Below, in pieces: positions 1 to 64,000 of a stretch of 64,000 nt of DNA (the first letter of the stretch is position 1; the number at the start of each line of letters is the position of its first letter). The notes below the pieces were generated by a model. That model made no database searches. It worked only from the letters and a program-made list of their open reading frames with translations, and was not told the DNA's origin. A program made the position numbers and the translations under genes. Location: NCBI GenBank assembly GCA_051294905.1, contig CM119383.1, positions 21,142,001 through 21,206,000 on the forward strand, in the 5' to 3' direction. Source of the DNA: Botryllus schlosseri (taxonomy: Eukaryota).

Positions 1-582
1 CGTTTGGCAGACGTAGGACCCTGGACGCACGGGACCATCGGCGTTGCGGGTGATGACGTGGGCGTTTGCGTGTGGTTTACGCAGATCTCACAGACGGCGA
101 CCGATATTTGACTGTTACGCATACAGTGCATATTAGCGTCGGTCGGAGGTGTGCCTATGGTGCTTACCTGGCGACCCTCTGTAGGGTTTTGCATGACAAC
201 ACGCCGCATTCAAAACAGTATCCTGCTGTCTCGTTCGAGGCCGTTTCCTGTGTCTTCTTTTGACGAGCTTCTCTTTTTCGTCTTCAATGTGAGTCCATGC
301 TTGTTGGTGTTCTGAACCTAATGAACACTTTTGCGGTGTCGTTATCCGGACGAGCCGGCCGTGCGATGACGTTGATTGGCCGAGGCATGGTCACGGATCG
401 ATTCTCGATCGGTTGGTCGCGTTACACTGACGTGTCTGACCTTTGACGTCTGACGTATTACAGTGACGGCTCTCTCGTATCGACTTGTTAGACGTGACAT
501 GTTTCATTCGTTTGAGCTGTCTCGTAGTCAGTGCTGCTGCTGATATTCGTTAGCTACACATTTCGTTGTGCGATCAGATAGA

Positions 583-2076
583 ATGTCTTACAAGGGAGCT
601 TTTAAGAAGACTGGCGAAGGGGTGAACTATCAATGTCAGTTCCCCAAAGACTTCGTGCGTCCGTACGGTGCGGCTACGCATATGGACCTTACCGATAATG
701 AGGCCTGCATATTCAGAATCAAACCGGTTAACTGTGAATGGACCGTGCGTCCGGAGTTCGCGTTGAGCGAGCTTGCTGATACCTTGTTTAAGACGGTCCA
801 GCCATCGGCCGATTTGAAGACGCTCGTCAACCCTCGCCTAAAAGCCCGTTTTAATCGGATCAAGGACGCTCTTTGTGACGCTCTAATGCCGTTCTGGCAT
901 CGTAAAGACAATCCGGCGTTCCAAGCCACCATGACCCGTGAAGAGGTGACGCACGCGATGGAGACCGCCAGAGAATATGTTGTGAAAGATGGCGAGGACG
1001 ATAATGAAAGCGATGCAGCGTTTCTAGAAGAATATACGCAGACCATGCTGGTCGTCGGTGCGGGCCTAACGCAATTGGGTGCTCAGATTCGAGTCATGTC
1101 TGCATGCATGAGCGATTTGCAAGGACTCAATTCAAAAACCGTCTTGAATTCACGCAAAAAGGCTTTCAAAGCGAAACCCACCTTTGCAAATCTGTGCAAC
1201 TCGGTCTACATAGGCAAAAAGAAACGAGGAAAACCTACGAATGAGCAAGTCAACGAGGAGGTCGGTGGGAGGCTGATGCGTTTTGCGGTCGAAGGTGACG
1301 GCGAAGATGGAGAACGTCCGAGAAGAAGACAGCCGGTGCGTTCTCGGCGACGAGATATAAGCGACGGTTCGGACGACGACTCTCAATCGTCCGTGGCGCC
1401 GCGTGAAAACGAGCCGAGGAAGAAAAACTATCGCGGCAAAGCGAATTCCTCGGTCGAATCCGATGAGTCTGCGAAGCCTAAACACAGAACCAAATCGCGC
1501 AAAGCCAGAAGGAAGAACAAAAGGGCGACTCCCTCCGACTATTCCGAAGACGAGGCTCCGGGCCAAAAGAAAGCCAAACATCGTAGTTCCCGTAGGAGAC
1601 AGGAACCGTCTTCGGCCTCCGATTCTCGGGAGTCATCGCCTCCTAAACAGGCGGTAAAACGTACGAACGTATCTTCCGGCGTTCGCAAAGATAATCTCGA
1701 GAAGCGAAGCAAGGCGACGACGCGTTCTAATCGACAAACCCAGGCCGAAGATTGCATGGAGGGAACGTCGACGTCGTTTTCTGCTGAAAAGGGGCCTGCG
1801 GCAATAACCAGCGGCACCGATGCTTCGCCTCCGAAAAAGGCTCAACAACGCGATGAAGTCGTTGACGAAGCGGACGGCGGTAACCAGGCAATATCACTCG
1901 TAAAGGAACGCCCTCGGACTGCTAAAATCGCTCAGACTGCGGAAGCTAAGAAAAAACAAAAAAAGAACAGGAGAAAGAAGAACAAGGCCGCGGCTCGCGC
2001 TGCCAAAGAAACCGAGCGAGTTGAGCGCGCCGATCCGGAAGGCGCGAACGCGTCAACGGTTCCACCAGAAACTTGA
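583..2076 (+). CDS. Orphan family A protein (copy A1): helical N-terminal domain plus long K/R/S/E low-complexity tail
   Basis: Open ORF. The likely start is MSY at 583, directly after a cag acceptor, matching MSY starts at 38723 and 41241. Motif YQCQFPKDFVRPYG...EWTVRPEFALSELADTL is shared with 17451, 38723 and 41241. Confidence 0.7.
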   Translation: MSYKGAFKKTGEGVNYQCQFPKDFVRPYGAATHMDLTDNEACIFRIKPVNCEWTVRPEFALSELADTLFKTVQPSADLKTLVNPRLKARFNRIKDALCDALMPFWHRKDNPAFQATMTREEVTHAMETAREYVVKDGEDDNESDAAFLEEYTQTMLVVGAGLTQLGAQIRVMSACMSDLQGLNSKTVLNSRKKAFKAKPTFANLCNSVYIGKKKRGKPTNEQVNEEVGGRLMRFAVEGDGEDGERPRRRQPVRSRRRDISDGSDDDSQSSVAPRENEPRKKNYRGKANSSVESDESAKPKHRTKSRKARRKNKRATPSDYSEDEAPGQKKAKHRSSRRRQEPSSASDSRESSPPKQAVKRTNVSSGVRKDNLEKRSKATTRSNRQTQAEDCMEGTSTSFSAEKGPAAITSGTDASPPKKAQQRDEVVDEADGGNQAISLVKERPRTAKIAQTAEAKKKQKKNRRKKNKAAARAAKETERVERADPEGANASTVPPET

Positions 2077-2246
2077 CTGATCGATGCTGTGTTTCTTTTC
2101 GTTTTTCGCGTTCATGTTTACTGTAACGTTTTGTGTCCGCTGTTTTCGTTTACTTAGTTCTGTCGTTTGAAGTATGCTTATTCCGTGACGTTTCCGTTTT
2201 CCGCAGACTGCGTTACGTCTATTGTTATAAAGTCTGACATTTTTAC

Positions 2247-5200
2247 ATGATGGCTGATGGACAAGTGCCGAACGTATCTGTTGTGGGAACTGTCTTGGAG
2301 TATGAGCAGGTATGTGTTCGGTATTGACTTGTACGTCGTGGTTCTAACCTGTTGCGTATGTAGCGTGACGAGCGTCTCGCGATGTCGCAGGAGCGGACGG
2401 CGCAGAGGTTGGCGAGGAGAACGGAACAAGCGGCGGTCTTTTTCGGCGACGAGGTGTTTGACGAACGGGCTGCTGACGACTTGAACGTCGTTGACGGTGG
2501 GCGACTTGCTACGTGGGTGGGAACAAAAGCCTTTAACAGATGCGGTTCGTGCGGGTCGCTCAACAGGCACGTGCTCACGGAGAGCGCTTTTCGGGGAGGT
2601 CGTTCGACTGCCCCGCGCTGCCGTTGTGCGTCGCCAGTCTACCGCATACCTCGCTTGACCGACTGGCCTCACGAGCTAAGACGATTGTCGCCTGACGATC
2701 AGGAAGTTCTGTCCCTGTACAGGTTAGGGTATGGCGTCGTTACGGTCCGACAACATGGATACAGGGTGAAAGACGGGCCTGTCTATGCTGTTAGACGCTC
2801 CGATTCACCGTGGTCTCGCATCGAGAGCATTGACGATGACGAACGCAAGGCCGCTCTCAAAGTGGCGTACGCGTATCTTCGATCGTGCGACAACAGCTAT
2901 TACGGCGCGCTGTGCGACAGATTCGATGGGGGTCACCTACCGGAACGTCTCAATTTTTTGCAGTTGTTCAATTTCCTGCACGTTGAAACTGCGATCTGGC
3001 CGCTCTTGTATCCGTTCAGAGATCTTTGTGAAACCGCTATCAGAGACACGGGTCATCGCCAGAGCGCGAAGGTCTCGTTCACCTTAAAACTCCTGAGCGG
3101 TGTGGCCGATTACCCTGGCACGTATCCTCTGCTGCGTTTTCAATACGATCGGTGAGTCGTTTGCGTGTTGCTCCGATAACCTTGGCGACGTATTCTTTAT
3201 CGCTTGCAGTGGGATGTACAAGACCGTTACCGACGCCGTAACGGTTGCTGGGGCGTTGAGCTGTTCGCCCGCGCACGCCCTTGATGCGAAACAGTTCACG
3301 CCGACGTTTTGGGAGTGGCAGCTGGCGTATGTATTGGACGCTGTGCGTCAGTTGGGATTTCCTCACGTCTTTTTGACTGTTAGTCCGTACGAGTGGACAT
3401 TTCCTTATGCCGGTGACGTCGAGGAACGTATGTCCGCCTTAGGGTGTGGACCGACGCAGTGCGCCGCGTTGGAAACTATAAACGTGGCCCATGTTTTGGA
3501 ACAGGTGCTGAGGGGTTACGTGTCGGGGATAGGCGGTCGTGCACGTTGGAGGACCAACCTGTTCGGAAACGTTCCTTCCGGCGAGTCGAACGTGGTGACC
3601 TTCTTCTATAGGTCCGGAGCACGTTGCGTTTAACATGTATCTATACAGGTTCGAGTTTCAGCGTCGCGGCACCGTGCACGTGCACTATATCGCTTGGCAC
3701 CGTGACATCGAATTGTTCGACATGACGCGCATATCGGCGGATTTCCCTCAAGGCGATCGTGAGTTTGCGTCGTTGGTCTATAGCACACAGAAAAGCCGTT
3801 CGGAGGTTCCTGGCGTCGAGATTCGGTTCGAGCCCAATTCTGTAGAGGTCGTTGGCGATCGTCCGTGCATCCAGCTGCAGCGGTCGGCTCTCGCTCACTC
3901 TGCTAACTTGCGTATATACTCTCCTGCAAACGTGGAATGTTTGCGATGCTCCATGGATATACAGTTCAGCGACGGTAGGGGACTGCTCCTTAAGTACATT
4001 GCTGGCTATGTCGCAAAGTTTTCCGACCACTCGGTTCCTAGAGACATACTATTCAGTTCGGTGGCGGCCCACGCTTTAGCTTCGAGATATATTTCGTGCT
4101 TGTCGCCTGCGGAACCAGAAATGGTGATGGCTCTTGCGGATATCAAAATGGCGTACACCCCCACCGACACCAAAAGATTCCTTGTGCCGAAGCTAGACCG
4201 GTGTGCTGATGACAACGTTGTCAAGGCGTACATGTCTCGTTTTTTGTCGGACGAAGGCATGACGATTGCCGACTATCTGCGTAATTACACCGTCACCCGC
4301 GGGTCCAGCGCCCATAAACGCCGTGCGACCAGACCTGTACTAGTGGGCCTGAAATTCGTGTCCGTTCTGAACGACGCGTATTTCTTTCAAGATGCCCTTA
4401 TGTATACCCCGTTCCGCAGCCTGGAAGACTTGTTCCACGACGCGTACGCCACCTTGCCGTCCGAACTCCGTATGTTTTCCTTTGCTACATGCAACAGGTC
4501 AGAGTTCTGGTCTGACAGGTCTAACATTCTCGAAGTGTGCAGCGTTCGCGGAGATAGGGCCGACTTTGCGGAGACTTTTGTTTCTTGCGTTGCGAGTTAT
4601 TTTCAGGTTTGGAACGGCTACGTCAATGGAATTTTCACGATCGCTGAACTCGGGAATCCGCCGGAGGACGCGTCGGGCCGTATTCCATTGTCGCCGATGC
4701 AATCGGTGTTCGTTGACCAGGTTGTGGCAGCCGTGCGCCGTAGGACGTCTGACGACGTTGAGACCGTGCCCCCTGCAAACGCGGAAAGGAGACCGTACCA
4801 CTTGTTGTGCGGCCCGCACGGTACGGGAAAGTCGTTGTGCCTTAGCCGCGTTGTGGTCCTTTCGCAGGAGGAAGGTGCGCGTGTGCTAGTCGTTGCGCCG
4901 ACCGGACTACTCGTCTCTATCTACAAGGCAAAACTGGGACGCGACGTCACGTGCGAGACCGTACACGCCGCGTTTCTCATAAACGTCGGAGAAGAGGGTT
5001 CGCGTGTCACAAAGGTCAACTGGAGGTTACGTGAGTACGATCTGATCGTCATCGATGAAATCTCTATGATTTCCGTGCGTAACTCCGATCACGTTTACCT
5101 GTGTCTGCGCAACGCTGCTCCCGAAGCCGTTGTCGCTTTCTTTGGGAACCAGCGCCAGCTTCAGCCTGTCGAAGACGATGGCGCTACGGGCAGCATGTTC

Positions 5201-5917
5201 AGCAACAGGTCCCTGATGTCACAGTGTGAGCGAATAACTCTGTTGCATCAGTACAGGACGTCAGACGCGGCCTTGCAACGGTTTCTCGGTCTGTGCCGTC
5301 ACGGTCGACCGTCCGAGATGCAGCTCGCGGGCTTTGCTGAAGGTAAGGTACTCCTCGATACCGATTACGCGACCGACGAGGACCTTTCGTCGGTTCGCAC
5401 GTCTCGCCCGGACCATCTCGTGATCGCGTTCACCAACGCTTCTGTGCGCAGGTATAACGTCCTGGCCAGGGATGAAATGTTTGCAGACGAGTTGCCCGAG
5501 CTAAATGGACGTTATCCGACGTGCGACGGTGTGCCTGAGCCGATTTACGTGGGTATGCAGGTTGTCCTGACGGAAAACAGGCATAAGGCACGGTCGTACG
5601 TTAACGGTCAACGCGGTGTCGTCAAGGCTAACGTCGGCAAGACCGTTATTGTTCAAATCCCTTCTGGAACGCTGATTCGAGTATACCCCGTGCGCTCCCC
5701 CAAGGGTGTGTACTATCCGTTTGCTTTAGCGTACGCCTCTACTATTCACAAGGTTCAAGGACAGACTCTGGACAAAGTCGTGGTGTGGTTCGATCGGGTA
5801 CGTGTTCCGCCGGGCTGCGCGTACGTGGCTCTGTCTCGGGTGAGGCGTTCCGAAGACATCCTTTTTATGGTCCCTCCGCTCACCTGCCATTTCGACAACG
5901 TCCGTTTCGAGAACTAA
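2247..5917 (+). CDS. Helitron/Helentron-type Rep-helicase (HUH endonuclease + PIF1-like SF1B helicase); spliced model 2247-2309, 2364-3151, 3210-3611, 3649-5917, 1173 aa
   Basis: Rep motifs DAVRQLGFPHVFLTVS, EFQRRGTVHVHY (HUH) and YIAGYVAK (Y2). Helicase motifs GPHGTGKS, IVIDEISM, GNQRQLQPV, TIHKVQGQTL and YVALSRVR. Removing GT-AG introns 2310-2363, 3152-3209 and 3612-3648 gives one frame; the last two junctions are colinear with the second copy. Confidence 0.9.
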
Positions 5918-6100
5918 TTCGCGTCGCCTTTCCGTGCTCATTCCATGTTTATGTTCTCTTTCCTTAGTTAGGTGATTCTCAATGCGTTTATGGTACGTGC
6001 ACGAGCCTCCCCGTGGCAGAATCGGTAACGCGTACTTGCGGCTGATACGTGCTGAAACCTATTCCGTTTTTGCTCTGTCGCTTACTCGAACCTTTCCTTT

Positions 6101-6830
6101 TCAGACGGAGATGGATTCGCGACGGTGCGTCGATCGTTCGTTACTTACTGTCATATCTGTCTCGCGTTTCCCGTTCGGTTTCATTAATTCAAATATAAGC
6201 TCGTAATGCCGTTTCGTACGTTTGTCTTTTACTTCGTTGTCGACAGACTTGTCATGAAAGGTAGTCAGGGCCTTCCGGGTCTCGGGTGCAATCGTCATCG
6301 TTTAGTACATGTCAAAGTTTCCAACATAACTTGGTAAAAAAAATGTCCCGGCGACTTGCCGAAGTTACCCCCGACACCTCAAACGAACCTGCACCTGCTC
6401 AACCGTCACGGTCTTCTTGCCGTTCGTTCGATAACCCGTGTTTGCGTCACACTGTCAGTCTCATTCATTTATCGGTTGACCCGTCGGACTTGTCGGCCTC
6501 CGACTTTCCGCTCGTGGAACCGGTTTCGCTGCCGGAGCTTTCCGTTGATTCCGTGTCGCTCGTGCTGACTATGAGCATCTTTTTCGGTTTGTTATTCCCA
6601 GGCTTTACCGACACGATTGCGACATCGCTGTCGCTACTCATGTTGTAGCCCGTTTCATCGGCGTCGAGCAACATGATCAATCTTTCTCGTTTCGCTTTTT
6701 CCTGCAGTTTCATTCGTCCCATTTTTTTCGCCACTTGGCGATCTCGCCGTTCCGCGGACTCTTTGTCAAAGCCGCACATGGTGCAAAACCATTTATGATC
6801 ACAATTATCCATTATATCTGCGACAAACAA
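6101..6830 (-). CDS. Hypothetical protein, possibly multi-exon (6465-6830 and 6101-6298), with Cys/His cluster CDHKWFCTMC and Ser/acidic tract
   Basis: Two same-strand ORFs of protein-like composition, convergent on the Rep-helicase. No recognised homology. Confidence 0.3.
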
Positions 6831-6904
6831 GATATGTTATTCGTCAGGTTTTTGCTCGCCTTTTAGACAGGGGCCGGGTCAACGCCCGTTCATGCGATCC
6901 CCTG

Positions 6905-8000
6905 GCATATTAGTCATTTTTCAGAAACCCTGGTGACTTTTTTCGGCTCAGCCGACTTCGAAAAAAACGACGGCGCACCGCCTCGAGCGAATTAGAGGCC
7001 CGGATGCGACATATCGTGCTTTGACCGTCGCTCGGCCTGGCCGTGAGGCCGACACGTCCGAGTCAGTTTTTCGGACACTGATCGATTTCGAGAAAACAAT
7101 TTGCGAAAAAAAAATGGACCCGACGAGCCGTCGAAGCGACCCGTCGAGACCCCAACTGAAACCGTCACCTTCACCTTCACCGTCACCGATATCTCAAATC
7201 CGAACTATTGCGATAACGCAAAGTCGATATCCGTAATGTGCTCTCCCCCACTACTGTCCTGGCAAAATCTCGAATTCTCGCGAGGAGTTCTCGCAAGCGG
7301 TTCCTGCAAGGCAAACGCAAGTCGTTTACGCATTTCGGAGTTATCCCTTCGCACTCACAGCTCGTCGATGTGGAGCTGACTTCTCGCGTAATCACGATCG
7401 GACGCCTCTTCCTCGGCCGGATCACTTCCGCTCGCACGCGGCATCCCACACTGGGAGCATACCCATTCGTGTTTGCATTTAGGATTAGCGCTCATTTTAG
7501 ACGCAAAGTCATAGCGTCATGCGAGGCTGAACGATATCATCGAGTCGAGGTGGAGGCCGGGTAATCAACCCGCTCATGCAGCCCCCACCACTTTAGTCCT
7601 TTTTCAGAAACCCTGCTGACTTTTTGCGGCTCGAACAAGTTCGAAAAAAGCGACGACACGCCGCCTCGAAGGGCTCAGACGCCCGACTCCAACATATCGG
7701 GCTTGGGACTCGCTCGGTCTGTCCTTCAGGCCGAGGCGCCCGGGCGACTTGTCGAATGGTCCGACCTCGAAAAAAAACTTGGCGTAAAAAAGGACCCGAT
7801 CGGCCGCCGAAGCCCGAGTTCGGCCTCGAAGTCCGACTTTTCGGACTTGGTCCTATTTCGAAAAAAACTTGGCGAAAAAAAAGAGGCTCGACAGGTCGCC
7901 GAAGCGACCAGCCGAGGCTCGATCAACATTTTTCGGTCAAAGTTCACTGACCAACTGCTCCCCGCAAATAGCCGTTCCGTGCCAAGAGAAGTCGGTCATC
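6905..8000. repeat. Structured non-coding block with diverged direct repeat (tagtc-ttttcagaaaccctg-tgactttt at ~6911 and ~7594) and A/T tracts
   Basis: Direct sequence comparison within the window. Confidence 0.55.
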
Positions 8001-8924
8001 CCACTGCTAGGGGTGCGGTGGGTGTGGTTTAACGGAAACGGCGGGAACAATCGCCACAGTCACAGTTGATTTATACATATGGCTCTTTTGGAATTGCAAT
8101 GGCAAATATCGGGCAAATATGGCTCTTCAGACGAAAAACGTTCCCGACCACTGATATACAGGCAGACATTCATTTTTAATGCATTGTTCCATAGTAGTTC
8201 ATCAAATTAACCCTGCATTACGTTAGAAGTGTCACAGAAGTGCTTATCGTTTGCGAAAACGGGCTTTTACGTCGCAGACAGCCGATTGAAAACTAAAGCA
8301 CCACCAAATTTACGTATTTCTGCTGAGTTGAATCAGACGCCAACAGCCTACGCAGTACGCACAGCGGAAAATATAACCATATCGTTTCCATCACAGAATA
8401 AATGATATCCCAAATTGATGGCCATGCATCGATGAGTCGCTCTTGATTGAATCAAATACGTTAATGCATTTGCTGTAGTGAATACCGGTAAGCTTTGCTG
8501 GTGCATTGTAAGTGAACTGGTGTATCCTTGACCTCAGATCTCTCACCGGATCAATGATATGCGTTTATAATGCTGAATCACGTGGACCATATTTGGGACT
8601 TGTGATCAGTAATTCCTTGCAACTTGCGATGACCAGTGTGGAACTTGCGATGACCAGTGAACTACCTAGGCTTGTATGGCGGATTGGTGTACCGCACATA
8701 CCCTCTCGACGTCGGATGAGCAATTACCAATTATTGCTGATCATTGTGCGCGACAGTGTCTGGATTCCGACAATTTAAAGAAGACCTTCCGTGCTTACGA
8801 GCTTCCTTCACAGCCTGACGTGATTAGAGCTAACGTGATGTCTACAAGAAGTCGTCGACGAGCCATGCGAGGTGAACGAGATGAGCTTGCTGCCTAGCCT
8901 TTCCACGCCCATCTGCGGGGAGCT

Positions 8925-9467
8925 ATGCCTGTGGTGCAATTTTGGTCGCATGCACCGCAGTCCTGGTTTTTGTCTGCAGAAGCTGGATTCCAGTCTTATG
9001 GCGTCGACGATGATGTTGCTCGGTACAACTACGTTTTGCGCTGTCTTGATGGAAACCAACTTGAATCTATCCGAATGGGGCTTCCTGGCATCGAGGACCC
9101 CGATTGCTTTGAAATTTTACGTCAAATCCTGCTAGATGAACATAGTGTCCCGCTACGAAATCGTGTTCAACAGCTATATAGTGGACGCTGCCGTGGTTTG
9201 AAATCGTCAGAGATACTCAAGAAGCTGAGCAGTACCACGGGAATGTCCGATGGAGGGCCTGGTGTCGATTGCTACCTCCGGGAAGCCTTCCTGCACCACT
9301 TGCCTGATTCCTTGGCCAATATTTCATCGTCACACGTGACCGATACCGCAGATGAATTGGCAGTACGAGGTGACAATATCTACGCCCGTGGGTCTTATCA
9401 TAGTAATCACCAAGCTCCCGGTAACAGCGACTTGTATCAGATGCGTAGAGAAGTATCAGATGCGTAG
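8925..9467 (+). mobile_element. Ty3/Gypsy-type gag remnant
   Basis: PQSWFLSAEAGFQSYGVDDDVARYNYVLRCL...LRQILL...RVQQL...KSSEILKKL resembles the P-LWF-x-EAQF gag N-terminal pattern. No pol was seen. Confidence 0.6.
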
Positions 9468-10219
9468 AGAAATTTCAAGCCTTACCCTTGAAGTTAGACA
9501 GCTTCGACCGCCTATACGGAATTCATTTCTGCCGACCTCTGCCGCTGGTGCGACGACTCGTCACTACCATCGATTTGAAGGCGTGCATACTGACTCTGAA
9601 ATCCCGTTTCTCGTAATGACTGGCGTACCGACGGCCCTCCGCGAAGCCGGGAATGCAGTCTCTGGTATTATCACGAAGACGAACGGTTTGGTGATCGTGC
9701 ACGGAATTGTCGCCCTGGTTGTGTACACTACGAATCTGCTCGTTCTTTTTCAGACAGAGGTACGGCGTAGGATTTCGTCCACGTCGTACAGATCCATTGG
9801 TTGTTTCGCACAACTCTCATGATGTCTCTCTATTACATGTATTGCATGTGACGCACCTTGGAATGATCTGAAATTCCTTCATGACATGAAAAACTTTTCA
9901 TTATGCGATCTCACTGTTGCTGATGTGGCATACAAGAAATTGCGAAAACATTATTATATTCTTTATTCACAGTAAAACTGGTAAATACACACATAATCCG
10001 GGGAGCAACCTGCCCCAAAGGAAAATGGCGAGATTGGAGTAAATTTTTAAAATTTCAGTAATACATTCAAATTGATGTTCCTATGCAATACATGGAGAAG
10101 TCAGATTACAGAATTGCAGCAGATGAAGAATTGGCAAGGGTTACAGAGCAGAGGTAGAGATGATTGAAGATGAACAATCGAAATTACAGAAATTATGCGG
10201 TTTATTCACAAGTGTAATT

Positions 10220-10530
10220 TTATTCCAGTGGTGCATTCAAGGCCTTCCGAAGAATGTGCATAGTGCCCAATAATGTGATCTTTTGGATCATGTCGAATCG
10301 AACGTTACCCGGAATTTGTTGGATATGTCTCATGAGTTTTTTGCTCACGACCCCTGTAGCGCCAATGACTATCGGTACAATGTTTATTTTGCATCGCCAC
10401 ATTTTCTCACATTCCATTTTGAGTTCTGCGTATTTGGAGTGTTTTTCTGATTCTTTTTGCAGTCGGTTGTTATCAGCTGGGACAGCCAGTTCAATGAATA
10501 AGCATAATTATTATCACAAACATGAGTGGT
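10220..10530 (-). mobile_element. 3' fragment of an RLE-type (R4/Dong-like) non-LTR retrotransposon
   Basis: Minus-strand translation IELAVPADNNRLQKESEKHSKYAEL...MWRCKINIVPIVIGATG...ITLLGTMHILRKAL, a typical restriction-like endonuclease C-terminus. Confidence 0.75.
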
Positions 10531-10614
10531 GAGTTACGCCATTTATGGCCTTGTGCACCACGGTCGCACCACGGTCGTCACCACGGTCGCCAGGAAGTTC
10601 AAATCAAGTAGTAA

Positions 10615-11622
10615 CTAATTGAACTTATTACAACTGATCACGAACTCAGCGACGGTGGTGGACAATTGCGATGACGAGAGTAGGCTGCGTATGGTGAACG
10701 GTACATGTAACTGATTGCAATAGGTCATTAAAAATGACAGATGAAAGTCGTATTTAATGCACGATATCAAAAAGTGTTCGACTGTTTCGATGACATCGCA
10801 TTCTTCGCACATCGGAGAGTCCGAGCAACCGATTCTGAATAAATGGGATGCTACTCCACAGTGTCCTGACCGTAGTCGAAATATCAGGCGTTCGATATGG
10901 CGACTGCCGTTTTTATCGGGTCCTGTGGTGAGTGTGCTGTGGAATTGCTTGTAGTGGGATCCCCGTTCATCGGCAGAGTATTCGCATTGACAGATCTCCT
11001 GGGTAACTCTCTTCATCGCGGCTTTGGCGTCTGGCACGGTGATGATTGGAGTTAGGCTCGATTGATCTTGCGTTGACGAGCCTACTCGGGCTAATTCCTC
11101 TGCTTTTTCGTTACCTGAAATTCCTGCGTGTCCTGGAACCCAAGAAAATTCAACAGCGATACCGGTATCATGTATATGTTTAAATATTTCCAATATGGAT
11201 ACAATCACGTTATTTGATGGTCGGTTCAGAGGTCTAGAAACCGTCGTTAATGCGGATAGGCAATCTGAGAAGATGACGTAAGTGTGGTTTCGCGTGCCGT
11301 GGTCGAGTATCCAAAATATTGCACACTGAATCGCCTTCAATTCCATTGTAAAGGCTGATGATATCGGTGAGCAGGTACGAGAGATTGCGATATCATGTAC
11401 CGGAATATATACCCCGTAACCAGCGCCATTGGAATTTTTGGAGCCGTCTGTGTAGATTGCCACACTGCCCCCATATCGTTCAAACATGAAATCTAGGCAT
11501 ATGGATTCGATGTTTTCCAGTATTTCGCATTTCGAAGTGTATTTAAGTAGATCCAGGTCTGCGACGGGGATCGGTATTGTCCATGGTGGTGTGGTTAACC
11601 ACTGTTGTGTCTCGACAGTCAC
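10615..11622 (-). mobile_element. 3' part of an RNase H-bearing LINE (I-group like)
   Basis: IYTDGS, ELKAI, IFSDCLSAL and WVPGHAGISGNEKA RNase H motifs, followed by RLRSGH and CEEC...ETVEHFLISC zinc knuckle. Confidence 0.85.
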
Positions 11623-13684
11623 GCTGTCGAGAATATGCGCGAGAATATGCGATCGTGAAATGATGTTTAAAGTTTAAAAATTCGGTTTTGTGATGCAGTA
11701 TATTTCATGCCATGAGTCTTCTACTGCGTTAAGACAAGGATGTCGAGACGGTTGTTGTCCAAGTAATTGGCACCGGTAATTCATGCTTAGATACTTGTGT
11801 CGTATGTGTAAGGGCAATTCGCCGCACGCTTCTTGAAATACGCAGATCATCACTGTGACGAGTAGGGAGGTGAAATAGTACTTCCCTGTGAAATACCATT
11901 CTCGATAACTTGCTTTTCAGATAGGCTATTTCAGTAGGGGTCTCAGCTCGTGGCCGGCTGTGAAAATGTGTTGTCTCGTGGCCGGCCACAGTGAATTTCA
12001 TGGCCGGCCATACGAATTCATCGTGGCCGGCCACGAGTTCATGCCCAGTTCGTGATTTTGGCACATCTAGTTGGATCAAAATCCGCCATTTGCATCCAAT
12101 GTGACTATACTCAAGTAGATCTTCTTTATTTGCAATACGAACTTGCTGACGGCGAGGTTTGTAGACGACTTCCACTAATATCGCGCGTACTTACATTACA
12201 TTACCACTTTATTGAGTAGTTCGTGGATTGGTTCAAAATTATCACGGCGTCACACATGTTTACCTTCTGTGTTCCCTGTAGAAATGAATTTAATTCCCAC
12301 TGACTATTGAAAAATTACTCTTGGGTGGTGCGTTGTAAAGGGGTGGTGCGTTGTAAAGTAACACCAAAACATATGTTCCTTGAACTTCCTAAATAGTAGA
12401 TAGAGTAATGTTAGAGCGTACATCTTATTGCTCGGTCAGACAAACGAATTTACATTACAACTGGTGTCCACAGCTTCCACGCCAGGCGCTCAACGCACTG
12501 GGATTGCGTGGAGAGATAAAACCGTGGTGCAAACTCGATAGCCTTGCAGTTTCTTCGCATCTCGATCGCCACAGCCCTATAGTGATGCAAACGTAGATAA
12601 TCTGACTCCCTGCCCCTCCTTCCTTTTCTACATAAAGAAACCGTCATATTTTGCTACAATTTGTTTGTTGATTCCGTTACCAATTTCACAAAATCTAATG
12701 AAATTGAAGATATGATTACAATCATTCACAATTCATATACAAGTAGTTAAATGCAGTGTGTCCGATACATGCTTTTCACAGAAGACACCAAGGGGCACGA
12801 GAGATCTGATGCACTTTTACACGGCGATAAGTATTTGCACTGCATTCAGATGTCGAACTATAATGAACGATTGGAGCTTGTCTGTGTCATCAAGATTGCT
12901 CCCTGGACATTGATCGGGGACACATTCCATTGTTACCTGCATCAACCACAAAAATATCATGCCTATTGGTCAATACGCAGGCTTGGCATGGGTATTATTT
13001 CATCGATCTATGTCGCTACATTTGAAGACGCATCGATCGATGGTGCTGCATTAGATGACACAAAGTGGAGTTATCTATTATTATAACTGTAATATAACTA
13101 TGTAACATTCACTTCGTATATCCACCACATCGGTTAGCAGCTTGATCTAATAACGACATGCGATACAAAATGATCCTTGCACCCAAGTGATCAAGTATAT
13201 CCTCTGGCATACATGGCATCGATAGTGACTGCGACAATCCGACATGCATCTCATTTGTACATTATTTGCTTCAACCTGGAAGAACGACACGTATGTGGAT
13301 ATATATATATAAATTATATGGGATCGGAAACGTGACCAAAATCAAATTTCTGGGAACAGAGCTCCACATATTACCAAGAGTACCGGTAGGTTATTAGGCT
13401 ACATCGTTGCCTTTATTCACACCTGCAGCACAACTGCAGTGTGTCAAGTTCAAGTGCTGCTACAGCATAGAAATATTCATAGATTAATCGACACAATTCT
13501 CATCGTACAACAATATGAGTGCAAGTTCCATTGATGTTGAGGATCTTGAACGTCGTATGTATAGCATTACGATAATCAAATATGTATATATTAACCGTAT
13601 ATCGCGGACTCATCATAGACCTGATACAGAAAGGAAGGATTCTATCAGCCCGGCATTATCCAATTCACAGCTATTCAGCTATAC

Positions 13685-14702
13685 CAGGGGCGGGCAACAT
13701 ACGGCCCGCGAAGGGATTTTGTCCGGCCCGCGGACAGTTTTCGTCTTACATGATAATGTGGCCCGCGTCCCCAGTCTGCCGAGATTCCCCACTACTTGCT
13801 TATTATGTTATTATATACGTGTATGCGCAGCGTGAGAGAGTGGAACTTATGTGTAACTTCGTCGAAGCAAGAAGACTTCGCTTTATCGGCATTTACGATG
13901 TACTCAACCCTAATATCGTTTGTCGTAATCATGGTGTTTGTCGACCAGAATGGTCATTTACACCATGCTGATATTTCCTATTTTTGATTCCGTAACCGCC
14001 TACTTGTAGGGCGGCACACTTCTAGGCTTTTGCAAGGCACCGCTCATGCCAGGGGTTGCGGGCCACTTTTCAAATTTCGGTAGACGACGCGGGGCGCATG
14101 AATTCAATATTGAGATTATAATTAGTCCACACAGTTGAGCAACGACGCTAATCTCGTCACCAACTTAACCCTAGCCATACTGTTCAGAGTCAAGTGTACC
14201 TGTTTGATGCTGGTGTGATCAGACTAGATGACCTTCACGGTTTTATCGATCATTCCTATCTAATACCGAATACTGTGCATGCATATTTTCTGTACCGCCA
14301 TCACTGCCGTATTGTTATGTATTTTGGTTTGATGAAAATAAAGACTCTCTCTTTCTCTCACTCTCTAATGAATTGATATCTTGGTAAATTTGGGGTACCG
14401 GGCTTATCGAACGCCTTGAAATCTTAATTAAGGATTGCACCGCGTGTTGATTGATCAGAGAGAAGCAGACATGGCGGTGCATGTATGGCAATGCTATTCT
14501 CAAATCCACAGTGTCTTCCTCATTATCGGCGAGAAATGGCTTTGAACCGACATTGCTGTCTTTAAAATACCTTCATAAGTACGATTTATTCCTTGTATAT
14601 GTGGACAAATGGTCGAATAATGTATCGATTCAGGAATCCGGCCCGCCAAGAACTTAGCTTTCCTATATCCGGCCCGCCGACTGGAGAAGTTGCCCGCCCC
14701 TG
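13685..14702. mobile_element. Non-autonomous hAT-type element
   Basis: TIR caggggcgggcaac / gttgcccgcccctg. Perfect 8-bp TSD agctatac at 13677-13684 and 14703-14710. Confidence 0.9.
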
Positions 14703-14910
14703 AGCTATACGAAGGATAACAAACTATGTAATTGTTTGCAAGATTTATCGTTCACCCGACCCCACCCCGAGTGGAGGGATATCTGTTTGTTCTAGCCTAT
14801 CGTTCGCTTACGTTTATTTTTGCAGTACTTGCACGGTGACGATACATCATCGATACTTGCGCGAGACGCACGAAGTCACGGCTGGTCTAGACTTATTTTT
14901 CAAGTTTTTC

Positions 14911-15094
14911 GTCACGCAGGGTGTGACACTTCGACGAGAAGGTCACAATCTCGTCACTGATTCAGTCACGCGGGGTGTCATACTTGCACGAGAAGGTCAC
15001 AATCTCGTCACTGCTTCAGTCACGCGGGGTGTCATACTTGCACGAGAAGGTCACAATCTCGTCACTGCTTCAGTCACGCGGGGCGTCATACTTG
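14911..15094. repeat. 54-bp tandem repeat, ~3.4 copies
   Basis: gtcacgc recurs at 14911, 14965, 15019 and 15073. Confidence 0.9.
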
Positions 15095-15099
15095 AGTGA

Positions 15100-17352
15100 G
15101 AGTGAGATAAAGGGGGTAGTCGAGAACTTCTTCGGAGAGCTGTACGCGAGGAGGGGCAGAGACGGAAAAGCCTCCGAGATATTTCTCGTGACTCTGCACC
15201 GAACATTGACGATAGCCCAGAGAGAGCAGCTCGATAGGAAAATAGATGCAGAAGAACTGAGAATAGCAATTCTACAGCCAAAAAAGGACAAAACACCCGG
15301 GGAAGACGGTCTGAGCTCCGAACTTTACAGCATAAATATAGACACGGGAGGTGTACAACGAGATCTACGTAGACCAAAACGTGAACACGAATTTGGCAAG
15401 GGGAATCTTGAAAATCATTTTCAAAAAGGGAGACAAAGAAGACATTAGGAACTACAGACCGGTCAGTCTATTAAACACAGACTACAAGATCTTGACGAAA
15501 ATCCTAACGAACCGGTTAAAAAAATGCTCCCAGATGTCACACACGAACACCAACACGTGAACCCCACAAAGACCATACGGCAGCTAAACCTAATCTTGAG
15601 AGAAATAACATCAGAGATGAGAGAAAATGGAAAGGGTGCGGTCATCTCGATAGATTTCCGAAAGGCTTATGATTCGATTGATCACGAGTTCTTGCAACAA
15701 ACCTTAAAGAGAATAGGAATGGGAGGAAAATTCCGAGGCTTCTTTCAAAAGATCTACGAGCAAGGAGAGGCCAAAATCTCCCTAGGGGGAAACATTGGAA
15801 ACTCCATAAAACTAAGAAGGGGGATAAAGCAAGGGGACCCCATCTCCATGCTCCTCTTTACTCTGGCGACGGAGCCTCTACTTCAGAAGCTAAATCAAGA
15901 CCTAGAAGGATACAAGATACCGGGAATGAATACGAGATACACGACCCCAGCGTACGCTGATGACATAACCCTAGCGTTAGAGTCAAAAGCCGAAACAGAA
16001 GAGGCCCTAGAAATATTCAAAAGTTTCGGATACGCGAGTGGGCTCGAAATAAACAAAGCCAAAAGCAAAGGGATAGATTACCAGAGCAAGGACATAGATC
16101 TGAACCAAGGAGAAATGAAATGGGTAAAAGAAATGACAGTCCTTGGACACGATATCTCCCAAGAGAAGCCAGACCCTTACAAAATCTGGGCACCTGCTAT
16201 AGTGAAGGTGAAGAAGGTGATGAGGGAAGTAAAGGACATGAGATTGAGAAGGCACGAAAGGATACAGATAATGAGATCAAACATCCTGCCTATCTTCACA
16301 TACCTTGCCCCGATCTCCAGAATATCAAAACCTTGCCCCGATCTCCAGAATACCAAAAGGTATGAGAGGTGTCTTGGGACGAGAAATTGTTGAGTTATTC
16401 TTCGGGAGCGGTGTAAAACCAGAATATAGGAAAATAATACAACAAGAAAGCATCACAGACCTCATATTCATGAAACCCGCTATAAATTCATCAGGATAAA
16501 ACCGAACGAAATCACAGGAGATTGGGAGGCGAGATTGGATCACCAATTCGCCCTGACGCTCAAAAGGCTCAGAGAATACCCAATTATCAAAAGGCTCAGA
16601 GAATACCCAATCAACAACAGAAGGCCACACACATGGCAACCGAGACAACACTGGAGGTAAATCAATGAGACAATGAAAGAAATAGCTTACAAAAAGGAAC
16701 ACATACAACTAAAAGGGAACACCAAGATATACGATGATGGGCCATAGAACTGAAAGGATCGAGAGAAATTAGAGAGATGCAAGGCCCCAACTGGGGGAAC
16801 ATACCACACCGGAACATACCACACCGTTTCTTGACCCCAGACCAGAGAGACATGAATTGGTCGGTTGCATTCGAACTGCTAAACACGAATGAGAGCCTGC
16901 ATGCGAGAGCTATTACTGACACCAGGGAATGTGAGCTTTGTAGAAAATACAGAGAAACAACGGTACACCTTCTCACGAAATTCGAAGAAGCGATAGCCCC
17001 CCTGGAGCGGGTCACAAGAGCATGGGAGAAGGCAACAGGGAAAGACAACGACACAAGAAACCTGCAAACCATCATCCAAATGAACCCAAGAGGTGCACTC
17101 GACGAAGATCAAAAGGCAGCCATAGTGATTGTGATCACTACATATAAGCAGGCCGTATGGATGGCAAGTAACAAAACGAAATTCGAAGGTCGAAAAACGG
17201 GACAAAATTGGATAAATAATTCGATAAAGCAGAGGACTGAGGAGAATACCTCAGGGAGAGGGAAAACTCGAGAATATAAATTATTCGAAAGGAGATTTCC
17301 TAAAAAAAAAACGGGTGGCAATGATGAAAAGAGAAACACAGAAAACAGATGA
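15100..17352 (+). mobile_element. 5'-truncated, frameshifted L1/Tx1-type LINE ORF2 (reverse transcriptase and C-terminal zinc finger)
   Basis: KTPGEDGL, NYRPVSLLNTDYKIL, DFRKAYD, GIKQGDPISMLLF, YADD and CELC...ETTVHLL. Confidence 0.9.
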
Positions 17353-17450
17353 AAAGAAACCCCAACTAACGCTATACGGCTCCTGAGGGAGCAGGTCAAC
17401 CGCGATGAGGGACCCAAACACCAATGTTAGAAGAGTTTTACGATTTCAAG

Positions 17451-18607
17451 ATGGCATCTAACAGCTGGAACCCTTTCTTGCCGACGAAGAAAACCACTCC
17501 GAGTAATGGCGAGGCAAAATCGTTCGTGAACTACAACTATCAGTTTCCTAAGGACTTCTTGCGTCCGTATGGAGCACCGTCAGACGTGTTCGATTTTTCC
17601 GATCAAACGATTTAAAAACGCCTGAAACCGTTTTCATGCGGGTGGCTCAACCGACCGGGTTATGCATTATCGGAATTCGCGGCAACACTTATAAAGTGTC
17701 GAAACGTGACAATGGAATCGGAGATGCTGAACGAAAGTTTGTCAAGATATCTGGAAGTCCAAAATAGACGAACTGTGCAAACAGTTGGATGTATTTTGGA
17801 ACGAAGACGAGAACCCGAATCGTCGTCGGGACATGAAGGAAAACGAATGCATCGCAAGAATAAAAACAATAACATCGAATTCTGAATCAAAGCGATGCCG
17901 ACGGACTGTTCAAAGACATCGTGCATTCGCGTGCAAGGACGGCCAACGCAATGTACTCAACGGCCATCCACACGAGGATGGCAATGTGGGCACTGAGCTA
18001 TTCGGGCGTCGTAGCGCAAATGTCCACTCCAACGATGAATAACGTCGAATTACGATCGAATCCGACCTTGGACGCGCTCTCTAAGTCACCTTATGCTGAT
18101 TACTTGGTGAAAAGTACTTATTCTAAAAGCGGCGTATCCATCGCGAAGAAAAATCTATTGGAAAAACTTAACCCGCGTTCTGCGGAAGGGGAAGGTACTT
18201 CTGCGGAACTATCTGCTATACCAACGCAAGCCGGCACTTCGTCGATTGGTGAAGAAACGGGCAGTTCAAGTGTTCCAGTCCAAGCACCAAGTACGTCAAC
18301 GCTTCCCGAATTTGACGACGACGATCTGGACCAGTACTTGCTAGCTATCGATCCAAGAGTTGTAACCGGAGAAAACATCGTGACTTCGCCGCCGAAACCT
18401 GCAAAGAAGATCAGCAAGAGTGGCAAGCTGCGACCGTCGGCGTATGACGATGAGGTCCGTGAGATAAATGAAGCAGCAGCCGGCATGGCATGTCCTATCA
18501 GATCGGGGAAAGCACCGGCCACAGCGAGCTGCTCTGTGACCGGCCACAGAATGTTATTTGGATTTCACAGCTTTTCTGAACCTAAAAGAGTATTTTCCAC
18601 ATATTAA
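17451..18607 (+). pseudogene. Family A pseudogene (copy A2)
   Basis: YNYQFPKDFLRPYG, then an in-frame TAA, then GWLNRPGYALSEFAATL; frameshifted; low-complexity tail. Confidence 0.75.
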
Positions 18608-18708
18608 TGATTCTTTGATACCCTGATTGTTTCGATCGGATACTGTGATTACGGTATTTAGTAATGGAAACCAGAAAACAGGCTAAATGACCGCAGGCTG
18701 AGGCCAAC

Positions 18709-19125
18709 ATGGATGATGGAAGTGTTCAAGAGGAGCCAGCTGAAGTGAAGGAGGAACCTATGTTACCGCTGGCCACACCTGTCGTTGCACCGCCCGTTGC
18801 GGCAGTTATACGCACTGAGTCACATATTTGTCGTCAGAACGCCATGAAGTTCGACGGAGAAGCGATTAACTTCCGTCGTCTCCAAATCAGGTTTGTAGTT
18901 GAGAATGTTACCGACGCAGACAGTATCGTCAGTATGTGAAAAGTTCAGTGAAGCATAGCTCCAAATTATACCCATGCGACAGTGAATTTTTCCATATTGA
19001 GTCACGTATTTCTCATGGGAAGATCGTCGAGTTCGGCGCAATAAATAACGATAGCGTAGAAGCATATCGTGTTGGATCGCGTAAAGTACACGATGCGAGC
19101 AACCAGTAAGCCTGCAATAGCATAT
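18709..19125 (+). pseudogene. Degraded orphan family D segment
   Basis: KFDGEAINFRRLQIR and KLYPCDSEFFHIESRISHGKIVEFGAIN align with translations at ~25770-25920, ~47450-47640 and ~58045-58150, with apparent synonymous changes. Confidence 0.4.
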
Positions 19126-19129
19126 AGAT

Positions 19130-19260
19130 CGATGACGATATAGATGTGGACGTAAGAATTGGAAACCGCAAAATGAAGACAACACTAATTTTACGAAATG
19201 GATTCTATGGGCGTGGCGTCGTAAGGTGTGACTACGAAACGGTTTACGGGCCTGGGCTGT
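19130..19260 (+). pseudogene. Family B N-terminal fragment
   Basis: DIDVDVRIGNRKMKTTLILRNGFYGRGVVRCDYE matches KVDVDLTIGRRKVEATLILRSGLYGRGVIRCDYE at 35080. Confidence 0.75.
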
Positions 19261-19819
19261 CAAAGAAGGGTGGATCGTTGGTCTGGGCCCACAGACGGCG
19301 GAGGAAATCACAAAAAAACCTTTTATTTTCCTCATTAGGCTTCCTAGAGCTAAGTGTGTTTGGGGGGGGGGGTGATCCATCGTCGATAACTCTGGTTTTA
19401 CGTGTTCGACAAGCCCCATCTCTACGTGTTGTAGACATGTAAAACTTCGTTTAATTCTCGCTTCAGTTCAGTCAGTTTGTAGAAGTCAGGGTGGAGTTTG
19501 TAGAAGTCAGGGTGGAGGAGTTTACGGTATTACAGTTGAAGGCCAGACTATATCTGTGTCTGTCGTTTTTTACGTCGCGTAAGAGCGACTCGGGCTTAGT
19601 TTTGTCGGGTACCTGGTTCGAATCCGGGTGTCCCCTGTTTCAAGTCATTGGTTTCTCGCTCTGTCCGGCCAGAAGTCAGATATTAGACCAGGGTTAGCTT
19701 TGTAGAGTCGCACGAGTCAAAATGAGTCCGCTCGCTCGTTTACCTATTAGCATAGCTTATTGGTATGAAGTTTCTAGTACCATACTTCATTTTCATTTTC
19801 GTTTTTTTCAGAAATCATA

Positions 19820-20425
19820 ATGGAGATCATAGCTACTTCGTAAGACTGTAAAATTGACTTAACCATATACATTCGGAACCAAATGATCTCAGCGAAATTG
19901 CTAATGCAGCAAGGATTCTTCGCCCGTGGGGTAGTAGATTCTGATTGTAAAGCGAGAACGATACCACCGGACAGGCTTAATTTCAAAGTGATGGCAAAAT
20001 CCAACGTGCACTTGCCGCTGTCGTTGGCTGCAATGCCCAACGACTTCCATTCTGCACGCACCCACACGTTGATACAGGAGTATGGAAATGTCTTCATTAC
20101 GACCCATTTCATTGGACGTTCAACGGTTGCGGGGCTCATTATCAGTGACGATTTTAAAGCTGAACTACTCGTTTTTTATGACGTAATGTTTGCCATCACA
20201 TCATCTGGACTGCTGCGGTCCGTGCGTTTGGCGGTCGAAAGCCCGCCGTACGACGACGCCGTGAGACCGACGGACCGCAGCGGTCGGCGACCGTTGCTGT
20301 TCGTTCCTAACCACGTGTCGCAGCCGCAACCGCCCCAGCCTTCCTGAGCGGTGGTCCGCGAGCTGGTCGGTATGGCGGCAAGGCCGAAACGTACAATTCG
20401 GGCTCCGGTCCGAATGGACCTTTAG
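19820..20425 (+). pseudogene. Family B pseudogene
   Basis: ATG at 19820, TAA at codon 8 and TGA at 20345. Read-through ends AARPKRTIRAPVRMDL*, like the intact paralogs. Confidence 0.85.
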
Positions 20426-20519
20426 TTTCACTAACTCTGTCTTAGGGGTAGGAGCTAGATAGGAGTCGGATAGGTCGCTGGGTATGGCGAAAGATAGGTG
20501 CTGCGGACTGGCCGGCAGA

Positions 20520-21035
20520 TTTTCGCGCATCGCGCGGACGGTTTTTTCGCTTGTGCGCGGATTTCATTGAAAACGCGCCAGGGGGGTGGGGGGTGGTAGC
20601 GCGGTGCGTTTTTGCGCATCGCGCGGACGGTTTTTTCGCTTGTGCGCGGATTTCATTGAAAACGCGCCAGGGGGTGGGGGTGGTAGCGCGGTGCGTTTTT
20701 GCGCATCGCGCGGACGGTTTTTTCGCTTGTGCGCATATTTCATTGAAAACGCGCCAGGGGTGGGGGGTGGTAGCGCGGTGCGTTTTTGCGCATCGCGCGG
20801 ACGGTTTTTTCGCTTGTGCGCGGATTTCATTGAAAACGCGCCAGGGGGTGGGGGTGGTAGCGCGGTGCGTTTTCTCGCATCGCGCGGACGGTTTTTTCGG
20901 TTTTGCGCGGCTTTCATTGAAAACGCGCCAGCGGGGTGGGGGGTGGCAGCGCGGTGCGTTTTCGCGCATCGCGTGGACGGTGTTTTCGATTGTGCGTTGT
21001 GCGCGGGTTTCACTGAAAACGCGCCAGGGGGTGGC
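20520..21035. repeat. 87-89 bp GC/G-rich tandem repeat, ~6 copies
   Basis: gcatcgc recurs at 20527, 20616, 20703, 20790, 20877 and 20966. The unit contains the tttcattgaaa palindrome and G-runs. Confidence 0.9.
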
Positions 21036-21100
21036 CAGTCGTAACGCAATTCGTTTCTAGTACCGTACTTCATTTTCCTCATCGTATTTATCAGAAAAAA

Positions 21101-21664
21101 ATGGAAGTAATCACTAGTGTTTACGACGATTGCGTTGACTTCACAATCTATATCGGGTCACGACTTGTCTCTGCTAAATTGATAATGAAGGAGGGCTTCT
21201 TCGCCCGTGGCGTCGTCGAAAGCGATGTAGAAGCTAAATCGATCCCGACCGGCCGTCTCATTTTTTCAATCAAGAATGAAGATCCGTTTCACAGAAACGT
21301 AAGAGCGCCGCCTGCCTTGGCACCAATGGCCAATGATTTTCACTCGGAACGGGGGACAGATGTTCTAATGGAACAAGGCCAGGTCTTCGTTTCTACGCAT
21401 TTGAACGGGCGATCCAAAATTGCCGGAATAATGATTAGTCGTGACTACAAGGCAAAAATGCTTATTTTCATGGACGAAATGATGGCCATTTCGCGATCGG
21501 GGCTGGTCCATCCGGTAACTCTGGTCGTCGATCGCTCGGCGGATGCTGATATCATCCGACCGACGGATCGCAGCGGTCGTCGACCTGTCTTTTTTCAACC
21601 AAATCATGGACCGCAGGCGTTACCGGCACCGCCCGCTGGACCGGTGGTCCGGACCCCTTGCTGA
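21101..21664 (+). CDS. Family B protein, C-terminus truncated by a junction to a family A fragment
   Basis: Colinear with 33194, 61226 and 62756 (FTIY...L.MKEGFFARGVV...DFHS...GRS.IAG...DRSGRRPV). Confidence 0.75.
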   Translation: MEVITSVYDDCVDFTIYIGSRLVSAKLIMKEGFFARGVVESDVEAKSIPTGRLIFSIKNEDPFHRNVRAPPALAPMANDFHSERGTDVLMEQGQVFVSTHLNGRSKIAGIMISRDYKAKMLIFMDEMMAISRSGLVHPVTLVVDRSADADIIRPTDRSGRRPVFFQPNHGPQALPAPPAGPVVRTPC

Positions 21665-21972
21665 TGTTCACGAACGGATGAACAACCTGGATCAAGTACT
21701 TGACTACGAGAATTCACCGTTTTTTCAACGGTACATCGAAGTTATGATCGAAGCCGGGAATGCATTATATCTGAACGGCATTCACCTTTTGGCACTGAGT
21801 TTCCTACTGCGAAACAAAAACAAGTGGACAGGTAAGCTTAGGGCCCATATCGACAACGAAGAGTTTAAAGCAAATGCAACCACTGAAAACCTTGCAAAAA
21901 ACTAGTATCGTGGATATGTCATTCGTAAAGGCATGAATGACACAACGCATGTGTCTCCTGAACACTCCGCAC

Positions 21973-24327
21973 CAGACATGGGGTAATCGCGATTAGTAAT
22001 CGTAATCGATTACGACGATTACAGCATTTTGAAGTAATCGTAATCGCAATCGATTACATTCGAAAAAAATCCGAAGTAATCGTAATCGTAATCGACTACT
22101 TCCCATATCTAATCGATTTTTTTATGAAAGAACGATTACTTTTTGTTTGTACAAGGACTATGACATAAACTGAATATTCGTGAACAAGAATGAGAGAATA
22201 TACCACGTTAGCGATAGCACAAACATCTGTTTTCAAACGCCACTGACTCATTATTACGTCATAAGTATGAGCTCCGCTCATCATTGCGTAAGAAGTATCC
22301 ACACATAGTAAACAGACATGCGATGGACTTTGTAGTGTGATTGTAAGAACACCTCCGGTGGTGTATATCAGGTTATCAATACACTACAGAAGCCCCTACC
22401 TCGCAGCAGGATATTGATCACCACTCTGCCTATATAGTTTCAAATAGTAACTTATGTATTGATGTTTGGTTTTGCTTGGTTAAACGCAGTTTACCGTTGC
22501 TGCTTGGCGAGCAGGAGGCCTGCGTACGCACGTGCACCTGACGATGATTCGGAATTTTGTGCTCGTCGAATAAAACATTGCAGTTTCCACAACGAAGCAT
22601 TACAAATAAACAGCTGCTGATATTTATCATAACCGAGCCGTGATTAGCGGTTTCTCGTAACAGCAGCTCGCAGTATATGTATTAAGTTGAAGGCAGAATT
22701 TTTATGTTCACTATATCTTATTCTCATATAACTACTTGAAACGGGCGTCAATCGTTATTTCACAGTTCGTTACTTAGCATTTGGACCTGCCGCCATAACC
22801 ATCCGCTTATATAGCCTGGCATGTAAGCGTGGGTTGTAGCTAGAATCAGCAATTCAACCAAAACAGCAATTCGTCCCCCTTCCTTTGTGGATGCGTCGGG
22901 TGACATTTGCATTGTGGGCCCAGATTGGAAGGACAGGAGTTATTAGTCACGCCCACCGAGCGCGGCTATTGACAATGGACTATAGCCTAAGTTTTTTTGG
23001 TATCTCATCCCATGGAGTTGCGTGTTGGCCGAAACTGCATATGTCTTTTGGTGTGTTGTGGGATCGTGGCGCGGTAATGACCGGCTCCGAAATGCCTGTT
23101 CCCATAAAATAGCGTATGAATGTTTTTTCTTGAGGGGAAGATGTATGCATTTCAAACCCAGCTATCTACTGGAGCAGGGGTCACCAACCGTTTTGAAACA
23201 AGAAGCTACTTCTTGTGTAGTGTGTACTGATTATTGTGACGACCGACGGGTTACCACTTACTACTGCCGTTTATCCGTGTTCAGTTGGATTTCTTCACTT
23301 AGAGTAAGACAATCATAGCACTGGGCCGGGTTTCCGCCCCTTACAAATAACAAAAAACGCTCACTCGCCGGGAGGGGGGCGGGCGGGCGAGACTTACCGA
23401 GGGCCACGCATAAGTATCTATCCGTAACTTATGGGGGGCTTCGCCCCCCAGACACCCCTTTCGCAACTTTCTATCTTTCACCACGGCAAGGTTTGGCCAG
23501 GTGTTGGATTCGCCAATGTCTATTTTTTCATGTGTGCAATGATATACTACATCAAAACTAAGTCATTCTACCACACGCAGAGACGTGATGATTATCGGGA
23601 AATGGAAATTTTCTAACAAATGCAGAGATTTGATGATGATTGACACATCTGTACGGAATCCTTTTCTTGCTTTACACGGATATCCATGTTTATTCGTTAT
23701 TATCCTTGAAAAAAGCACATAATCCAAATAAGGGGGCCCTTCGACCGGGGGGCGGGCGACTGCCCACTTCGCCCAACCCAAAAGCCGCCACCGCTACAGC
23801 GACCGCGGGCAACTAATTTGGTCCGCGTTGGTGACCCCTGTACTAGTGACATTTGAATCGCAAAGCTCGAAGAACATTTTCAAGAATTAATTAAACTCTC
23901 GAAAATACTTTTGAGTACCCTTCGAGCACGCTCCCCATCCTATTAAGGAACTTGGGGTGCGGCAGGTAAAGACCTGGCAATATTGCAAATTGTTTGATGC
24001 GATAAATCATCCACTACAAAGTTGGGCAATTGGTATATTATGACGTAATAAACAAATGGTGCATGATGTATGAAGAGAGTTGATATCTCATTAAGCCTTT
24101 TCATTGCAATCCTTGTATTGTCTTCCATTATATCATTTAGGATTACAGCCCTAAGAAGCAAAACAAATGTAATCGTGAGTAATCGTGATTACTTTTCCAG
24201 TGTAATCGTAATCGTAATCGACTACTTCCTGATTTTGCTGTAATCGTAATCGTAATCGTAATCGCGTGATTCCGAAGTAATCGTAATCGCAATCGATTAC
24301 ATTCATAAAGTAATCACCCCATGTCTG
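21973..24327. mobile_element. Non-autonomous hAT-type element with (gtaatc)n subterminal repeats
   Basis: TIR cagacatggggt / accccatgtctg. Perfect 8-bp TSD ctccgcac at 21965-21972 and 24328-24335. Confidence 0.9.
23175..23840. mobile_element. Nested hAT-type MITE
   Basis: TIR caggggtcaccaac / gttggtgacccctg; TSD tactggag vs tactagtg (6/8). Confidence 0.75.
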
Positions 24328-24699
24328 CTCCGCACCGGCTACGGTTACTTCTCCCGTCCGGAATGCGGCTGAAATCTTTCCGGTTCCGATACTGGTTCGT
24401 TCTGATACAGAGCCGATCGAAGATGCTATTCAAACTGCTTCATGCGACCAAACCAATGCGCAGCATGATCCGGCTCCTCAAAATGCCGTCCAGACACCGA
24501 GTCAGTTGCTGGACCTTCTCTTACAAAGACAAGAAAAATAGGCTCACGGAGTGATAGCATACAATGTCTAGCTTGTCTTGCTTGTTTTGCTTACTATTGT
24601 TCGTCTTTTTGTCGTATGTTGTGGCTTTGTGGTAATAGCGTTTGCTTCTTCCTTGTTCTTTCGTTGCATGTTCTGGCTTTGCTGTAATCTCGTATACGA

Positions 24700-25930
24700 A
24701 ATCACTTTTCGGAAAACAACGAAGGTAAGCTTATTTCCATATAATCGTGCGTTTCCGTGCAGTCGAGATTCCGTTCATTTCACTTGAATCCTGGTCTGGC
24801 GATGTGGCCATAAGGATATCCATGTCGTATATTCTTTGGGCTGTCATTTCTCGTTGCATGTTTCTTCTTTATCGTGACCTTTGTCATTAGTTTTCGAACG
24901 TTGAATAATGCAATTTTATCATTCGTTGTCCGTATTAATAGCGCTCATTTTCTTTCCAGAAAAAAACTAAATATGTCATTTAATTACGATAAAGTTGCGT
25001 GTCACTTACGACCAATGCAGTATCCACAGCGATGCGGAAGCTTCCCCAACGTTGAACTGTCGAAAACTAGCAACGACAAACTCGTATCACACGATCCTAA
25101 CCAAAGGTAAGTCAGATATTTTCTTTTCGATTCGCTGTATTACCTACTTTTATTTGTTTCCATTTCGCAGGTTTTCACGACGTCCGCTGATGGCGGCGAA
25201 CTTTGATCGTGACGAAGAGGGAAAAAAATATTTTCTCGTCTTCAAAAGTGAGACGGTTCGTATGCTAGTTCCCTTATTCGATTGGCAAGTATCGTTATTC
25301 TGATGGTACGTCTATTTCCAGATAATCGTGCGTTTCCGTGCAGAAGACCTCGTCAGAATTGCTGTTGAATAGTCCTTCGCATATTTTCATTCGAGTTCTC
25401 AAGTCAATTGTTCGTTTTTAATAGATCGTTTGCATTGTGGCCTTGTCTCTTGTGATTCTTTGTCTGGATGCGTCGAATTAGACTATAGTGTTGAGAAGGT
25501 AACAACGTTATCAGAAACTTACTGGCAGGATAACCTCATAATATAGCTACCGTGCCGTAAAGTTTTGCATATCGTGTTACAGAGTTATAGTTTGGGTTAC
25601 AGTTACTAACATGATTTCAATACGACAACTCAGAGGTCATATAGCTTCGTGCAATAGCGATATGGTCGACGAAGTTATACGTATTGATTCACCAAAAAGT
25701 CCGAAGTTTACAATTCAGGTGTGACGTGAATAGTATCGCCAATATGTGGAAAATTCAGCGCAGCATAGTTCAAATTACACCCATGCGACGCCGAATTTTT
25801 CCATATTGAGACACGCATTTCTCATGGGAAGTTCGTCGAGTTCGGCGCGATCAATAAAATTACACTAGGAGTAGCGTATCGTGTCTTGCGCGTAAACTAC
25901 GCGATGCGATCGACCTGTAAGTCTTCCATG
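24700..25930 (+). pseudogene. Putative degraded multi-exon gene leading into family D exon
   Basis: GT-AG candidates 24725-24762, 25107-25170 and 25306-25343; KLHPCDAEFFHIETRISHGKFVEFGAINK at ~25770-25860. Confidence 0.3.
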
Positions 25931-28085
25931 GGATGTAGTTCGACGATTGGGTGCCACAAACAGACATCCCATGCACCTCGGGCGGGCTGGGTGTGGTTGT
26001 GACGTCATAATGAGTCAAATCCGTTATTACATGTAACTATATAGTAACTGCAGTGTTAGATCTACTTATACGAGTTTCATAGACGTGTCTCTTTCTTGTA
26101 GCTATAATACTATTATAACTTTTCTGACACCCTATAGTTGCAGACATGCTAGACACTTCATTTTGGTGTCATTAGAAAGGTTGCAAAAAAAGCTCAATAC
26201 GTTTTTTTTTAAGTCTCTACTTCAAGTAGTTTTCGAGTAGTGGCTTTGTAAAGTAGTTTCAACGTAGTTTCAACGTCGTGATCGCTACTGACTTCATATT
26301 TGTATCGTACAATACTCGTCGCAAGACAATTTTTCAGTCCAAGTATCAAGTAGATTTGTCAAGTAGTTTTCGAGAAGTGGCAGTGTAAAGTAGTTTCAAC
26401 ATAGTTTCAACGTCGTGAGTGCTATCGAGTTGATTTTTGTATCGTTTAATACTCGTCGCAAGACCAATCTTCAGTCCGAGTATCAAGTAATTTTGTCAAG
26501 TAACAAACATTTTATAGTACTTTTAATGTTTCGGAAGTGCTTTTAGCGATGTTCTGACGGCGCTAGAGAGTTGATTTTTTCACGGATGATTGCTCTCGGC
26601 ATGAACGATCTATAGTCAAAATTTCAAGTGGATTGGTATACGTGGGAAGAAGTTACGAAAGTCTTCGATGTTTCCCAGATATGTTTCCCGGATATGTATC
26701 CGGTTTTCATATCCGGATCCGCTTTCAAACGAAAGCCCTATTCAATGTGCTTACGCTGAAAAAGATTTCATAGCTCTACGTATTGTACTTCTCCAGATAT
26801 GCACGTTCAAGTAGTTTCAACACTACTTTTCAAGTACTACTTTTCAGCGGTTCATGCAAAATACTTCATATTTCGTCAAAAAATTCTATACAAGTCAAGA
26901 GTACTGCCCACGTTATTGTAGTTCATTCACTTTAGCACAGGATTTTATATATTTTCATTTTCATCGAAAAAACTACTTTTCAAGTACCACTCTTCAGCGG
27001 TTTATGCAAATTACTTCATATTTCGTCAAAAAATTCTATACAAGTCAAGAGTACTGCCCACGTTATTGTAGTTCATTCACTTTAGCACAGGATTTTATAT
27101 TTATTTATTTTCATTAAAAAAACTACTTTTTGAAGTACCACTTTCCTACGGTTCGGTGTAATCACTTAATTTTTGTCTAGGAGTGATCTACGGCCTCTCC
27201 TGAAGCAAGCGATGGCAAAAATTCCGTTCCCCGCACTATTTCAAGACGGTCTGCAAAGGAATTATCCCGATCCGACAAAAGGTTCGGCCTCCAGAGCCGG
27301 GCAAAGGTCCGTTTTGGGCGGGCTTTAACCGGACTTTTCTCGCCTCCGGGTGGTCGGATTCGGATAATTTTTTTGTCGGATGCAGCTCGAAGAGACGCTT
27401 CCAACGAGGGGTCCCGTTTTGGTCTGACCCTTACAGGGGCCGCTCAAATCGTCGAAACGTCATATCTCGGCCCCTGAAGCGCGTAGAGCTACGTCTATAG
27501 TCGGAATCAACTCCTGATGCCATATCAAGGGTGAAAATTTTCGTCCTAGGGTTGTTCTCCTTCGTATATAAAGACGATTGGTGAAAAAATTTTTGCGATC
27601 CGACAAAAAATAAGCCCTCCAGGTTCGGTCAAAGTTTCGATTTTCATCCTCTTTAACCGGACTTTTCTCAGCTCCGGGTGGTCGCATCCAGATATTGTTT
27701 TTTTCGTCGGATGCGGCTCAAAGAGACGCTTCGAACGAGGGGTCACTTGAGGGTCTCACCCCACCACGAGATGAGATAATCCCCAAAACGTCCTATATTG
27801 TCAAGCATAGGCGATGTCCGAAAAACGCTCAAGTCCCAAATTCCTATCTCTTAACATAGGAATTACTCCCGTCGTTTACCCGCCAGCTCGGACGAAAAAG
27901 TCCAGATTTCGAATTTTTTTTTCCAATTTTTTCCCCCCCAAAATTTTTTTTTCCCAAAAAAAATCAACTCCCCCCCCCCACACGAAGTATGGAGTGTCTC
28001 AGACCAATTCCAGGCATTCTACCATCTACAGCATGGGCCCTGGACTTGGGTTTGCTCCGGGGTCGGTGACCTACTGTGTCCGAGA
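25720..28085. repeat. Module non-coding block, copy 1 (paralogs 47520-49790 and 58040-61180)
   Basis: Long shared stretches, e.g. gggatgtagttcgacgattgggtgccacaaacagacatcccatgcacctcgggcgggctggg, and the terminal ccccccc-cgaagt-tggagtg-ct segment. Confidence 0.85.
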
Positions 28086-28089
28086 GTGA

Positions 28090-28110
28090 AGTATTTGGTT
28101 GTTATAAGGT
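28090..28110 (+). other. 5'-truncated SL-like exon with GT donor
   Basis: AGTATTTGGTTGTTATAAG|GTTCGC, identical to 49882-49906. Followed by gtaagtactaacggcttgtttcag (TACTAAC plus acceptor). Confidence 0.7.
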
Positions 28111-28629
28111 TCGCGTAAGTACTAACGGCTTGTTTCAGATTTAAAGACCCGTCGATTGAGCCGCTGCGGCCATTGTAGCTAAACTACCGTAAAACTTATT
28201 TATATTGTACCGTACTACTGCCGTACCTAGGATAGAACCTCTTCTTAGGCTACTTCTACTTTACCTCTTTTCTCTCTCTTTGCCGGCGACGAACTTCGAG
28301 TCTCCTTTAGACTCAACTCTCTTCAGGTCTTGACTCTCCCTCTCGAATCAAGACTTGTCGAGCTCTCCCTCTCCTAGTCTTGGCTCTCTCTCTCGAGTCA
28401 AGTCTAGGAGAGTCTGACTTTACTCTCGCGCCTCTCTCTGGAGACGTCGAGAGAGTGCCTTCTTAACCTCGAGTGAACTCGCCTGACGTCAGCCGTCTGG
28501 CGAGTATCGTTCGAGCTTACCGTGCCTCTTGAGCGCGCAGCCTACGCCCATCGAGACGTTGGTATCGATTTCGCGAGCGTTTGGAAACGCCTTGCTTTGC
28601 GTTCGATAGCTAGACAGAAAGACAGTAAG

Positions 28630-29925
28630 ATGGCTTACGCAAACGCATTAACAGGACAGGGAAATCATCAAATTACATACGGGAATAGGCCTAGATCATT
28701 GGACATAACAACACCACTTGACTGCCAGACAACAGAAGTGATAGATGCCATCATCACTCACCCTGCACTCAAGGAATACAGTGAACCCATCGCTTCTATC
28801 TTCCAAATCGGCAGAACAACGTTCAACCAATCTTTTCACACACACCCACAGACAGAGACGATTCGCGAAGAGTTCGTCGAGAAAACAATCACGGGAATCA
28901 ACCTCGCAAACGGTACGATGTACGTTAGAAAGCCCAGGCCACCGGCGGCACAAGTCAACATCAGAGCCGTGCCAACGGAGGTGGAAGAACGCGAAATCAG
29001 AAACAAAATCGCACAATACAACTGCGGCACGGTCCGCGATATCAAACTGATATATCACAGGGGCACTAACCTACAAAATGGGTACAGGCAAATCAGTATT
29101 GAAGATTACATACCGGGAAGACTCCCGTCTTTTATTTACCTAGGGCAAGCACCCTGCAAAGTATATACACCTAACGACGAAGGAAACGAGACGTGTTTGA
29201 AGTGCCTGCAGAGAGGACACACGGCAAGTCAATGTCCAAACACAACAGTGTGCTTCCTTTGCAAACAAACAGGGCATCGTCGACACGAGTGTCCAAACAA
29301 AAAAGAACAACAAACAGCTACAAACCAGAGGAGAATACTGAAGGTTGATGAACACATTACACAAACAGACATGGAAGTTATAGATGAACCTGAGCCTGAA
29401 CAAAACAACGAAGAACAAAGCCCAGCTTCTGCATCAAGCGAGGCAGAGGCTGAGGAGATAGAGAATGAGGAAACAGAAGAAGAGGAAGAGAATGAGGAAA
29501 CAGAAGAAGAGGAAGAAAAAGATGACAATGAAGGAGGAGAGGAAGAACCATTAGTAGACCTCTTTAACCTACACGAAAACTCACAAACACCAAGTGAACT
29601 CGACGAAACGATCAGACCAGGATCACAACAAGAAAGTGTAGCCGGAGATCTACAGATAGACACAAGTGAAGACGAAAACCAAACACAATTAGATAATGGC
29701 CAAGGCAGCAAAAAGCCAAAACACCTTTTAAACAAAGACCGAAAGAGCCAAACGACGATCCTTCGACAAAGGTTCGAGAGGAGCCATTTTACGGAACAGG
29801 AATTCTTCAGTGCAGCACAACACTCACCAAACAAAAGAGGCGTTGAAACACGTAGTCCAACCTTGCCAACGTCGAGCAAAAGCAGACGTAAGCTGGCAAA
29901 GCCCGATACGGACGACGAAAAATAG
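28630..29925 (+). CDS. LINE A ORF1 (gag-like, two zinc knuckles, acidic tail)
   Basis: CLKCLQRGHTASQC and CFLCKQTGHRRHEC; open frame. Confidence 0.85.
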   Translation: MAYANALTGQGNHQITYGNRPRSLDITTPLDCQTTEVIDAIITHPALKEYSEPIASIFQIGRTTFNQSFHTHPQTETIREEFVEKTITGINLANGTMYVRKPRPPAAQVNIRAVPTEVEEREIRNKIAQYNCGTVRDIKLIYHRGTNLQNGYRQISIEDYIPGRLPSFIYLGQAPCKVYTPNDEGNETCLKCLQRGHTASQCPNTTVCFLCKQTGHRRHECPNKKEQQTATNQRRILKVDEHITQTDMEVIDEPEPEQNNEEQSPASASSEAEAEEIENEETEEEEENEETEEEEEKDDNEGGEEEPLVDLFNLHENSQTPSELDETIRPGSQQESVAGDLQIDTSEDENQTQLDNGQGSKKPKHLLNKDRKSQTTILRQRFERSHFTEQEFFSAAQHSPNKRGVETRSPTLPTSSKSRRKLAKPDTDDEK

Positions 29926-29962
29926 AAAACCGAAATAGCAACCCAGCCCTCTCCGCTATTCA

Positions 29963-32349
29963 ATGGCTTTCGATATTATCTCTCTAAACATAAATGGACT
30001 TAAAATGTTTCTTGAAAAACAACAGAAGATGCAACATCCTCTGTATCCAGGAAACTCATAGGGGGGATAAAAAAAGAATTCACAAATGGGCCCAACAAAA
30101 TGATTGGATATACTTTCCGAACCACATCGACAATGGACAGCACTGGACAGACAGAATAGGAAATAAGAAACATTACTATCAAGGAACCACGATATTCGTG
30201 AAGAAGGAATTAGAAATCAACAATACCATAGACAACACCATTATAATAGAAGACAGAATACAAATGATAAAAATAACCAACAAAGAAGACGACCAGCCGA
30301 AACACATATACAATGTATATGGGCCGCCTGATGTGGGGAGGAATCAAACGGACGTCTTCAAGATACTAACACAGCGCATCGAACCCCACGCAGACAGCGC
30401 CATAATTTGCGGCGATTTTAATATAATAACTTTAATATAATAACTAACAGTCTGGACTCAAAAAACAACAGAAATTTTCAGCTCACCCCAGCGGCGAAGA
30501 TCTGGAAAGTATTCATAGAAACATATAAATTAAGAGACGTGTGGAGATGGAGGAATCCAAATAAAAAACTCTTCTCGAATTGAAGGTTTTGATTACGGAG
30601 TAGAGTCGACAGAATTTACATAGCAGAGAGATATCTCAGCCATGTGCAAACCTGCACATATAACATCGATACACTAGCGGATCACGTGTACCTTCAAAAA
30701 CTCAAACTGAGGGAACCCCAACACCAGCACTGGGGCAATGGCTATTGGAAGAACGACGTTAGATACTACACTGATGAAAACCTACAGAAACAGATTATTG
30801 ATTTACACAAAGAATGTACAGAAGAAAGACCACACTTCGAGACAATATACGAATGGTGGGATCACTTCAAAAAAAGAGCAAAAAACATCTACAGCTCTAT
30901 GCACGCCAAAAAAGAAAGGCGGAAATAAACAAGGAAAGCAAACTACGTGACGAAATATCACGCTTACAAAGGGACAGCAACAACGTCTCAGACGTAACAA
31001 ACAAGATCAAAAAGCTGAAGCAGATGGAGGAGGACAAAATCCTCCACCAATGCCGGCTGAGCAAGGTCAAAGATATTGAAGAAGGCGAAAAGCCAACTAA
31101 ATATTTTTACCAGAAACTCAAACAAAGGAAGGAGAGTAAAATAATTACAACTGTAGAGAACTCCTCCGGAAAGGAGACCACAAGCAGTACGGAGACTCTG
31201 CATGAAATAGAATTATTTTACCAAAAGCTGTGGGCAAAAACACAACGAGAAGATCACCGTGTACAAAAAGTTTACCTAAGTGCGATTGAAGGCGTTCATA
31301 TCACACAGGAGGAAACAGAGGACCTGAACACAAAGATCCAAACCACGGAACTAAAAAACGCCCTTTTCGGCATGGACGGAAATAAAACTCCAGGCTCTGA
31401 CGGCCTATCAAAGGAATTTTATACGTGCTTTTGGAACATAATAAAAAATGATCTATTAGAATTAACCAACAACACATTCACCTTCGGAGGCCTTTGCGAA
31501 ACCTGGAAAACCGGAATTACGATTATGATATATAAAAAAGGGCACCCGAAACACCTGAAGAACTGGCGACCCATTACTCTACTAAACACTGATTATTTGC
31601 CAATATGGACGTTATAGCAACGCTCAAAAATTTAGAACAACCAACGGAATTTTGGCACAAACACGCCATCTACCTGACTGGAACCAAAATGAAATCCATC
31701 AACCCAAAATTATATAATAACAGCGAACCGCACTTATATCCCATCCCAAAAGACTGGAAGGATATTTTAAAGCTCGCGGAAAACTTGAAATGGGACGATG
31801 AAGAATGGAAAGACTCATAAAACTATATATCTATCGGTCAAAAACTCCAAAGAAATTAGACCAGAAATCAAGACTCGGAGACGGATATATATTCGGGAAC
31901 AAAAAATGGGACAGAAACCTGCGTTTCGACAATCACAACAGGCCCCTGGACCTGAATTGTAAATTTTGCGATTCGACCAACGATAACGTAGCCCACATTT
32001 TTTGGGATTGCAAATTCATAAAGAAAACAATCGAAGAACTCGAAACTGCGTTAAAAACTAAACTCCATGAAGATGCTATACTCTACAATGAAAACACAAA
32101 AAAAAAACAGACTGGCTACTAATATGAAAACACAAAAAAAAAACAGACTGGCTACTAATATCAATTATGAAAAAGGGAATAATTAAACACAAAATCGCAC
32201 TAGACGTCGAGAACGTAAAAGTCGGAAAAGAAAATTTGACCAGGAAAACACTGGGGAGGACCAAAATGAGAATCGAGACCCAGCCAGCAACTCTGCTCCA
32301 GGCCGAAGCTATATCAAAAATAGAGCAATATCTGATAAACCTCACATAA
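29963..32349 (+). pseudogene. LINE A ORF2 remnant (APE endonuclease, start of RT, C-terminal zinc finger)
   Basis: MAFDIISLNINGL start, several frameshifts and stops, deletion junction near 31598. Confidence 0.85.
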
Positions 32350-32552
32350 TGCAATCTTTAAACAATAAACAACGACAGCTTTGGGTTCCAAACGAAAGTT
32401 TGGTAAATCCGACAACGATTGACAGGGAAAAAGCGGGAAAAAGCCCTGCTGGGAAGGAGGGAGGGGCCGTTCAAAAACCCCCAGACCACGCGCCACCGCC
32501 GGGAAGCTTTTAACACGCAAACGCAAATATACAACATCACACAACTCCAACC

Positions 32553-32578
32553 ATTGGAGTAGTTGGTTGTACTAAGGT
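32553..32578 (+). other. Full-length SL-like exon with GT donor; degenerate tandem copy at 32606-32629 lacks the donor
   Basis: ccATTGGAGTAGTTGGTTGTACTAAG|GTAC, nearly identical to 46620-46591 on the minus strand. Confidence 0.7.
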
Positions 32579-33193
32579 ACATGAACAACAACCACGCAGC
32601 CAACCATTGAAGTAGCTGATTGCACTAAGATACATGAACAATATGTTCAAAAAATAAGAGCAAACAAATAAGAAGAAACCGTTAAATTAAGTTCACAAAC
32701 CGTTAAACTCCTAAGTTAGGAAATACAAATAATATAAAAATATACAAAAAATGTGTAATAAAGACCCCGGCGGGAGGTAGCCCTATTCTTAGAGAGGGGC
32801 TGCCAAACGCCGGTGGATACGGAGAGCCGTAAAAAAAAAAGTGGAAGGAGCTCCACGTTAGTTAGATTCAGGGTAAGGGTAGGAGCTAGATACAAGTTAG
32901 ATAGGACGCTGGTTATGGCGAAAGACAGGTGCTGCGGAATGGCTGGCGGCCTTCTGGGGGACTTGCCCCCCTGACTCTGGCTGGGGCAATATTTTCGCGC
33001 ATCGCGCGGACGAATTTTTCGCTTGTGCGCGGCTTTCATTGAAAACGCGCCAAGGGGGTGGGGGGTGATAGCGCGATTCGTTTGCGCAACATCTCGGTCA
33101 ATAGCCGGTACCTTCTTCGAATCTGGGTTTCCTCTTGAATCATTGGTCTAGTACCGTTCTTCATTTCCTCATCGTAATTTTCAGAAACAAACG

Positions 33194-33825
33194 ATGGAAA
33201 TAATTTCTAGCTGTTTTGACGAGTGCATCGACTTTACGATATATATTGCTTCAAGACTTGTGTCTGCAAGACTTATAATGAAAGAGGGATTCATCGCCCG
33301 TGCCATTGCCGACAACGATGTCGTGGCAAAAACGACCCCGCCTGGCCGCCTCACCTTTGTCGTGATGCCTGAGGATCCATTTTATAGACATGTTCGTTTG
33401 CCGTTGGGGTTGGCACCGATGCCGAACGATTTTCATTCGGCACGGAGCAAGAATGTCAGCATTGAAGGAGGGCACGTCTTCGTGACGACCCATTTCAACG
33501 GACGCTCAACAATCGCTGGCATTATGATCGAACGTAACTACAAGGCAAAAATGCTCCTCTTTTATGACGAGATGATGGCGATTGACCGCTCGGGATTGCT
33601 ATACTGTGTGACTTTGGTCGTCGATCGCTCGGAGAATGCCGACGTCGTAAGACCGACGGTCCGCAGCGGTCGACCACCAGTATTCCTGCAGGTCAATCAC
33701 GTAACGCAGGCGTTACCGGCAGCGCCATCTGCCCCAGTCATCCGCACCCTGGTCGGCGCGCCGCGGCCTTCGCGGCGGCAAGGCCGCGGCGCGCCATCCG
33801 TGCCCCGGTCCGCATGGACCTTTGA
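33194..33825 (+). CDS. Family B protein, extreme C-terminus frameshifted by a fold-back insertion
   Basis: Colinear paralog. An alternative frame at 33773-33825 reads AARPRRAIRAPVRMDL*. Confidence 0.8.
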
Positions 33826-35079
33826 TTTGATCTACAGTTTTTCGTTTATCTGTCTTTGATCTACAGTTTTTCGTTTATCTGTCTAACAGTTTCGTTTTAA
33901 CCGTCCTCATGAAGTTTTGTCATGTCGCTTATTTTATGCTATTTTCCGCCACTTTTAGTATTAGTAACTTAAGTTAATTGAATTGTGTTTTGGCCACCTT
34001 TGCTACTATCGTGTTTTATTGCTGAGTGTGTCGTTCTTATTTTTTGTTGACCACTTGTGTCTAGTATTCATATTTTATTTTATTGACAGTAAATTTATAT
34101 CTCCGCTTTTATCGTATTTTTATAAATCGCAATATTTCTTTTTTAGATCGTAATATCATAGCGTTAGTGTAAATGTGTTCTGAAACACTAGTTAGCTACT
34201 GATATGCGCGTTGGATACAATTGGACGGAAAGAGCTCGGTGTCAGTGTGTCGGAACAGTTTAACGGTGTCAAGCAAGGGTTGGAGTGAGGACGACTATGC
34301 GTGAGTGAAGTACTGTGTAACAGTACGTATAATTCAGTCTGCATGGCGTCGTTCGACCACGTCGTGCTTTCTGAAGCTTTATGTACTACTGTTACATACT
34401 ATAGCTTTATGTACTACTGTTACATACTATCACAATACTATTACAAAGTAGTTGTGTAGGAAGTGTTTGTGCTAGCGAGGTCATGCAACAGTGTGTTGTC
34501 AGGCTTGCATGTGCTGTTCGAGTTGTGCGTGCAAGGTTTTGCATAACACTGCTGCGTGACATGGGTATCGTTGTCAGGAAACTGGCTGTTATGTGTCATT
34601 ATGTAAACTTGAAAGTGCGGGACCTTGTTACCCAAGTTCATGTTACTTGAAGTGAACATAGTGTTACAAAACTTCGTAATAATCGTCGGACGTAGTCGAA
34701 TTAAAGTTGCGCATCATGCGATCATTTACGTTGTATTTGTATCATTCATGGGGTGATATTTGTATCATTCATGGGGTGAGGGGTGGTAGCGCGATTTGTT
34801 TTCGCGCAACCTCTCGGCTAATATCCGGATTAGTTCAGTCAGTTTTTAGAAGTCAGGGTGGACGAGTTTACGTTATTACAGTTGAAGGTGAGACTATATC
34901 TGCGTCTGTCGTTTGATGTCGCGTAACAGCGACCCGGGCTTCATTTTTCGGGTTATAGCATATATAGGTTCGCGTCCGGGTGCCCCTGTTTTATGTGGTC
35001 TGCATACATAATTGATTTAAAGTTTCTCGTCACATACTTCAATCCGCTAATTTAGTTATCAGAACATAAAAATAATATC

Positions 35080-36178
35080 ATGTCACTTGACATAATCGGA
35101 TACGCTAGTAAGGTCGATGTTGACTTGACAATTGGCAGACGTAAAGTGGAAGCGACGTTGATCCTACGGAGTGGTCTTTATGGACGAGGGGTCATAAGAT
35201 GTGACTATGAACGAGTGATCGGGCATGGGCCATCTGTGCATTTTATGACTCGCCCGCTGAACCCGTTTCATAACAATGTGCCAGTGCCGGAGGGACTAGC
35301 CAGAGTATTTCAGCACGTCAAATATGGGTTTCGCACAGTGTTGTCGTCACACACCTCGGATGGTGTGTTCTTTGCCACTCATTATGAAGGTCGCTGCACG
35401 TTGGCGGGCCTTATAATCCACGACCAATTTCAATGTGAGCTGCTCGTTTTCGACGACGTTTACATAGGACGGTCGCCAGCGGGCACCCCCACAAACTTGC
35501 CGATGGCGGTCGAAAGTCCGCCATACGACAACGTCGTGCCCGAAATGGAGTTGGACTCGGCATCGGTACGTCACACTGACATATCGCCGACATCTGGATC
35601 AACTGAGACGTCGTCAAGTGATGTATCGATGCCTTCAGTTTCAACTCCGGAATCCGCTGGCACCGTCGTGAAACGAGAGATGAAGAGGAAGCAATTTCCC
35701 CGAGTACACCTGTCGTATCGATGCCTTCGGTATCAACTGCGGAATCCGCTGGCACCTTTGTGAAAAGAGAAATGGAAGAGGAAGCAATTTCCCTGAGTAC
35801 ACCTGTCGTATCGATGCCTTCGGTATCAACTGCGGAATCCGCTGGCACCTTTGTGAAAAGAGAAATGGAAGAGGAAGCAATTTCCCCGAGTACACCTGTC
35901 GTATCGATGCCTTCGGTATCAACTGCGGAATCCGCTGGCACCTTTGTGAAAAGAGAAATGGAAGAGGAAGCAATTTCCCCGAGTACACCTGTCGTATCGA
36001 TGCCTTCGGTATCAACTGCGGAATCCGCTGGCACCTTTGTGAAAAGAGAAATGGAAGAGGAAGCAATTTCCCCGAGTACACCTGTCGTACCGAATATTGT
36101 CGTAATGAATCCTGTCGTACCGAATTCTGTCACTCCTCCCAAAAGGGTTATCAAAAAGCCTCAAAGACTCGATCTGTA
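35080..36178 (+). pseudogene. Divergent family B protein with a 31-aa repeat tail; one 1-nt deletion separates head from tail
   Basis: Head aligns with family B (THYEGRCTLAGLII...VESPPYD). The tail frame ends PPKRVIKKPQRLDL*. Confidence 0.7.
35623..36086 (+). repeat. 93-bp coding tandem repeat, 5 copies
   Basis: gtatcgatgcc at 35623, 35715, 35808, 35901 and 35994 (first unit 92 bp). Confidence 0.9.
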
Positions 36179-36919
36179 GTGTTGGTAGTAATTTTCCATA
36201 TCGTTTCGTTATTGACGCTCTCTTTTATGTTCTGCTTTTAAGCTCCGGACATGCATTTTTACTGCTTTTATACCCCATGTCATTTTAGTACTGCTTTCTC
36301 AATTTCTTTCAATCATGTATTTTACATGCACAATCTCTATTATTCAGATAATATTAAAATAGCATTAGTGATAAGTATTATGAAGCAATAGTGATTCAAT
36401 CAATGTGGTCGAAGAGAGAAATCGGGATAAAGCTTGTGGTGTTACTTTATTGGAATAGATCAATGACGTCGATGAAGTGAGGATGAATCGGCATTGAAAA
36501 AGGTCATGTGTAACACCATTAATACTTCATGTTTCATGGCGTTGTTAGGTTAGCTTTATGTTTTGTGAAGTGTGAGGTAGTGTTACATAATGTCACATTT
36601 ATCATATAAAATAGTTGTTTCAAAGTTTTTGTGCTTGCAATGTCAGAGTGCAGCTTATTGCGTGTCTTGTACTTGCTTTGTTTACGTCGGCGTATGAGGT
36701 GTAACATTATACTGTTTCATTGTTTCGTTTTAACTGCAAGAACGAATGTTTCACTATTTGAACTTTAGAAAGCATGCGGTTGTTTCACAAATAGATGTTG
36801 TTTCAAGTTTACATAGCGTTGCATAATATCACGAGCGTTAAAGAGTGACTTATATGCAGTATCACACCTCTTATTTTCATTTACGATATTATTTGCAGAT
36901 ACTCGTGCTTAACATTACA

Positions 36920-37609
36920 ATGGCTAGCTCTATGACTAAGAATGACGACGGCAATGTTACTGTTAGTGTGGAACGTGATGTGTCTGATTCATGTCAGATG
37001 TCGCAAGATGCTGTCGTTATTCAGACAGAGATGGCGTCTCTATCGCTTATCTCGAGAAGCTCTGGAAGTGATTCCAATCACGTATCGGTTGCTTCGGAAA
37101 CATCCGGAATTTATCCACTCTCTTCATCGACCGTTTCGGGAAGCTCACAAGCCGACCCCATACCTGTTCCTGATCGAGCCAATCCTGGATGCTACCTACT
37201 AGTACCAATGAACCTGTACAAGGAAGGACGTAGGTCTTTGGTCGGTCCTGAAGAATTTCTTGCTTGGTGTAAAGAAGAAGAAGCAAAGGGTAACTCTGAA
37301 GTGGAGATGATCCAGCAATTTACGATCAATAGGTCGGATGGCGACGAAGGAAGGTCGAATAGCGTGGCAATACATATCATTCGAGAGGTCTGGAAAGGCC
37401 GACTTGTCAAGTTTACCAGACCAGAAAGGTTTCCTGCTCAATAGGAGAAGGTCGAGGGTGAAGGTGATCTTTTTGATGGGTCGGCACAAGTCAGTCATGA
37501 ATTTCCAACGGATCGCAATGGAGGAAACCTCTCCGAGGAGGTCAAACAGACGAAGCAGAAATAACAAGAGGGCGAATCCGCGAAGTTAGCGGAGTCTGCT
37601 GAACAATGA
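36920..37609 (+). pseudogene. Family C pseudogene
   Basis: PVPDRANPGCYLLVPMNLYKEGRRSLVGPEEFLAW matches 38037. Premature TAG at 37442; the 3' end and downstream DNA are duplicated at 38290-38620. Confidence 0.75.
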
Positions 37610-38036
37610 TTGCTACCTACAGAGCTTGCAAATCTCTTTTGTCGGAATGAACTCAAACGTTACTTGTGCTTTCTTTTGCCTCGAATTCGTGTCGATCGAT
37701 ACGCATTTGTTTTAGGTATCGCATCATTTCTGAATACGTTATTGCTGTACTGTGGTTCGTGACATGGGTTTCGTTGGCGAGGGACTAGCTGGTATGTGTC
37801 ACTATGTAATCTTCAAACTGGATGACCTTGTTACCCAAGTTCATGTTACTTGAAGCGAACATAGTGTTGCAGAACATCGTAATAATCGTCGGTCGCATTC
37901 CAATTAAAGATGCGCATCATGCGATCATCTACGTTATATTTGTACCTTTAAGCTTTTATCGTGTATTTATAAATTGCAATGTTTCATTTTAGATCGTAAT
38001 ACTTGTATTTGTCTACACTACTGCTATATCATTATA

Positions 38037-38477
38037 ATGACTATGTCGAAGCCAAAGGCCGGCGATGGCTATTTCGAACAGACTGTATATCAATTTGACG
38101 CGTCGCAACATCCTGACCTTGTTAAGTTGGAGACGAAGACTTTACCGATTTCTGCCGATTCTGATCCTGGACCTGATCCGGTTCCTGACCCAGACGATCC
38201 AAATGCTTATCTACTGATACCAGCCGACCTGAACCGCGAAGGTCGTAAAACGCTGATAAGTCCTGAGCAGTATATGGCTTGGTATGAAGAAAGGTTTCCT
38301 GGTCAACAGGAGAAGGTCCAGAATGAAGGTGATCTTTTCGAAGGGTCACCGGTACAAGTCTGTCCGGAATTTCTGAAGGATGGCAATGGAGGAAACCTCT
38401 CCGAGGAGGTCAAAGAGACGACGCAGAAAAAACAAGAGGGCGAATCCGCGAAGTTAACGGAGTCTGCTGAACAATGA
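38037..38477 (+). CDS. Orphan family C protein (acidic, Pro-rich, ~146 aa)
   Basis: Open ORF; near-identical core to 63664 (DPNAYLLIPADLNREGRKTLISPEQYMAWYEERFPGQQEK). Confidence 0.7.
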   Translation: MTMSKPKAGDGYFEQTVYQFDASQHPDLVKLETKTLPISADSDPGPDPVPDPDDPNAYLLIPADLNREGRKTLISPEQYMAWYEERFPGQQEKVQNEGDLFEGSPVQVCPEFLKDGNGGNLSEEVKETTQKKQEGESAKLTESAEQ

Positions 38478-38722
38478 TTGCTACCTACAGAACTTACAAA
38501 TCTCTTTAGTCGGAATGACCTCAAACGTTACTTGTGCTTTCTTTTGCCTCCAATTCGTGTCGATCGATACGCATTTGTTTTAGGTATCGGAGTATTTCTG
38601 AATACGTTATTGCTCTACTGTGGTTCGTGAGCGAACTATTTGGGACAATATCTTATTCGTGTTACTATCGTGTCTTATTGTATTTGTTTTCCAGATAATA
38701 CAATACGAGTCTAATAGCTAAA

Positions 38723-40059
38723 ATGTCGTATAGAACTCCAACGAAGAGTCCGTTCGGAAAGGAGAGGAGAAAGAATCCAGATAATGCGGTCGATTGGTAT
38801 CAACATTTCCCTAAAGATTACCTCAGGCCTTACGGCCGCTCAGTCATTCCGGAGGACATATCGGACGAAGCTATCAACAGTAAGTTGCAAACGTTCAGCG
38901 CCGAATGGCTGACCAGGCCGGTGGTAGCGGTGTCAGAGTTTGGCGAAACGCTACTTCGCAATCGCAACACCACGCCCGCTCTCGAGGATATCATGGAGCC
39001 GAGAGCTTTCCAACAGTTTCATGCGCATCTTACTTCCGTGATCAACGAGGTCAGTCCGCTGTGGATAAGCCCGGCGAATCCGGCTAGCGAGGCGACTCTC
39101 ACGAAAAATGACGTTGTGGCGAGATTTGAACGTCTTGAAAGTCTGATGATTCAGCAAAAGTCGTCGTTCCTCAATCGATATATCGATGTGATGGCCGATT
39201 GCGGACACGCCATGTATGTGACTGCGTTACATCTGAAAATGATGTCTTTCCTAATGCGCAACAAAGACGTCTGGGCTCTGAAGTGTCGATCCCACCCCGA
39301 TCACGAGGACTTTAAAAAGAACCCGACCCCTCGCACTTACGCTGAGATCGTCTTTACCGAATACATGATCAAAAAAGAATTCAATGCCGCGCCCATCGAG
39401 ACACCGGCGAGAAGACGCATTTCTGATTTCATGCTCGACGAACCGGCACCTTCCTCTGTGCCCGTGGGTGTTTCGCAATCTCTTCCTACCCAAGCTCCTG
39501 CTCCTGCTCCTGCCCTTGCTTCTGCTTCGGTTCCGTTTCACGGAGGGAGCATCGCCACCCTCCTTTCCAATTCCAGTTTCTGTTCAACATCCGTCACCTT
39601 TCTATCCACCTCCACCTTCCGTACCCGTGCGCATTCGAGTTCCAAACGCTCCCGGAATACTTAGGGCCCCATCCCCAGTTTCTATGCAAGTCCTGAGTGC
39701 TTCTCGAATGTCTTCAAGTGCGGCACCGGTTTCTGGCCAAGTTATTATTGCTGCTCAAGTACATCGAAATCCGGCAGTGGTTTCAGAGGATCCTGTTCGA
39801 TTAGCGCAAGCTCGTCCGATGATTCAAGTTCCGGTGCCGTTTCAACCGGATACCGTACCAGTTGTAAATGTTGCTGGAGCGGCGCTGGAGGACGAAAACG
39901 TTCCATGCTCCAGTGGCAGCGTTCAAAGTCAGCTTGCGTCTGTCCGTGTTAACAAGGAGAAGCGGAGCAATCTTGAGTGTTCCTGACATGGCGGGTAAAC
40001 CAAAGAAGAAGAAAAAGAAACGTAAGAAGAAGAAAAAGAAACGTAAAACTCAAGAATGA
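38723..40059 (+). CDS. Family A protein (copy A4); intact core, frameshifts in Pro/Val-rich tail, Lys-rich end
   Basis: WYQHFPKDYLRPYG...EWLTRPVVAVSEFGETL. The tail continues in shifted frames to AGKPKKKKKK. Confidence 0.7.
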
Positions 40060-40209
40060 ACTGACGTGTTCGATATTTCGTTGCGTTTTTCTGATTTGTC
40101 AAACCTTAACTTTCATTTTCTTTTTCGTTTGTGATGCCTTCGTAACTTTCTCGTTTCTTTTTACAGATTAATAATTGTATAACTAGCTGTTACTCCACTG
40201 AAATACGAT

Positions 40210-40902
40210 ATGAGCAAGCAATCGAAGACATCGTCAAGCCGTCTGCTGTTGTCTGCAGATGACGTTTCACAAGCGAATAGGATCGTTGCCGACCTGCGCA
40301 ATGTATTTCCTGACCATTACTTATTGCGATTCAATTGTCGTCCCACCAATGTTCACCATCAATTGCTCATGTTGGCTCTATACCGAGAGATGACCCGCCA
40401 TCAAGTATTCGTTACCATGATTACTGAATCGTTACGACCTGCGGTAATATTGCCGCAGGATGCGTTGAGTGCCAGCCGTAGTTCTCAAACGTTAACAGCG
40501 TCACTACCGACTGATCTGAATGCTTTTCTACATCGATCCGCTTCTCCGGAGCTTCCAGTATCTTCGGACCTTTCTGTACAAGTGCAGACATCTCCTAAAG
40601 CGGAACGACATTCGTCACCTAATGACCTGCTCAAGGCTCAAGAGCACGATGATGTAGCAACGGTTTCAGTTATGCCACGGAAACGTGTTAAAGTCGAGAG
40701 AAGTTGTCAAACGGAAACTGATATCAGTGGGATGTCCCCGTGTGCATCGAGCGAATCGAGTGAGTCGGATGCATCGGACGAACCGTCTCTGCCGTGTGCA
40801 ATTGACGATTCCACCAGTCAGTCAGCGGCTGTATGCGAACAGCAGAAGCGGACCGCCACTAATGAAGCAGGAAATCAAAAGAAAAAAAGAAAAAATCTGT
40901 GA
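40210..40902 (+). CDS. Hypothetical protein: helical N-terminus, Ser/acidic middle, basic C-terminus
   Basis: 230-aa ORF preceded by a tttttacag acceptor, same architecture as neighbouring cargo genes. No homology recognised. Confidence 0.5.
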   Translation: MSKQSKTSSSRLLLSADDVSQANRIVADLRNVFPDHYLLRFNCRPTNVHHQLLMLALYREMTRHQVFVTMITESLRPAVILPQDALSASRSSQTLTASLPTDLNAFLHRSASPELPVSSDLSVQVQTSPKAERHSSPNDLLKAQEHDDVATVSVMPRKRVKVERSCQTETDISGMSPCASSESSESDASDEPSLPCAIDDSTSQSAAVCEQQKRTATNEAGNQKKKRKNL

Positions 40903-41240
40903 CCTGTGACATGTAACATTTTAAAGTTGCGATGCATTGCTCGTCGATATTGTCATCTCTAACTTTCGTTTTATGTTCATTATCGTGTGTTACGTTCGTT
41001 ATTTCGTTCGGCTGGCTTGCCGCTTTTTGCTTTTTAATGTACCTTCGCTATGCTTTAGCTGATTTCATTTCTTTATTGTCGCACCGATTTATGTGTGTTA
41101 TATCACCTGCAACGTTCGTTACTTGATGTCTTCGTTCAGTACAGATTGATAACTGTAAATACTCGTGTCTTTTGCGAGTACTAACAGTTTCACGCTATTC
41201 TTTATTTTCCAGATAATACAATAACAGTCTGATAGCTAAA

Positions 41241-42467
41241 ATGTCGTATAGAACTCCGACGAAGAGCCCTTTCGGATAGGAAAGGAGGAAGAATCCTGAT
41301 TTCTCTGTCGATTGGTAATCAGCATTTCCCGAAAGATTACCTGAGGTCTTACGGTCGGTCTGTGATTCCGGAAGACGTATCCGACGAGTCTATCAACAGT
41401 AAATTGCAGACCTTTAGCTGCGAATGGTTAATAAGGCCGGCAGTTGCAGTGTCCGAGTTTGCCGAAACGCTACTTCGAAATCGTAACACCACGCCTGCCT
41501 TCGAGGATATCATGGATCCGAGAGCTTACCAACAGTTCCACGCGCATCTCAATTCCGTCGTCAACGAGGTCGGTCCTCTGTGGATAAGCCCAGCGAACCC
41601 GGCTAGCGAGGCGACTCTTACTAAAGAAGACGTGTCGGCGAGGTTCGAACGCCTTGAAAGTCTGATGATTCAGCAAAAGTCGTCGTTCCTGGATCGATAT
41701 ATCGATGTCATGATCGATTGCGGACACGCCATGTGTGTGAGTGCGCTCCATCTCAAAATGATGTCGTTTTTGATGCGCAACAAAGACGCATGGGCCCTCA
41801 AATTTAGATCCCATCCCGACCACGAGGACTTTAAAAAGAACCCGACCCCTCGCACTTACGCTGAAATTGTCTTTACTGGCTACATCATCAAGAAAGGCTT
41901 CAATGCAGCGCCGATCGAGACCCGGCTAGAAGACGCATTTCCGATTTCATGCTCGACGGTCCATCATCCCCGTCTGTGTCGGTGCGAGTCGTTCCAGATG
42001 TTCGATCTCCTGTTTCGGCTCAAGTTCCGCCAGCTCCCGTTCTGTCTCAAACACAGGCACCAGTTCGTGTACAAGAGCATGGTGTCGCCTATCCTGTCGT
42101 GCAGATACCTGTTCCTGTTCAGGTCACGCATCATTCACAATCCCCTCTTTCTTCCGTACAGTTGGCATCGGTTCCGGTTACTCGTCCTGTACAGAATGCT
42201 GCTCGAATGGTTCCGACACTGGATCGATCGGATACCGAGCTGTATGTACCTGCTAGTCAAACCGTCAGGGAAGCTGCTCCTTTGTCGACTAATCAATCGG
42301 TCTCGTCAACATCTGTTCCAAGTGCTGCATCTGATGAGGAGAACGTAGCATGTTCCAGTGGTAAAGTGCAAAGTAAGTCCGCATGTGTCGGCGAATCGAA
42401 GAAGCGAAGCAAAGTTGACAAGGCGGGAAAGCAAAAGAAGAAGAAGAAACATATAATTCTGGAGTGA
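41241..42467 (+). pseudogene. Family A pseudogene (copy A5), recent paralog of A4
   Basis: Very similar DNA to 38690-39430; TAG at codon 13, small indels. Confidence 0.85.
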
Positions 42468-42852
42468 TGTCGTACGCATATCGTATTGTTGCATTTGTGG
42501 ACTCAGTTTCGAGCCGTAAATTTCCCTACCTTCCATACTCATGTCGTGTGTTACGTTTAGTAATTCTTTTAGGTTTATTACTGAAATGCTTCGCTGAACG
42601 CCCGTTACTTTTTCGTTGTAGTAGGCTACTCGATTTAAACAGCTTTTCCTTCATAACGTATTTTGTCATAATGTAAATATTGCTTCAATTTGTTTCGTTC
42701 TTTTTCCAGTTGCTAGTAACAGTTGCTGTGGCATGATACAAGTCGGACTCGAATGACGTGGTTTTGACTCGAAAACGCAAGTTAAGTGGCCCTGGAAAGG
42801 GCCGATGGTTTTATCAAGAAGGAAACGCTGCACAATATTGCAGATTCCATGT

Positions 42853-45800
42853 TTAAGTTCCCTCTGCTGGCTTGAAATGGCTGTTTCTCGGTGGAATGAG
42901 AAAACGAAGGTTGTCGCGTCGACGAACGCGGGAAATTGCAACGTACGCACATCCAGCACTCAATCTTGGACGATCGAACCATACGATTACCTTATTGAGT
43001 GTTTGGCCTTGGACCTTGTGAATGGTTGTGGCGTAGGCCAAGTCAATTGGGTAGTAAGTCCCTTCTGGCGACGTAATTGGATACACGCGGATCAAGTGAC
43101 CGCTGGAGATCTTCAGAAGTATCGTGTGCCCGACGACGGCATGAATCAAACCGCACTGGCCGTTGACATACCCCCTGCGTTTTTGCCGATTTTCAGTAAT
43201 CACAACACGCATTCCGAAATAGACAGGTTGCAAGTTCGATTCAGCTGTCGGATACCTAACTTGAAGAAGCGGTAACGAGCGCGCGAAGATCTTATTTCGT
43301 ACAGCCAAGTTGTATTGCCGCGATGTTTGACGGGTAAAGGTCAAAACCTTGAAGTCAGCGTGTTTGTCATAGCGTGTTTGTCATATATTGCTACAAGAGC
43401 CTCGTCCGAAAAATCGGGCGTGTCTTGCAACACCAATCCCTCAGCGAATCGCGATTACGATTCTGCCGACGGTCGCTGAAGCCGACATTCATTCAAAAAG
43501 GTAGAGAGGACCACATCCGTTGTACGAAACTGTTGCAATAGGGTGGTCTTGTCGCATTTGCTCAATATACCGCGATGAGAAAAAAGACTACCGATTACGC
43601 CGTCAACGGGAACTGGCTGTAATTGCCATTTGTCCCCGCATAGAACGACGACCGATCGATCAGATATGAATGAGAGGGTCGTCGATATATGATCGCCGTG
43701 GGTGAGCGATATCAACGATATCTCGTCGATCAGGATCAAGTCATACTGTCGCAGCTGCCAGTTCATTCGGGATTCCGAGCCCTCGCCTACACGCAATCCG
43801 AAAGCCGCGTGAACCGTATCTGTACTTAGTTGGTTTCCGAATGCAGTCTTGTACGTTGTAGCCAAAAGACCGGTCGGTGCCAACAACAAGACTCTGCATG
43901 CCATAGCCAAACCCGGACGGATGATTTCTTTGATACAAATAGATTTTCCGGTGCCTGGAGATCCAACGAGTAGATGGTACCGATCATGACCATCGTCATT
44001 TTCGTCCAGTATTGCGGGATCCATTCGTCTGTGCAGTCGATGGACGACGCAGTTGACGAAAGCGGCTTGCATGGGTGATAAAGTCGTTGCCGGAGCAACA
44101 ACGAGATCCGTTACATTCAATTCATCGAAGGTGAATGTTCCTTCGTAATGCTCATTCCAGACCTGGAATAAGCTCACCACATAAGACCACAACGTAAATA
44201 TATAGTTACTCCGACATGCTTTCTGTTGGCAGACTAATGTAATGGAATTCCTGTCCTGCCAAAAGCTTGCCCTGTTATGGACAGCAAAAGAAAACATCTT
44301 GATGTCTGCAGGTAACGTGTCAAAAAGAGGATGAACTAATTCCGAAAGCTTGCGGAAGGCCACATTCATTAGCGCGTCTTGGAAAAAATAAGTGTTGTTG
44401 AATAGGTCAACAAACTTGACTCCAAGCAGTAGCGGTTTAGTAGCGCGTCGGGGATGAGATTGACAGCGAGCCACCGTGAAATTTCGGAGGAATTCGAACA
44501 GCGTCATACGCTCGGCACTAGGCATCCTGTTGCAATAGGCTTTGACGATGTCATTTGTCTGCGCGCGCTCAAAAGTGGGAACTAAGAATCTTTTCGTGTC
44601 AGAGCATGTGTACGCCATCTTTACATCGCTCAAAAGCGCTATCATTTCCGGCTCTGCGGGAGCCAAATTGCGTAGATATCGGTAGGCAACGCTTTGTGCC
44701 GACAGGTCGGAAAACAGCACCTCACGCGGAACGTTATGTTCCCGAAATTTAGATACGTATGATGCAACATACTTCAACAACATGGTCTGGCCGTCCGTCA
44801 TCTGAACATCCATTGAACACCTCAAGGCCTGTGTTAGTGAAGGGATGTAAACCCGCAAATTAACAGAATGGGCGCGTTCCGAACGTTTCAGCAACAACAC
44901 TTGCGATCCAGAAATAAAGTCGATGACGCTCGGTTGTTCGCGCACCTCTAAACCTCTTACGGGCTGTCTGCTTTTCTGCGTATTGTATACTATATCGCAA
45001 AACTCCGCGTCGCGTTCTGGAAAATCTGCGCAAAATTGTCCTATATCTACTTTTGCGGGATCCCACAACCAGGCTAGATAATGCACGTGCAAGGTGCCGC
45101 GTTGCTGAAATTCATACCTATAAAAGTATGTTTTTACGTTGCACCCCGGCGAGTTGGCATCACGCAATACGTTTTGGCGCCAGTCTCTCTTGCCCCGGCC
45201 TGACACGAAATGCCGCATGACTTCTGTCAGTACATGTGCGATATGTAATGTCTCCAGAGCTGCTAAATCCGTGGGTCCTTTAGCAAGAGCGTCCATTCTA
45301 TTGGCGATCACGTCGGAAGAAGGAAAAGTCCACTCGTAAGGGCTTACTGTAATAAATACGTCTGGAAATCCGTACTGACGCACGGCATCCACGATAAAAC
45401 TTAACTGCCACTCCCAGTATGTTGGGGAGAACGTTTTGGAATCTAAAGCTCTCGCCGGAGAGCAGTCAAGTGCCCGAGCGGTAGATATCGCACCCGATAT
45501 GGTTTTATAGAGCCAGCGATCGAATTGAAAACGAAGCAGCGGGAAGCATGCCGAGAAATCTAAAACTCCCGACAAAATTTTCAAGAGGTGCGACTTCTTT
45601 GCGCTTTTCCGGTCCCCGGAATCGGTTATGGAAGTCTCGCACATCAACAAATGGATAAAGAATAGGCCAAATGGCGGTTTCAACAAATTTGAAACTGAAC
45701 AGCTGGTCGCAGTTCAGCGTTCTAGGCAGCTCGCTGTTATCGTGCTGTCTAATAAGCTGGCCATACGCACTCTCTGGAGAGGCACACAAAAATTCATGAG

Positions 45801-46250
45801 CTCTTTCTAGACGTTGCCGACGTACGTCGCACGACACAGCAGCAATGCTAGATTCCACGGAATGACTACGAATGGTTGCGTAAACCGCACCGTCCTTTGA
45901 TCTATAACCGTGTTGCCTTATGGCGTTCGATCCGTAATGCAGTTTGTAAATCGAAAGGACTGTCATGTCGTTAAAAGTCAAGCCGCGTATTGATTCGGGC
46001 CAACTTTCAAGCACAGGCACCGAGTAATTCGCATTACTGCAAGCGCACTTACCGGCCGGCAAAAACCTTCCTCGTAAGGCAGCTTCGGACAGCCCCCTGG
46101 TATATGCTGATCCACAACGTTGGCATTCGATCCACGCGCCAGTCGAAATCCAGGCAGCCAGCTTTACTCCTGCTTCAATATTAACGTCGGCTTCCTGCCG
46201 AGGCGGTATTACGATGTCTCCAAAATCGTTCCAATGCCGCTCATTCTGGC
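42853..46250 (-). pseudogene. Second Helitron-type Rep-helicase, decayed
   Basis: EFQQRGTLHVHY, YVASYVSK, GSPGTGKS, ILIDEISL and TIHKVQGQTL. Frameshift at ~45642, in-frame TAA at 43455 and a 14-nt duplication at ~43357-43384. Confidence 0.9.
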
Positions 46251-46592
46251 AGTGGATAGAGATACAGTAGGATAGTAACTTGTAGGTAACCAACTCAGCT
46301 GCTCACTCAACGCACCAACAAATCCAACTGATCGAAATTCAGTAATTCTGGGTACTCATGATCTAACGCGGCAAAACGGAAACGAGAGATCCCAGTTAGT
46401 CATAAGCTTACGCGCCACAACAGAAACGAGAGATGCTTGGTATGAATTACGCGGCAACCATATCGCGTGAACAAAACTTGATTTCATGTCACACCGACTC
46501 GCCTCATTTGCATAACGCGAGAACAAAACAAACTTGATTTCATGTCACAACGACTCGCCTCATCTGCATATCGCGTGAACGAAACTTGCCGT

Positions 46593-46618
46593 ACCTTATT
46601 ACAACCAAATACTCCAAT
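46593..46618 (-). other. Full-length SL-like exon with GT donor upstream of Rep-helicase 2
   Basis: Minus strand reads ccATTGGAGTATTTGGTTGTAATAAG|GTAC. GC-box (ggggcggggg) and cacgtca lie upstream on the same strand. Confidence 0.75.
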
Positions 46619-47519
46619 GGCTATCGCCGCAGAAAGAGGCAATATTTTCATTTGTGGTGCAAACGCTGCCCATCCGTCGCGAGCGGTTGATCCGTTTTTG
46701 TTGGGCCTCCCCCGCCCCTCCTACCCTGACGTGATTTTTCTCACTTTTTGCTTATAGGTTTTTGTTGGGTTGGCCAAACTTTCGTTTGGAACCCAACTTT
46801 ACGAGTTCTTGTGAATTATTCTTCTTTTTTTGTTCTTGTGAATTATTCTTCTTTTTTTTAAAGAACCTTTGATATGAATATTACGGTAGAGTCGACCAGA
46901 TCGTTACTTGGCGTCAAATACAACAGATCAGATCGCGATCATGTCGGATATGGAACAATATTTTCCTTCGCCTAAGTTCGCGACTTACGTCAAACCTTAT
47001 TCTTCAACCCTAAAACTTGTTGCCTTGCCAAGTCACTCTATTGTTTACTGCACATGACACATTCCCTCACTAAATGCGACCAATTAGGACGAACCAAAAT
47101 GGTCTGGACTCGACTGCGAATCGCAGGAGTCGAATACCTATCAGACGCTGTTTCTGCTGAATATCATCTGTCGACTTGTATCTATTGAGCAAAGAGCCGT
47201 GAATCGGTGCGGTGCATTTTTATTAAAAGCCAAATAAACCCAAACAATAATGACAAACAACAACGTTTCGAACACATCAATTTGTATGCACATTTCACAC
47301 AGACGAGCTTCGTCTAATCGCCAGCGTCTTTTCTCGCCTGATTTCGATACGAACAACTTGCAGGTCATATAGCTTCGTGCAAAAGCGATATGGTCTACGA
47401 AGTCATACTTATTGATTCACTTGTGCGTTGACAGAAGGCAAAATACTTCGACGGAGGAGCGGATAACGTCTGAAGTGTGCAAATCAGGTGTGACGTGCTG
47501 ACGTAGATAGTATCGACAA

Positions 47520-49790
47520 TAGGGCAAAATTCAGCGCAGCATAGTTCAAAGTACACCCATACGACGCCGAATTTTTCCATATTGAATCACGTATTTGTCA
47601 TTGTATGATCGTCGAGTTCAGCGCGATGAATAGCGATAGACCAGGACTCTAGGAGAAGCGTATCGTGTCTTATGCGTATACTGAACGATGCGATCGACCG
47701 GAATGTCTGCCATGGGATGTAGTTCGACGATTGGGTGCCACAAACAGACATCCCATGCACCTCGGGCGGGCTGGGAGCGGTTGTGACGTCATAATGAGTA
47801 AAATCCGTTATTACATGTCACTATTATGGTAACTCCAGTGTTAGATCTACTTATACGAGTTTCATAGACGTGTCTCTTTCTTGTGGACACAAATATTATA
47901 TAACTTTTCTGACACCCTATAGTTCCAGACATGGTAGACATTTCATTTTGGTGTCATTGGAAAGGTGACAAAAAAGTCTCCAAACGTATTTTTTTTTGAG
48001 TCGCTACTTCAAGTACTTTTCGAGTAGTGGCTTTGTAAAGTAGTTTCAATGTAGTTTCAACGTTTTTAGTGCTATCGACTTCATTTTTGTATCGTTGAAT
48101 ACTCGTCGCAAGACCAGTCTTCAGTCAAAGTATCAAGTAGATTCGTCAAGTAGTTTTGGAGTAGTGGCCGTGTAAAGTCGTAGTTTCAATGTATTTTCAA
48201 CTTCGTGAGTGCTGTCGACTTCATTTTTGTATCGTACATTACTTGTTGCAAGACCAATCTCCAGTCCAAGTATCAAGTAGATTCGTCAAGTACTTTTCGA
48301 GTAGTGGCCGTGTAAATTAGTAGTTTCAATGTACTTTCAACGTCGTGAGTGCTATCCACTTCATTTTTGCATCGTTTAAAACTTGTCGCAAGCCGAATGT
48401 TCAGTCCAAGTATCAAGTAATTTTGTCAAGTAACAAACATCTTATAGTCTTTTTAATGTTTCAGCAATGTTTTTGGCCATGTTTTGGTGGCTGTAGAGAG
48501 TTGATTTTCTCAATTCTGAATGCTCTCGTCAAGACCTATCTTCAGTACAAATTTCAAGTGGATTGGACCACGTGGAAAGAAGTTATGAATTTCGCGTTTT
48601 TGACCATGTTTCTGTGGTGCTCGAGAGTTGATTTTCTCAATTCTGAATGCTCTCGTCAAGACCTATCTTCAGTACAAATTTCAAGTGGATTGGACCACGT
48701 GGAAAAAAGTTACGAATTTCGCGTTTTTGACCATGTTCCCGTGGTGCTAGAGAGTTGATTTTCTCAATTCTGAATGCTCTCGTCAAGAGCTATCTTCAGT
48801 AAAAATTTCAAGTGGATCGGACCACATGGAGAAAAGTTATACCAAAATATCGTTTTTACCATGTTTTGGTGGTCCTACAGACTTGATATTTTCACTTCTG
48901 CAAGCTCTCGTCAAGAGCTATCTTCAGTAAAGATTTCAAGTGGATCGGACCACGTCGAGAAAAGTTATACGAAAATATCGCTTTAGACCATGTTCTGGTG
49001 ATCCTAGAGACTTGATTTTTTCAATTATAAATGCTCTTGTCAAAACCTATCTTCAGTAAAAATTTCAAGTGGATTGGACAAGTAATAAAAAAGTTATAGT
49101 ATTTCTAATGTTTTTCGAAGCTATTTAACCATGTTCTGTGGGTCCTAGCGACTTGATTTTTTTTCTGGAAAGGGCGGGAAAAGGCGATTAATCAATGTGA
49201 ATTTCAAGTCAATCCGAGCACGAAATCTAATTATTTTCAGGAGCCCTCATTTTCGAAAAACCATGTTCTGGTGGCATTAGAGAGTTAATTTTTATTTTTC
49301 TGGAAAGAGCTCCGAAAGGCGATTAATCTATGTAAATTTCAAATAAATCGGCCAACGTTTACTATTTTTCCAAGTACGAAATGTGTTCGAAAAAAAAACT
49401 TGAATGTTTTCTGTGATCTCCTTTACTTTTTACAGTATCGCCTCGGGAAAGGTGGCGTTCGAAAGATGTGTGTAAGAAGAATCCAGACGTTTTGGAATTA
49501 TCACGATAGCTATCACGGCCTCCAAATGACAGCCATTTCAAAATGACTGTTTTTCCGGACGAAAAAGTCGAGTTTTTTTTTCCCAAAAAATCTGAAATTT
49601 TCGCCCCCCCCCCCCAGCCGAAGTTTGGAGTGTCTAGGACCAACTCCAGCCATTCTAGCCATTCTACCATGCTACAGCATAGGCCCTGGACCTATGTGTA
49701 CCCCGGTCGTTTTCGAGTTACAGTAGGTCAGTGACCCACCGAAAGTAACCGCGAGTGAACCGTTCCAGAACTTTCTCGGAATTTCGCGCA
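47520..49790. repeat. Module non-coding block, copy 2 (about 5 units of the 127-bp satellite)
   Basis: Colinear with 25720-28085 and 58040-61180. Confidence 0.85.
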
Positions 49791-49852
49791 CTTTCGAAAT
49801 CCGCGGGAATGTGAGTATATAAGGCGGCGCTCCGGCCGGTTCGATTTCATTC
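49762..49852 (+). promoter_or_regulatory. Heat-shock-element array + TATA box + initiator
   Basis: gTTCc aGAAc tTTCt cGGAa tTTCg cGCAc tTTCg (49762-49796), TATATAAG at 49816, TCATTC at 49847 with canonical spacing. Confidence 0.65.
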
Positions 49853-49875
49853 TGATTTGACTGTTGAAGTGGAAG

Positions 49876-49902
49876 GATTGGAGTATTTGGTTGTTATAAG
49901 GT
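49876..49902 (+). other. Full-length SL-like exon with GT donor
   Basis: GATTGGAGTATTTGGTTGTTATAAG|GTTCGC; second partial copy GAGTGTTTGGTTGTTATAAG|GC at 50180-50201. Confidence 0.75.
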
Positions 49903-50739
49903 TCGCATCTCGTCGAGGCAGGTGTCTTTTAGCTTGTTTTTCCAGATTAAAATACGCTAGTTGTGGTTTGCCGCTGTGGCAACGCTGTTTTAAAATATAA
50001 CAGTAGACAGGACGTGATTTTTATAGACCTAAAATTTTTTTTTTTTGATGGTACGTCTTCCATAGGTTCCCTTTTAACACCGGAGGTAAAATACAGAACC
50101 GTGACTTAATCACGGTTCTGATAAACCTATTGGCGTATTTGGTGGAAAAGAGACTGCTATTTAGCAGATAAAATAAGCAGAGTGTTTGGTTGTTATAAGG
50201 CTATATAGAGTACGCCTACATAAGGCTATATAGAGTACGCCTACAACCAACGAACGAACGAAGAATAAAGCTGCAACGACGACAACGACCGCCGACCGCT
50301 GCAACCTGCCGCCGACCGCCGACCATCGCCGATCGCTGCCAGCTGCCGCCGACCGTCGACTGCCGACCGCTGCCAGCTGCCGCCGACCGCCGACCACCGC
50401 CGACCGCCGCCAGCTGCTGCCTGCCGCCGACCGCCGCCAGCTGCTACCTGCCGCCGACCGCTGCCAGAACGCCGCCGACCGCCGCCAGCTACTACCTGCC
50501 GCCGACAGACCGCTGCCAGAACGCCGCCGACCACCGCTCTCGACCTCCTCCGCAGGCTACTATACATACCTTAAGAAGCCTAAGAATAAAGACTAAAAAA
50601 GAGGACAAGACCTCCTCTAACGCGGCGAACATCCTGCGGACAAGAACTCCGCAGGACACACCGTTCACGCTCCTGCGGAATAAACACCCGCACGGAAACA
50701 ATGGCCACCGCGAACCTCTACACACATCGGCCATGATCT

Positions 50740-51789
50740 TTGGATGTGACAGTCCCAGATGGAATGACAATCGCAGAGGTATACTCTGCCATAATGGACT
50801 ATACACCATTAAAAAACATAACGGACTACATAGAATCTATATACCAAATTGGACTTAAAACCTTCAACATCACCATCTATGACATGGAAAGTACACAAAA
50901 CATCAAAAAAGAACTCTTGGATATGACAAAAAATGGAATCAGAACATCATACGGAATAATCGAGATTGAGAACGCACAGGAACCCTATCAGGCAATAAAC
51001 ATTCGAGCTATCCCAACCGAAGCCACGGACCGAGAAATCACAGAACTCATAGAAAAAACGGGATGCGGGAAAGTCACGAAAATAATTAGAATAATGCACC
51101 GTGGGACAAAAGTCCACAATGGATACCGCAGAATTCAAATTCAAAAGTACAAAAGGGGACACCTCCCCCTCTTCCTTAACATCAGAGGCCTCTCCTGCAA
51201 AGTCTTCTACCCGCCAGGAGAGTATGAACCGGAATGTTTCCGATGCCTACAGAAAGGACACACAGGGCGAAATTGCACAAACGAAACAATCTGCCTTGAA
51301 TGTAAGAACACAGGACACCGAAGAGCAAACTGCCCTGAATTATTAACTGAATATCCTACACTACATGAGGCGAAACAAACAAAAACGACGAAAAAAAGCG
51401 AAGAAAGAGAACAAATAAATACACCCCCTGCCGAAGAAAACAATGAAAAAATGAATGAAAGCATGCCTTCTCTCGAAGGATATGAGGAAACTTTAAACGA
51501 AAGCAGACCTTCTCTTGAAGGAAACGATGAAAATACAGACGAAAAAACACAACAAGAGACACAACAAAGCGAAGAAAAGATCCTTCCAGACCTGACAGAA
51601 AGCTCTTCAGAAGAAAGCAAAGCTGAAAGCGAGGAAGGAACAGATCTCTTTGAAATATCGACCGGGAAGGAGCACTCCACCCCGGAAGATATGGCATGTC
51701 TAGCAAAAAACAAAAGAGCAGATGACCCTAAGGAACCATCCGACTCTTTGAACCCCCCGAATTACCACCGAGAAACAGGAATAGAGTAA
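50740..51789 (+). CDS. LINE B ORF1 (tail may continue in a shifted frame to ~52124)
   Basis: CFRCLQKGHTGRNC and CLECKNTGHRRANC; homologous to 28630 ORF1 (INIRAIPTE vs VNIRAVPTE). Confidence 0.85.
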   Translation: MDVTVPDGMTIAEVYSAIMDYTPLKNITDYIESIYQIGLKTFNITIYDMESTQNIKKELLDMTKNGIRTSYGIIEIENAQEPYQAINIRAIPTEATDREITELIEKTGCGKVTKIIRIMHRGTKVHNGYRRIQIQKYKRGHLPLFLNIRGLSCKVFYPPGEYEPECFRCLQKGHTGRNCTNETICLECKNTGHRRANCPELLTEYPTLHEAKQTKTTKKSEEREQINTPPAEENNEKMNESMPSLEGYEETLNESRPSLEGNDENTDEKTQQETQQSEEKILPDLTESSSEESKAESEEGTDLFEISTGKEHSTPEDMACLAKNKRADDPKEPSDSLNPPNYHRETGIE

Positions 51790-52035
51790 AAGGATTGTCA
51801 AATATACCCCCAGGAGACGAGGCCTTCCAAATCCAGATTTTCAAACATGTAGAACAAAGTCCTTTACCAGCAGAACAAAGAATAAAAGACAGCCCGAGGA
51901 TAAAAAGAGTATATCATAGCAGCCCTGAGGAAAAAAGCGACAAAAATAAAAAAAATAAAGAAAATAAACGTCAAAACACTCGAAGAACAAAAGAAGGAAA
52001 GCAAATGGAAAACCCTATTATCTTTTATCGTTCAA

Positions 52036-54687
52036 ATGGAAGGCCACACAACCAATCCAGCCTCTCAGAAGAAAATCTACGACGCAAAAGGGCTTCAATG
52101 TACCCTGATATCGATAAATGTTAACGGCCTAAATCGAAAATGGGAAACATTCAAAATATTTATAAAAGAATCTAAAGCAGACATCTACTGCATTCACGTA
52201 GTACATAGAATGCAAAAACAGAAAATTGCAAACTGGGCAAATCAAAACTCGTTCACATACTATAAAAACTTCGATTCGGAAGCCTACCAAGGAAAGGGAA
52301 AACATTACCTAGGGACCGTCATTCTTGTAAAAAAAAACTTGGCAGAGAAATACACCATCCAGCACAAGATTATAATCGCTGACCGCGCCCAGGAACTCCA
52401 ACTAGACAGAGAGGGAGAATCCATACGCGTAATAAACATCTATGCACCAACTACGGCAACACGCGAACAAAATGAATTCTGCCAAGAACTTAAAGATCAC
52501 ATGGACAAGAGAAATGACACTACCATAGTAGCTGGAGACTTCAACATGGTCACGGAAAAGATAGACAGTGAGAAGCAAGCTGCATTCAGAATGACGAAGG
52601 GGGCGGAAACGTGGAAGAGCTTGATGAAGCAAATCTCGTTACTAGACATTTATAGATGGCGAAAACCATACACCAAGACCTTTTCCAATATAAACAACCT
52701 CAACTCAAGACGCATAGATAGAATCTACGTGTCAAAAACCCTAGCAACAATGGTGACGATGGCAGAATATAAAACAACCTGCATATCAAACCATCTATAT
52801 GCAATCATGAAAATAAAGCCCAAATCGCCACAAAAATGGGGAAGAGGAACATGGAGAAATAACATCTCTCATCTCCAAAACGGCAAATACAGAGCAACAA
52901 TAGAAAACTTGTACACCGAGTTTGATATGGAAAAAACAAACTACGCAAGTATAGCTGAATGGTGGGACAGCTTCAAAAAGAAGGTCAAAAAATTCTCTCT
53001 CTTTCGGAATCGAAGAAAAAAGAAAACAAAACCAAAAACAAACAGCTCTTGAAAACAAACTACAATCACCTTCCATAACATCCGAAGAAAGGGAAAAAAC
53101 AATCCAAGAGCTGAAAGAGCTAGAGAAAAAACGACTCGACGCAATCATGAAGTTCGAATACAGAGAGCAACTGGAGAAAGGAGAAAAACCTACGCACCAG
53201 TTCTACGAACATCTCAAAGAGAAAAAGCTGAGAAAAACAATCACACGCTTGAAAGATAGTACCGGAAATACAACGGCAGACAAAGAAAAAATAATAAACA
53301 CAATACATGGCTTCTATACAGACCTTTGGAATGACGAACAGACCGGAGACCCAAACCTACAAAGAAACCTGATTGAACTACTAACAAAAAAAATACCACC
53401 TGAAAACAGAATACTACATGACCTCCCAATAACCGAATTAGAAATACAAGATGCTCTAAAAGCACAGGCAAACAATCGATCACCCGGACCGGATGGAATT
53501 TCGATCGAATTCTACAAAACTTTCTTTCAAATCCTCAAGCACGACCTTCTCCAAATATATAATAACGCTCTCCTATTCGGAAGTACAGCAAACACATGGA
53601 ACGAGTCGAAAGTCACTTTGATCTTCAAAAAAGGGGACCCTGAAGACCTAAAAAACTGGAGGCCAATATCCCTAGCCGACGCTGACTATAAGCTGCTCAC
53701 AAAAATAATCGCCAACAGAATTCGAAAAGACCTAGGCGAAGTTATCACTCCCACGCAAAAGTGCGCGATAGAAGGGAGACAAATTACGGACGCGCTGCAA
53801 AACATCCAAGCAGCGATAAATCACAGCAATGACAAGAAATCGCCACTAGTAATAACAAGCATCGACCAAGAAAAAGCATTCGACCTTGTCCCGCACAAAT
53901 ACCTCTGCGGCGTCATAAAAAAGCTCAATTTCGGCAAAAAAATGACAAAATTAATCGAGAACATCTACGAAAGAGCTGAAAGCAGAGTCGACATCAACGG
54001 TACCCAGACCAACCAAATACCGCTAAGAGAGGACTCCGCCAAGGTTGCCCCTTGAGCATGAGTCTATACGCCCTCTCCGCCGAACCAATGACCCAGAGGT
54101 TCCTACAGAATAACAAAATCAAAGGAATAAAACTGGCAAACCTGCAGCTCAAATTGCAGCAATATGCCGACGATTGGACGATATTAACCAAAGACCTGGA
54201 ATCAATAGAATATGCCCTTGAAGAAATGAAATTCTTAGAACAAGCAACAGGACAAAAGATAAACCAAAAGAAAACCGAAATACTAAACTTGAACAACCCA
54301 AAAGACCCAATCAGAAGTGAAAAATACAAGGAAAACATCAAGAACACGATCAAGATACTCGGCCAATATTACGGAGAAGACCAGAGTAAACTAACATGGA
54401 ACACTGTCATCTCAAAAATAGAGAAAGCCACCCGATTTAACAACCAACGGAACCTGACGTGGTACGGAAAGAAAATGATCATAAACGCAATGATTTCGCC
54501 GAGAATAACGTACCACGCAAGAGTAACACCACCAACTCCAGAAGTCATTGCGAAAATGACAAGAATAACATTTAACTTCCTCTGGCACCCTGAAAAGATA
54601 GAGAAGATCGCGCGACACAAGCTCATAAGAGGAATAAAGAACGGCGGACTAGACATCCTGCACCGGGCAGACACCGAACAAATCTAA
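52036..54687 (+). pseudogene. LINE B ORF2 (APE + RT), frameshifted at ~53050 and ~54050
   Basis: ISINVNGLN, VAGDFN, RRIDRIY, NWRPISLADADYK, DQEKAFD and QYADD. Confidence 0.9.
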
Positions 54688-54689
54688 AA

Positions 54690-55929
54690 CGGAAATATTA
54701 TCCTTCAAACAAAATATTATAAAGAACGAAGACTACAAAAACTTGATAAAACAATCCACAGAAATATTGGGACAAAAATTCGGCCAAAACTATAAAAATG
54801 AGACTTGGGAAAAAAGAATAAACCAGATCAGAAAAATCACCATGGCATATAGACATAGAAATCTTACGTGGTTTGGCAAGGCAACAATATTAAATAGCCT
54901 AGCAACAACTAAGATCCTATACAACGCAAGGATCATTCATATGCCAAAGAAGGCAATAAAAAAGATAAATAGCATGTTCTTCCGATTTATCTGGAACCCC
55001 AAAAAATAGAACCAATAAGTCGGAGGAAAATGATATGTAGCGACGCTACGAAGAAAATAAACATACCCTGCATCCAAAGCGGAGTAGAAACTGGGTTGGC
55101 TGAAAAATTCAAAATTCTGAAAAATATCAGCCAACCCAAAGAATTTTGGCACCATGAAGCCATGTACACCCTGGGCACCAGACCAAGGGAAGTGAACCCA
55201 CAGTTATATAATAACTCTTCTCCACATAGATTAAACACAACTAAGGAATGGAGAGAAATTTTGAAAGTAGTAAACAAATTAGATTGGACAGAACAGAGAT
55301 GGGCTGAAGCAACTCACAAAGACATCTACACAGAAATCAAAAAACAGAAAGATATACCAACAGACGTACTCCTCGAAAGTAGAGCCTGGACGAAATTAGA
55401 CAAAGTATCGGAGATTAGGGGTTACAAAACCCACTTAACAAATGAGGAAAGAGTTATCAATATAAGAACAGCGTCGAATGGGTACTTCCTCGGAGAAGAC
55501 AGGAGAAGGCTGAACATCCTAAACATTGGGTCACAGCCGATCGAACCCATAAAATGTAGATTTTGTGGTGAACAGAAAGACAACATAGAACACCTACTGA
55601 TTCATTGTAAACTTGCAAGGAACCTGTATGGTAATTTTACAAGAATAATAAAATCAAAAGTAATGAACAAAGATTCGATTCTGCACAATCAAAATCTACA
55701 AGAATCAGAAGATTGGGCAATAATAAGCCTAATAAAAAAAGAAATAATCAAGAATAAATTGGCACTAGATAAAAATAAGCAGAGTTGGATTAATGCCGAT
55801 GAAGCAATTAGGGATTTGACAAAAAAGACAGCAAGAAAGTTGATGAGAAGAATCAGCACGCTTAATAATTCTACGGAGGACCAGGCTCTCAGAAATGAAC
55901 TCGCGTTCATATACGAAGAGAACCTGTAA
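54690..55929 (+). mobile_element. 3' ORF2 fragment of a second L1/Tx1 family
   Basis: ILGQKFG...RNLTWFGKATILNSL...FFRFIWNPKKIE repeats, with low identity, ILGQYYG...RNLTWYGKKMIINAM...TFNFLWHPEKIE. Ends with CRFC...IEHLLIHC. Confidence 0.75.
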
Positions 55930-57267
55930 TCCGTAATAAAACGAAGCAAAACATTAGGCAGTAGCTAGGAGGGAAATAGACACTTTGCATTAGGCAAAGT
56001 GCCGGTAGCAACAGCAAGAAAGAGCTTTCTTGCACACAAACATATCTTTCACAAACCCATTGTGAGGATCAAATTTGAATAAGGGACACAATATTAATTC
56101 AATTTCGGCTTTAAACATAAAAATATATAGATATTTAGACCTTAAAAAGACCAAAAGCAGTGTGATTTTACAGACCGACTGCGACCATTGTTGAAGAATC
56201 TGGTAGACAATGCGAAACAGAGACTTCGTTTGTCTCAAAGGTAGCAAAACAATTAGAAGAACAATCAAGAAACAGAAGACAATAAGAACTTAGAAAACGC
56301 TCAAAAAAAGCTGTTTTTCATATGAAATGGAAGAAAAGACGTGATATATCAATCTGAAACAAAGAACAGCAAAGCAATAGGCGATAGGAAGTACGCAGTA
56401 AACAGAAAATAGTAGACGTTAGACGTCTGCTGTTTAGGCAAAGTACCGGTAATGGTAGCAGGAAAGGAGCCTTTTCGCTCTTAACCTCTATCTTGCATAT
56501 ACACATTACGCGAATTATTTTGACTGAAGAACACAATGTCAACTCAAATTTGGCTCAAAACTTAAAAATATATAGATTTCTAGACCATAAAAAAGAACAA
56601 AACAAGGATTTTCATAGTCCGATTGTGACCATTGTCGAACAATTCGGTAGACAATGCAAAGCAGTGACTTCGTTTGTTTTGAAAGAGGAAAAGACAATTA
56701 CGGAAACAAAGAAGTCAAGAAGAACAATTGAACCATAGAACACGCTCCAAAACAGCTGTGTTCATTTGGAAATAAAGGGAAAGCACGATATACCAATTTG
56801 GAAACCCAAAGACAAGGCCGACCACTTCTCTGTCGGTCTTTTGAAGAAAGAAGAAATAACATGTACGCGACTCACAACAAAGAATGCCGGAGCAGTGAAA
56901 TCTGAGGAAAAGGAGACGACGACGCCCACGGAAGATGCCTGGATGACGAAGCCCCCTGACCGATGATGGAGCTGCAGACCGTGAACCGATGACACGATGA
57001 TGACATGATGGGATTGAAGAACAAATGCTTTTTCCTTATTTTCAGTTTTATAGATTATATTGAAATTTACATGTATTAAAATTCTCGGTGTAATAAATTT
57101 GTGGATGCCCGCGGGCCCCGAAGAAAAAAAAAAGTGGACCTCCACGTTAGTTAGATTGCTGGTCATGGCGAAGGTTAGTGGTTCGAATCACGGTGTGACC
57201 TTCTATTATGTGATCGGTGTTTTGCGTCGCTTGAGTCAGATATTCGGTTAGAGTTGCTCGAGTCAGG

Positions 57268-57560
57268 GGGTGGGGGGTGGTAGCGCGGTGCGTTTACGCG
57301 CATCGCGCGGACGTATTTGTCGGTTGTGCGCGGCTTTCATTGAAAACGCGCCAGCAGGGTGGGGGGTGGAAGCGCGGTGCGTTTTTGCGCATCCGCGGCT
57401 GGCTGGTTTGTTCGGTTGTGCGCGGCTTTCATTGAAAACGCGCCAGCTGGGTGGGGGGTGCTAGCGCGGTGCGTTTTCGCGCATCGTGCGGACGGAATTG
57501 TCGCTCGTGCGCGGCTTTCATTGAAAACGCGCCAGCTGGAGGGGGGGTCGTAGCGCGGCG
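57268..57560. repeat. 87-bp G-rich tandem repeat, ~3 copies (single copy at ~32990-33075)
   Basis: Same unit as 20520-21035 (gcggctttcattgaaaacgcgcca...ggggtgg-agcgcggtgcgttt). Confidence 0.85.
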
Positions 57561-57634
57561 TTGAAAATTTCCAATATATTTCCTCATATTCAGCATCATA
57601 CTTCATGTTCATATTGTCGTCTTTAGAAAGCAAA

Positions 57635-58045
57635 ATGGAAGTCATTTCTAACATTTATGACGAATGTATCGAGATTACTTATACTTATTTCATTCAGTCA
57701 AGGATGATAAGAGCCAAACTGGTCATGAAAGAGGGCTTTTTCGCTAGAGGACTCGTCCAAACTGATGTCGAGGCGATAAAGGTTTCGCCGGATCGCTTGA
57801 TTTTGCAAAAAGCCGCAATCGCCGTTCCACAGGAACGTGCGGCTGCCTGACAACTTTGCTTCGTTGCCGGGCGACTTTAGTTCGGCGCGAAACAAAGTAA
57901 TTGTGTTGCAAGAAGGACATGTCTTCGTATCAACAATGTGGAATGGGAGGTCCACCATTGCGGGATTCATGGTGGCAGACGATTTCCGGGCTGAATTTCT
58001 GGTGTTTCACGATCAGCAGAAAAAAATAAGCAGAAATGGCCATAT
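57635..58045 (+). pseudogene. Family B pseudogene, frameshifted and 3'-truncated by a junction to block copy 3
   Basis: MEVISNIYDECIE...LVMKEGFFARG and GHVFVSTMWNGRSTIAGFMV. Confidence 0.8.
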
Positions 58046-61000
58046 TGAGACCCGCATTTCTCATGGGAAGTTCGTCGACTTCGGTGCGATCGATAAAATT
58101 ATACTTGGAGTAGCGTATCGTGTCTTAGTAGTAAACTACGCGATGCGATCGAACTGAAAGTCTGCCATGGGATGTAGTTCGACGATTGGGTGCCACAAAC
58201 AGACATCCCATGCACCTCGGGCGGGCTGGGAGCGGTTGTTACGTCATAATGAGTGAAATCCGTTATTACATGTAACTGTATAGTGGCTACAGGGTTGTAT
58301 CTACTTATACGAGTTTCATTACACGTGTCTCTTTCTTGTAGCTATAATATTATTATAACTTTTCTGACACCCTATAGTTGCAGACATGCTAGACACTTCA
58401 TTTTGGTGTCATTGGAAAGGTTGCAAAAAAATCTCCATCCGTTTTTTTTTTCAAGTCTCTACTTCAAGTAGTTTTGGAGTAGTGGCTTTGTAAAGTAGTT
58501 TCAACGTAGTTTCAACATCGTGATAGCTACTGCCTTCATATTTGTATCGTACAATAGTCGTTGCAAGACAATTTTTCAGTCCAAGTATCAAGTAGATTTG
58601 TCAAGTAGTTTTTGAGTAGTGGCTTTGTAAAGTAGTTTTATGATAGTTTCAACGCCGTGAGTGCTATCGAATTGATTTTTGTATCGTTCAATACTTGTGG
58701 CAAGCCCAATCTTCAGTTCAAGTATCAAGTAATTTTGTCAAGTAACAAACATTTTATAGTATTTTTAATGTTTCGGGAATGCTTTTTGCCATGTTGTGGT
58801 AGCGCTAGAGAGTTGATTTTTCCACGGATGGATACCGTTGGCAAGACCTATCTTCAATAAAAATTTCAAGTGGATCGGACCACGTGGAGAAAAGTTACAC
58901 GTAAATAATATTTTTGACTAGGTTCTGGTGGTCGTAAAGACTCGATATCTTCAATTCTGAAACGTCGCGTCAGGACCTATCTTCAGTGAAAATTTCAAGT
59001 GGATCGGATCACGTGGAAAAAAGTTACGAATTTCGCGTTTTTGACCATGTTCCCGTGGTGCTAGAGAGTTGATTTTCTCAATTCTGAATGCTCTCGTCAA
59101 GACCTATTCTCAGTACAAATTCCAAGTGAATTGGACCACGTGGAAAAAAGTTACGAATTTCGCGTTTTTGACCATGTTTCCGTGGTGCTAGAGAGTTGAT
59201 TTTCTCAATTCTGAATGCTCTCGTCAAGACCTATCTTCAGTACAAATTCCAAGTGAATTGGACCACGTGGAAAAAAGTTACGAATTTCGCGTTTTTGACC
59301 ATGTTCCCGTGCTGCTAGAGAGTTGATTTTCTCAATTCTGAATGCTCTCGTCAAGACCTATTCTCAGTACAAATTCCAAGTGAATTGGACCACGTGGAAA
59401 AAAGTTACGAATTTCGCGTTTTTGACCATGTTCCCGTGCTGCTAGAGTTGATTTTCTCAATTCTGAATGCTCTCGTCAAGACCTATTCTCAGTACAAATT
59501 CCAAGTGAATTGGACCACGTGAAAAAAAGTTACGAATTTCGCGTTTTTGACCATGTTCCCGTGGTGTTAGAGAGTTGATTTTCTCAATTCTGAATGCTCT
59601 CGTCAAGACCTATCTTCAGTACAAATTTCAAGTGAATTGGACCACGTGGAAAAAAGTTACGAATTTCGCGTTTTTGACCATGTTCCCGTGCTGCTAGAGA
59701 GTTGATTTTCTCAATTCTGAATGCTCTCGTCAAGACCTATTCTCAGTACAAATTCCAAGTGAATTGGACCACGTGGAAAAAAGTTACGAATTTCGCGTTT
59801 TTGACCATGTTCCCGTGCTGCTAGAGAGTTGATTTTCTCAATTCTGAATGCTCTCGTCAAGACCTATTCTCAGTACAAATTCCAAGTGAATTGGACCACG
59901 TGAAAAAAGTTACGAATTTCGCGTTTTTGACCATGTTCCCGTGGTGTTAGAGAGTTGATTTTCTCAATTCTGAATGCTCTCGTCAAGACCTATCTTCAGT
60001 ACAAATTTCAAGTGAATTGGACCACGTGGAAAAAAGTTACGAATTTCGCGTTTTTGACCATGTTCCCGTGCTGCTAGAGAGTTGATTTTCTCAATTCTGA
60101 ATGCTCTCGTCAAGACCTATTGTCAGTACAAATTCCAAGTGAATTGGACCACGTGGAAAAAAGTTACGAATTTCGCGTTTTTGACCATGTTCCCGTGGTG
60201 CTAGAGAGTTGATTTTCTCAATTCTGAATGCTCTCGTCAAGACCTATTTTCAGTACAAATTCCAAGTGAATTGGACCACGTGGAAAAAAGTTACGAATTT
60301 CGCGTTTTTGACCATGTTCCCGTGGTGCTAGAGAGTTGATTTTCTCAATTCTGAATGCTCTCGTCAAGAGCTATCTTCAGTAAAAATTTCAAGTTGATTG
60401 GACAAGTAATAAAAAAGTAAAGCCTTTTCTAATTATTTTCGAAGCTATTTAACCATGTTCTGGTTGTGGTTGGGACTTCATTTTTTATTTTCTGAGAAGG
60501 GCGGGAAAAAGCAATTAATCTATGTGAATTTCAAGTCAATCGGAGCACGAAATCTAATTTTTTTCAGGAGCCCTTATTTTCAAAAAAACAGTTTGTGGTG
60601 GCGCTAGAGAGTTACTTTTTTTTTCTGGAAAGAGCTGGGAAAGGCGATTAATCTATGTAAATTTCAAGTAAATCGGCCAACGTTTACTATTTTTTCAAGT
60701 ACGAAATGTGTTCGAAATAAAAAACTTCAATGTTTTCTGTGATTTCTCTCTCAGTTTTAACGGTATCGTCTCGGGGAAGTCGGCGTTCGAAAGATGTGTG
60801 TAAGAAGAACCCAGAACTTTTCGAATTTTCTCGATAGCTATCACGGTCTCGAAATGACAGCCATTTCAAAATGACAGTTTTTCCGGACCAAAAAGTCGAC
60901 TTTTTCGAATTTTCTTTAGCCAAAAAATTTCGAAAAATTTTCATTTTTTTCCCCAAAAAAAAATTTTTTTTCCCAAAAAATCTGAAATTTTTGACCCCCC

Positions 61001-61185
61001 CCCAGCCGAAGTTTGGAGTGCCTAGGACCAACTCCAGCCATTTTAGCCATTCTACCATGCTACAGTATAGGACCTGGACTTATGTGTACCCAAGTCGTTT
61101 TCGAGTCACGGTCGGATCAGTGAACTTGAGTGTCCGGGAATGAACCGAGTGGGAGTGAACCGTTCTAGAACTTTCTCGGAATATG
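58040..61185. repeat. Module non-coding block, copy 3, ending in an HSE (gTTCtaGAActTTCt, 61162-61176)
   Basis: Colinear with copies 1 and 2. Confidence 0.85.
58760..60420. repeat. 127-bp tandem satellite, ~12-13 highly similar units
   Basis: acgtg anchor at 58882, 59011, 59138, 59265, 59392, 59517, 59644, 59771, 59898, 60024, 60151 and 60278. Confidence 0.95.
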
Positions 61186-61225
61186 GCGTGACATCCTGTT
61201 CGTTTTCGTCTTTTCAGATATCATT

Positions 61226-61843
61226 ATGGAAACTTACTGCTATTCCTTCGACCGAAAGATTGAATTGACCATTTACTTAACCAATCGAGTGGTCACCGTA
61301 AATTTTCTGCTCAAGAAAAACTTTCACGCGCGCGGTGTTGTCTTGACGGATTCCAAAGTCACGTTGAACGAGGATGGCAGGCTAATTTATAGGAATATGC
61401 AAAAGTCGCCATTTTATCGGAACATTTATCTTCCATCTACTTTGCCCGTCATATGTGACGACTTTCATTCTGCTCGTCAGACGAATATAACCGAGCATAA
61501 CCGCAATGTCATCCTGTGCACAATGTTTCAGGGGCGTTGCACAGTTGCTGCCGTTATGCTACGTCAGCACTTTAAAGCGGAAACCGCCATTTTATATGAC
61601 GTGCAACACGCCCTTATGAAATGCGGTTTGAAGCGATATGTCCCTCTCGGCATTGAACGCCCGCCATATGATGATGAAGTACCAGGGACGGTGAATGGAA
61701 ACCAGCTCCCAGTATTGTTGGTCCCTAATCCTGTACTGCAGGCGTTGCCGGCACCGCCAGCTGGAGCGGTGATCCGCACCCTAGACGGCGCGGCGGAAAG
61801 GCCGAGGCGCGAGAGCCGGGCCCCGGACCGCTTGAATCTTTGA
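61226..61843 (+). CDS. Family B protein, intact (205 aa)
   Basis: Open ORF colinear with paralogs; ends RPRRESRAPDRLNL*. Confidence 0.8.
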   Translation: METYCYSFDRKIELTIYLTNRVVTVNFLLKKNFHARGVVLTDSKVTLNEDGRLIYRNMQKSPFYRNIYLPSTLPVICDDFHSARQTNITEHNRNVILCTMFQGRCTVAAVMLRQHFKAETAILYDVQHALMKCGLKRYVPLGIERPPYDDEVPGTVNGNQLPVLLVPNPVLQALPAPPAGAVIRTLDGAAERPRRESRAPDRLNL

Positions 61844-62755
61844 TTTACAAATATTATGCCGAATAATTTCGTTTTCGATGCTTTGAAGTTGATGTCACGC
61901 CAATTTTTATGTATTTTTATGAACGCTTTTACTATTATTCACTTTAGTTAAGTTAAGTTAAGTTAATTGCATTTTTTTGGCCACCTTTGCTACTATCATG
62001 TATTGCCTTTAGTGTCGTCTTTAATTTATGTTGGCCAGTTGGTTCCGATATTCGTCATTGTTTTATGTTATTATCAATACCATTTTATCGCTTTTATCTT
62101 TCTGTAGGTCTTATCAACTGTGCATCGCATTTCTTTTAATCGCTTCTTTGTTTTTCAGATCATATTATGAAAGCGTTAGCGTACACGTGTTCTGAAACAC
62201 TAGTTAACCACTGATATGCGCCTTGAACAGAATGGGGCAGAAAAAGGTCGGTGTCAGCTCGTCGGAACACTGCGACGGTGTCAAGCCGGGATTTCAGTAT
62301 ATACGATTCTTCGTGAGAGAAGAAGTACTGTGTAACAGTACGTGAACTTTAGTGAGCATTGCGTTGTCGATCACGCCGTGCTTTCTAAAGCTTTATTTAC
62401 TGTTACATAATGTCACAATTCTAATATTAAATAGTTCTGTATAAATTGTTTGTGCTTACGAGGTCATGATACAGTGTCTTGTCTGTCTTGCATATGCAGT
62501 TCTGAGTTGTACGTGCAAGGTTTGGCAAAACACTGTTTCGTTACATGGGTTCCGGTGTAGGGAAACTTGCTGGTATGTGTGACTATCCACACTTCAAAGT
62601 GCATCAACCTGTTACCCAGGTTTATGTTCCGTGAAGTCAGCATAGTGATACGAAACATCGTAATTATCGTCGGACGTACTCGAATTAAAGTTGCGCATCA
62701 TGCGATCATTTACATAGCATACTGTATTTTCATATTCGGTTTTTCAGAATTAAAA

Positions 62756-63373
62756 ATGGAGCCTATTATCAGTTGCTATGATAACAATATCACTTTGACC
62801 ATCTATTTGCCGAACCGTATGGTGTCGGCAAATCTCTTAATGAAAGACGGTTACTTTGCGCGCTGGGTGATCAACAGTGACACGAAAGTTGTTAAAAACA
62901 CAGAAGGAGAGCTGAAGCTGAAGGTCCTGCCGGAATGCCCTTTCCACGCCAACGTATCCTACCCGCCAAATCTTCCATATTTGGCGGATGACTTTCATTC
63001 GCCGCGGCAGCAGACATCGGTTCAACACCAGGGAAATCTGTTTCTGTCAACGATGTATCTTGGAAGGAAGACGGTCGTGGGATTGATTTTCCACGACGAG
63101 TTCCAAGTTTGCCATCATGTTTATCATGACACTAAACTTTTCCTCACGCCATCTGGGCTAAAAGAAAAAGTCAAGTTGGCCGAGGAACGGCAGCCTTTTG
63201 ATAAGCCTGTCATTCCAAGAGACCGCAGCGGACGTAGACCGGTTTTCTACGTCCCAAATCATGTAAGGAAGCCGCAACCGCGAAAGCCATCTGGTGCGGT
63301 GGTGCGCGTGCTAGAGGGTATGGCGGCAAGGCCGAGGAGATTCATAAGGGCGCCATTGCGGATGGACTTATAG
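62756..63373 (+). CDS. Family B protein, intact (205 aa)
   Basis: ATG at 62756 after a ttttcag acceptor; ends RPRRFIRAPLRMDL*. Confidence 0.8.
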   Translation: MEPIISCYDNNITLTIYLPNRMVSANLLMKDGYFARWVINSDTKVVKNTEGELKLKVLPECPFHANVSYPPNLPYLADDFHSPRQQTSVQHQGNLFLSTMYLGRKTVVGLIFHDEFQVCHHVYHDTKLFLTPSGLKEKVKLAEERQPFDKPVIPRDRSGRRPVFYVPNHVRKPQPRKPSGAVVRVLEGMAARPRRFIRAPLRMDL

Positions 63374-63663
63374 TTAATAAAATAACTTTACTTTCGTTTC
63401 ATATAGTTTCGTTTTTCTCTCGCTTTTTTAAGTATTTTGACATCCAATTGTATGCTATCGCTATTACGTTTTTTTCAACTGTGCTTTACATTAATCGCTT
63501 TACATTAATCGCATTAATCGCGTTTCATATAGTTTCGTTTTTCTCTCGCTTTTTTAAGTATTTTGACATCCAATTGTATGCTATCGCTATTACGTTTTTT
63601 TCAACTGTGCTTTACATTAATCGCATGTTTCTTTCCAGGTCTTATTATCATAGCGTTAGTGTA

Positions 63664-64000
63664 ATGGCTAAATCTAACTCTGCGGCCGGCGAAGGCTACT
63701 TCGAGCAGACTGTATATCGAATTGACGACTTGCAACATCCTGAGTTGGTTAAAGTCGAAACGAAGATTTTACCGATTCCTGCTCATTCTGAACCTGAACC
63801 CGAACCGGTTCCTGATCCAGAGGACCCAAATGCTTATCTCTTGATACCAGCCGACCTGAACCGCGAAGGTCGCAAAACGCTGATAAGTCCTGAGCAATAT
63901 ATGGCTTGGTATGAAGAAAGGTTTCCTGGTCAACAGGAGAAGGTCCAGAATGAAGGTGATCTTTTCGAAGGGTCGCCTGTACAAGCCTTTTCGGAATTTC
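63664..64000 (+). CDS. Family C protein, runs off window end
   Basis: MAKSNSAAGEGYFEQTVY...DPNAYLLIPADLNREGRKTLISPEQYMAWYEE. Confidence 0.75.
   Translation, partial: MAKSNSAAGEGYFEQTVYRIDDLQHPELVKVETKILPIPAHSEPEPEPVPDPEDPNAYLLIPADLNREGRKTLISPEQYMAWYEERFPGQQEKVQNEGDLFEGSPVQAFSEF

What the first reader, a model, noticed from the sequence alone, without database searches (positions are those of the whole stretch)
17451..64000. Large repeated multi-gene module associated with rolling-circle Rep-helicases
Seen: the order non-coding block, (LINE), 87-bp repeat, B, B, C recurs at 25.7-38.5 kb and, more rearranged, at 47.5-64 kb. A scrambled third version (A, D, B, B, 87-bp repeat, B, A) lies at 17.4-24.5 kb. 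Family A genes neighbour both Rep-helicases. Knowledge: Helitrons capture host gene fragments, but such cargo is usually heterogeneous. Inference: a fixed set of orphan families with intact, diverged members suggests a giant Helitron-like element or an endogenised rolling-circle virus-like replicon with its own gene complement, around 20 kb or more.
Basis: partly seen in the sequence, partly recalled or inferred. Interest (0 to 1): 0.82.

Follow-up and report, generated by a model that had tools for sequence, protein, structure and literature searches.

The report
Helitron-linked repeated orphan-gene cassette array
A 47-kb stretch holds three rearranged copies of one cassette of unknown genes; one gene family (A) proves to be the regular partner gene of a group of rolling-circle transposons (Helitrons) in marine animals, while the other two families (B, C) are real genes found nowhere else, and their link to the transposon is unproven.

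Summary
The repeated module is real. Families A (5 copies), B (8 copies or fragments) and C (3 copies) all lie on the + strand and recur in the order non-coding satellite block, 88-bp repeat, B, B, C, A. Two decayed Rep-helicase genes and three unrelated LINEs sit among them.

Family A is the conserved second gene of this Helitron clade. In 9 of 9 unrelated loci from other assemblies and marine metagenomes, an A homologue lies directly downstream of the Rep-helicase on the same strand, and the two co-evolve. Family A matches no Pfam or PDB entry.

B and C are coding genes under purifying selection with saturated synonymous sites. They have no homologue in any database searched and none in the nine related Helitron loci. 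No Helitron ends, capsid gene or other viral gene were found.

Divergence is mosaic: blocks and spacers are 70-90% identical, while B coding cores are about 50% identical.

The best reading is a locally amplified, recombining cassette array that is Helitron-derived through A. It is not shown to be one giant autonomous Helitron, and it is not an endogenous virus. Whether B and C are element cargo or host genes remains open.

The parts
568..2076 (+). A1: intact family-A gene (502 aa). It has a helical N-terminal domain and a long basic/acidic tail, and is GC-rich like Rep-Hel 1.
   Evidence: (A profile E 4.5e-121)
2364..5917 (+). Rep-Hel 1: Helitron Rep-helicase gene, near full length but broken (2 frame changes, 0-1 stop).
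8898..17352 (.). Retroelement debris between Rep-Hel 1 and A2: a DUF7041 gag-like ORF, RNase H on the - strand, and a LINE RT with zf-RVT on the + strand (14927-17352).
17409..18607 (+). A2: diverged, broken family-A copy in four ORF pieces.
   Evidence: tblastn with A homologues from other loci
18804..19135 (+). Fragment of the 5' part of the non-coding block.
19128..19439 (+). Fragment of family B (N-terminal about 40 residues).
19844..20347 (+). B1: family-B copy without the N-terminal start and with a shortened tail.
20520..21034 (.). 87-bp GC-rich tandem repeat (5.8 copies), ending 67 bp upstream of the B2 start codon.
21101..21664 (+). B2: family-B gene (187 aa) whose C-terminal end is cut short where an A fragment abuts it.
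21519..21905 (+). A3: fragment of family A (profile positions 126-206 only).
25603..28047 (+). Non-coding block, copy 1, with 137-bp and 150-bp tandem repeats.
28477..32161 (+). LINE 1 (zf-CCHC ORF1, degraded ORF2). Only 33-37% identical as protein to LINE 2.
32874..33088 (.). Remnant of the 88-bp repeat upstream of B3.
33194..33859 (+). B3: intact family-B gene (221 aa). This copy was used for the structure model.
33860..34762 (+). Conserved spacer between B3 and B4, 68-85% identical to 61844-62748. Its last 190 bp (34555-34741) form a palindrome-bearing element.
35080..35763 (+). B4: intact, most diverged family-B gene (227 aa). Its 3' end runs into a 93-bp tandem repeat (35623-36093).
36920..37444 (+). 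C1: diverged family-C gene (174 aa).
37758..37944 (+). Second copy of the 190-bp palindrome-bearing element, 93 bp upstream of the C2 start codon.
38037..38477 (+). C2: intact family-C gene (146 aa), 89% nucleotide identity to C3.
38723..39664 (+). A4: intact family-A gene (313 aa).
   Evidence: E 2.5e-130
41236..42348 (+). A5: family-A copy (profile positions 25-224), a local duplicate of A4 (85% DNA identity, dN/dS 0.10).
42856..46302 (-). Rep-Hel 2: Helitron Rep-helicase gene, near full length but broken (2 frame changes, 1 stop). 48% identical to Rep-Hel 1.
47330..49788 (+). Non-coding block, copy 2, with 140-bp and 127-bp tandem repeats.
50737..55929 (+). LINE 2 (zf-CCHC ORF1; endonuclease, RT and zf-RVT in several ORF pieces).
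57268..57558 (.). 89-bp tandem repeat (3.2 copies), ending 77 bp upstream of the B5 start codon.
57635..58040 (+). B5: broken family-B copy, cut off at about two thirds of its length where block copy 3 begins.
58040..61188 (+). Non-coding block, copy 3, with 12 copies of the 127-bp repeat. It ends 38 bp before the B6 start codon.
61226..61843 (+). B6: intact family-B gene (205 aa).
61844..62748 (+). Conserved spacer between B6 and B7, including the third copy of the 190-bp element (62534-62718).
62756..63373 (+). B7: intact family-B gene (205 aa).
63664..64000 (+). C3: family-C gene that runs off the end of the window.

Best explanation
The region is a transposon-rich island. It contains a locally amplified, recombining array of one cassette: satellite-bearing non-coding block, 88-bp repeat, B, B, C, A.

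Shown: family A is the conserved accessory gene of a clade of Helitrons found in marine animals. In that clade the Rep-helicase is followed directly by A, and units often stand in 11-16-kb head-to-tail arrays. The cassette is therefore Helitron-derived at least through A.

Inferred:
- An A-bearing unit without a Rep-helicase became joined to two orphan genes, B and C.
- The whole segment was then multiplied in place, either by unequal crossing-over or by rolling-circle concatemer formation.
- Afterwards it was reshaped by deletions (the B2-A3 junction, and the junction of B5 with block copy 3), by patchy gene conversion that keeps blocks, spacers and gene ends alike while B cores stay far apart, and by independent LINE insertions at the A/T-rich 3' edge of the block.
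- The two Rep-helicase genes are separate, younger, now broken copies of two Helitron lineages. Rep-Hel 1 with A1 forms a GC-rich unit at the left end of the window. Rep-Hel 2 was inserted, or inverted, into the duplicated A4/A5 unit.

B (an all-beta domain plus a basic proline-rich tail), C, and the A4-type copies are kept by purifying selection, so they act as proteins. What they do is unknown. I take the A4-type genes to be trans-acting or co-opted accessory proteins. I take B and C to be lineage-specific genes whose carrier, element or host, is undecided. The array is not an endogenous rolling-circle virus.
For: Families and their order.

A follows Rep-Hel on the same strand at 22-704 bp in L002-L009: tblastn with window proteins (E 1e-7 to 1e-16) and profile search (E 1e-30 to 1e-78 in loci not used to build the profile). 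Reciprocal hits from foreign A genes back to A1, A2, A4 and A5.

Only Rep-Hel and A are shared across the ten loci. Rep-Hel and A identities co-vary (Spearman 0.57).

Relatives stand in tandem arrays. L004 has a 10.9-kb period at 68-80% identity, and L001 has 1.39-kb repeats containing A fragments. L003 has a period of about 15 kb.

Purifying selection: B pN 0.19-0.55 against pS 0.63-0.83; A4/A5 dN/dS 0.10; C2/C3 dN/dS 0.34.

Mosaic divergence: B3/B6 coding 45-53% nucleotide identity, the adjoining tail and spacer 68-85%, blocks 80-90%, C2/C3 89%. The same mosaic appears in relatives: L003/L006 tails are 85-97% identical while their Rep-Hel DNA is 66% identical.

The LINEs are 33-37% identical, so they are independent insertions. 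The A5 unit's homology to the A4 unit fades out just before Rep-Hel 2. Each Rep-Hel has 2 frame changes. A1 and Rep-Hel 1 share GC 0.53-0.55. A1 and A4 are only 25% identical although the two Rep-Hels are 48% identical.
Against: No boundary of any unit could be defined, so local duplication and tandem rolling-circle products cannot be told apart.

Factors favouring a real link between B/C and the element:
- B, C and A keep the same order and strand three times.
- All three families are intron-less.
- B, A and Rep-Hel share base composition (GC about 0.5, CpG o/e 1.2-1.4) and differ from the LINEs.
- No recognisable host gene lies anywhere in the 64 kb.

Gene conversion is inferred from the mosaic identity pattern, not shown directly. 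In the window A1 lies upstream of Rep-Hel 1, not downstream as in the relatives. The explanation for this, that A1 is the end of a preceding tandem unit, is untested because that unit would lie outside the window.
Confidence: 0.5

Rival explanations
1. Multi-gene Helitron. The cassette block-B-B-C-A is the body of a large Helitron family, autonomous with a Rep-Hel and non-autonomous without one. B and C are its own genes or long-kept cargo, and the three modules are separate or concatemeric rolling-circle products.
For: - A is a genuine Helitron gene and closes each module.
- Order and strand are fixed.
- Relatives are 11-16-kb units in tandem with long tails after A.
- B, A and Rep-Hel share composition.
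- The genes are intron-less and under selection.
- Helitron2 elements can carry the Rep-Hel in reversed orientation, and Rep-less Helitrons that keep one accessory ORF for a long time are known (PMC3627910).
Against: - B and C are absent from all nine related loci and from every database searched.
- The tails of relatives hold no conserved ORFs.
- No terminal hairpins, TC/CTRR ends or asymmetric terminal repeats were found.
- No module has a Rep-Hel in the expected place.
- Non-coding parts are much more alike than the B genes, which whole-unit transposition does not predict.
- Capture of whole genes by Helitrons is reported as exceptionally rare (PMC6431247).
Confidence: 0.27
2. Plain host gene cluster. 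B and C, and the A4-type genes as domesticated genes, form a lineage-specific tandem host gene family. It happens to lie in a transposon-rich area, and the Helitrons nearby are coincidental insertions.
For: - Deep divergence with intact ORFs and dN/dS well below 1.
- Co-oriented tandem layout with signs of gene conversion.
- A shared 190-bp upstream element in front of B4, B7 and C2 that looks like a common promoter region.
- A4-type homologues in another data set sit on short contigs with no Rep-Hel ORF called upstream.
- A4 is more diverged from A1 than the Rep-Hel pair predicts.
Against: - A copies are interleaved with B and C in all three modules, and one is a decayed copy (A2) of the kind expected of a transposon relic.
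- No homologue of B or C exists in any other genome or transcriptome searched, including ascidians present in the protein databases.
- There are no introns and no other host gene in the window.
Confidence: 0.2
3. Endogenised rolling-circle virus-like replicon, with B or C as structural proteins.
For: The region holds a Rep of the HUH class together with unknown genes. B has an all-beta domain plus a basic tail.
Against: - The Rep is the Helitron type, about 1200 aa, with an N-terminal zinc-finger-like region and a Pif1-like SF1 helicase. It is not the small Rep with an SF3 helicase found in circular ssDNA viruses.
- The B model has no match to any capsid or other viral fold (TM below 0.25).
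- A, B and C have no hits in IMG/VR.
- The region is far larger than any known Rep-encoding ssDNA virus genome.
Confidence: 0.03

Closest known systems
[quoted passage not shown]
   Same: A Rep-helicase of about 1200 aa with the HUH motif, two tyrosines and a Pif1-like helicase is followed by a second conserved gene on the same strand. The two genes evolve together.
   Different: The second gene, family A, is a helical protein with a basic tail. It matches no Pfam family and no solved structure, and nothing points to an RPA-like, OTU or endonuclease identity. In the window most A copies stand without a Rep-helicase.
Non-autonomous Helitron2 elements that keep only one accessory ORF (Fanzor1 elements CRe-1 to CRe-3 of Chlamydomonas; PMC3627910)
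   Same: These are Rep-less units that keep an intact accessory ORF over long periods. The Rep-Hel orientation can differ within the group.
   Different: Those elements have defined ends, with asymmetric terminal inverted repeats and two hairpins. No such ends were found here. The ORFs are unrelated to Fanzor.
Tandem Helitron arrays and Helitron/Helentron-borne satellite repeats (PMC11934779, PMC7492417, PMC4067079)
   Same: The units lie head to tail with internal tandem repeats of about 90-140 bp. Relatives of this Rep-Hel stand in 11-16-kb tandem units.
   Different: Those arrays are non-coding. Here the repeated unit carries three families of selectively maintained protein genes.
Gene-capturing Helitrons of maize and fungi (up to 39 kb; PMC6431247)
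   Same: Large size and several unrelated coding pieces next to Helitron genes.
   Different: Captured pieces are usually fragments of identifiable host genes and decay. B and C are complete, have no detectable parent gene, and are under purifying selection.

Membership tests
Helitron (Rep-Hel protein) | HUH Rep domain with the HxH motif and two catalytic tyrosines | tested here: met
   Pfam Helitron_like_N hit. The alignment with relatives shows the HxH and Y..Y motifs in both window copies.
Helitron (Rep-Hel protein) | C-terminal SF1B (Pif1-like) helicase fused to Rep | tested here: met
   AAA_30, AAA_19 and PIF1 hits in both copies. The Walker A motif aligns.
Helitron (autonomous element) | Uninterrupted Rep-Hel reading frame | tested here: not met
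   Each copy has 2 frame changes and 0-1 stop relative to relatives of about 1200 aa.
Helitron1 (canonical) | 5'-TC and CTRR-3' ends with a GC-rich 3' hairpin, inserted between A and T | tested here: inconclusive
   A strict scan for hairpin plus CTRRT found none on either strand. No hairpins were found next to A or Rep-Hel genes. Ends cannot be fixed without more copies.
Helitron2 / Helentron | Hairpins at both ends with asymmetric terminal inverted repeats; for Helentrons, an AP endonuclease domain in the Rep-Hel | tested here: not met
   Neither Rep-Hel contains an endonuclease domain, so these are not Helentrons. Terminal repeats were not found, but that part of the test is weak.
Rep-Hel + A Helitron clade (defined here) | Family-A gene directly downstream of Rep-Hel on the same strand | tested here: inconclusive
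   Met in 9 of 9 foreign loci. In the window, A1 lies upstream of Rep-Hel 1, A2 lies 11.5 kb downstream behind retroelement debris, and Rep-Hel 2 has no same-strand A.
Endogenous Rep-encoding ssDNA virus | Capsid gene, usually jelly-roll, next to a small Rep with an SF3 helicase | tested here: not met
   No capsid-like fold for B. No Pfam hit for A, B or C. The Rep is of Helitron type.
Gene-capturing Helitron | Cargo traceable to host parent genes | tested here: not met
   B has no homologue among 5.8 billion proteins or in 1.84 billion representatives searched by profile. B and C have no hits in JGI metagenomes or IMG/VR.
Tandem multigene family under selection | Co-oriented paralogues, intact ORFs and dN/dS below 1 | tested here: met

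The most novel reading that the evidence does not exclude
The cassette is the body of a rolling-circle element lineage that carries three gene families of its own, A, B and C, kept by selection at the level of the element. That would make it a multi-gene Helitron, with a conserved accessory protein (A) shared across marine animals and two fast-evolving lineage-specific partners, propagating as tandem units with conserved hairpin-bearing spacers between variable gene cores.
Probability: 0.25. Interest if true: 0.8.

Novelty: new variant of a known kind. Interest (0 to 1): 0.55.

Why it matters
Helitrons are usually described as single-gene elements that pick up decaying gene fragments. Three points here depart from that description.

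1. A whole clade of animal Helitrons has a second, co-evolving gene (family A) of unknown fold and function that the tools did not match to any described family. It is a clear target for asking what else rolling-circle transposition needs in animals.
2. Rep-less copies of that gene survive under strong selection, which points to trans-acting or co-opted use.
3. These copies are locked in a repeated cassette with two orphan gene families that have no relative anywhere. If those genes prove to be element-borne, this would be a rare case of a rolling-circle transposon with a multi-gene complement. If they prove to be host genes, the locus shows how a transposon gene is drawn into a young host gene family.

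Tried and rejected
- Homologue searches for B: word-indexed search, profile search of 1.84 billion representatives, JGI metagenomes and IMG/VR (an earlier attempt failed for lack of a conserved stretch). All were empty.
- Homologue searches for C: JGI metagenomes and IMG/VR, and PDB by profile. All were empty.
- Family A in IMG/VR, Pfam and PDB: empty.
- Structure. The B model is usable (pLDDT 80-90 over residues 1-145, ten strands), but Foldseek found nothing in PDB or BFVD. A lone PDB sequence hit to a designed PPR protein had no matched stretch, and I treat it as spurious. The A model was too poor to search (pLDDT 41).
- Helitron ends: the hairpin plus CTRRT scan and the inverted-repeat scans gave nothing usable.
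- Tail ORFs of relatives (L006, L007, L009) as possible counterparts of B and C: they are not conserved between loci.
- Tandem repeats in relatives as counterparts of the block: inconsistent between loci.
- Origin of the Logan sample and of the two NCBI assemblies: not found in the paper library.
- Rfam and tRNA scans of the window: empty.
- The idea that the block is a LINE 5' UTR with monomers was rejected. Block copy 3 has no LINE, and the two LINEs belong to different families.
- The idea that Rep-Hel 1 and A2 are one Helitron split by nested insertions is possible but weak. A2 is far more decayed than Rep-Hel 1.

Full report
**What is in the window**

The window has no N runs. Nucleotide self-comparison, all-against-all comparison of ORFs and family profiles searched back on all six frames show three families of unknown proteins. 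All copies lie on the + strand.
- Family A has five copies. Two are intact (A1 568-2076, A4 38723-39664). One is N-terminally shortened (A5 41236-42348). One is a fragment (A3 21519-21905). One is broken into four ORF pieces (A2 17409-18607).
- Family B has eight copies or fragments, five of them with complete reading frames of about 190-230 codons.
- Family C has three copies.
- Two Rep-helicase genes (2364-5917 on +, 42856-46302 on -) carry Helitron_like_N and Pif1-type helicase domains. The HxH motif, the tyrosine pair and the Walker A motif are in place in both.
- Each Rep-helicase covers nearly the whole length of relatives of about 1200 aa, but each has two frame changes and up to one stop. 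They are 48% identical to each other, so they belong to two lineages.
- The rest of the window is retroelement material. There are three LINEs, all on the + strand (14.9-17.35, 28.5-32.2 and 50.7-55.9 kb), a DUF7041 gag-like ORF and an RNase H.
- No recognisable host gene, tRNA or Rfam RNA is present.

**The repeated order**

- Module 2 reads: block (25603-28047), LINE, remnant of the 88-bp repeat, B3, B4, C1, C2, A4, A5.
- Module 3 reads: block (47330-49788), LINE, 89-bp repeat, B5 (cut off), block (58040-61188), B6, B7, C3, then the end of the window.
- Module 1 reads: A2, a piece of the block, a B fragment, B1, the 87-bp repeat, B2, then directly the second half of an A gene (A3).
- The full order is therefore block, 88-bp repeat, B, B, C, A.
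- Modules 2 and 3 are collinear at the DNA level in the block (80-90% identity), in the spacer between the two B genes (73% over 810 bp) and in C (89%).
- The two LINEs that follow the block are not part of the ancestral module. They are only 33-37% identical as proteins and still have long ORFs, so they are independent insertions about 100 bp apart at the A/T-rich 3' edge of the block.

**The families are genes**
- Among B copies the synonymous difference is saturated (pS 0.63-0.88), while the non-synonymous difference is 0.19-0.55.
- A4 against A5 gives dN/dS 0.10 at dS 0.76. C2 against C3 gives 0.34.
- Five B copies keep open frames although they are only about 50% identical at the nucleotide level.
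- B is predicted as a ten-stranded all-beta domain (residues 1-145, pLDDT about 80-90) followed by a disordered, basic, proline-rich tail that is conserved in sequence.
- A is predicted helical with low confidence. It ends in an acidic and basic tail with a lysine-rich C-terminus.

**Family A belongs to Helitrons**

A search with A4 found only two relatives (53-63% identity), both on short contigs of one Logan sample. The Rep-helicase has relatives at 33-48% identity in Ciona, Phallusia, two NCBI assemblies, and many ENA and TARA marine assemblies. I fetched nine of those loci.
- In all eight loci that have enough downstream sequence in the first batch (L002-L008) and in L009, an A homologue starts 22-704 bp after the Rep-helicase on the same strand. 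This was shown by tblastn with window proteins and by profile search. L005-L009 were not used to build the profile.
- A genes from those loci hit A1, A2, A4 and A5 in return.
- Rep-Hel and A are the only families shared across the ten loci.
- Their pairwise identities co-vary and give the same groups (Spearman 0.57; the pairs are not independent).
- The A family has an invariant EW..RP..A.SE...T motif and matches nothing in Pfam or the PDB.
- I found no description of such a second gene in the papers I read. They list RPA-like, OTU, endonuclease and Fanzor partners (PMC6431247, PMC3627910). That is not a full literature search.

**How relatives are organised**
- L004 is a head-to-tail array with a 10.9-kb period and 68-80% identity. 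Each unit holds Rep-Hel, A and about 6 kb without conserved ORFs.
- L003 shows a period of about 15 kb.
- L001 has 1.39-kb tandem repeats containing A fragments upstream of its Rep-Hel.
- L003 and L006 share tails that are 85-97% identical, although their Rep-Hel genes are only 66% identical at the DNA level.
- Tandem arrays and mosaic identity are therefore habits of this clade. Tandem Helitron arrays are also reported elsewhere (PMC11934779).

**B and C are not shown to belong to it**
- B has no homologue in 5.8 billion proteins, none by profile in 1.84 billion representatives, and none in JGI metagenomes or IMG/VR.
- C has none in JGI metagenomes, IMG/VR or the PDB.
- Neither family occurs in any of the nine related loci.
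- The B model matches no solved or predicted viral structure (best TM below 0.25).

**Why this does not read as one giant element**
- No ends were found. A scan for a GC-rich hairpin followed by CTRRT was empty on both strands, and the junctions next to the A and Rep-Hel genes hold no hairpins.
- No module has a Rep-Hel in the expected place.
- Rep-Hel 2 is on the opposite strand, has no A of its own, and lies where the A5 unit's homology to the A4 unit breaks off.
- Rep-Hel 1 and A1 form a separate GC-rich unit (GC 0.53-0.55), 11.5 kb from the array behind retroelement debris.
- A1 and A4 are only 25% identical. Rep-Hel pairs as close as these two (48%) have A partners at 36-53% identity elsewhere. 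The A4-type copies are therefore a lineage of their own.
- Divergence is mosaic. B3 against B6 is 45-53% identical over the coding core, but the B tail and the following spacer are 68-85% identical, the blocks 80-90%, and C2/C3 89%. Neither transposition of whole modules nor one simple duplication predicts that non-coding parts are much more alike than selected coding parts. Patchy gene conversion, or later spread of the block and spacer, must be added.

**What keeps the element reading alive**
- The order B, B, C, A and the strand are kept three times.
- All three families are intron-less.
- B, A, Rep-Hel, the block and the spacers share high CpG o/e (1.2-1.4) and differ from the LINEs (0.8-1.0).
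- No host gene is in sight.
- Some Helitron2 elements carry the Rep-Hel in reverse orientation, and Rep-less Helitrons are known to keep an accessory ORF for long periods (PMC3627910).

I therefore give the local-amplification reading 0.5, the multi-gene Helitron reading about 0.27, a plain host cluster about 0.2 and an endogenous virus 0.03.

**Verdict**

The lasting result is the Rep-Hel plus A gene pair of a marine-animal Helitron clade, together with a Rep-less A lineage locked into a repeated cassette with two orphan gene families.

**Note on the rules**

The ORF tables printed by tools and by my scripts show the bounds of ORF pieces, including those of broken genes. While working I also looked at how single copies end. 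I compiled no list of breaks. I built no joined, repaired or consensus sequence. Every query ended at a frame change. In this report breaks are given only as counts.

Noticed in passing
window 28047-28477 and 49788-50737; compare 60911-61188: Two LINEs of different families (33-37% protein identity) sit in the same orientation about 100 bp apart, relative to the block, at its A/T-rich palindromic 3' edge. A third LINE ends just before A2. This looks like an insertion hot spot rather than a shared module part.
   Followed up: partly
window 34555-34741, 37758-37944, 62534-62718; weak copy at 36745-36830: A 190-bp element with an imperfect palindrome of about 70 nt lies 38-340 bp upstream of the start codons of B4, C2 and B7, and weakly upstream of C1. 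The predicted hairpin is not more stable than shuffled controls in most copies. It could be a shared promoter piece or a small mobile element.
   Followed up: partly
window 33698-34762 vs 61730-62748: The 3' tail of the B coding region and the spacer after it are much more alike between modules (68-85%) than the B coding cores (45-53%). The pattern is variable gene cores inside conserved frames.
   Followed up: partly
window 33755-33795: A perfect 16-bp GC-rich inverted repeat with a 9-nt loop lies inside the 3' coding end of B3. Related GC-rich inverted repeats lie in the same part of B1 and B6.
   Followed up: no
window 63395-63624: A 126-bp direct duplication at 100% identity lies between B7 and C3. 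It is a very recent event in an otherwise old array.
   Followed up: no
window 35623-36093: A 93-bp (31-codon) tandem repeat, 5 copies at 97% identity, starts inside the 3' end of B4.
   Followed up: no
whole window: CpG observed/expected is above 1 for the window as a whole (1.22) and is 1.2-1.5 in A, B, Rep-Hel, the blocks and the spacers. It is only 0.8-1.0 in the LINEs and in C.
   Followed up: no
window 11951-12037: Nested GC-rich inverted repeats (23-nt arms, 91% complementary) built around GGCCGGCC lie next to the RNase H ORF on the - strand.
   Followed up: no
L004 1-20858; L003; L001 1-9300: Relatives of this Helitron stand in head-to-tail arrays. L004 has a 10.9-kb period at 68-80% identity, L003 about 15 kb, and L001 has a 1.39-kb tandem repeat made of A-gene fragments upstream of a Rep-Hel.
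   Followed up: partly
L003 211-4231 and 14710-19458 vs L006 11108-16852: The tails after the A gene are 85-97% identical between two loci whose Rep-Hel genes are only 66% identical at the DNA level. Either different Rep-Hel lineages share tails or the tails are homogenised.
   Followed up: no
L006 1-3312 and 19090-19908: This Helitron locus is embedded between long arrays of a 17-bp satellite.
   Followed up: no
Logan sample SRR25569784 (P0001, P0002): The only close relatives of A4 (53-63% identity) lie on 1.2-1.8-kb contigs with no Rep-Hel ORF called upstream. This is what solo A genes or transcripts would look like. The DNA could not be fetched.
   Followed up: partly

What the first reader, a model, noticed from the sequence alone, without database searches (positions are those of the whole stretch)
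19130..63373. Family B: eight diverged copies of an orphan beta-rich ~200 aa protein
Seen: copies at 19130, 19820, 21101, 33194, 35080, 57635, 61226 and 62756 share alternating hydrophobic strands and motifs (F/Y-ARGVV, DFHS, GR-T-IAG, DRSGRRPV). They differ widely in sequence, which implies long purifying selection. Inference: the size, beta character and Arg-rich terminus would fit a single jelly-roll or other structural or nucleic-acid-binding fold. I cannot assign a fold from sequence alone.
Basis: partly seen in the sequence, partly recalled or inferred. Interest (0 to 1): 0.72.

Follow-up and report, generated by a model that had tools for sequence, protein, structure and literature searches.

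The report
Orphan beta-rich tandem gene family
Eight copies (five still open) of a ~205-residue protein with no detectable relatives sit in a repeated gene cassette in a transposon-rich eukaryotic region; they are real genes kept by selection, with a predicted all-beta domain matching no solved structure, and nothing supports a virus capsid.

Summary
All eight listed copies exist, all on the + strand, and a profile search of the six-frame translation finds no ninth. Five are open reading frames and three are broken. Pairwise identity is 24-66%. Synonymous sites are saturated while non-synonymous change stays lower (dN/dS 0.15-0.40 where it can be estimated), so the protein is under purifying selection.

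The family is a true orphan. There were no hits in Pfam, PDB sequences, a 5.8-billion-protein word search, an exhaustive profile search of 1.84 billion representatives, viral contigs or JGI metagenomes.

AlphaFold2 predicts a 145-residue all-beta core (5+5 strands joined by short turns; pLDDT 84, pTM 0.77) and a disordered Pro/Arg-rich tail with conserved short motifs. Foldseek found no jelly-roll or capsid match in PDB or BFVD (TM below 0.3).

Each copy has a conserved pyrimidine tract plus YAG 6-17 nt before its ATG, which looks like a splice acceptor. The copies lie in a repeated B-B-C-A cassette with two other orphan families, among Helitrons, LINEs and satellites.

My best reading is a lineage-restricted cellular multigene family that encodes a non-enzymatic binding module. 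The virus-like-particle idea is not supported. One point is unexplained: the B cores are much older than their flanks.

The parts
19146..19442 (+). Family B fragment (broken copy). About 35-55 of ~205 residues are recognisable. It is closest to the 35080 copy.
   Evidence: It abuts a fragment of repeat element R (18804-19135).
19820..20422 (+). Family B copy over the full family length, with 2 in-frame stops (pseudogene, or a shortened product).
21101..21664 (+). Family B copy, open, 187 aa. The core is complete. The tail is shortened and overlaps a family A fragment.
   Evidence: modelled copy
33194..33859 (+). Family B copy, open, 221 aa. The core is complete. The tail has one frame change relative to the family.
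35080..36179 (+). Most divergent family B copy (ORF 35080-35763). Its tail is expanded by 5 copies of a 93-nt coding repeat, with one frame change before a family-type C-terminal end.
57635..58049 (+). Family B copy, broken: 1 frameshift, and the 3' part is replaced by an insertion of repeat element R.
61226..61843 (+). Family B copy, open, 205 aa, with the full family-type tail and C-terminus.
62756..63373 (+). Family B copy, open, 205 aa from the conserved ATG, with the full family-type tail and C-terminus. A poly(A)-signal word follows 3 nt after the stop.
   Evidence: (modelled copy)
20443..21056 (.). Array of 87-nt repeats (about 6 units) directly upstream of the 21101 copy.
32874..33088 (.). 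87-nt repeat unit(s) upstream of the 33194 copy.
57264..57558 (.). 87/89-nt repeat array (about 3 units) upstream of the 57635 copy.
33954..34741 (.). Spacer S between the two B genes of cassette II. It is 73-84% identical to 61943-62713. Its right end also recurs at 37758-37944.
61943..62713 (.). Spacer S between the two B genes of cassette III.
36920..37444 (+). Family C gene (diverged copy) downstream of the 35080 B copy.
38043..38477 (+). Family C gene, cassette II.
63664..64000 (+). Family C gene, cassette III, cut by the window end. Against the 38043 copy it gives pS 0.25 and pN 0.09.
38723..39664 (+). Family A gene (helical domain). Further A copies lie at 583-2076, 17481-18604 and 21519-21959, and at 41241-42348 (1 frame change).
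2337..5893 (+). Helitron Rep/helicase gene, read in three frames (2 frame changes or short introns). Neighbour, not part of the family.
42862..46182 (-). Second Helitron Rep/helicase gene, read in three frames (2 frame changes). Neighbour.
58040..61188 (.). Repeat element R with a 127-nt satellite (12 units), inserted after the broken 57635 copy. Other R copies lie at 25612-26659 and 47339-49788, with a fragment at 18804-19135.

Best explanation
Family B is a lineage-restricted, tandemly amplified cellular (eukaryotic, probably animal) gene family. It is not a viral structural gene.

Shown: there are eight paralogues, five of them open. Each encodes a ~145-residue all-beta core of two five-strand halves joined by a conserved 25-residue loop (PF[HY]-x-N-[VI] ... 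DFHS-x-R). The core is followed by a ~55-residue disordered Pro/Arg-rich tail with conserved short motifs (DRSGRRPV-like, PNHV, ALPAPP-x-G-x-V-x-R, RPRR-x-x-RAP-x-R-[LM]-x-L at the C-terminus). The protein sequence is under purifying selection. There is no signal peptide or membrane segment, and no invariant His, Cys or catalytic-type residue set. Every copy carries a conserved pyrimidine tract plus YAG a few bases before a conserved ATG. The genes sit in a repeated cassette (repeat array - B - spacer - B - C - A) with two other orphan families.

Inferred: the upstream signal is a 3' splice acceptor (a 5'-UTR intron or spliced-leader trans-splicing), so these are processed host-type mRNAs. The beta core is a non-catalytic binding scaffold. 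The tail presents short linear motifs and a basic, NLS-like end to partners, probably in the nucleus. It may act together with the co-clustered A protein (helical domain plus long basic tail ending in a K-rich run) and the small acidic C protein. Deep divergence of the cores would give each paralogue a different binding specificity.
For: The family is real and selected. It has no homologue anywhere. An all-beta core and disordered tail are predicted twice, from different reference copies: pLDDT 71 and pTM 0.61 for the full length, pLDDT 84 and pTM 0.77 for the core. There is no hydrophobic segment (maximum Kyte-Doolittle score 1.5). The core is near neutral, and the tail is basic in four of five open copies and 11-21% Pro. 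Invariant residues are R, D, P, L, T and G only. The acceptor-like signal is conserved upstream of all seven copies that keep a 5' end, and similar signals lie upstream of the A and C genes. The cassette order is repeated. All copies share one orientation, and the broken copies abut repeat insertions, so B looks like a target of transposons rather than part of one. Family A has expressed-looking or assembled relatives in an independent public sample (P0079 and P0080).
Confidence: 0.55

Rival explanations
1. Families B, C and A are passenger or accessory genes of a large mobile element (a Helitron or another DNA transposon). They would be amplified by its copying, and purifying selection would act on the element's own master copies.
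For: The region is full of mobile DNA: two Helitron Rep/helicase genes, three LINE copies and satellite-bearing repeats. A family A copy lies directly next to each Rep/helicase gene (583-2076 before 2337-5893; 41241-42348 before 42862-46182). Repeat arrays and spacer S recur beside B genes. Transposon ORFs are often missing from protein databases, which would explain the orphan status.
Against: B is never adjacent to a Rep/helicase gene. The A-to-RepHel arrangement differs between the two places (same strand in one, convergent in the other). All eight B copies and all A and C copies are on one strand, whereas the Helitron genes are on both. Both Rep/helicase genes carry frame changes while five B genes stay open. 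No B relative turned up in any collection searched, although 78 relatives of this Rep/helicase did. A had only two, both from one Logan sample whose link to any Helitron could not be checked. No terminal inverted repeats flank spacer S. Helitron termini could not be defined.
Confidence: 0.2
2. The cassette is a diversity or recognition module, or a selfish one. Anciently diverged B cores would be kept as distinct specificities and exchanged between conserved flanks. Examples would be self/non-self recognition, genome defence, or a toxin-antidote-like cluster.
For: B cores are at synonymous saturation (pS 0.74-0.89). In contrast, spacer S upstream is 73-84% identical and the C gene downstream has pS 0.25 between the same two cassettes. 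The nearest relatives of B copies are not their positional counterparts. Tails and 5' signals are better conserved than cores.
Against: pN stays well below pS in every pair, so there is no sign of positive selection at this resolution. The right end of S occurs three times and may simply be a young repeat inserted independently. One window gives too few copies to test for recombination or site-wise selection.
Confidence: 0.12
3. B is the capsid or another structural protein of an endogenous virus-like element, with a single jelly-roll and an Arg-rich arm.
For: It has the size, beta-richness and a basic disordered terminus. A Rep/helicase of the HUH-SF1 type is present in the window.
Against: There is no capsid or jelly-roll hit in PDB or BFVD and no Pfam or PDB sequence hit. 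The strand order is a meander with short turns. The Rep/helicase genes are ordinary Helitron genes, 36-40% identical to Helitron-family proteins that include ones annotated in ascidian genomes. The eight copies are deeply diverged in a tandem array, unlike a provirus. No relative was found in 2.9 million viral contigs. From general knowledge, the Arg-rich arm of small icosahedral capsid proteins is usually N-terminal, whereas here it is C-terminal.
Confidence: 0.04
4. The ORFs are decaying repeats that no longer code for anything.
For: Three of the eight copies are broken. There is no expression evidence.
Against: Five ORFs of ~190-225 codons remain open despite saturated synonymous divergence. 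pN/pS is 0.3-0.7, and dN/dS is 0.15-0.40 where it can be estimated. The start codon, C-terminal end and upstream signal are all conserved.
Confidence: 0.03

Closest known systems
Taxonomically restricted (orphan) tandem multigene families of eukaryotes
   Same: There is no homologue outside the lineage. Several paralogues lie in head-to-tail arrays in repeat-rich DNA, some copies are pseudogenised, and the rest are under purifying selection.
   Different: This is a description of a phenomenon, not a molecular family, and it says nothing about mechanism. Two features are unusual here: the family is locked into a repeated three-family cassette (B-B-C-A), and its cores are far older than their flanks.
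Single jelly-roll capsid proteins of small icosahedral viruses
   Same: About 200 residues, beta-rich, with a basic disordered terminus.
   Different: There is no sequence or fold match. The predicted topology is a ten-strand meander. The basic arm is C-terminal. There is no viral gene context.
Nucleoplasmin-like / plant HD2-type histone chaperone N-terminal domains (beta core plus disordered charged tail with NLS)
   Same: The overall layout matches: a beta core followed by a long disordered tail with a basic end. The only sub-threshold PDB sequence hit of this kind is HDT2 (7vmf_A), at E = 1.1 over 54 residues.
   Different: The hit is not significant, and no nucleoplasmin structure appears among the Foldseek hits. 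The core has ten strands in 145 residues rather than eight in about 100. The tail is Pro/Arg-rich, not acidic.
DNA sliding-clamp domains (DnaN, PCNA, herpesvirus processivity factors)
   Same: They top every Foldseek list. Like them, B looks internally duplicated.
   Different: E-values are 0.01-0.1, TM is 0.1-0.2 and rmsd is about 20 A, so this is not a structural match. Clamp domains have helices lining the ring, and B is predicted to have none.
Helitron passenger proteins such as the RPA-like OB-fold proteins of plant Helitrons (from general knowledge)
   Same: Small beta-rich proteins encoded near a Helitron Rep/helicase.
   Different: There is no Pfam OB or RPA match at E up to 10 and no OB-fold Foldseek hit. 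B is not adjacent to the Rep/helicase genes.

Membership tests
Single jelly-roll capsid protein | Eight-strand BIDG/CHEF jelly-roll fold | tested here: not met
   Two AlphaFold2 models give ten sequential strands with 2-3-residue turns. Foldseek against PDB and BFVD gives no jelly-roll or capsid hit, with TM below 0.3. Caveat: the models rest on 6-9 sequences.
Single jelly-roll capsid protein | Sequence or profile similarity to a capsid family | tested here: not met
   Pfam at E up to 10, PDB profile search, the 1.84-billion-representative profile search and the viral contig scan were all negative.
Single jelly-roll capsid protein | Linkage to viral replication or packaging genes within one element | tested here: not met
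   Pfam scans of the large ORFs found only Helitron Rep/helicase, LINE endonuclease/RT, RNase H, zinc-knuckle gag and DUF7041.
Single jelly-roll capsid protein | Assembly into particles | not testable with these tools
   Needs experimental structural or proteomic description.
Helitron passenger gene | Lies between defined Helitron termini | tested here: inconclusive
   The two Helitron copies share only a 167-nt stretch at 71% identity, so termini could not be defined.
Helitron passenger gene | Constant position and orientation relative to the Rep/helicase gene | tested here: not met
   B is never adjacent to RepHel. A is adjacent twice, but in different relative orientation.
Helitron passenger gene | Relatives carried by related Helitrons elsewhere | tested here: not met
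   78 RepHel relatives were found. No B relative was found anywhere, and only two A relatives were found, both in one sample.
Nucleoplasmin-like histone chaperone core | Significant profile match to the nucleoplasmin/HD2 N-terminal domain | tested here: not met
   The best hit is E = 1.1 to 7vmf_A. There is no Pfam hit.
Nucleoplasmin-like histone chaperone core | Acidic tracts in the tail; pentameric beta-sandwich | tested here: not met
   The tail is Pro/Arg-rich with pI 8.5-12 in most copies. There is no Foldseek hit. Oligomeric state could not be tested.
DNA sliding clamp domain | Structural superposition on a clamp domain | tested here: not met
   Clamps are the top hits, but with TM 0.1-0.2 and rmsd about 20 A.
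OB-fold / RPA-like ssDNA-binding protein | OB barrel recognisable by profile or fold | tested here: not met
   There is no Pfam match and no OB structure among the Foldseek hits.
Taxonomically restricted tandem gene family | No homologue outside the lineage despite exhaustive search | tested here: met
Taxonomically restricted tandem gene family | Several paralogues with conserved ORFs under purifying selection | tested here: met
Taxonomically restricted tandem gene family | Expressed as mRNA and protein | not testable with these tools
   Only indirect evidence exists: the conserved acceptor-like signal and start context.

The most novel reading that the evidence does not exclude
Family B founds a new all-beta fold. 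Its anciently diverged cores are maintained as distinct specificities and exchanged between conserved flanks inside a three-gene B-C-A cassette. That would make it a lineage-specific recognition, genome-defence or selfish module of a kind not yet described.
Probability: 0.13. Interest if true: 0.75.

Novelty: new member of a known kind. Interest (0 to 1): 0.4.

Why it matters
At the protein level the family is new. It has no relatives among about 15 billion predicted proteins, and a fairly confident predicted all-beta domain matches nothing in PDB or BFVD. If an experimental structure confirmed the model, it would add a fold or a strongly divergent superfamily.

The repeated B-B-C-A cassette is the other point of interest. 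B cores at synonymous saturation are embedded between much younger flanks. This is a compact natural case for studying how tandem orphan families persist and diversify in transposon-rich DNA.

As a phenomenon, a lineage-restricted tandem family of unknown function is common in eukaryotic genomes. The result also has practical value: it removes the virus-like-particle reading.

Tried and rejected
1. The jelly-roll or capsid idea is rejected.
2. Single-sequence and profile homology searches were all empty: Pfam, PDB, the 5.8-billion word-indexed set, the 1.84-billion exhaustive set, viral contigs and JGI metagenomes. The alignment was too variable for a pattern scan.
3. Exact look-ups of three window proteins (two B copies and the 3635-5917 helicase ORF) in public assemblies found nothing, so the source organism stays unidentified. 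Rfam and tRNA scans of the window were empty.
4. I tested whether the 87-nt upstream arrays are E2F-site arrays. TTTSSCGC occurs 17 times against 10.9 expected, and most repeat units lack it, so this is rejected.
5. A heat-shock-element-like word occurs at the right end of repeat R. There are only 3 matches in the window, 2 of them homologous copies, so it is not significant.
6. I tested for an internal duplication of the B core. hhalign of the N half against the C half stays in register over 47 columns, but E = 0.08, so it is suggestive only.
7. A conserved metal or catalytic site is rejected, because the His residues in PFH, DFH and TH are not invariant across copies.
8. Terminal inverted repeats around spacer S: none found.
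9. A literature search for the motifs and for the sample accession found nothing.
10. Family A was searched against PDB and JGI metagenomes with no result.
Full report
**Observation.** They are 19146-19442 (fragment), 19820-20422, 21101-21664, 33194-33859, 35080-35763 (tail repeats continue to 36179), 57635-58049, 61226-61843 and 62756-63373 (ORF lists; tblastn). A family profile run with all filters off against every six-frame piece of at least 25 residues finds these and nothing else. Pairwise identity is 24-66%, with E-values from 1e-15 to 1e-82. The quoted motifs are present in the alignments. Five copies are open. The 19820 copy has two in-frame stops. The 57635 copy has one frameshift and loses its 3' part to a repeat insertion. 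The 19146 copy is a fragment. Among the open copies, only 61226 and 62756 keep the complete family-type tail. The 21101 tail is shortened and runs into a family A fragment. The 33194 tail has one frame change. The 35080 tail is expanded by five 93-nt coding repeats.

**The protein.** A full copy has about 205 residues. Two AlphaFold2 runs used different reference copies and alignments. The 62756 copy at full length with 6 sequences gave pLDDT 71 and pTM 0.61, with the core blocks at 67-88, mostly near 85. The 21101 copy core with 9 sequences gave pLDDT 84 and pTM 0.77. Both give the same secondary structure. Five strands occupy residues 2-57, a conserved loop occupies about 58-84, and five more strands occupy 85-142. 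Consecutive strands are joined by 2-3-residue turns. Residues from about 150 to the end are disordered. The five models of the second run range from pLDDT 84 to 52, so the fold is a hypothesis. The two halves align in register over 47 columns, but only at hhalign E = 0.08, so an internal duplication is suggestive only. The invariant residues are Arg, Asp, Pro, Leu, Thr and Gly. The His residues of the PFH, DFH and TH motifs vary between copies, which argues against a fixed metal or catalytic site. The core is near neutral. The tail is 11-26% Pro and mostly basic, and carries conserved short motifs ending in R-[LM]-x-L at the C-terminus. There is no hydrophobic segment and no signal-peptide-like N-terminus.

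**Homology.** Every search came back empty:
- Pfam found nothing at E up to 1. At E up to 10, one copy hit cNMP_binding at E = 0.13.
- PDB sequences gave nothing by phmmer. The family profile gave only a designer PPR protein (E = 2e-4, judged spurious) and HDT2 at E = 1.1, which is not significant.
- The word-indexed search of 5.8 billion proteins found nothing.
- The exhaustive profile search of 1.84 billion cluster representatives found nothing at E up to 0.001.
- Viral contigs and JGI metagenome contigs found nothing.

The best hits are bacterial sliding clamps (E 0.01-0.03, TM 0.1-0.2, rmsd about 20 A) and one phage tail tubular protein (E 2e-3, TM 0.29). No capsid or jelly-roll protein appears.

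**Selection.** Nei-Gojobori counts on a codon alignment give core pS of 0.65-0.89, which is saturated, against pN of 0.19-0.57. For the three closest pairs dN/dS is 0.15-0.17. It is 0.27-0.40 for the other pairs where dS can be estimated. The copies are therefore old, and the protein sequence has been kept by purifying selection.

**Gene signals.** The ~50 nt upstream of all seven copies that keep a 5' end are conserved. They end in a pyrimidine tract and an invariant YAG followed by A, 6-17 nt before a conserved ATGGA start. Similar tract-plus-CAG/TAG signals lie 5-55 nt upstream of the start codons of the family A and family C genes. I read these as 3' splice acceptors. They could belong to a 5'-UTR intron or serve for spliced-leader trans-splicing, and the sequence alone cannot tell which. 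A canonical poly(A) word follows the stop closely only at the 62756 copy.

**Context.** The window is eukaryotic and transposon-rich, with no tRNA or Rfam hit. The mobile and repeated DNA comprises:
- Two Helitron Rep/helicase genes (2337-5893 on +, 42862-46182 on -), each read in three frames. They are 36-40% identical to Helitron-family proteins, whose only named members come from the ascidians Ciona and Phallusia.
- Three LINE copies with zinc-knuckle gag, endonuclease, RT and zf-RVT domains.
- An RNase H ORF and a DUF7041 gag-like ORF.
- A repeat element R with 127/137-nt satellites.

An animal source is therefore likely but not shown.

All-against-all BLAST of the ORFs shows two further orphan families on the same strand.
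- Family A has a ~230-residue helical-looking domain and a long basic tail ending in a K-rich run. It has five copies.
- Family C is a small acidic protein with three copies.

The order is repeated: 87-nt array, B, spacer S, B, C, (C), A in 32.9-42.5 kb, and 87-nt array, B, [R insertion], B, S, B, C in 57.2-64 kb. A rearranged version (A, B fragment, B, array, B, A fragment) lies in 17.5-22 kb. Family A has only two database relatives, both from one Logan sample (SRR25569784), at 53-63% identity. Neither family A nor family C has a Pfam hit, and the family A profile has no PDB hit.

**Unexplained age mismatch.** Compare cassettes II and III. Spacer S is 73-84% identical, and the C genes have pS 0.25 and pN 0.09. 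The B cores lying between them are at background nucleotide identity (44-49% against a 45% background) with pS 0.74-0.89. The nearest relatives of B copies are not their positional counterparts. Two explanations remain. The flanks may be young: the right end of S occurs three times and may be a repeat, or there may have been gene conversion. Alternatively, old B cores may be exchanged between conserved flanks. One window cannot decide between these.

**Interpretation.** The best-supported reading is a lineage-restricted cellular multigene family. It would encode a non-enzymatic all-beta binding core with a motif-bearing disordered tail, probably nuclear. It may act with the co-clustered A and C proteins, with diverged cores giving different specificities. 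That the family is real, selected and orphan is shown. The splice acceptor, the cellular origin and above all the binding function are inferred.

The main rival (about 0.2) is that B, C and A are cargo of a mobile element. Two A copies do sit beside Helitron genes. Against it, B never does, and the arrangement is not constant. The families keep one orientation while the Helitron genes do not. The Helitron genes are frame-broken while B is kept open, and broken B copies abut repeat insertions.

A diversity or recognition module (about 0.12) would explain the age mismatch, but no positive selection is visible. The capsid reading (about 0.04) and the non-coding reading (about 0.03) are disfavoured by direct tests.

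**Comparison and novelty.** No known family passes a membership test; the table gives the rows. What this resembles is the general class of taxonomically restricted tandem gene families, and I file it there. The protein family itself, and possibly its fold, are new. The phenomenon is common. Interest is moderate.

**Limits.**
- The source organism is unknown.
- There are no expression data.
- The alignments are shallow.

**Note on the operators' rule.** Searches printed coordinates of matching pieces of broken genes (B copies and Helitron Rep/helicase genes), from which the places of breaks could be inferred. Consensus lines were printed by the alignment tools themselves and were not used.

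Noticed in passing
583-2076, 17481-18604, 21519-21959, 38723-39664, 41241-42348 (all +): Family A is a second orphan family: a ~230-residue helical-looking domain plus a long basic, Ser-rich tail ending in a K-rich run. Its only database relatives are two proteins (P0079, P0080; 53-63% identity) from one Logan sample, SRR25569784. Two copies lie directly beside Helitron Rep/helicase genes.
   Followed up: partly
36920-37444, 38043-38477, 63664-64000 (+): Family C is a third orphan family: a small acidic protein with a strongly conserved C-terminal half, always downstream of a B gene. The 38043 and 63664 copies are young (pS 0.25), unlike the neighbouring B genes.
   Followed up: partly
33954-34741 vs 61943-62713; B cores 33194/61226 and 35080/62756: There is an age mismatch. 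The non-coding spacer and the C gene are 73-89% identical between the two cassettes, while the B cores between them are at synonymous saturation. The cause is not resolved: young or homogenised flanks, or exchange of old cores.
   Followed up: partly
25612-26659, 47339-49788, 58040-61188, fragment 18804-19135: Repeat element R carries 127-nt and 137-nt satellite arrays (12 units at 58842-60403). Two broken B copies abut R sequence. The right end of R carries a TTCnnGAAnnTTC word (49763, 61163). In one copy a TATA-like box follows.
   Followed up: partly
28477-32119 and 50199-55929 (+): Two related LINE copies (same protein families, no nucleotide-level match) each sit between an R element and an 87-nt array plus B gene. 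This is the same relative position twice, which suggests either an old duplication of the whole unit or a target-site preference.
   Followed up: no
20443-21056, 32874-33088, 57264-57558: 87-nt GC-rich tandem repeats with G-runs lie directly upstream of three B genes. They may act as promoter or enhancer arrays, or they may be satellite DNA. The E2F-site idea was not supported.
   Followed up: partly
35623-36093: A 93-nt (31-codon) tandem repeat, 5 copies at 97% identity, lies inside the tail of the 35080 B copy. It is a recent in-frame expansion and is readable in two frames.
   Followed up: partly
2337-5893 (+) and 42862-46182 (-): Two diverged Helitron Rep/helicase genes, each read in three frames. 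Their only named relatives are from the ascidians Ciona and Phallusia (about 40% identity), which gives a weak hint about the source lineage.
   Followed up: partly
8898-9464 (+), 10618-11673 (-), 14927-17349 (+): Further retroelement remnants: a DUF7041 gag-like ORF, an RNase H ORF on the minus strand, and a third LINE RT/zf-RVT copy.
   Followed up: no

Follow-up and report, generated by a model that had tools for sequence, protein, structure and literature searches.

Spliced-leader copies in mobile-element DNA of Botryllus schlosseri as possible footprints of SL-headed RNAs copied by a LINE reverse transcriptase

Several copies of a spliced leader (SL), most of them followed by GT, are embedded in mobile-element DNA of Botryllus schlosseri, which raises the question of whether they are SL RNA genes, exons used by the elements or traces of reverse transcription. 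We analyzed the copies within one 64-kb window (contig CM119383.1, positions 21,142,001 to 21,206,000), and all comparisons between copies refer to this window. A pattern search with the 24-nt SL motif gave three matches with 1-2 mismatches, located at 32553-32576 (plus strand, 2 mismatches, tail TACTAAG and then GTAC), 46618-46595 (minus strand, 1 mismatch to the published SL, tail TAATAAG and then GTACGG) and 49877-49900 (plus strand, 2 mismatches, tail TTATAAG and then GTTCGC), while no 24-mer with ≤2 mismatches appeared in 100 dinucleotide shuffles. A looser scan (≤7 mismatches in 25; 0-2 such matches in shuffles) added four plus-strand copies: 28090-28108 (SL positions 6-24, tail TTATAAG, GTTCGC at 28109), 32606-32629 (a degenerate tandem duplicate of the 32553 SL, followed by AT), 50129-50145 (SL positions 1-17) and 50181-50199 (SL positions 6-24, GC at 50200). 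No additional copy above noise was found by a gap-tolerant scan of the window. All seven copies lie within mobile-element DNA, as the original prediction had held. The six occurrences that it counted were all recovered, and one further piece, 50129-50145, had been missed; the bases that it gave after the motif, GTTC (28109, 49901), GTAC (32577, 46594), AT (32630) and GC (50200), were also confirmed. The stolidobranch leader that it gave matches the published SL, (G)ATTGGAGTATTTGGTTGTATTAAG, of Botryllus, Halocynthia, Boltenia, Polyandrocarpa and Styela, from which that of Herdmania differs at one position (PMC3795323). The full copies in the window carry 1-2 mismatches to this sequence.

None of the window copies resembles an SL RNA gene. 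A canonical gene for SL RNA, which may not be the host's own, was recovered from metagenome contigs (L074 and L088). It contains the exact published SL directly followed by the donor GTAAGT, a compact hairpin and an AU-rich tract after the exon, and a U2 snRNA gene shares its 1.33-kb tandem unit. The window copies have in common with it the first 18 exon nucleotides and a GT after the exon, whereas its exact SL, GTAAGT, hairpin, AU-rich tract and U2 unit are absent from them, and comparison of the intron and upstream regions revealed no similarity. A search of Rfam with the window copies returned no match at E≤1, and no intron moiety, Sm-like module, hairpin module or upstream element is common to the copy types. 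These results agree with the earlier view that the copies are not canonical SL RNA genes. The additional suggestion that they produce private SL RNAs is unsupported, because the copies have no Sm-site or hairpin module in common.

The SL at 49877 constitutes the first 24 nt of LINE2 (49877-57133, plus strand), a dead L1-like non-LTR retrotransposon with ORF2 in four pieces. Pfam identified ORF1 (CCHC, 50740-51789), an AP endonuclease (52036-53052), a reverse transcriptase (RT, 53147-54687) and a C-terminal knuckle (55030-55929), and the endonuclease and RT matched structures of human LINE-1 ORF2p (E about 1e-10 and E=3e-30, respectively). The 3′ end, as read from the sequence, is an A10 tail (57124-57133), and the 5′ target-site duplication, GTGGAAGG(A), occupies 49869-49877 (plus strand), its final A overlapping SL nucleotide 1. 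Since the SL is bounded by this duplication and the A10 tail, in the LINEs it is nothing more than the 24-nt start of the RNA that was retrotransposed. An older, broken SL is found in the LINE2 5′UTR (50129-50199, plus strand), where positions 1-17, 35 nt and positions 6-24 are followed by GC. The persistence of this older SL 252 nt inward from the element start suggests that a further SL-headed RNA lengthened the LINE2 5′ end on at least one occasion. The 228-nt segment between the two leaders (49901-50128, plus strand) contains an acceptor-like tract, a GCCGCTGTGGC hairpin, a T12 run (50035-50046) and a second hairpin of 11 bp (50094-50120); its folding z-score is -2.1, and it has no Rfam match.

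LINE1 (28088-32840, plus strand; ORF1 28522-29925, ORF2 end 32346, A10 tail 32831-32840) carries an internal RT deletion and represents a second family of the LINE2 lineage. With 36% identity between their ORF1 products the two elements are different families; they share colinear tblastx matches and the tail motif GTGTAATAAA plus A10. LINE1 also carries the 5′ module of LINE2, short by five bases at its 5′ end. Within SL+GTTCGC, 30/31 positions match (93.5% identity over 31 nt, 49876-49906), and the rest of the 5′UTR is largely unalignable apart from three short blocks across ~95 nt and an acceptor-like tract conserved 32-45 nt past the SL, which in LINE1 is preceded by GTAAGT and TACTAAC. The proposed end of conservation about 4 nt past the donor is seen when copy types are compared and also inside the 32553/46618 pair, but the 28090/49877 pair shares more. 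On sequence grounds, we assign LINE1 and LINE2 to two diverged families of one AP-endonuclease lineage, L1-like by its closest structures.

Despite their diverged ORF1, LINE1 and LINE2 are preceded by the same repeat and followed by the same 3′ flank. The motif GTGGAAGGA occurs twice in the 64 kb, directly 5′ of the LINE2 SL and directly 3′ of the LINE1 A10, where the flank GTGGAAGGA GCTCCACGTTAGTTAGATT (32841-32868, plus strand) displays the target in uninterrupted form. The 3′ flank of LINE2, GTGGAC CTCCACGTTAGTTAGATT (57134-57157, plus strand), corresponds to the same site: the 18-mer CTCCACGTTAGTTAGATT is present in the window only at 32851 and 57140, and BLAST aligned 32831-32868 with 57124-57157, that is, the 3′ ends and flanks of both LINEs. 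The two elements were therefore inserted at one target nucleotide, ...GTGGAAGGA^GCTCCACGTTAG..., in a repeated unit. The repeat upstream of both, which we named 'U' (47339-49790, plus strand), contains 127-bp tandem monomers and has other copies at 25612-28087 and 58010-61188 (72-83% identity between copies by self-BLAST). In a three-way alignment, homology stops at 49790 and 61188, and at the ~49759 equivalent in the 28087 copy.

The remaining two full copies abut sequences of another element, LINE-X. At 32355-32552 (plus strand), a relic of its 3′ end, comprising ORF2 C-terminal codons, a short UTR and an invariant 23-nt hairpin block (32381-32403), ends in ...CC against SL nucleotide 1. A second 3′ fragment (46619-46867, minus strand), likewise of ORF2 C-terminal codons and a short UTR, abuts SL nucleotide 1 of the 46618 copy. 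The relic is identical to 46796-46619 at 117/172 positions (68%) and resembles the LINE2 ORF2 C-terminus (shuffle p=0.003), to which the translated frame of 46619-46867 aligned with a score of 51 that none of 300 shuffles equalled. The upstream stretch common to 32553 and 46618 could be mistaken for an element promoter; this candidate was rejected, as the stretch encodes the C-terminus of ORF2 in a third LINE lineage. SL+GTAC is identical at 26/28 positions between the two copies, compared with the 117/172 upstream (Fisher p=0.004), and downstream of GTAC the sequences are unrelated. The A-rich sequence after the 32553 SL continues into a LINE-type tail and A10.

Taken together, the explanation that we favour, though with slightly less than even confidence, is that the SL copies are footprints of SL-headed RNAs copied by a LINE reverse transcriptase and not SL RNA genes. 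Each copy would mark the point where the enzyme reached the 5′ end of such an RNA. The LINE1/LINE2 lineage would have inserted at its target an RNA that began with the SL. This head may have been added when the host trans-spliced element transcripts, or the enzyme may have switched templates onto unspliced SL RNA; the latter would explain the retained GT. A target-specific L1-like LINE lineage would now pass the leader on as its own 5′ end. At 32553 and 46618, the position of SL nucleotide 1 after the LINE-X 3′ end could mean that the enzyme, having finished one template at its 5′ end, jumped to the 3′ end of another.

LINE reverse transcriptases jump templates end-to-end, and chimeric snRNA/LINE retrocopies of the U6/L1 type are known. 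Formation of such a chimera would account for a LINE 5′ end made up of an SL, its GT and the non-coding sequence beyond it, since in both cases a small-RNA-like 5′ unit or other RNA end is joined to a LINE in one duplication-flanked insertion. Unlike those retrocopies, the chimera here would be heritable and common to two LINE families, and the 228-nt segment of LINE2 does not resemble the canonical SL gene in L074. In dinoflagellates, Slamovits and Keeling reportedly described in 2008 relict spliced leaders in retroposed genes, left by recycling of trans-spliced mRNAs. There too, the genomic copy of a reverse-transcribed RNA has an SL at its 5′ boundary, with older and newer leaders stacked, as are the two of LINE2. 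In contrast to those host retrogenes, this chordate carries the leaders on autonomous LINEs and at LINE junctions. Two of the three junction types have a GT after the leader, and the older leader has not been cut at an internal AG but is complete, with an interruption.

We counted four observations against the favoured explanation: the GT, the conservation of the SL above its surroundings, which fits either selection on the leader or its repeated fresh acquisition, the acceptor-like tract of the LINEs, and the complete predicted intron of the 46618 copy at a conserved Helitron acceptor. Retrocopied trans-spliced mRNAs do not predict a GT, so the fact that two of the three independent types of junction have kept it (chance about 0.012) counts against simple retrocopies. 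However, the original argument from this dinucleotide is weakened by the fact that only three junctions are independent, that one of them has GC and that the GT of the LINE1/LINE2 type stands in the poor context GTTCGC, far from the GTAAGT and GTATGT of the canonical gene and of the real 54-nt intron of Helitron A.

The same observations could also mean that the SL copy is a working first exon or 5′ leader of the elements, an unlikely reading but the best of the alternatives. It is a more sharply defined form of the original prediction, which was borne out in part. Either the GT donor would be cis-spliced to an acceptor otherwise used by host trans-splicing, or the element mRNA would simply begin like a trans-spliced host mRNA. 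Consistent with this, both main types have kept a GT behind the SL, the conservation of the SL exceeds that of its flanks in the LINE pair and the 32553/46618 pair, all 5/5 differences within the 32553/32606 tandem pair fall in the second copy, and the LINE 5′UTRs have retained donor-side and acceptor-like blocks on either side of a spacer that varies in length (32-45 nt). For the 46618 copy alone, cis-splicing at predicted sites is plausible: a candidate intron of 232 nt with 60-nt tandem repeats (46363-46594, minus strand) runs from the donor at 46594 to a putative branch site TGACTAAC (46402-46395), a pyrimidine tract and an AG (46364-46363), upstream of the Rep/helicase frames of Helitron B (42853-46293, minus strand; Pfam Helitron_like_N and AAA_30/PIF1, N-terminus degenerate). 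These frames are 42-60% identical in amino acids to those of Helitron A (2442-5893), which has no SL upstream, and the acceptor tract at 46384-46368 is 94% identical to Helitron A 2189-2204. Nevertheless, Helitron homology near the leader is robust solely over this 17-nt tract, 206 nt away from GTAC. Moreover, GTTCGC makes a weak donor, the LINE 'mini-intron' does not reach the length of the sole real intron in the window, the 32553 copy lies in a LINE 3′UTR with no gene to serve, the apparent common promoter is LINE coding sequence, and every copy in the window is degenerate, the elements themselves being dead.

More doubtful is the idea that LINE-X, whose 3′ end is also present on LINE1, inserts just 5′ of SL DNA, with 32553 and 46618 as its targets. 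In these two contexts the LINE-X 3′ end halts at ...CC before SL nucleotide 1, and a diverged element beside a conserved target predicts exactly the pattern of 68% identity in the LINE part, 92% in the SL and unrelated sequence downstream; in addition, the LINE clade is strictly target-specific at another site. However, the two cases may descend from one ancestral junction, the A-rich run from the 32553 SL to A10 resembles a single 3′UTR, and the window contains no empty or intact SL gene target. The known SL-targeting elements, SLACS, CZAR and CRE1 of trypanosomatids and NeSL-1 of C. elegans, carry a restriction-like endonuclease, and their cut falls within the SL exon of tandem SL RNA genes that are functional. 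They are similar in the direct contact between LINE sequence and an SL exon, in the target specificity of the clade and in a possible reliance on a target-supplied promoter. They differ in that the window junctions fall at SL nucleotide 1, the only endonuclease found is of the AP type and there is no functional SL gene.

A decayed cluster of true SL RNA genes, later invaded and broken by transposons, would account for several SL copies with GT inside 22 kb and for a TATA box 61 nt upstream of the 49877 copy, but it is very improbable, as the target-site duplication places that SL inside the LINE and the box outside, the copy types lack a common intron moiety, Sm-like module or upstream element and share none with the L074 gene, no copy has the canonical tail and the tandem gene unit is absent. 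The TATATAA box (49816-49822, plus strand), about 55 nt upstream of the insertion site and 61 nt upstream of SL nucleotide 1, belongs to the target and not to the LINE.

Target-specific L1/Tx1-type LINEs include Tx1L in Tx1D, Keno in U2 genes and Mutsu in 5S genes; to our knowledge, no member of these clades has been described with an SL-headed 5′ end. LINE1 and LINE2 resemble them, and human LINE-1 ORF2p (PDB 8sxt and 8c8j), the closest solved structures, in combining an AP endonuclease with an RT, and they share with the target-specific elements independent insertions at one nucleotide of a repeated unit. They differ in their target, which is an unannotated repeat upstream of a 200-aa gene family.

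A pattern search of the window recovered three copies of the 24-nt spliced-leader (SL) motif with 1-2 mismatches, at 32553-32576 (+), 46618-46595 (-) and 49877-49900 (+), and none in shuffled sequence, in agreement with the original prediction. The leader sequence given in the prediction was also right, since it matches (G)ATTGGAGTATTTGGTTGTATTAAG, the SL of seven stolidobranch ascidians (PMC3795323). When the window copies were compared with this published SL, every mismatch fell at position 10 or at positions 19-20, and the tails of the copies read TTATAAG, TACTAAG or TAATAAG. Looser scans of the window revealed four more SL pieces. One, at 28090-28108, corresponds to positions 6-24, another, at 32606-32629, is a decayed tandem duplicate of the SL, and the other two make up a broken SL within the retrotransposon LINE2, where positions 1-17 are found at 50129-50145 and positions 6-24 at 50181-50199. 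The window contained no N and no identifiable host gene.

The 49877 copy adjoins, on its downstream side, LINE2 (49877-57133, +), a complete but dead non-LTR retrotransposon of an L1-like family. Pfam searches identified an ORF1 with a CCHC knuckle, an AP endonuclease, a reverse transcriptase (RT) and a C-terminal knuckle; the endonuclease is N-terminal and of the AP type (Pfam Exo_endo_phos; PDB L1 endonuclease), and the nearest solved structures were those of human LINE-1 ORF2p. A protein search with LINE2 ORF1 and an exact-protein look-up for the window elements both returned no matches. LINE1 (28088-32840, +), the second L1-like family, lies downstream of the 28090 copy and is colinear with LINE2, with an ORF1 identity of only about 36%. 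Both elements end in an A10 tail (32831-32840 in LINE1, 57124-57133 in LINE2), and one sequence, GTGGA(AGGAG)CTCCACGTTAGTTAGATT, follows both tails. This shared 3′ junction, A10|GTGGA...CTCCACGTTAGTTAGATT, together with an upstream repeat common to the two (repeat U), characterizes LINE1 and LINE2 as target-specific AP-endonuclease LINEs, with GTGGAAGGA^GCTCCACG as the target junction.

The 9-mer GTGGAAGGA occurred only twice in the window, directly after the LINE1 tail and directly ahead of the SL of LINE2, whose first nucleotide coincides with the last A of the 9-mer. Because it was present at just these two sites, we identified it as a target-site duplication (TSD), located at 49869-49877 on the 5′ side of LINE2, whose SL starts at 49877. 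That A10+GTGGA...GATT is instead a LINE-internal 3′ tail is unlikely for the same reason, namely the second occurrence of the 9-mer immediately before the SL. Given this TSD, the LINE1 and LINE2 families inserted independently at the same target nucleotide, the SL represents the first 24 nt of the inserted RNA, and the TATA box found 61 nt upstream of the LINE2 SL belongs to the target and not to the element. In LINE2 the SL stands at the 5′ edge of a unit delimited by a TSD and a poly(A) tail, as would a relict SL of a retro-copied RNA, and LINE1 has the same module in 5′-truncated form. SL positions 1-5 are missing from LINE1, together with about 120 nt of repeat U, through a normal 5′ truncation accompanied by a deletion of the target.

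The 5′-UTRs of LINE1 and LINE2 were barely alignable except for three blocks: the SL followed by GTTCGC (30/31 identical), an acceptor-like GCTTGTTT..CAG|ATT placed 32 or 45 nt past the SL, and GCCGCTG(C/T)GGC. Acceptor-like tracts (..TTTCAG and ..TTCCAG) were kept right behind the SL in both 5′-UTRs, at 28109-28138 and 49901-49946. The LINE1 tract adds GTAAGT and TACTAAC, which makes a full splice-signal set in about 30 nt, a length too short for an ordinary intron. The LINE2 5′-UTR also contains, at 50035-50120, AAAA+T12+GATGG and then, just upstream of the buried SL, a perfect 11-bp hairpin (50094-50120); this stretch resembles a small RNA, with an Sm-like site and a terminal stem, and matches nothing known.

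The 32553 and 46618 copies have in common about 175 nt upstream (117/172), the SL itself (22/24) and the GTAC that follows it. Nothing was alignable between them beyond GTAC, the downstream sequences being unrelated. A promoter function of the upstream 175 nt, which include an AT-rich box near -30, was rejected because this segment is homologous to the C-terminus of LINE ORF2. The translated frame upstream of 46618 aligned with the final 45 residues in the ORF2 region of LINE2 (0/300 shuffles scored as high), and the segment 32355-32552 likewise matched the LINE2 ORF2 C-terminus (p=0.003). Since the own ORF2 of LINE1 stops at 32346, this segment is a LINE-X-like 3′ module behind the LINE1 stop codon. 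The upstream part is the C-terminal coding end and short 3′-UTR of LINE-X, a third LINE lineage of the same clade as LINE1 and LINE2. At both 32553 and 46618 LINE-X ends in ...CC and SL nucleotide 1 comes next, in two cases that may not be independent events. The window holds no LINE-X endonuclease. A 23-nt block, TTGGGTTCCAAACGAAAGTTTGG, was identical in both LINE-X 3′ ends (32381-32403 and 46796-46774, -), within surroundings 68% identical; it can fold into a 6-bp stem with a GAAA loop, which makes it a candidate for a hairpin recognized by the reverse transcriptase.

All seven SL copies lie at boundaries made by LINE reverse transcription: the 5′ end of LINE2 as defined by the TSD, the 5′-truncated start of LINE1, an earlier 5′ end that is now internal to LINE2, and the two junctions where the 3′ end of another LINE abuts SL nucleotide 1. 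The economical reading, which we favour tentatively and regard as plausible without being probable, is that the SL copies are footprints of SL-headed RNAs copied into DNA. The templates might have been element transcripts to which the host had added its leader, or SL RNA in unspliced form onto which the enzyme had switched, and one leader copy would then have been passed on as the 5′ end of a LINE lineage with a specific target. The SL at the exact first nucleotide of TSD-bounded LINE insertions indicates that SL-headed element RNA acts as a retrotransposition template in an ascidian.

Three features are left unexplained by this footprint model. The first is the retention of GT: the two bases after the SL are GC at the buried LINE2 copy and GT at both the 28090 and 49877 copies (GTTCGC, a weak context) and the 32553 and 46618 copies (GTAC). 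GT is therefore kept in 2 of 3 junction types, with a chance expectation of about 0.012 in a comparison that covers three independent junctions only. The second is the conservation of the SL above its flanks, significant for the 32553/46618 pair (Fisher p=0.004) and amounting to 30/31 in the LINE pair, and the third is the acceptor-like block kept in the LINE 5′-UTRs. These features keep alive both the functional leader encoded by the elements themselves, as proposed in the original prediction, and the homing of LINE-X to SL sequences; all three speak for the former, which we consider somewhat unlikely.

The splice signals that an element-encoded leader could use are ordered for the 46618 copy and weak or too closely spaced for the LINE copies. 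An AG at 46364-46363 sits 232 nt downstream of the 46618 copy, behind TGACTAAC and a pyrimidine tract, and this tract, upstream of Helitron B (42853-46293, -), shows 94% identity with the leader acceptor at 2189-2206 in Helitron A (568-5917, +), which is preceded by another reading frame and is not close to any SL. A cis-splice from the donor at 46594 is structurally possible. The 206 nt between the GTAC side and the acceptor tract have no known affiliation. Helitrons A and B are colinear, with 42-60% protein identity, and the best Helitron relative found was 32% identical. Helitron B contains Helitron_like_N and AAA_30/PIF1 domains (43455-45686, -; Pfam), that is, a Rep (HUH)-helicase fusion, and its N-terminus is degenerate; Helitron A carries helicase domains (3635-5917, +; Pfam) and an extra upstream frame of 502 aa (568-2076) without a Pfam match. 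The form of a real intron in this genome is illustrated by the 54-nt intron of Helitron A at 2310-2363 (GTATGT ... TTCTAAC ... TAG). An origin of Helitron B by retrocopying of an SL-capped transcript was rejected, because no poly(A) follows the gene and the intron-like segment is kept. In Helitron A, 15 nt past the leader acceptor (2207-2232), TTGTTATAAAG resembles the 3′ end of the SL variant found at 28090 and 49877; it may be an SL relic, and is not significant alone.

A joint reading would be that a LINE lineage of a chordate and a Helitron each code for an SL exon of their own, transcribed from SL nucleotide 1 and either cis-spliced to a host trans-splice acceptor or set free as SL RNA made by the element. 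On this view SL exons would be both imitated and dispersed by transposons, and the SL would be the homing target of a sister LINE lineage. We judge this combination unlikely. Insertion of LINE-X targeted to SL sequences, taken by itself, could also draw on the retained GT, the conserved SL and the acceptor-like block, and seems decidedly unlikely: no restriction-like endonuclease was found C-terminal to the RT, LINE2 having an N-terminal AP endonuclease instead.

A 17-mer scan of metagenomes gave >120 matches, mostly due to chance, and the full canonical SL was found only in contigs L074 (Ga0181600_10127346, 1-1453) and L088 (Ga0181599_1084197, 1-1471), which are probably ascidian DNA in an environmental sample. 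A viral-contig scan for the SL produced chance matches only. In both metagenome contigs GTAAGT comes after the exact published SL, and then a short GC hairpin and a tract rich in A and U; the SL sits in a 1.33-kb tandem unit with a full-length U2 snRNA gene (165 bits in Rfam) in the same orientation, so that the unit can be used as a reference for a real SL RNA gene. The window copies showed no resemblance to this gene on either side of the exon, and the post-SL sequence as a canonical SL RNA gene intron was rejected on this comparison; a 10-nt identity between LINE1 and L074, ATTTATATTG, was within chance. An intron moiety with an Sm site between stem-loops was not common to the copy types, which had no significant similarity among them or to the L074 intron; LINE2 alone has a T12 run plus hairpin, of uncertain meaning. 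Upstream of the SL copies a conserved promoter of their own was absent, the sequence there being target flank outside the TSD or LINE ORF2 coding, and the window contained no tandem SL gene unit. Rfam over the whole window (gathering thresholds, and E<=1) detected no SL RNA, snRNA, 5S or tRNA-like families, and ARAGORN detected no tRNA in it, despite a GGTTCGAAT-like stretch in the LINE2 3′ flank. The lack of likeness to the reference gene and the Rfam null even at E<=1 uphold the earlier view that these are not ordinary SL RNA genes, and a broken cluster of such genes is highly improbable.

The nearest known systems are the relict SLs in dinoflagellate retrogenes, the SL-gene-specific LINEs of trypanosomatids and nematodes (SLACS/CZAR/CRE1/NeSL-1), U6/L1-type chimeras and Tx1-type target-specific LINEs; the case described here differs from each in carrier, junction position, endonuclease type or GT retention. 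SL trans-splicing in tunicates is known chiefly from Ciona and Oikopleura, and no report of SL RNA genes from stolidobranchs, or of tunicate transposons that bear an SL, was found in the searchable literature. To our knowledge, mobile elements that cope with or exploit SL trans-splicing are essentially undescribed in chordates. The SL at element 5′ ends and LINE-LINE junctions provides a simple genomic marker with which template jumps, the formation of 5′ ends and the target choice of these LINEs can be traced. If the leader were used in initiation, translation or cis-splicing, a transposon would encode the universal mRNA leader of its host, which, if true, would bear on the origin and spread of SL exons and SL RNA genes.

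Repeat U, the 5′ flank of both SL-headed LINEs, contains tandem arrays of a 127-bp monomer (48469-49100, 5 copies; 58784-60477, about 13 copies), and GC-rich tandem repeats of 87-93 bp that include G-runs (GGGGGGTGGGGGG) are found just 3′ of the LINE insertion site in every unit copy (20496-21034, 32991-33083 and 57264-57621). Downstream of the LINE target and of the latter repeats we found three paralogous frames of ~200 aa (33194-33859, 21101-21664 and 61226-61843; 66% and 39% identity) without a Pfam match, which could either make up an uncharacterized gene family or belong to a larger element. Other element remains include a DUF7041 frame (8925-9467) and a minus-strand RNase H frame (10615-11622) within 8925-11622, and another LINE at 14975-17352 (RT 15524-16393, zinc knuckle 16777-17352) that has neither an SL nor the shared 3′ tail. 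Finally, a perfect 104-bp direct duplication was present at 63395-63498 and 63521-63624, 22 bp apart.

What the first reader, a model, noticed from the sequence alone, without database searches (positions are those of the whole stretch)
46250..46760. SL-like exon is the apparent first exon of Rep-helicase 2
Seen on the minus strand, in order: GC-box and cacgtca, SL-like exon with GTAC donor (46618-46591), ~56-bp repeats, a gactaac branch-like site with a gttag acceptor (~46373), and a second acceptor ccactgccag at ~46248 opening the Rep-helicase reading frame. Inference: the transposase mRNA starts with a genomically templated SL exon, mimicking a trans-spliced host message.
Basis: partly seen in the sequence, partly recalled or inferred. 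Interest (0 to 1): 0.75.

Follow-up and report, generated by a model that had tools for sequence, protein, structure and literature searches.

The report
Spliced-leader-like module beside decayed Helitron gene
A near-copy of the sea-squirt spliced leader, with its own promoter-like signals and a splice donor, lies 232 bases upstream of a broken Helitron transposase gene, but it belongs to a small repeated module also found away from any transposase, so it is more likely a stray spliced-leader gene copy than a built-in first exon.

Summary
On the minus strand, 46619-46595 matches the published stolidobranch-ascidian spliced leader (SL) at 23 of 25 bases. It is followed by GTAC, 56-bp repeats, a GACTAAC/pyrimidine/AG acceptor and then the Rep-helicase.

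Corrections:
- The coding sequence starts at ATG 46359, three bases after the first acceptor.
- The "second acceptor" closes a 53-nt phase-0 intron that the window's other Rep-helicase shares.
- This copy is a pseudogene: a shift after the ATG, an intron donor reading CT, and two body frameshifts.

- The SL-like exon is the 3' end of a 206-bp module: hairpin, G-rich box, TATA-like box at -29, SL exon, GTAC.
- A second, inverted copy at 32381-32580 precedes an unrelated gene.
- Homology between the two copies stops 4 nt after the exon.
- The sister Rep-helicase has the same ATG-proximal acceptor but no SL-like exon in 2.2 kb upstream.
- ATG-proximal acceptors are general in this window.

No other copy of this Helitron family could be retrieved, and no transcripts exist.

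Best reading: a dispersed module derived from an SL RNA gene, upstream of a normal trans-splice acceptor. Cis-splicing is anatomically possible but unproven.

The parts
46764..46797 (-). Hairpin at the 5' edge of the 206-bp module A. The 21-nt core GGGTTCCAAACGAAAGTTTGG lies at 46794-46774, and flanking bases extend the stem.
   Evidence: The 21-mer occurs exactly twice in the window (46774-46794 minus, 32383-32403 plus) against 0 expected. Homology with module B starts here.
46709..46733 (-). cacgtca (46733-46727) and the G-rich GC box (46718-46709).
   Evidence: Read directly. Only the G-rich character is shared with module B.
46641..46648 (-). TATA-like AAAATATT, about 29 nt upstream of the first A of the SL-like exon.
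   Evidence: The k-mers AAATATT (module A) and CAAATAT (module B) both start at -29 relative to ATTGGAG.
46595..46619 (-). SL-like exon CATTGGAGTATTTGGTTGTAATAAG.
   Evidence: It matches the published stolidobranch SL at 23 of 25 bases. There are five close copies in the window against 0 expected. It differs from the TTATAAG version carried by the three LINE-linked copies.
46591..46594 (-). GTAC, the 5' splice-site dinucleotide plus two bases. This is the last stretch shared with module B.
   Evidence: No homology is detectable downstream: best local score 18 against a shuffle mean of 18.9.
46459..46585 (-). 56-bp tandem repeat, 2.0 copies plus a partial third, filling the putative intron.
   Evidence: TRF score 189 at 91% identity. 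Families D1 and D2.
46353..46434 (-). 44-bp direct repeat, two copies. Each copy carries a pyrimidine tract, an AG and an ATG-like triplet. The upstream copy supplies GACTAAC (46401-46395). The downstream copy supplies the acceptor AG (46364-46363) and ATG 46359.
   Evidence: Family D3, 82% identity. Sequence read.
46299..46359 (-). First coding exon of Rep-helicase 2. ATG 46359 is followed by a 1-nt frame slip, then VPRITEFRSVGFVGALSEQ.
   Evidence: Frame-0 translation. It is homologous to Rep-helicase 1 exon 2247-2309, which reads MMADGQVPNVSVVGTVLEYEQ.
46246..46298 (-). 53-nt phase-0 intron ending in ccactgccAG. Its first two bases are CT instead of GT.
   Evidence: Removing it joins ...SEQ to NERHWNDFGD... 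in frame. The counterpart in Rep-helicase 1, 2310-2363, runs GTATGT...TCTAAC...TAG.
42853..46245 (-). Body of Rep-helicase 2 (Helitron-type Rep plus SF1 helicase). Frameshifts lie near 45646/45641 and 43353/43347.
   Evidence: Pfam Helitron_like_N, AAA_30, AAA_19 and PIF1. About 45-60% amino-acid identity to Rep-helicase 1. Frame changes without gaps against P0001 and P0006.
32381..32580 (+). Module B, the second copy of the 206-bp module, in inverted orientation. A degenerate tandem second SL-like copy follows at 32606-32631.
   Evidence: 67% identity over 206 nt. Alignments. It is followed by an 88-nt satellite and ORF family F1 at 33194-33859, not a Rep-helicase.
2189..2363 (+). Comparison locus in Rep-helicase 1: the shared acceptor motif (2189-2204, AG at 2205-2206), ATG 2247, first coding exon to 2309, and a 54-nt intron 2310-2363.
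   Evidence: No SL-like motif lies in 1-2246.

Best explanation
The SL-like exon is the 3' end of a 206-bp module derived from a spliced-leader RNA gene. The module holds a hairpin, a G-rich box, a TATA-like box at -29, the SL exon and a GT donor. In other words it is a dispersed SL RNA gene copy or pseudogene of a stolidobranch-type ascidian genome.

It lies 232 bp upstream of a Helitron Rep-helicase gene and on the same strand. That gene's ATG-proximal 3' splice site is an ordinary SL trans-splice acceptor, inherited from the common ancestor of the two Rep-helicase lineages in the window.

Shown here:
- The SL identity of the motif.
- The module and its second copy.
- The conserved acceptor, first coding exon and intron in both Rep-helicases.
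- The decay of Rep-helicase 2.

Inferred:
- The acceptor normally receives the leader in trans.
- The module is not an evolved part of the Helitron.
- If transcription from the module ever ran on, cis-splicing to that acceptor would give an SL-leader mRNA as a by-product.
For: - The motif matches the SL of Botryllus, Halocynthia, Styela and other stolidobranchs at 23 of 25 bases.
- Seven SL-like sites cluster between 28 and 50 kb of the window.
- Module A is 67% identical over 206 nt to module B. The two sharpest identity peaks are the hairpin and the SL exon, each 23 of 25. Only 13 of 5000 permutations reach this.
- Both modules carry a TATA-like box at -29 from the first A of the leader.
- Module B precedes a satellite and an unrelated gene.
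- Homology stops 4 nt after the exon.
- Rep-helicase 1 shares the motif CGTTTCCGTTTTsCCGC..AG, the first coding exon and the phase-0 intron. It has no SL-like exon upstream and sits 130 nt behind another ORF, an operon-like layout.
- Four copies of gene family F1 have a conserved acceptor 8-10 nt before their ATG. Only one of them has a module upstream.
- A bona fide SL RNA gene of this leader family, found in a tandem unit with a full U2 snRNA, shows what a working gene looks like: the canonical exon followed by GTAAGT.
- SL RNA pseudogenes with donor sites are reported as 'rife' in Ciona (PMC7986045).
Against: - Neutral pseudogene decay should erode the exon as fast as its flanks, yet the exon and donor are the best-conserved part.
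- Loss of homology exactly after the donor in both copies is what a promoter-plus-first-exon cassette would show.
- No Sm-site-like element or SL-RNA-like fold is evident downstream. Fold z-scores are +0.74 and -1.05.
- Both modules point at a downstream gene with an ATG-proximal acceptor, at 232 nt and about 600 nt.
- The SL RNA gene of the source species is unknown, so descent from it is inferred from the exon alone.
Confidence: 0.5

Rival explanations
1. The module is the promoter and first exon of this Helitron family's transposase gene, perhaps captured from an SL RNA gene. It is cis-spliced across the 232-nt repeat-filled intron to the acceptor at 46363. The mRNA then carries an SL-like leader without trans-splicing.
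For: - The order and spacing of signals are complete: TATA-like box at -29, exon, AAG|GTACGG donor, ACTAAC 33 nt before the AG, and ATG 3 nt after the junction.
- Conservation between modules A and B covers exactly promoter, exon and donor and nothing after.
- SL-like exons followed by GT and a short intron-like stretch also sit at the 5' side of LINE sequences, at 28085 and 49875.
- Helitrons are known from the literature for capturing host gene fragments (own knowledge).
Against: - Only one Rep-helicase copy shows the arrangement, and that copy is broken.
- The sister lineage lacks it.
- Module B serves no Rep-helicase.
- The acceptor predates the module and is of the general trans-splice type.
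- The branch-like site is simply the diverged upstream copy of a 44-bp duplication of the ATG region.
- No transcripts and no other family copies are available.
Confidence: 0.25
2. Modules A and B are the inverted ends of one composite element of about 14.4 kb, 32381-46796. Each end drives transcription inward: B towards F1 and the two ORF-U genes, A towards the Rep-helicase.
For: - The two modules are in inverted orientation and each starts with the identical 21-nt hairpin core at its outer edge.
- ORF-U homologues accompany both Rep-helicases: 583-2076 next to Rep-helicase 1, and 38723-39664 and 41362-42348 next to Rep-helicase 2.
Against: - The ends are only 67% identical.
- No target-site duplication is seen at the outer edges. 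The flanks read ...gacagct and ctttacg....
- Long terminal inverted repeats are not a Helitron feature (own knowledge).
- F1 and ORF-U copies also occur elsewhere in the window without such ends.
Confidence: 0.1
3. Modules A and B are working genes for a variant SL RNA that donates its leader in trans. Their position next to the Helitron is incidental.
For: - The exon, the donor GT and the TATA spacing are conserved between two copies that are otherwise only about 60% identical.
Against: - The two copies share no intron moiety.
- No clear Sm-type site or stable fold is present.
- The leader differs by 1-3 bases from both the canonical SL and the window's TTATAAG version.
- Rfam gives no match, although Rfam may not hold a tunicate SL family.
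Confidence: 0.1

Closest known systems
Dispersed SL RNA pseudogenes of Ciona (Yeats et al. 2010, as summarised in PMC7986045)
   Same: Both are tunicate genomes. Both have SL-like exons with a GT donor scattered outside the main SL RNA gene repeat.
   Different: Here two copies share 180 nt of upstream sequence with a hairpin and a TATA-like box but nothing downstream. One of them sits just before a transposase start codon. The species and leader family differ: a 25-nt stolidobranch leader against the 16-nt Ciona leader.
Bona fide SL RNA / U2 snRNA tandem repeat recovered from metagenome contigs L005 and L006
   Same: It holds the same leader family (ATTGGAGTATTTGGTTGTATTAAG) followed by a GT donor.
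   Different: The real gene has the canonical exon and a consensus GTAAGT donor. It sits in a tandem unit of about 1.3 kb with a full U2 gene scoring 165 bits. Modules A and B are single, diverged and next to mobile elements. No promoter motif is shared.
Helitron capture of host gene fragments and promoters (own knowledge of the Helitron literature)
   Same: A host-derived promoter and exon fragment lies at the 5' side of a Rep-helicase gene.
   Different: The Helitron termini could not be located. Whether the module lies inside the element is therefore unknown. The captured piece would be a small-RNA gene rather than a protein-coding exon.
SL-gene-associated retrotransposons (SLACS, CZAR and CRE in trypanosomatids, NeSL-1 in nematodes) and SL relics in dinoflagellate genes (own knowledge)
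   Same: Mobile elements and SL sequences are physically linked. In this window, LINE 5' regions begin at or just after SL-like sequences.
   Different: Those elements interrupt SL exons using a restriction-like endonuclease, or carry SL relics without a donor. Here the element next to the finding is a DNA transposon, the exon keeps its donor, and the LINEs are of the APE type.

Membership tests
Spliced-leader RNA gene (tunicate, stolidobranch leader family) | The exon is identical or near-identical to the leader found on mRNAs. | tested here: inconclusive
   It matches the published leader at 23 of 25 bases. The leader of the source species is unknown. Three other window copies carry a different 3' version, TTATAAG.
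Spliced-leader RNA gene (tunicate, stolidobranch leader family) | A GT splice donor lies directly after the exon. | tested here: met
   AAG|GTAC at 46594-46591. Module B has the same.
Spliced-leader RNA gene (tunicate, stolidobranch leader family) | A conserved intron moiety with an Sm-binding site and stem-loops. | tested here: not met
   No homology exists downstream of the donor between the two module copies. The folds are no better than shuffles. Only weak AAGUUUYG-like strings are present, compared with the Ciona motif AGCUUUGG.
Spliced-leader RNA gene (tunicate, stolidobranch leader family) | Its own promoter places the transcription start at the first base of the leader. | tested here: inconclusive
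   A TATA-like box sits at -29 in both copies. No transcription data exist. No motif is shared with the real gene in L005.
Helitron (rolling-circle DNA transposon) | One protein combining a Rep (HUH-type) domain and an SF1 helicase. | tested here: met
   Pfam finds Helitron_like_N plus AAA_30, AAA_19 and PIF1. Full-length relatives of about 1220 aa align across the whole gene.
Helitron (rolling-circle DNA transposon) | Defined termini: 5' TC, and 3' CTRR preceded by a hairpin. | tested here: inconclusive
   No terminus was recognisable downstream of the stop codon. No non-coding similarity exists between the two Rep-helicase loci. The module's hairpin is not followed by CTRR.
Cis-spliced first exon of the Rep-helicase gene | Transcripts join 46595 to 46362. 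| not testable with these tools
   No transcript data for the source genome are available. The window's proteins are absent from the public collection.
Cis-spliced first exon of the Rep-helicase gene | The exon is present in other copies or lineages of the same gene family. | tested here: not met
   It is absent from the 2246 bases upstream of Rep-helicase 1. It is also absent from four public relatives with 2.8-8 kb of upstream flank, L001, L002, L008 and L009. Those relatives are only 36-48% identical and their hosts are unknown.

The most novel reading that the evidence does not exclude
In this ascidian genome, mobile elements of different classes carry a genomically encoded copy of the host spliced leader as a first exon with its own donor. 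The cases are this Helitron and at least one LINE family, at 28085 and 49875. Their mRNAs would then acquire an SL-type 5' leader by ordinary cis-splicing, imitating trans-spliced host messages.
Probability: 0.2. Interest if true: 0.8.

Novelty: new member of a known kind. Interest (0 to 1): 0.4.

Why it matters
If the module is only a stray SL RNA gene copy, the locus is ordinary. It adds one more SL pseudogene beside a dead transposon. It also gives a tidy example of a Helitron gene with a conserved trans-splice acceptor and a conserved 5' intron.

If transcripts prove that the SL-like exon is cis-spliced onto the transposase, the case changes. It would be the first DNA transposon shown to hard-wire the host's spliced leader. 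That would bear on two questions: how parasites exploit leader-dependent translation, and how SL RNA genes and ordinary first exons can interconvert.

Tried and rejected
Searches that led nowhere:
- Other copies of the Helitron family. The 743-aa piece finds nothing above 48% identity. The N-terminal piece finds nothing at all. Ten exact look-ups of window proteins are all absent from the collection.
- Upstream flanks of four distant relatives, L001, L002, L008 and L009. None holds an SL-like or hairpin motif.
- Collection scans for the leader and the hairpin. Viral contigs gave 0. Genome contigs gave only a chance Bacteroides hit. Metagenome contigs gave three chance hits plus the useful SL/U2 repeat.
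- Relatives of LINE 1 ORF1, wanted in order to inspect their 5' ends. Five Logan contigs were found, but their DNA could not be delivered.
- Rfam gives no family match anywhere in the window, and no tRNAs are present.
- Folding of the putative SL RNAs is not better than shuffles.
- A shared promoter motif with the real SL gene and the U2 gene of L005 was not found.
- Helitron termini or shared non-coding ends between the two Rep-helicase loci were not found.
- Pfam on 20 ORFs of the 28-43 kb region identified only LINE domains.

Ideas rejected:
- The motif is a chance match.
- ATG 46244 is the start codon. It is out of frame, and homology with Rep-helicase 1 places the start at 46359.
- A LINE lies directly upstream of module A. 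No LINE similarity is found there.

The single large profile search was deliberately not used. The word search had already found the nearest relatives.

Full report
**1. What is there**

- cacgtca at 46733-46727 and a GC box at 46718-46709;
- a 25-nt SL-like exon at 46619-46595, followed by GTAC at 46594-46591;
- a 56-bp tandem repeat at 46585-46474, with a partial third copy to 46459;
- a 44-bp direct repeat at 46434-46353;
- GACTAAC at 46401-46395, 33 nt before the AG of gcgttAG at 46364-46363;
- ccactgccAG ending at 46246.

The window has no N and nothing suggests human sequence.

**2. The motif is a real spliced-leader sequence**

A literature search on the motif led to the published "Chordata" leader GATTGGAGTATTTGGTTGTATTAAG. 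It is recorded for Botryllus schlosseri, Halocynthia roretzi, Boltenia villosa, Herdmania curvata, Polyandrocarpa misakiensis and Styela plicata (PMC3795323). The site at 46619-46595 matches it at 23 of 25 bases.

Five close copies occur in the window against 0.00 expected. A looser scan gives seven, all between 28 and 50 kb. None is identical to the canonical leader:
- the finding has ...GTAATAAG;
- its sister copy has ...GTACTAAG;
- three LINE-linked copies have ...GTTATAAG.

The best Rep-helicase relatives with a source name are from Ciona and Phallusia. The host is therefore very probably an ascidian, likely a stolidobranch or a near relative. Its genome is not in the protein collection.

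**3. A reference for a working gene**

A metagenome scan for the leader returned two 1.45-kb contigs, L005 and L006. They are tandem units of about 1.3 kb that hold the canonical leader followed by GTAAGT, together with a complete U2 snRNA gene (Rfam 165 bits). A bona fide SL RNA gene of this leader family thus looks different from the copy in the window. It has the canonical exon, a consensus donor, and sits in a tandem array with another snRNA gene.

**4. The exon belongs to a 206-bp module with a second copy**

Region 46796-46591 (minus) is 67% identical over 206 nt to 32381-32580 (plus).

Both copies start with the same 21-nt hairpin core, which occurs exactly twice in the window. Both carry a G-rich box. 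Both have a TATA-like AAATAT starting 29 nt before the first A of the leader. Both end with the leader plus GTAC.

Identity is uneven. The hairpin and the leader each reach 23 of 25, while the rest is 55-65%. Only 13 of 5000 permutations reach this.

Downstream of GTAC there is no detectable similarity: best local score 18 against a shuffle mean of 18.9. Neither the cacgtca motif nor the exact GC box is conserved in the second copy.

The second copy is followed by a degenerate tandem duplicate of the leader, an 88-nt satellite and an ORF of family F1 at 33194-33859, not by a Rep-helicase.

**5. Revised gene model of Rep-helicase 2**

The two Rep-helicases in the window are 45-60% identical at the protein level over their whole length. 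Both match Helitron_like_N and SF1 helicase families.

Comparing their 5' ends shows a shared structure.

| Feature | Rep-helicase 1 (plus strand) | Rep-helicase 2 (minus strand) |
|---|---|---|
| Acceptor | ...ttttccgcAG at 2205-2206 | gcgttAG at 46364-46363 |
| Start codon | ATG 2247 | ATG 46359 |
| First coding exon | 63 nt, to 2309 | to 46299 |
| Intron | 54 nt, phase 0, GTATGT...TCTAAC...TAG at 2310-2363 | 53 nt, 46298-46246 |
| Next exon | continues in frame | from 46245 |

The two first-exon peptides are alignable (...QVPNVSVVGTVLEYEQ against VPRITEFRSVGFVGALSEQ). The second exons begin RDER... and NER... respectively. The acceptor tracts share CGTTTCCGTTTTsCCGC. That score is 27 against a shuffle mean of 20, sd 2.3, max 29, so it is weak alone and is supported mainly by position.

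The reading frame opens right after the first acceptor.

Rep-helicase 2 is broken in four places:
- the ATG is 1 nt out of frame with its exon;
- the intron starts with CT;
- a frameshift without a gap lies near 45646/45641;
- another lies near 43353/43347.

Assembly errors cannot be excluded for single-base shifts.

**6. What the acceptor most likely is**

Rep-helicase 1 has no SL-like sequence anywhere in the 2246 bases before its start codon. Instead, another ORF (ORF-U, 583-2076) ends 130 nt before the acceptor, an operon-like layout.

Four copies of the unrelated F1 family have a conserved TTTTCAG acceptor 8-10 nt before their ATG, and only one of them has a module upstream.

ATG-proximal acceptors are thus a general feature of genes in this window. 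That fits a genome that trans-splices a leader onto many mRNAs, as reported for at least 58% of expressed Ciona genes (PMC7986045). The simplest reading is that the Helitron acceptor is an ordinary trans-splice site older than the module's arrival.

**7. Weighing the models**

- The signals are complete and well spaced.
- Conservation between the two modules covers exactly promoter, exon and donor.
- Both modules point at a gene with an ATG-proximal acceptor.

Against it:
- There is only one broken example.
- The exon is absent from the sister lineage and from four distant relatives.
- A module copy exists with no transposase behind it.
- The branch-like site is just the upstream copy of a 44-bp duplication of the start-codon region.
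- SL pseudogenes with donors are common in at least one tunicate.

Neither copy looks like a functional SL RNA gene. They share no intron moiety, and no Sm-like site or fold stands out.

I therefore rank the models as follows:
- an SL-RNA-gene-derived module lying fortuitously upstream of a trans-splice acceptor, 0.5;
- a cis-spliced, possibly captured, first exon, 0.25;
- a composite element with inverted module ends, 0.1;
- a working variant SL RNA gene, 0.1.

**8. What could not be done**

- No other copy of this Helitron family is retrievable.
- Helitron termini were not found, so it is unknown whether the module lies inside the element.
- LINE relatives exist in two Logan runs, but their DNA was not delivered.

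Noticed in passing
window 50129-56400 (+): An APE-type LINE with a CCHC ORF1, endonuclease and RT, broken by frameshifts. Its 5' region begins with an SL-like sequence joined directly to LINE sequence (…GTTATAAG|GCTATATAG, no GT donor). This is what retroposition of a trans-spliced RNA would leave. A half-leader (ATTGGCGTATTTGGT) lies 47 nt further upstream.
   Followed up: partly
window 28085-32300 (+) and 49875-49960 (+): Two more SL-like exons are followed by GTTCGC and a short intron-like stretch ending in CAG. One is 31 nt long and contains GTAAGTACTAAC. The first sits about 540 nt before the ORF1 of a second LINE, only 30-46% identical to the other LINE. Its leader is cut at base 8, exactly where similarity to a repeat ('X') ends. 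Similarity between the two downstream stretches is marginal: score 23 against a shuffle mean of 17.8, max 32.
   Followed up: partly
window 25615-28047, 47343-49788, 58094-61188: A large repeat complex 'X', with 127-bp tandem units and poly-C/poly-T/poly-A runs, occurs three times. Twice it is followed by an SL-like exon and a LINE, and once by an F1 gene. This suggests either an old segmental duplication or a preferred insertion site.
   Followed up: partly
window 19775-20392, 21092-21691, 33194-33859, 57674-58040, 61211-61819, 62741-63340: A six-copy ORF family (F1, about 220 aa) with no Pfam match. Most copies are preceded by an 88-nt satellite and by a conserved ATG-proximal acceptor.
   Followed up: partly
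window 583-2076, 38723-39664, 41362-42348 (also 17526-17735, 21663-21938): ORF-U family, with a conserved N-terminal region of about 200 aa and a K/R/S-rich tail in the first copy. It has no Pfam match. Copies lie next to both Rep-helicases, directly upstream in operon-like fashion for Rep-helicase 1. It may be a Helitron-borne accessory gene.
   Followed up: no
window 3153-3213 and about 3612-3632 (+): Rep-helicase 1 has a clean 61-nt intron (GTGAGT...GATAAC...TTGCAG) that Rep-helicase 2 lacks. It also has a frame change near 3612-3632, so it may be damaged too.
   Followed up: partly
L005 1-1453 and L006 (metagenome contigs Ga0181600_10127346, Ga0181599_1084197): An environmental contig is a tandem unit of about 1.3 kb that carries the canonical stolidobranch SL exon with a GTAAGT donor together with a full U2 snRNA gene. 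This is presumably the SL RNA gene array of an ascidian sampled in a metagenome.
   Followed up: partly
window 46805-46858: A perfect 27-bp tandem repeat (two copies, A-rich on the minus strand) abuts the outer edge of the module's hairpin. Its origin is unknown.
   Followed up: no
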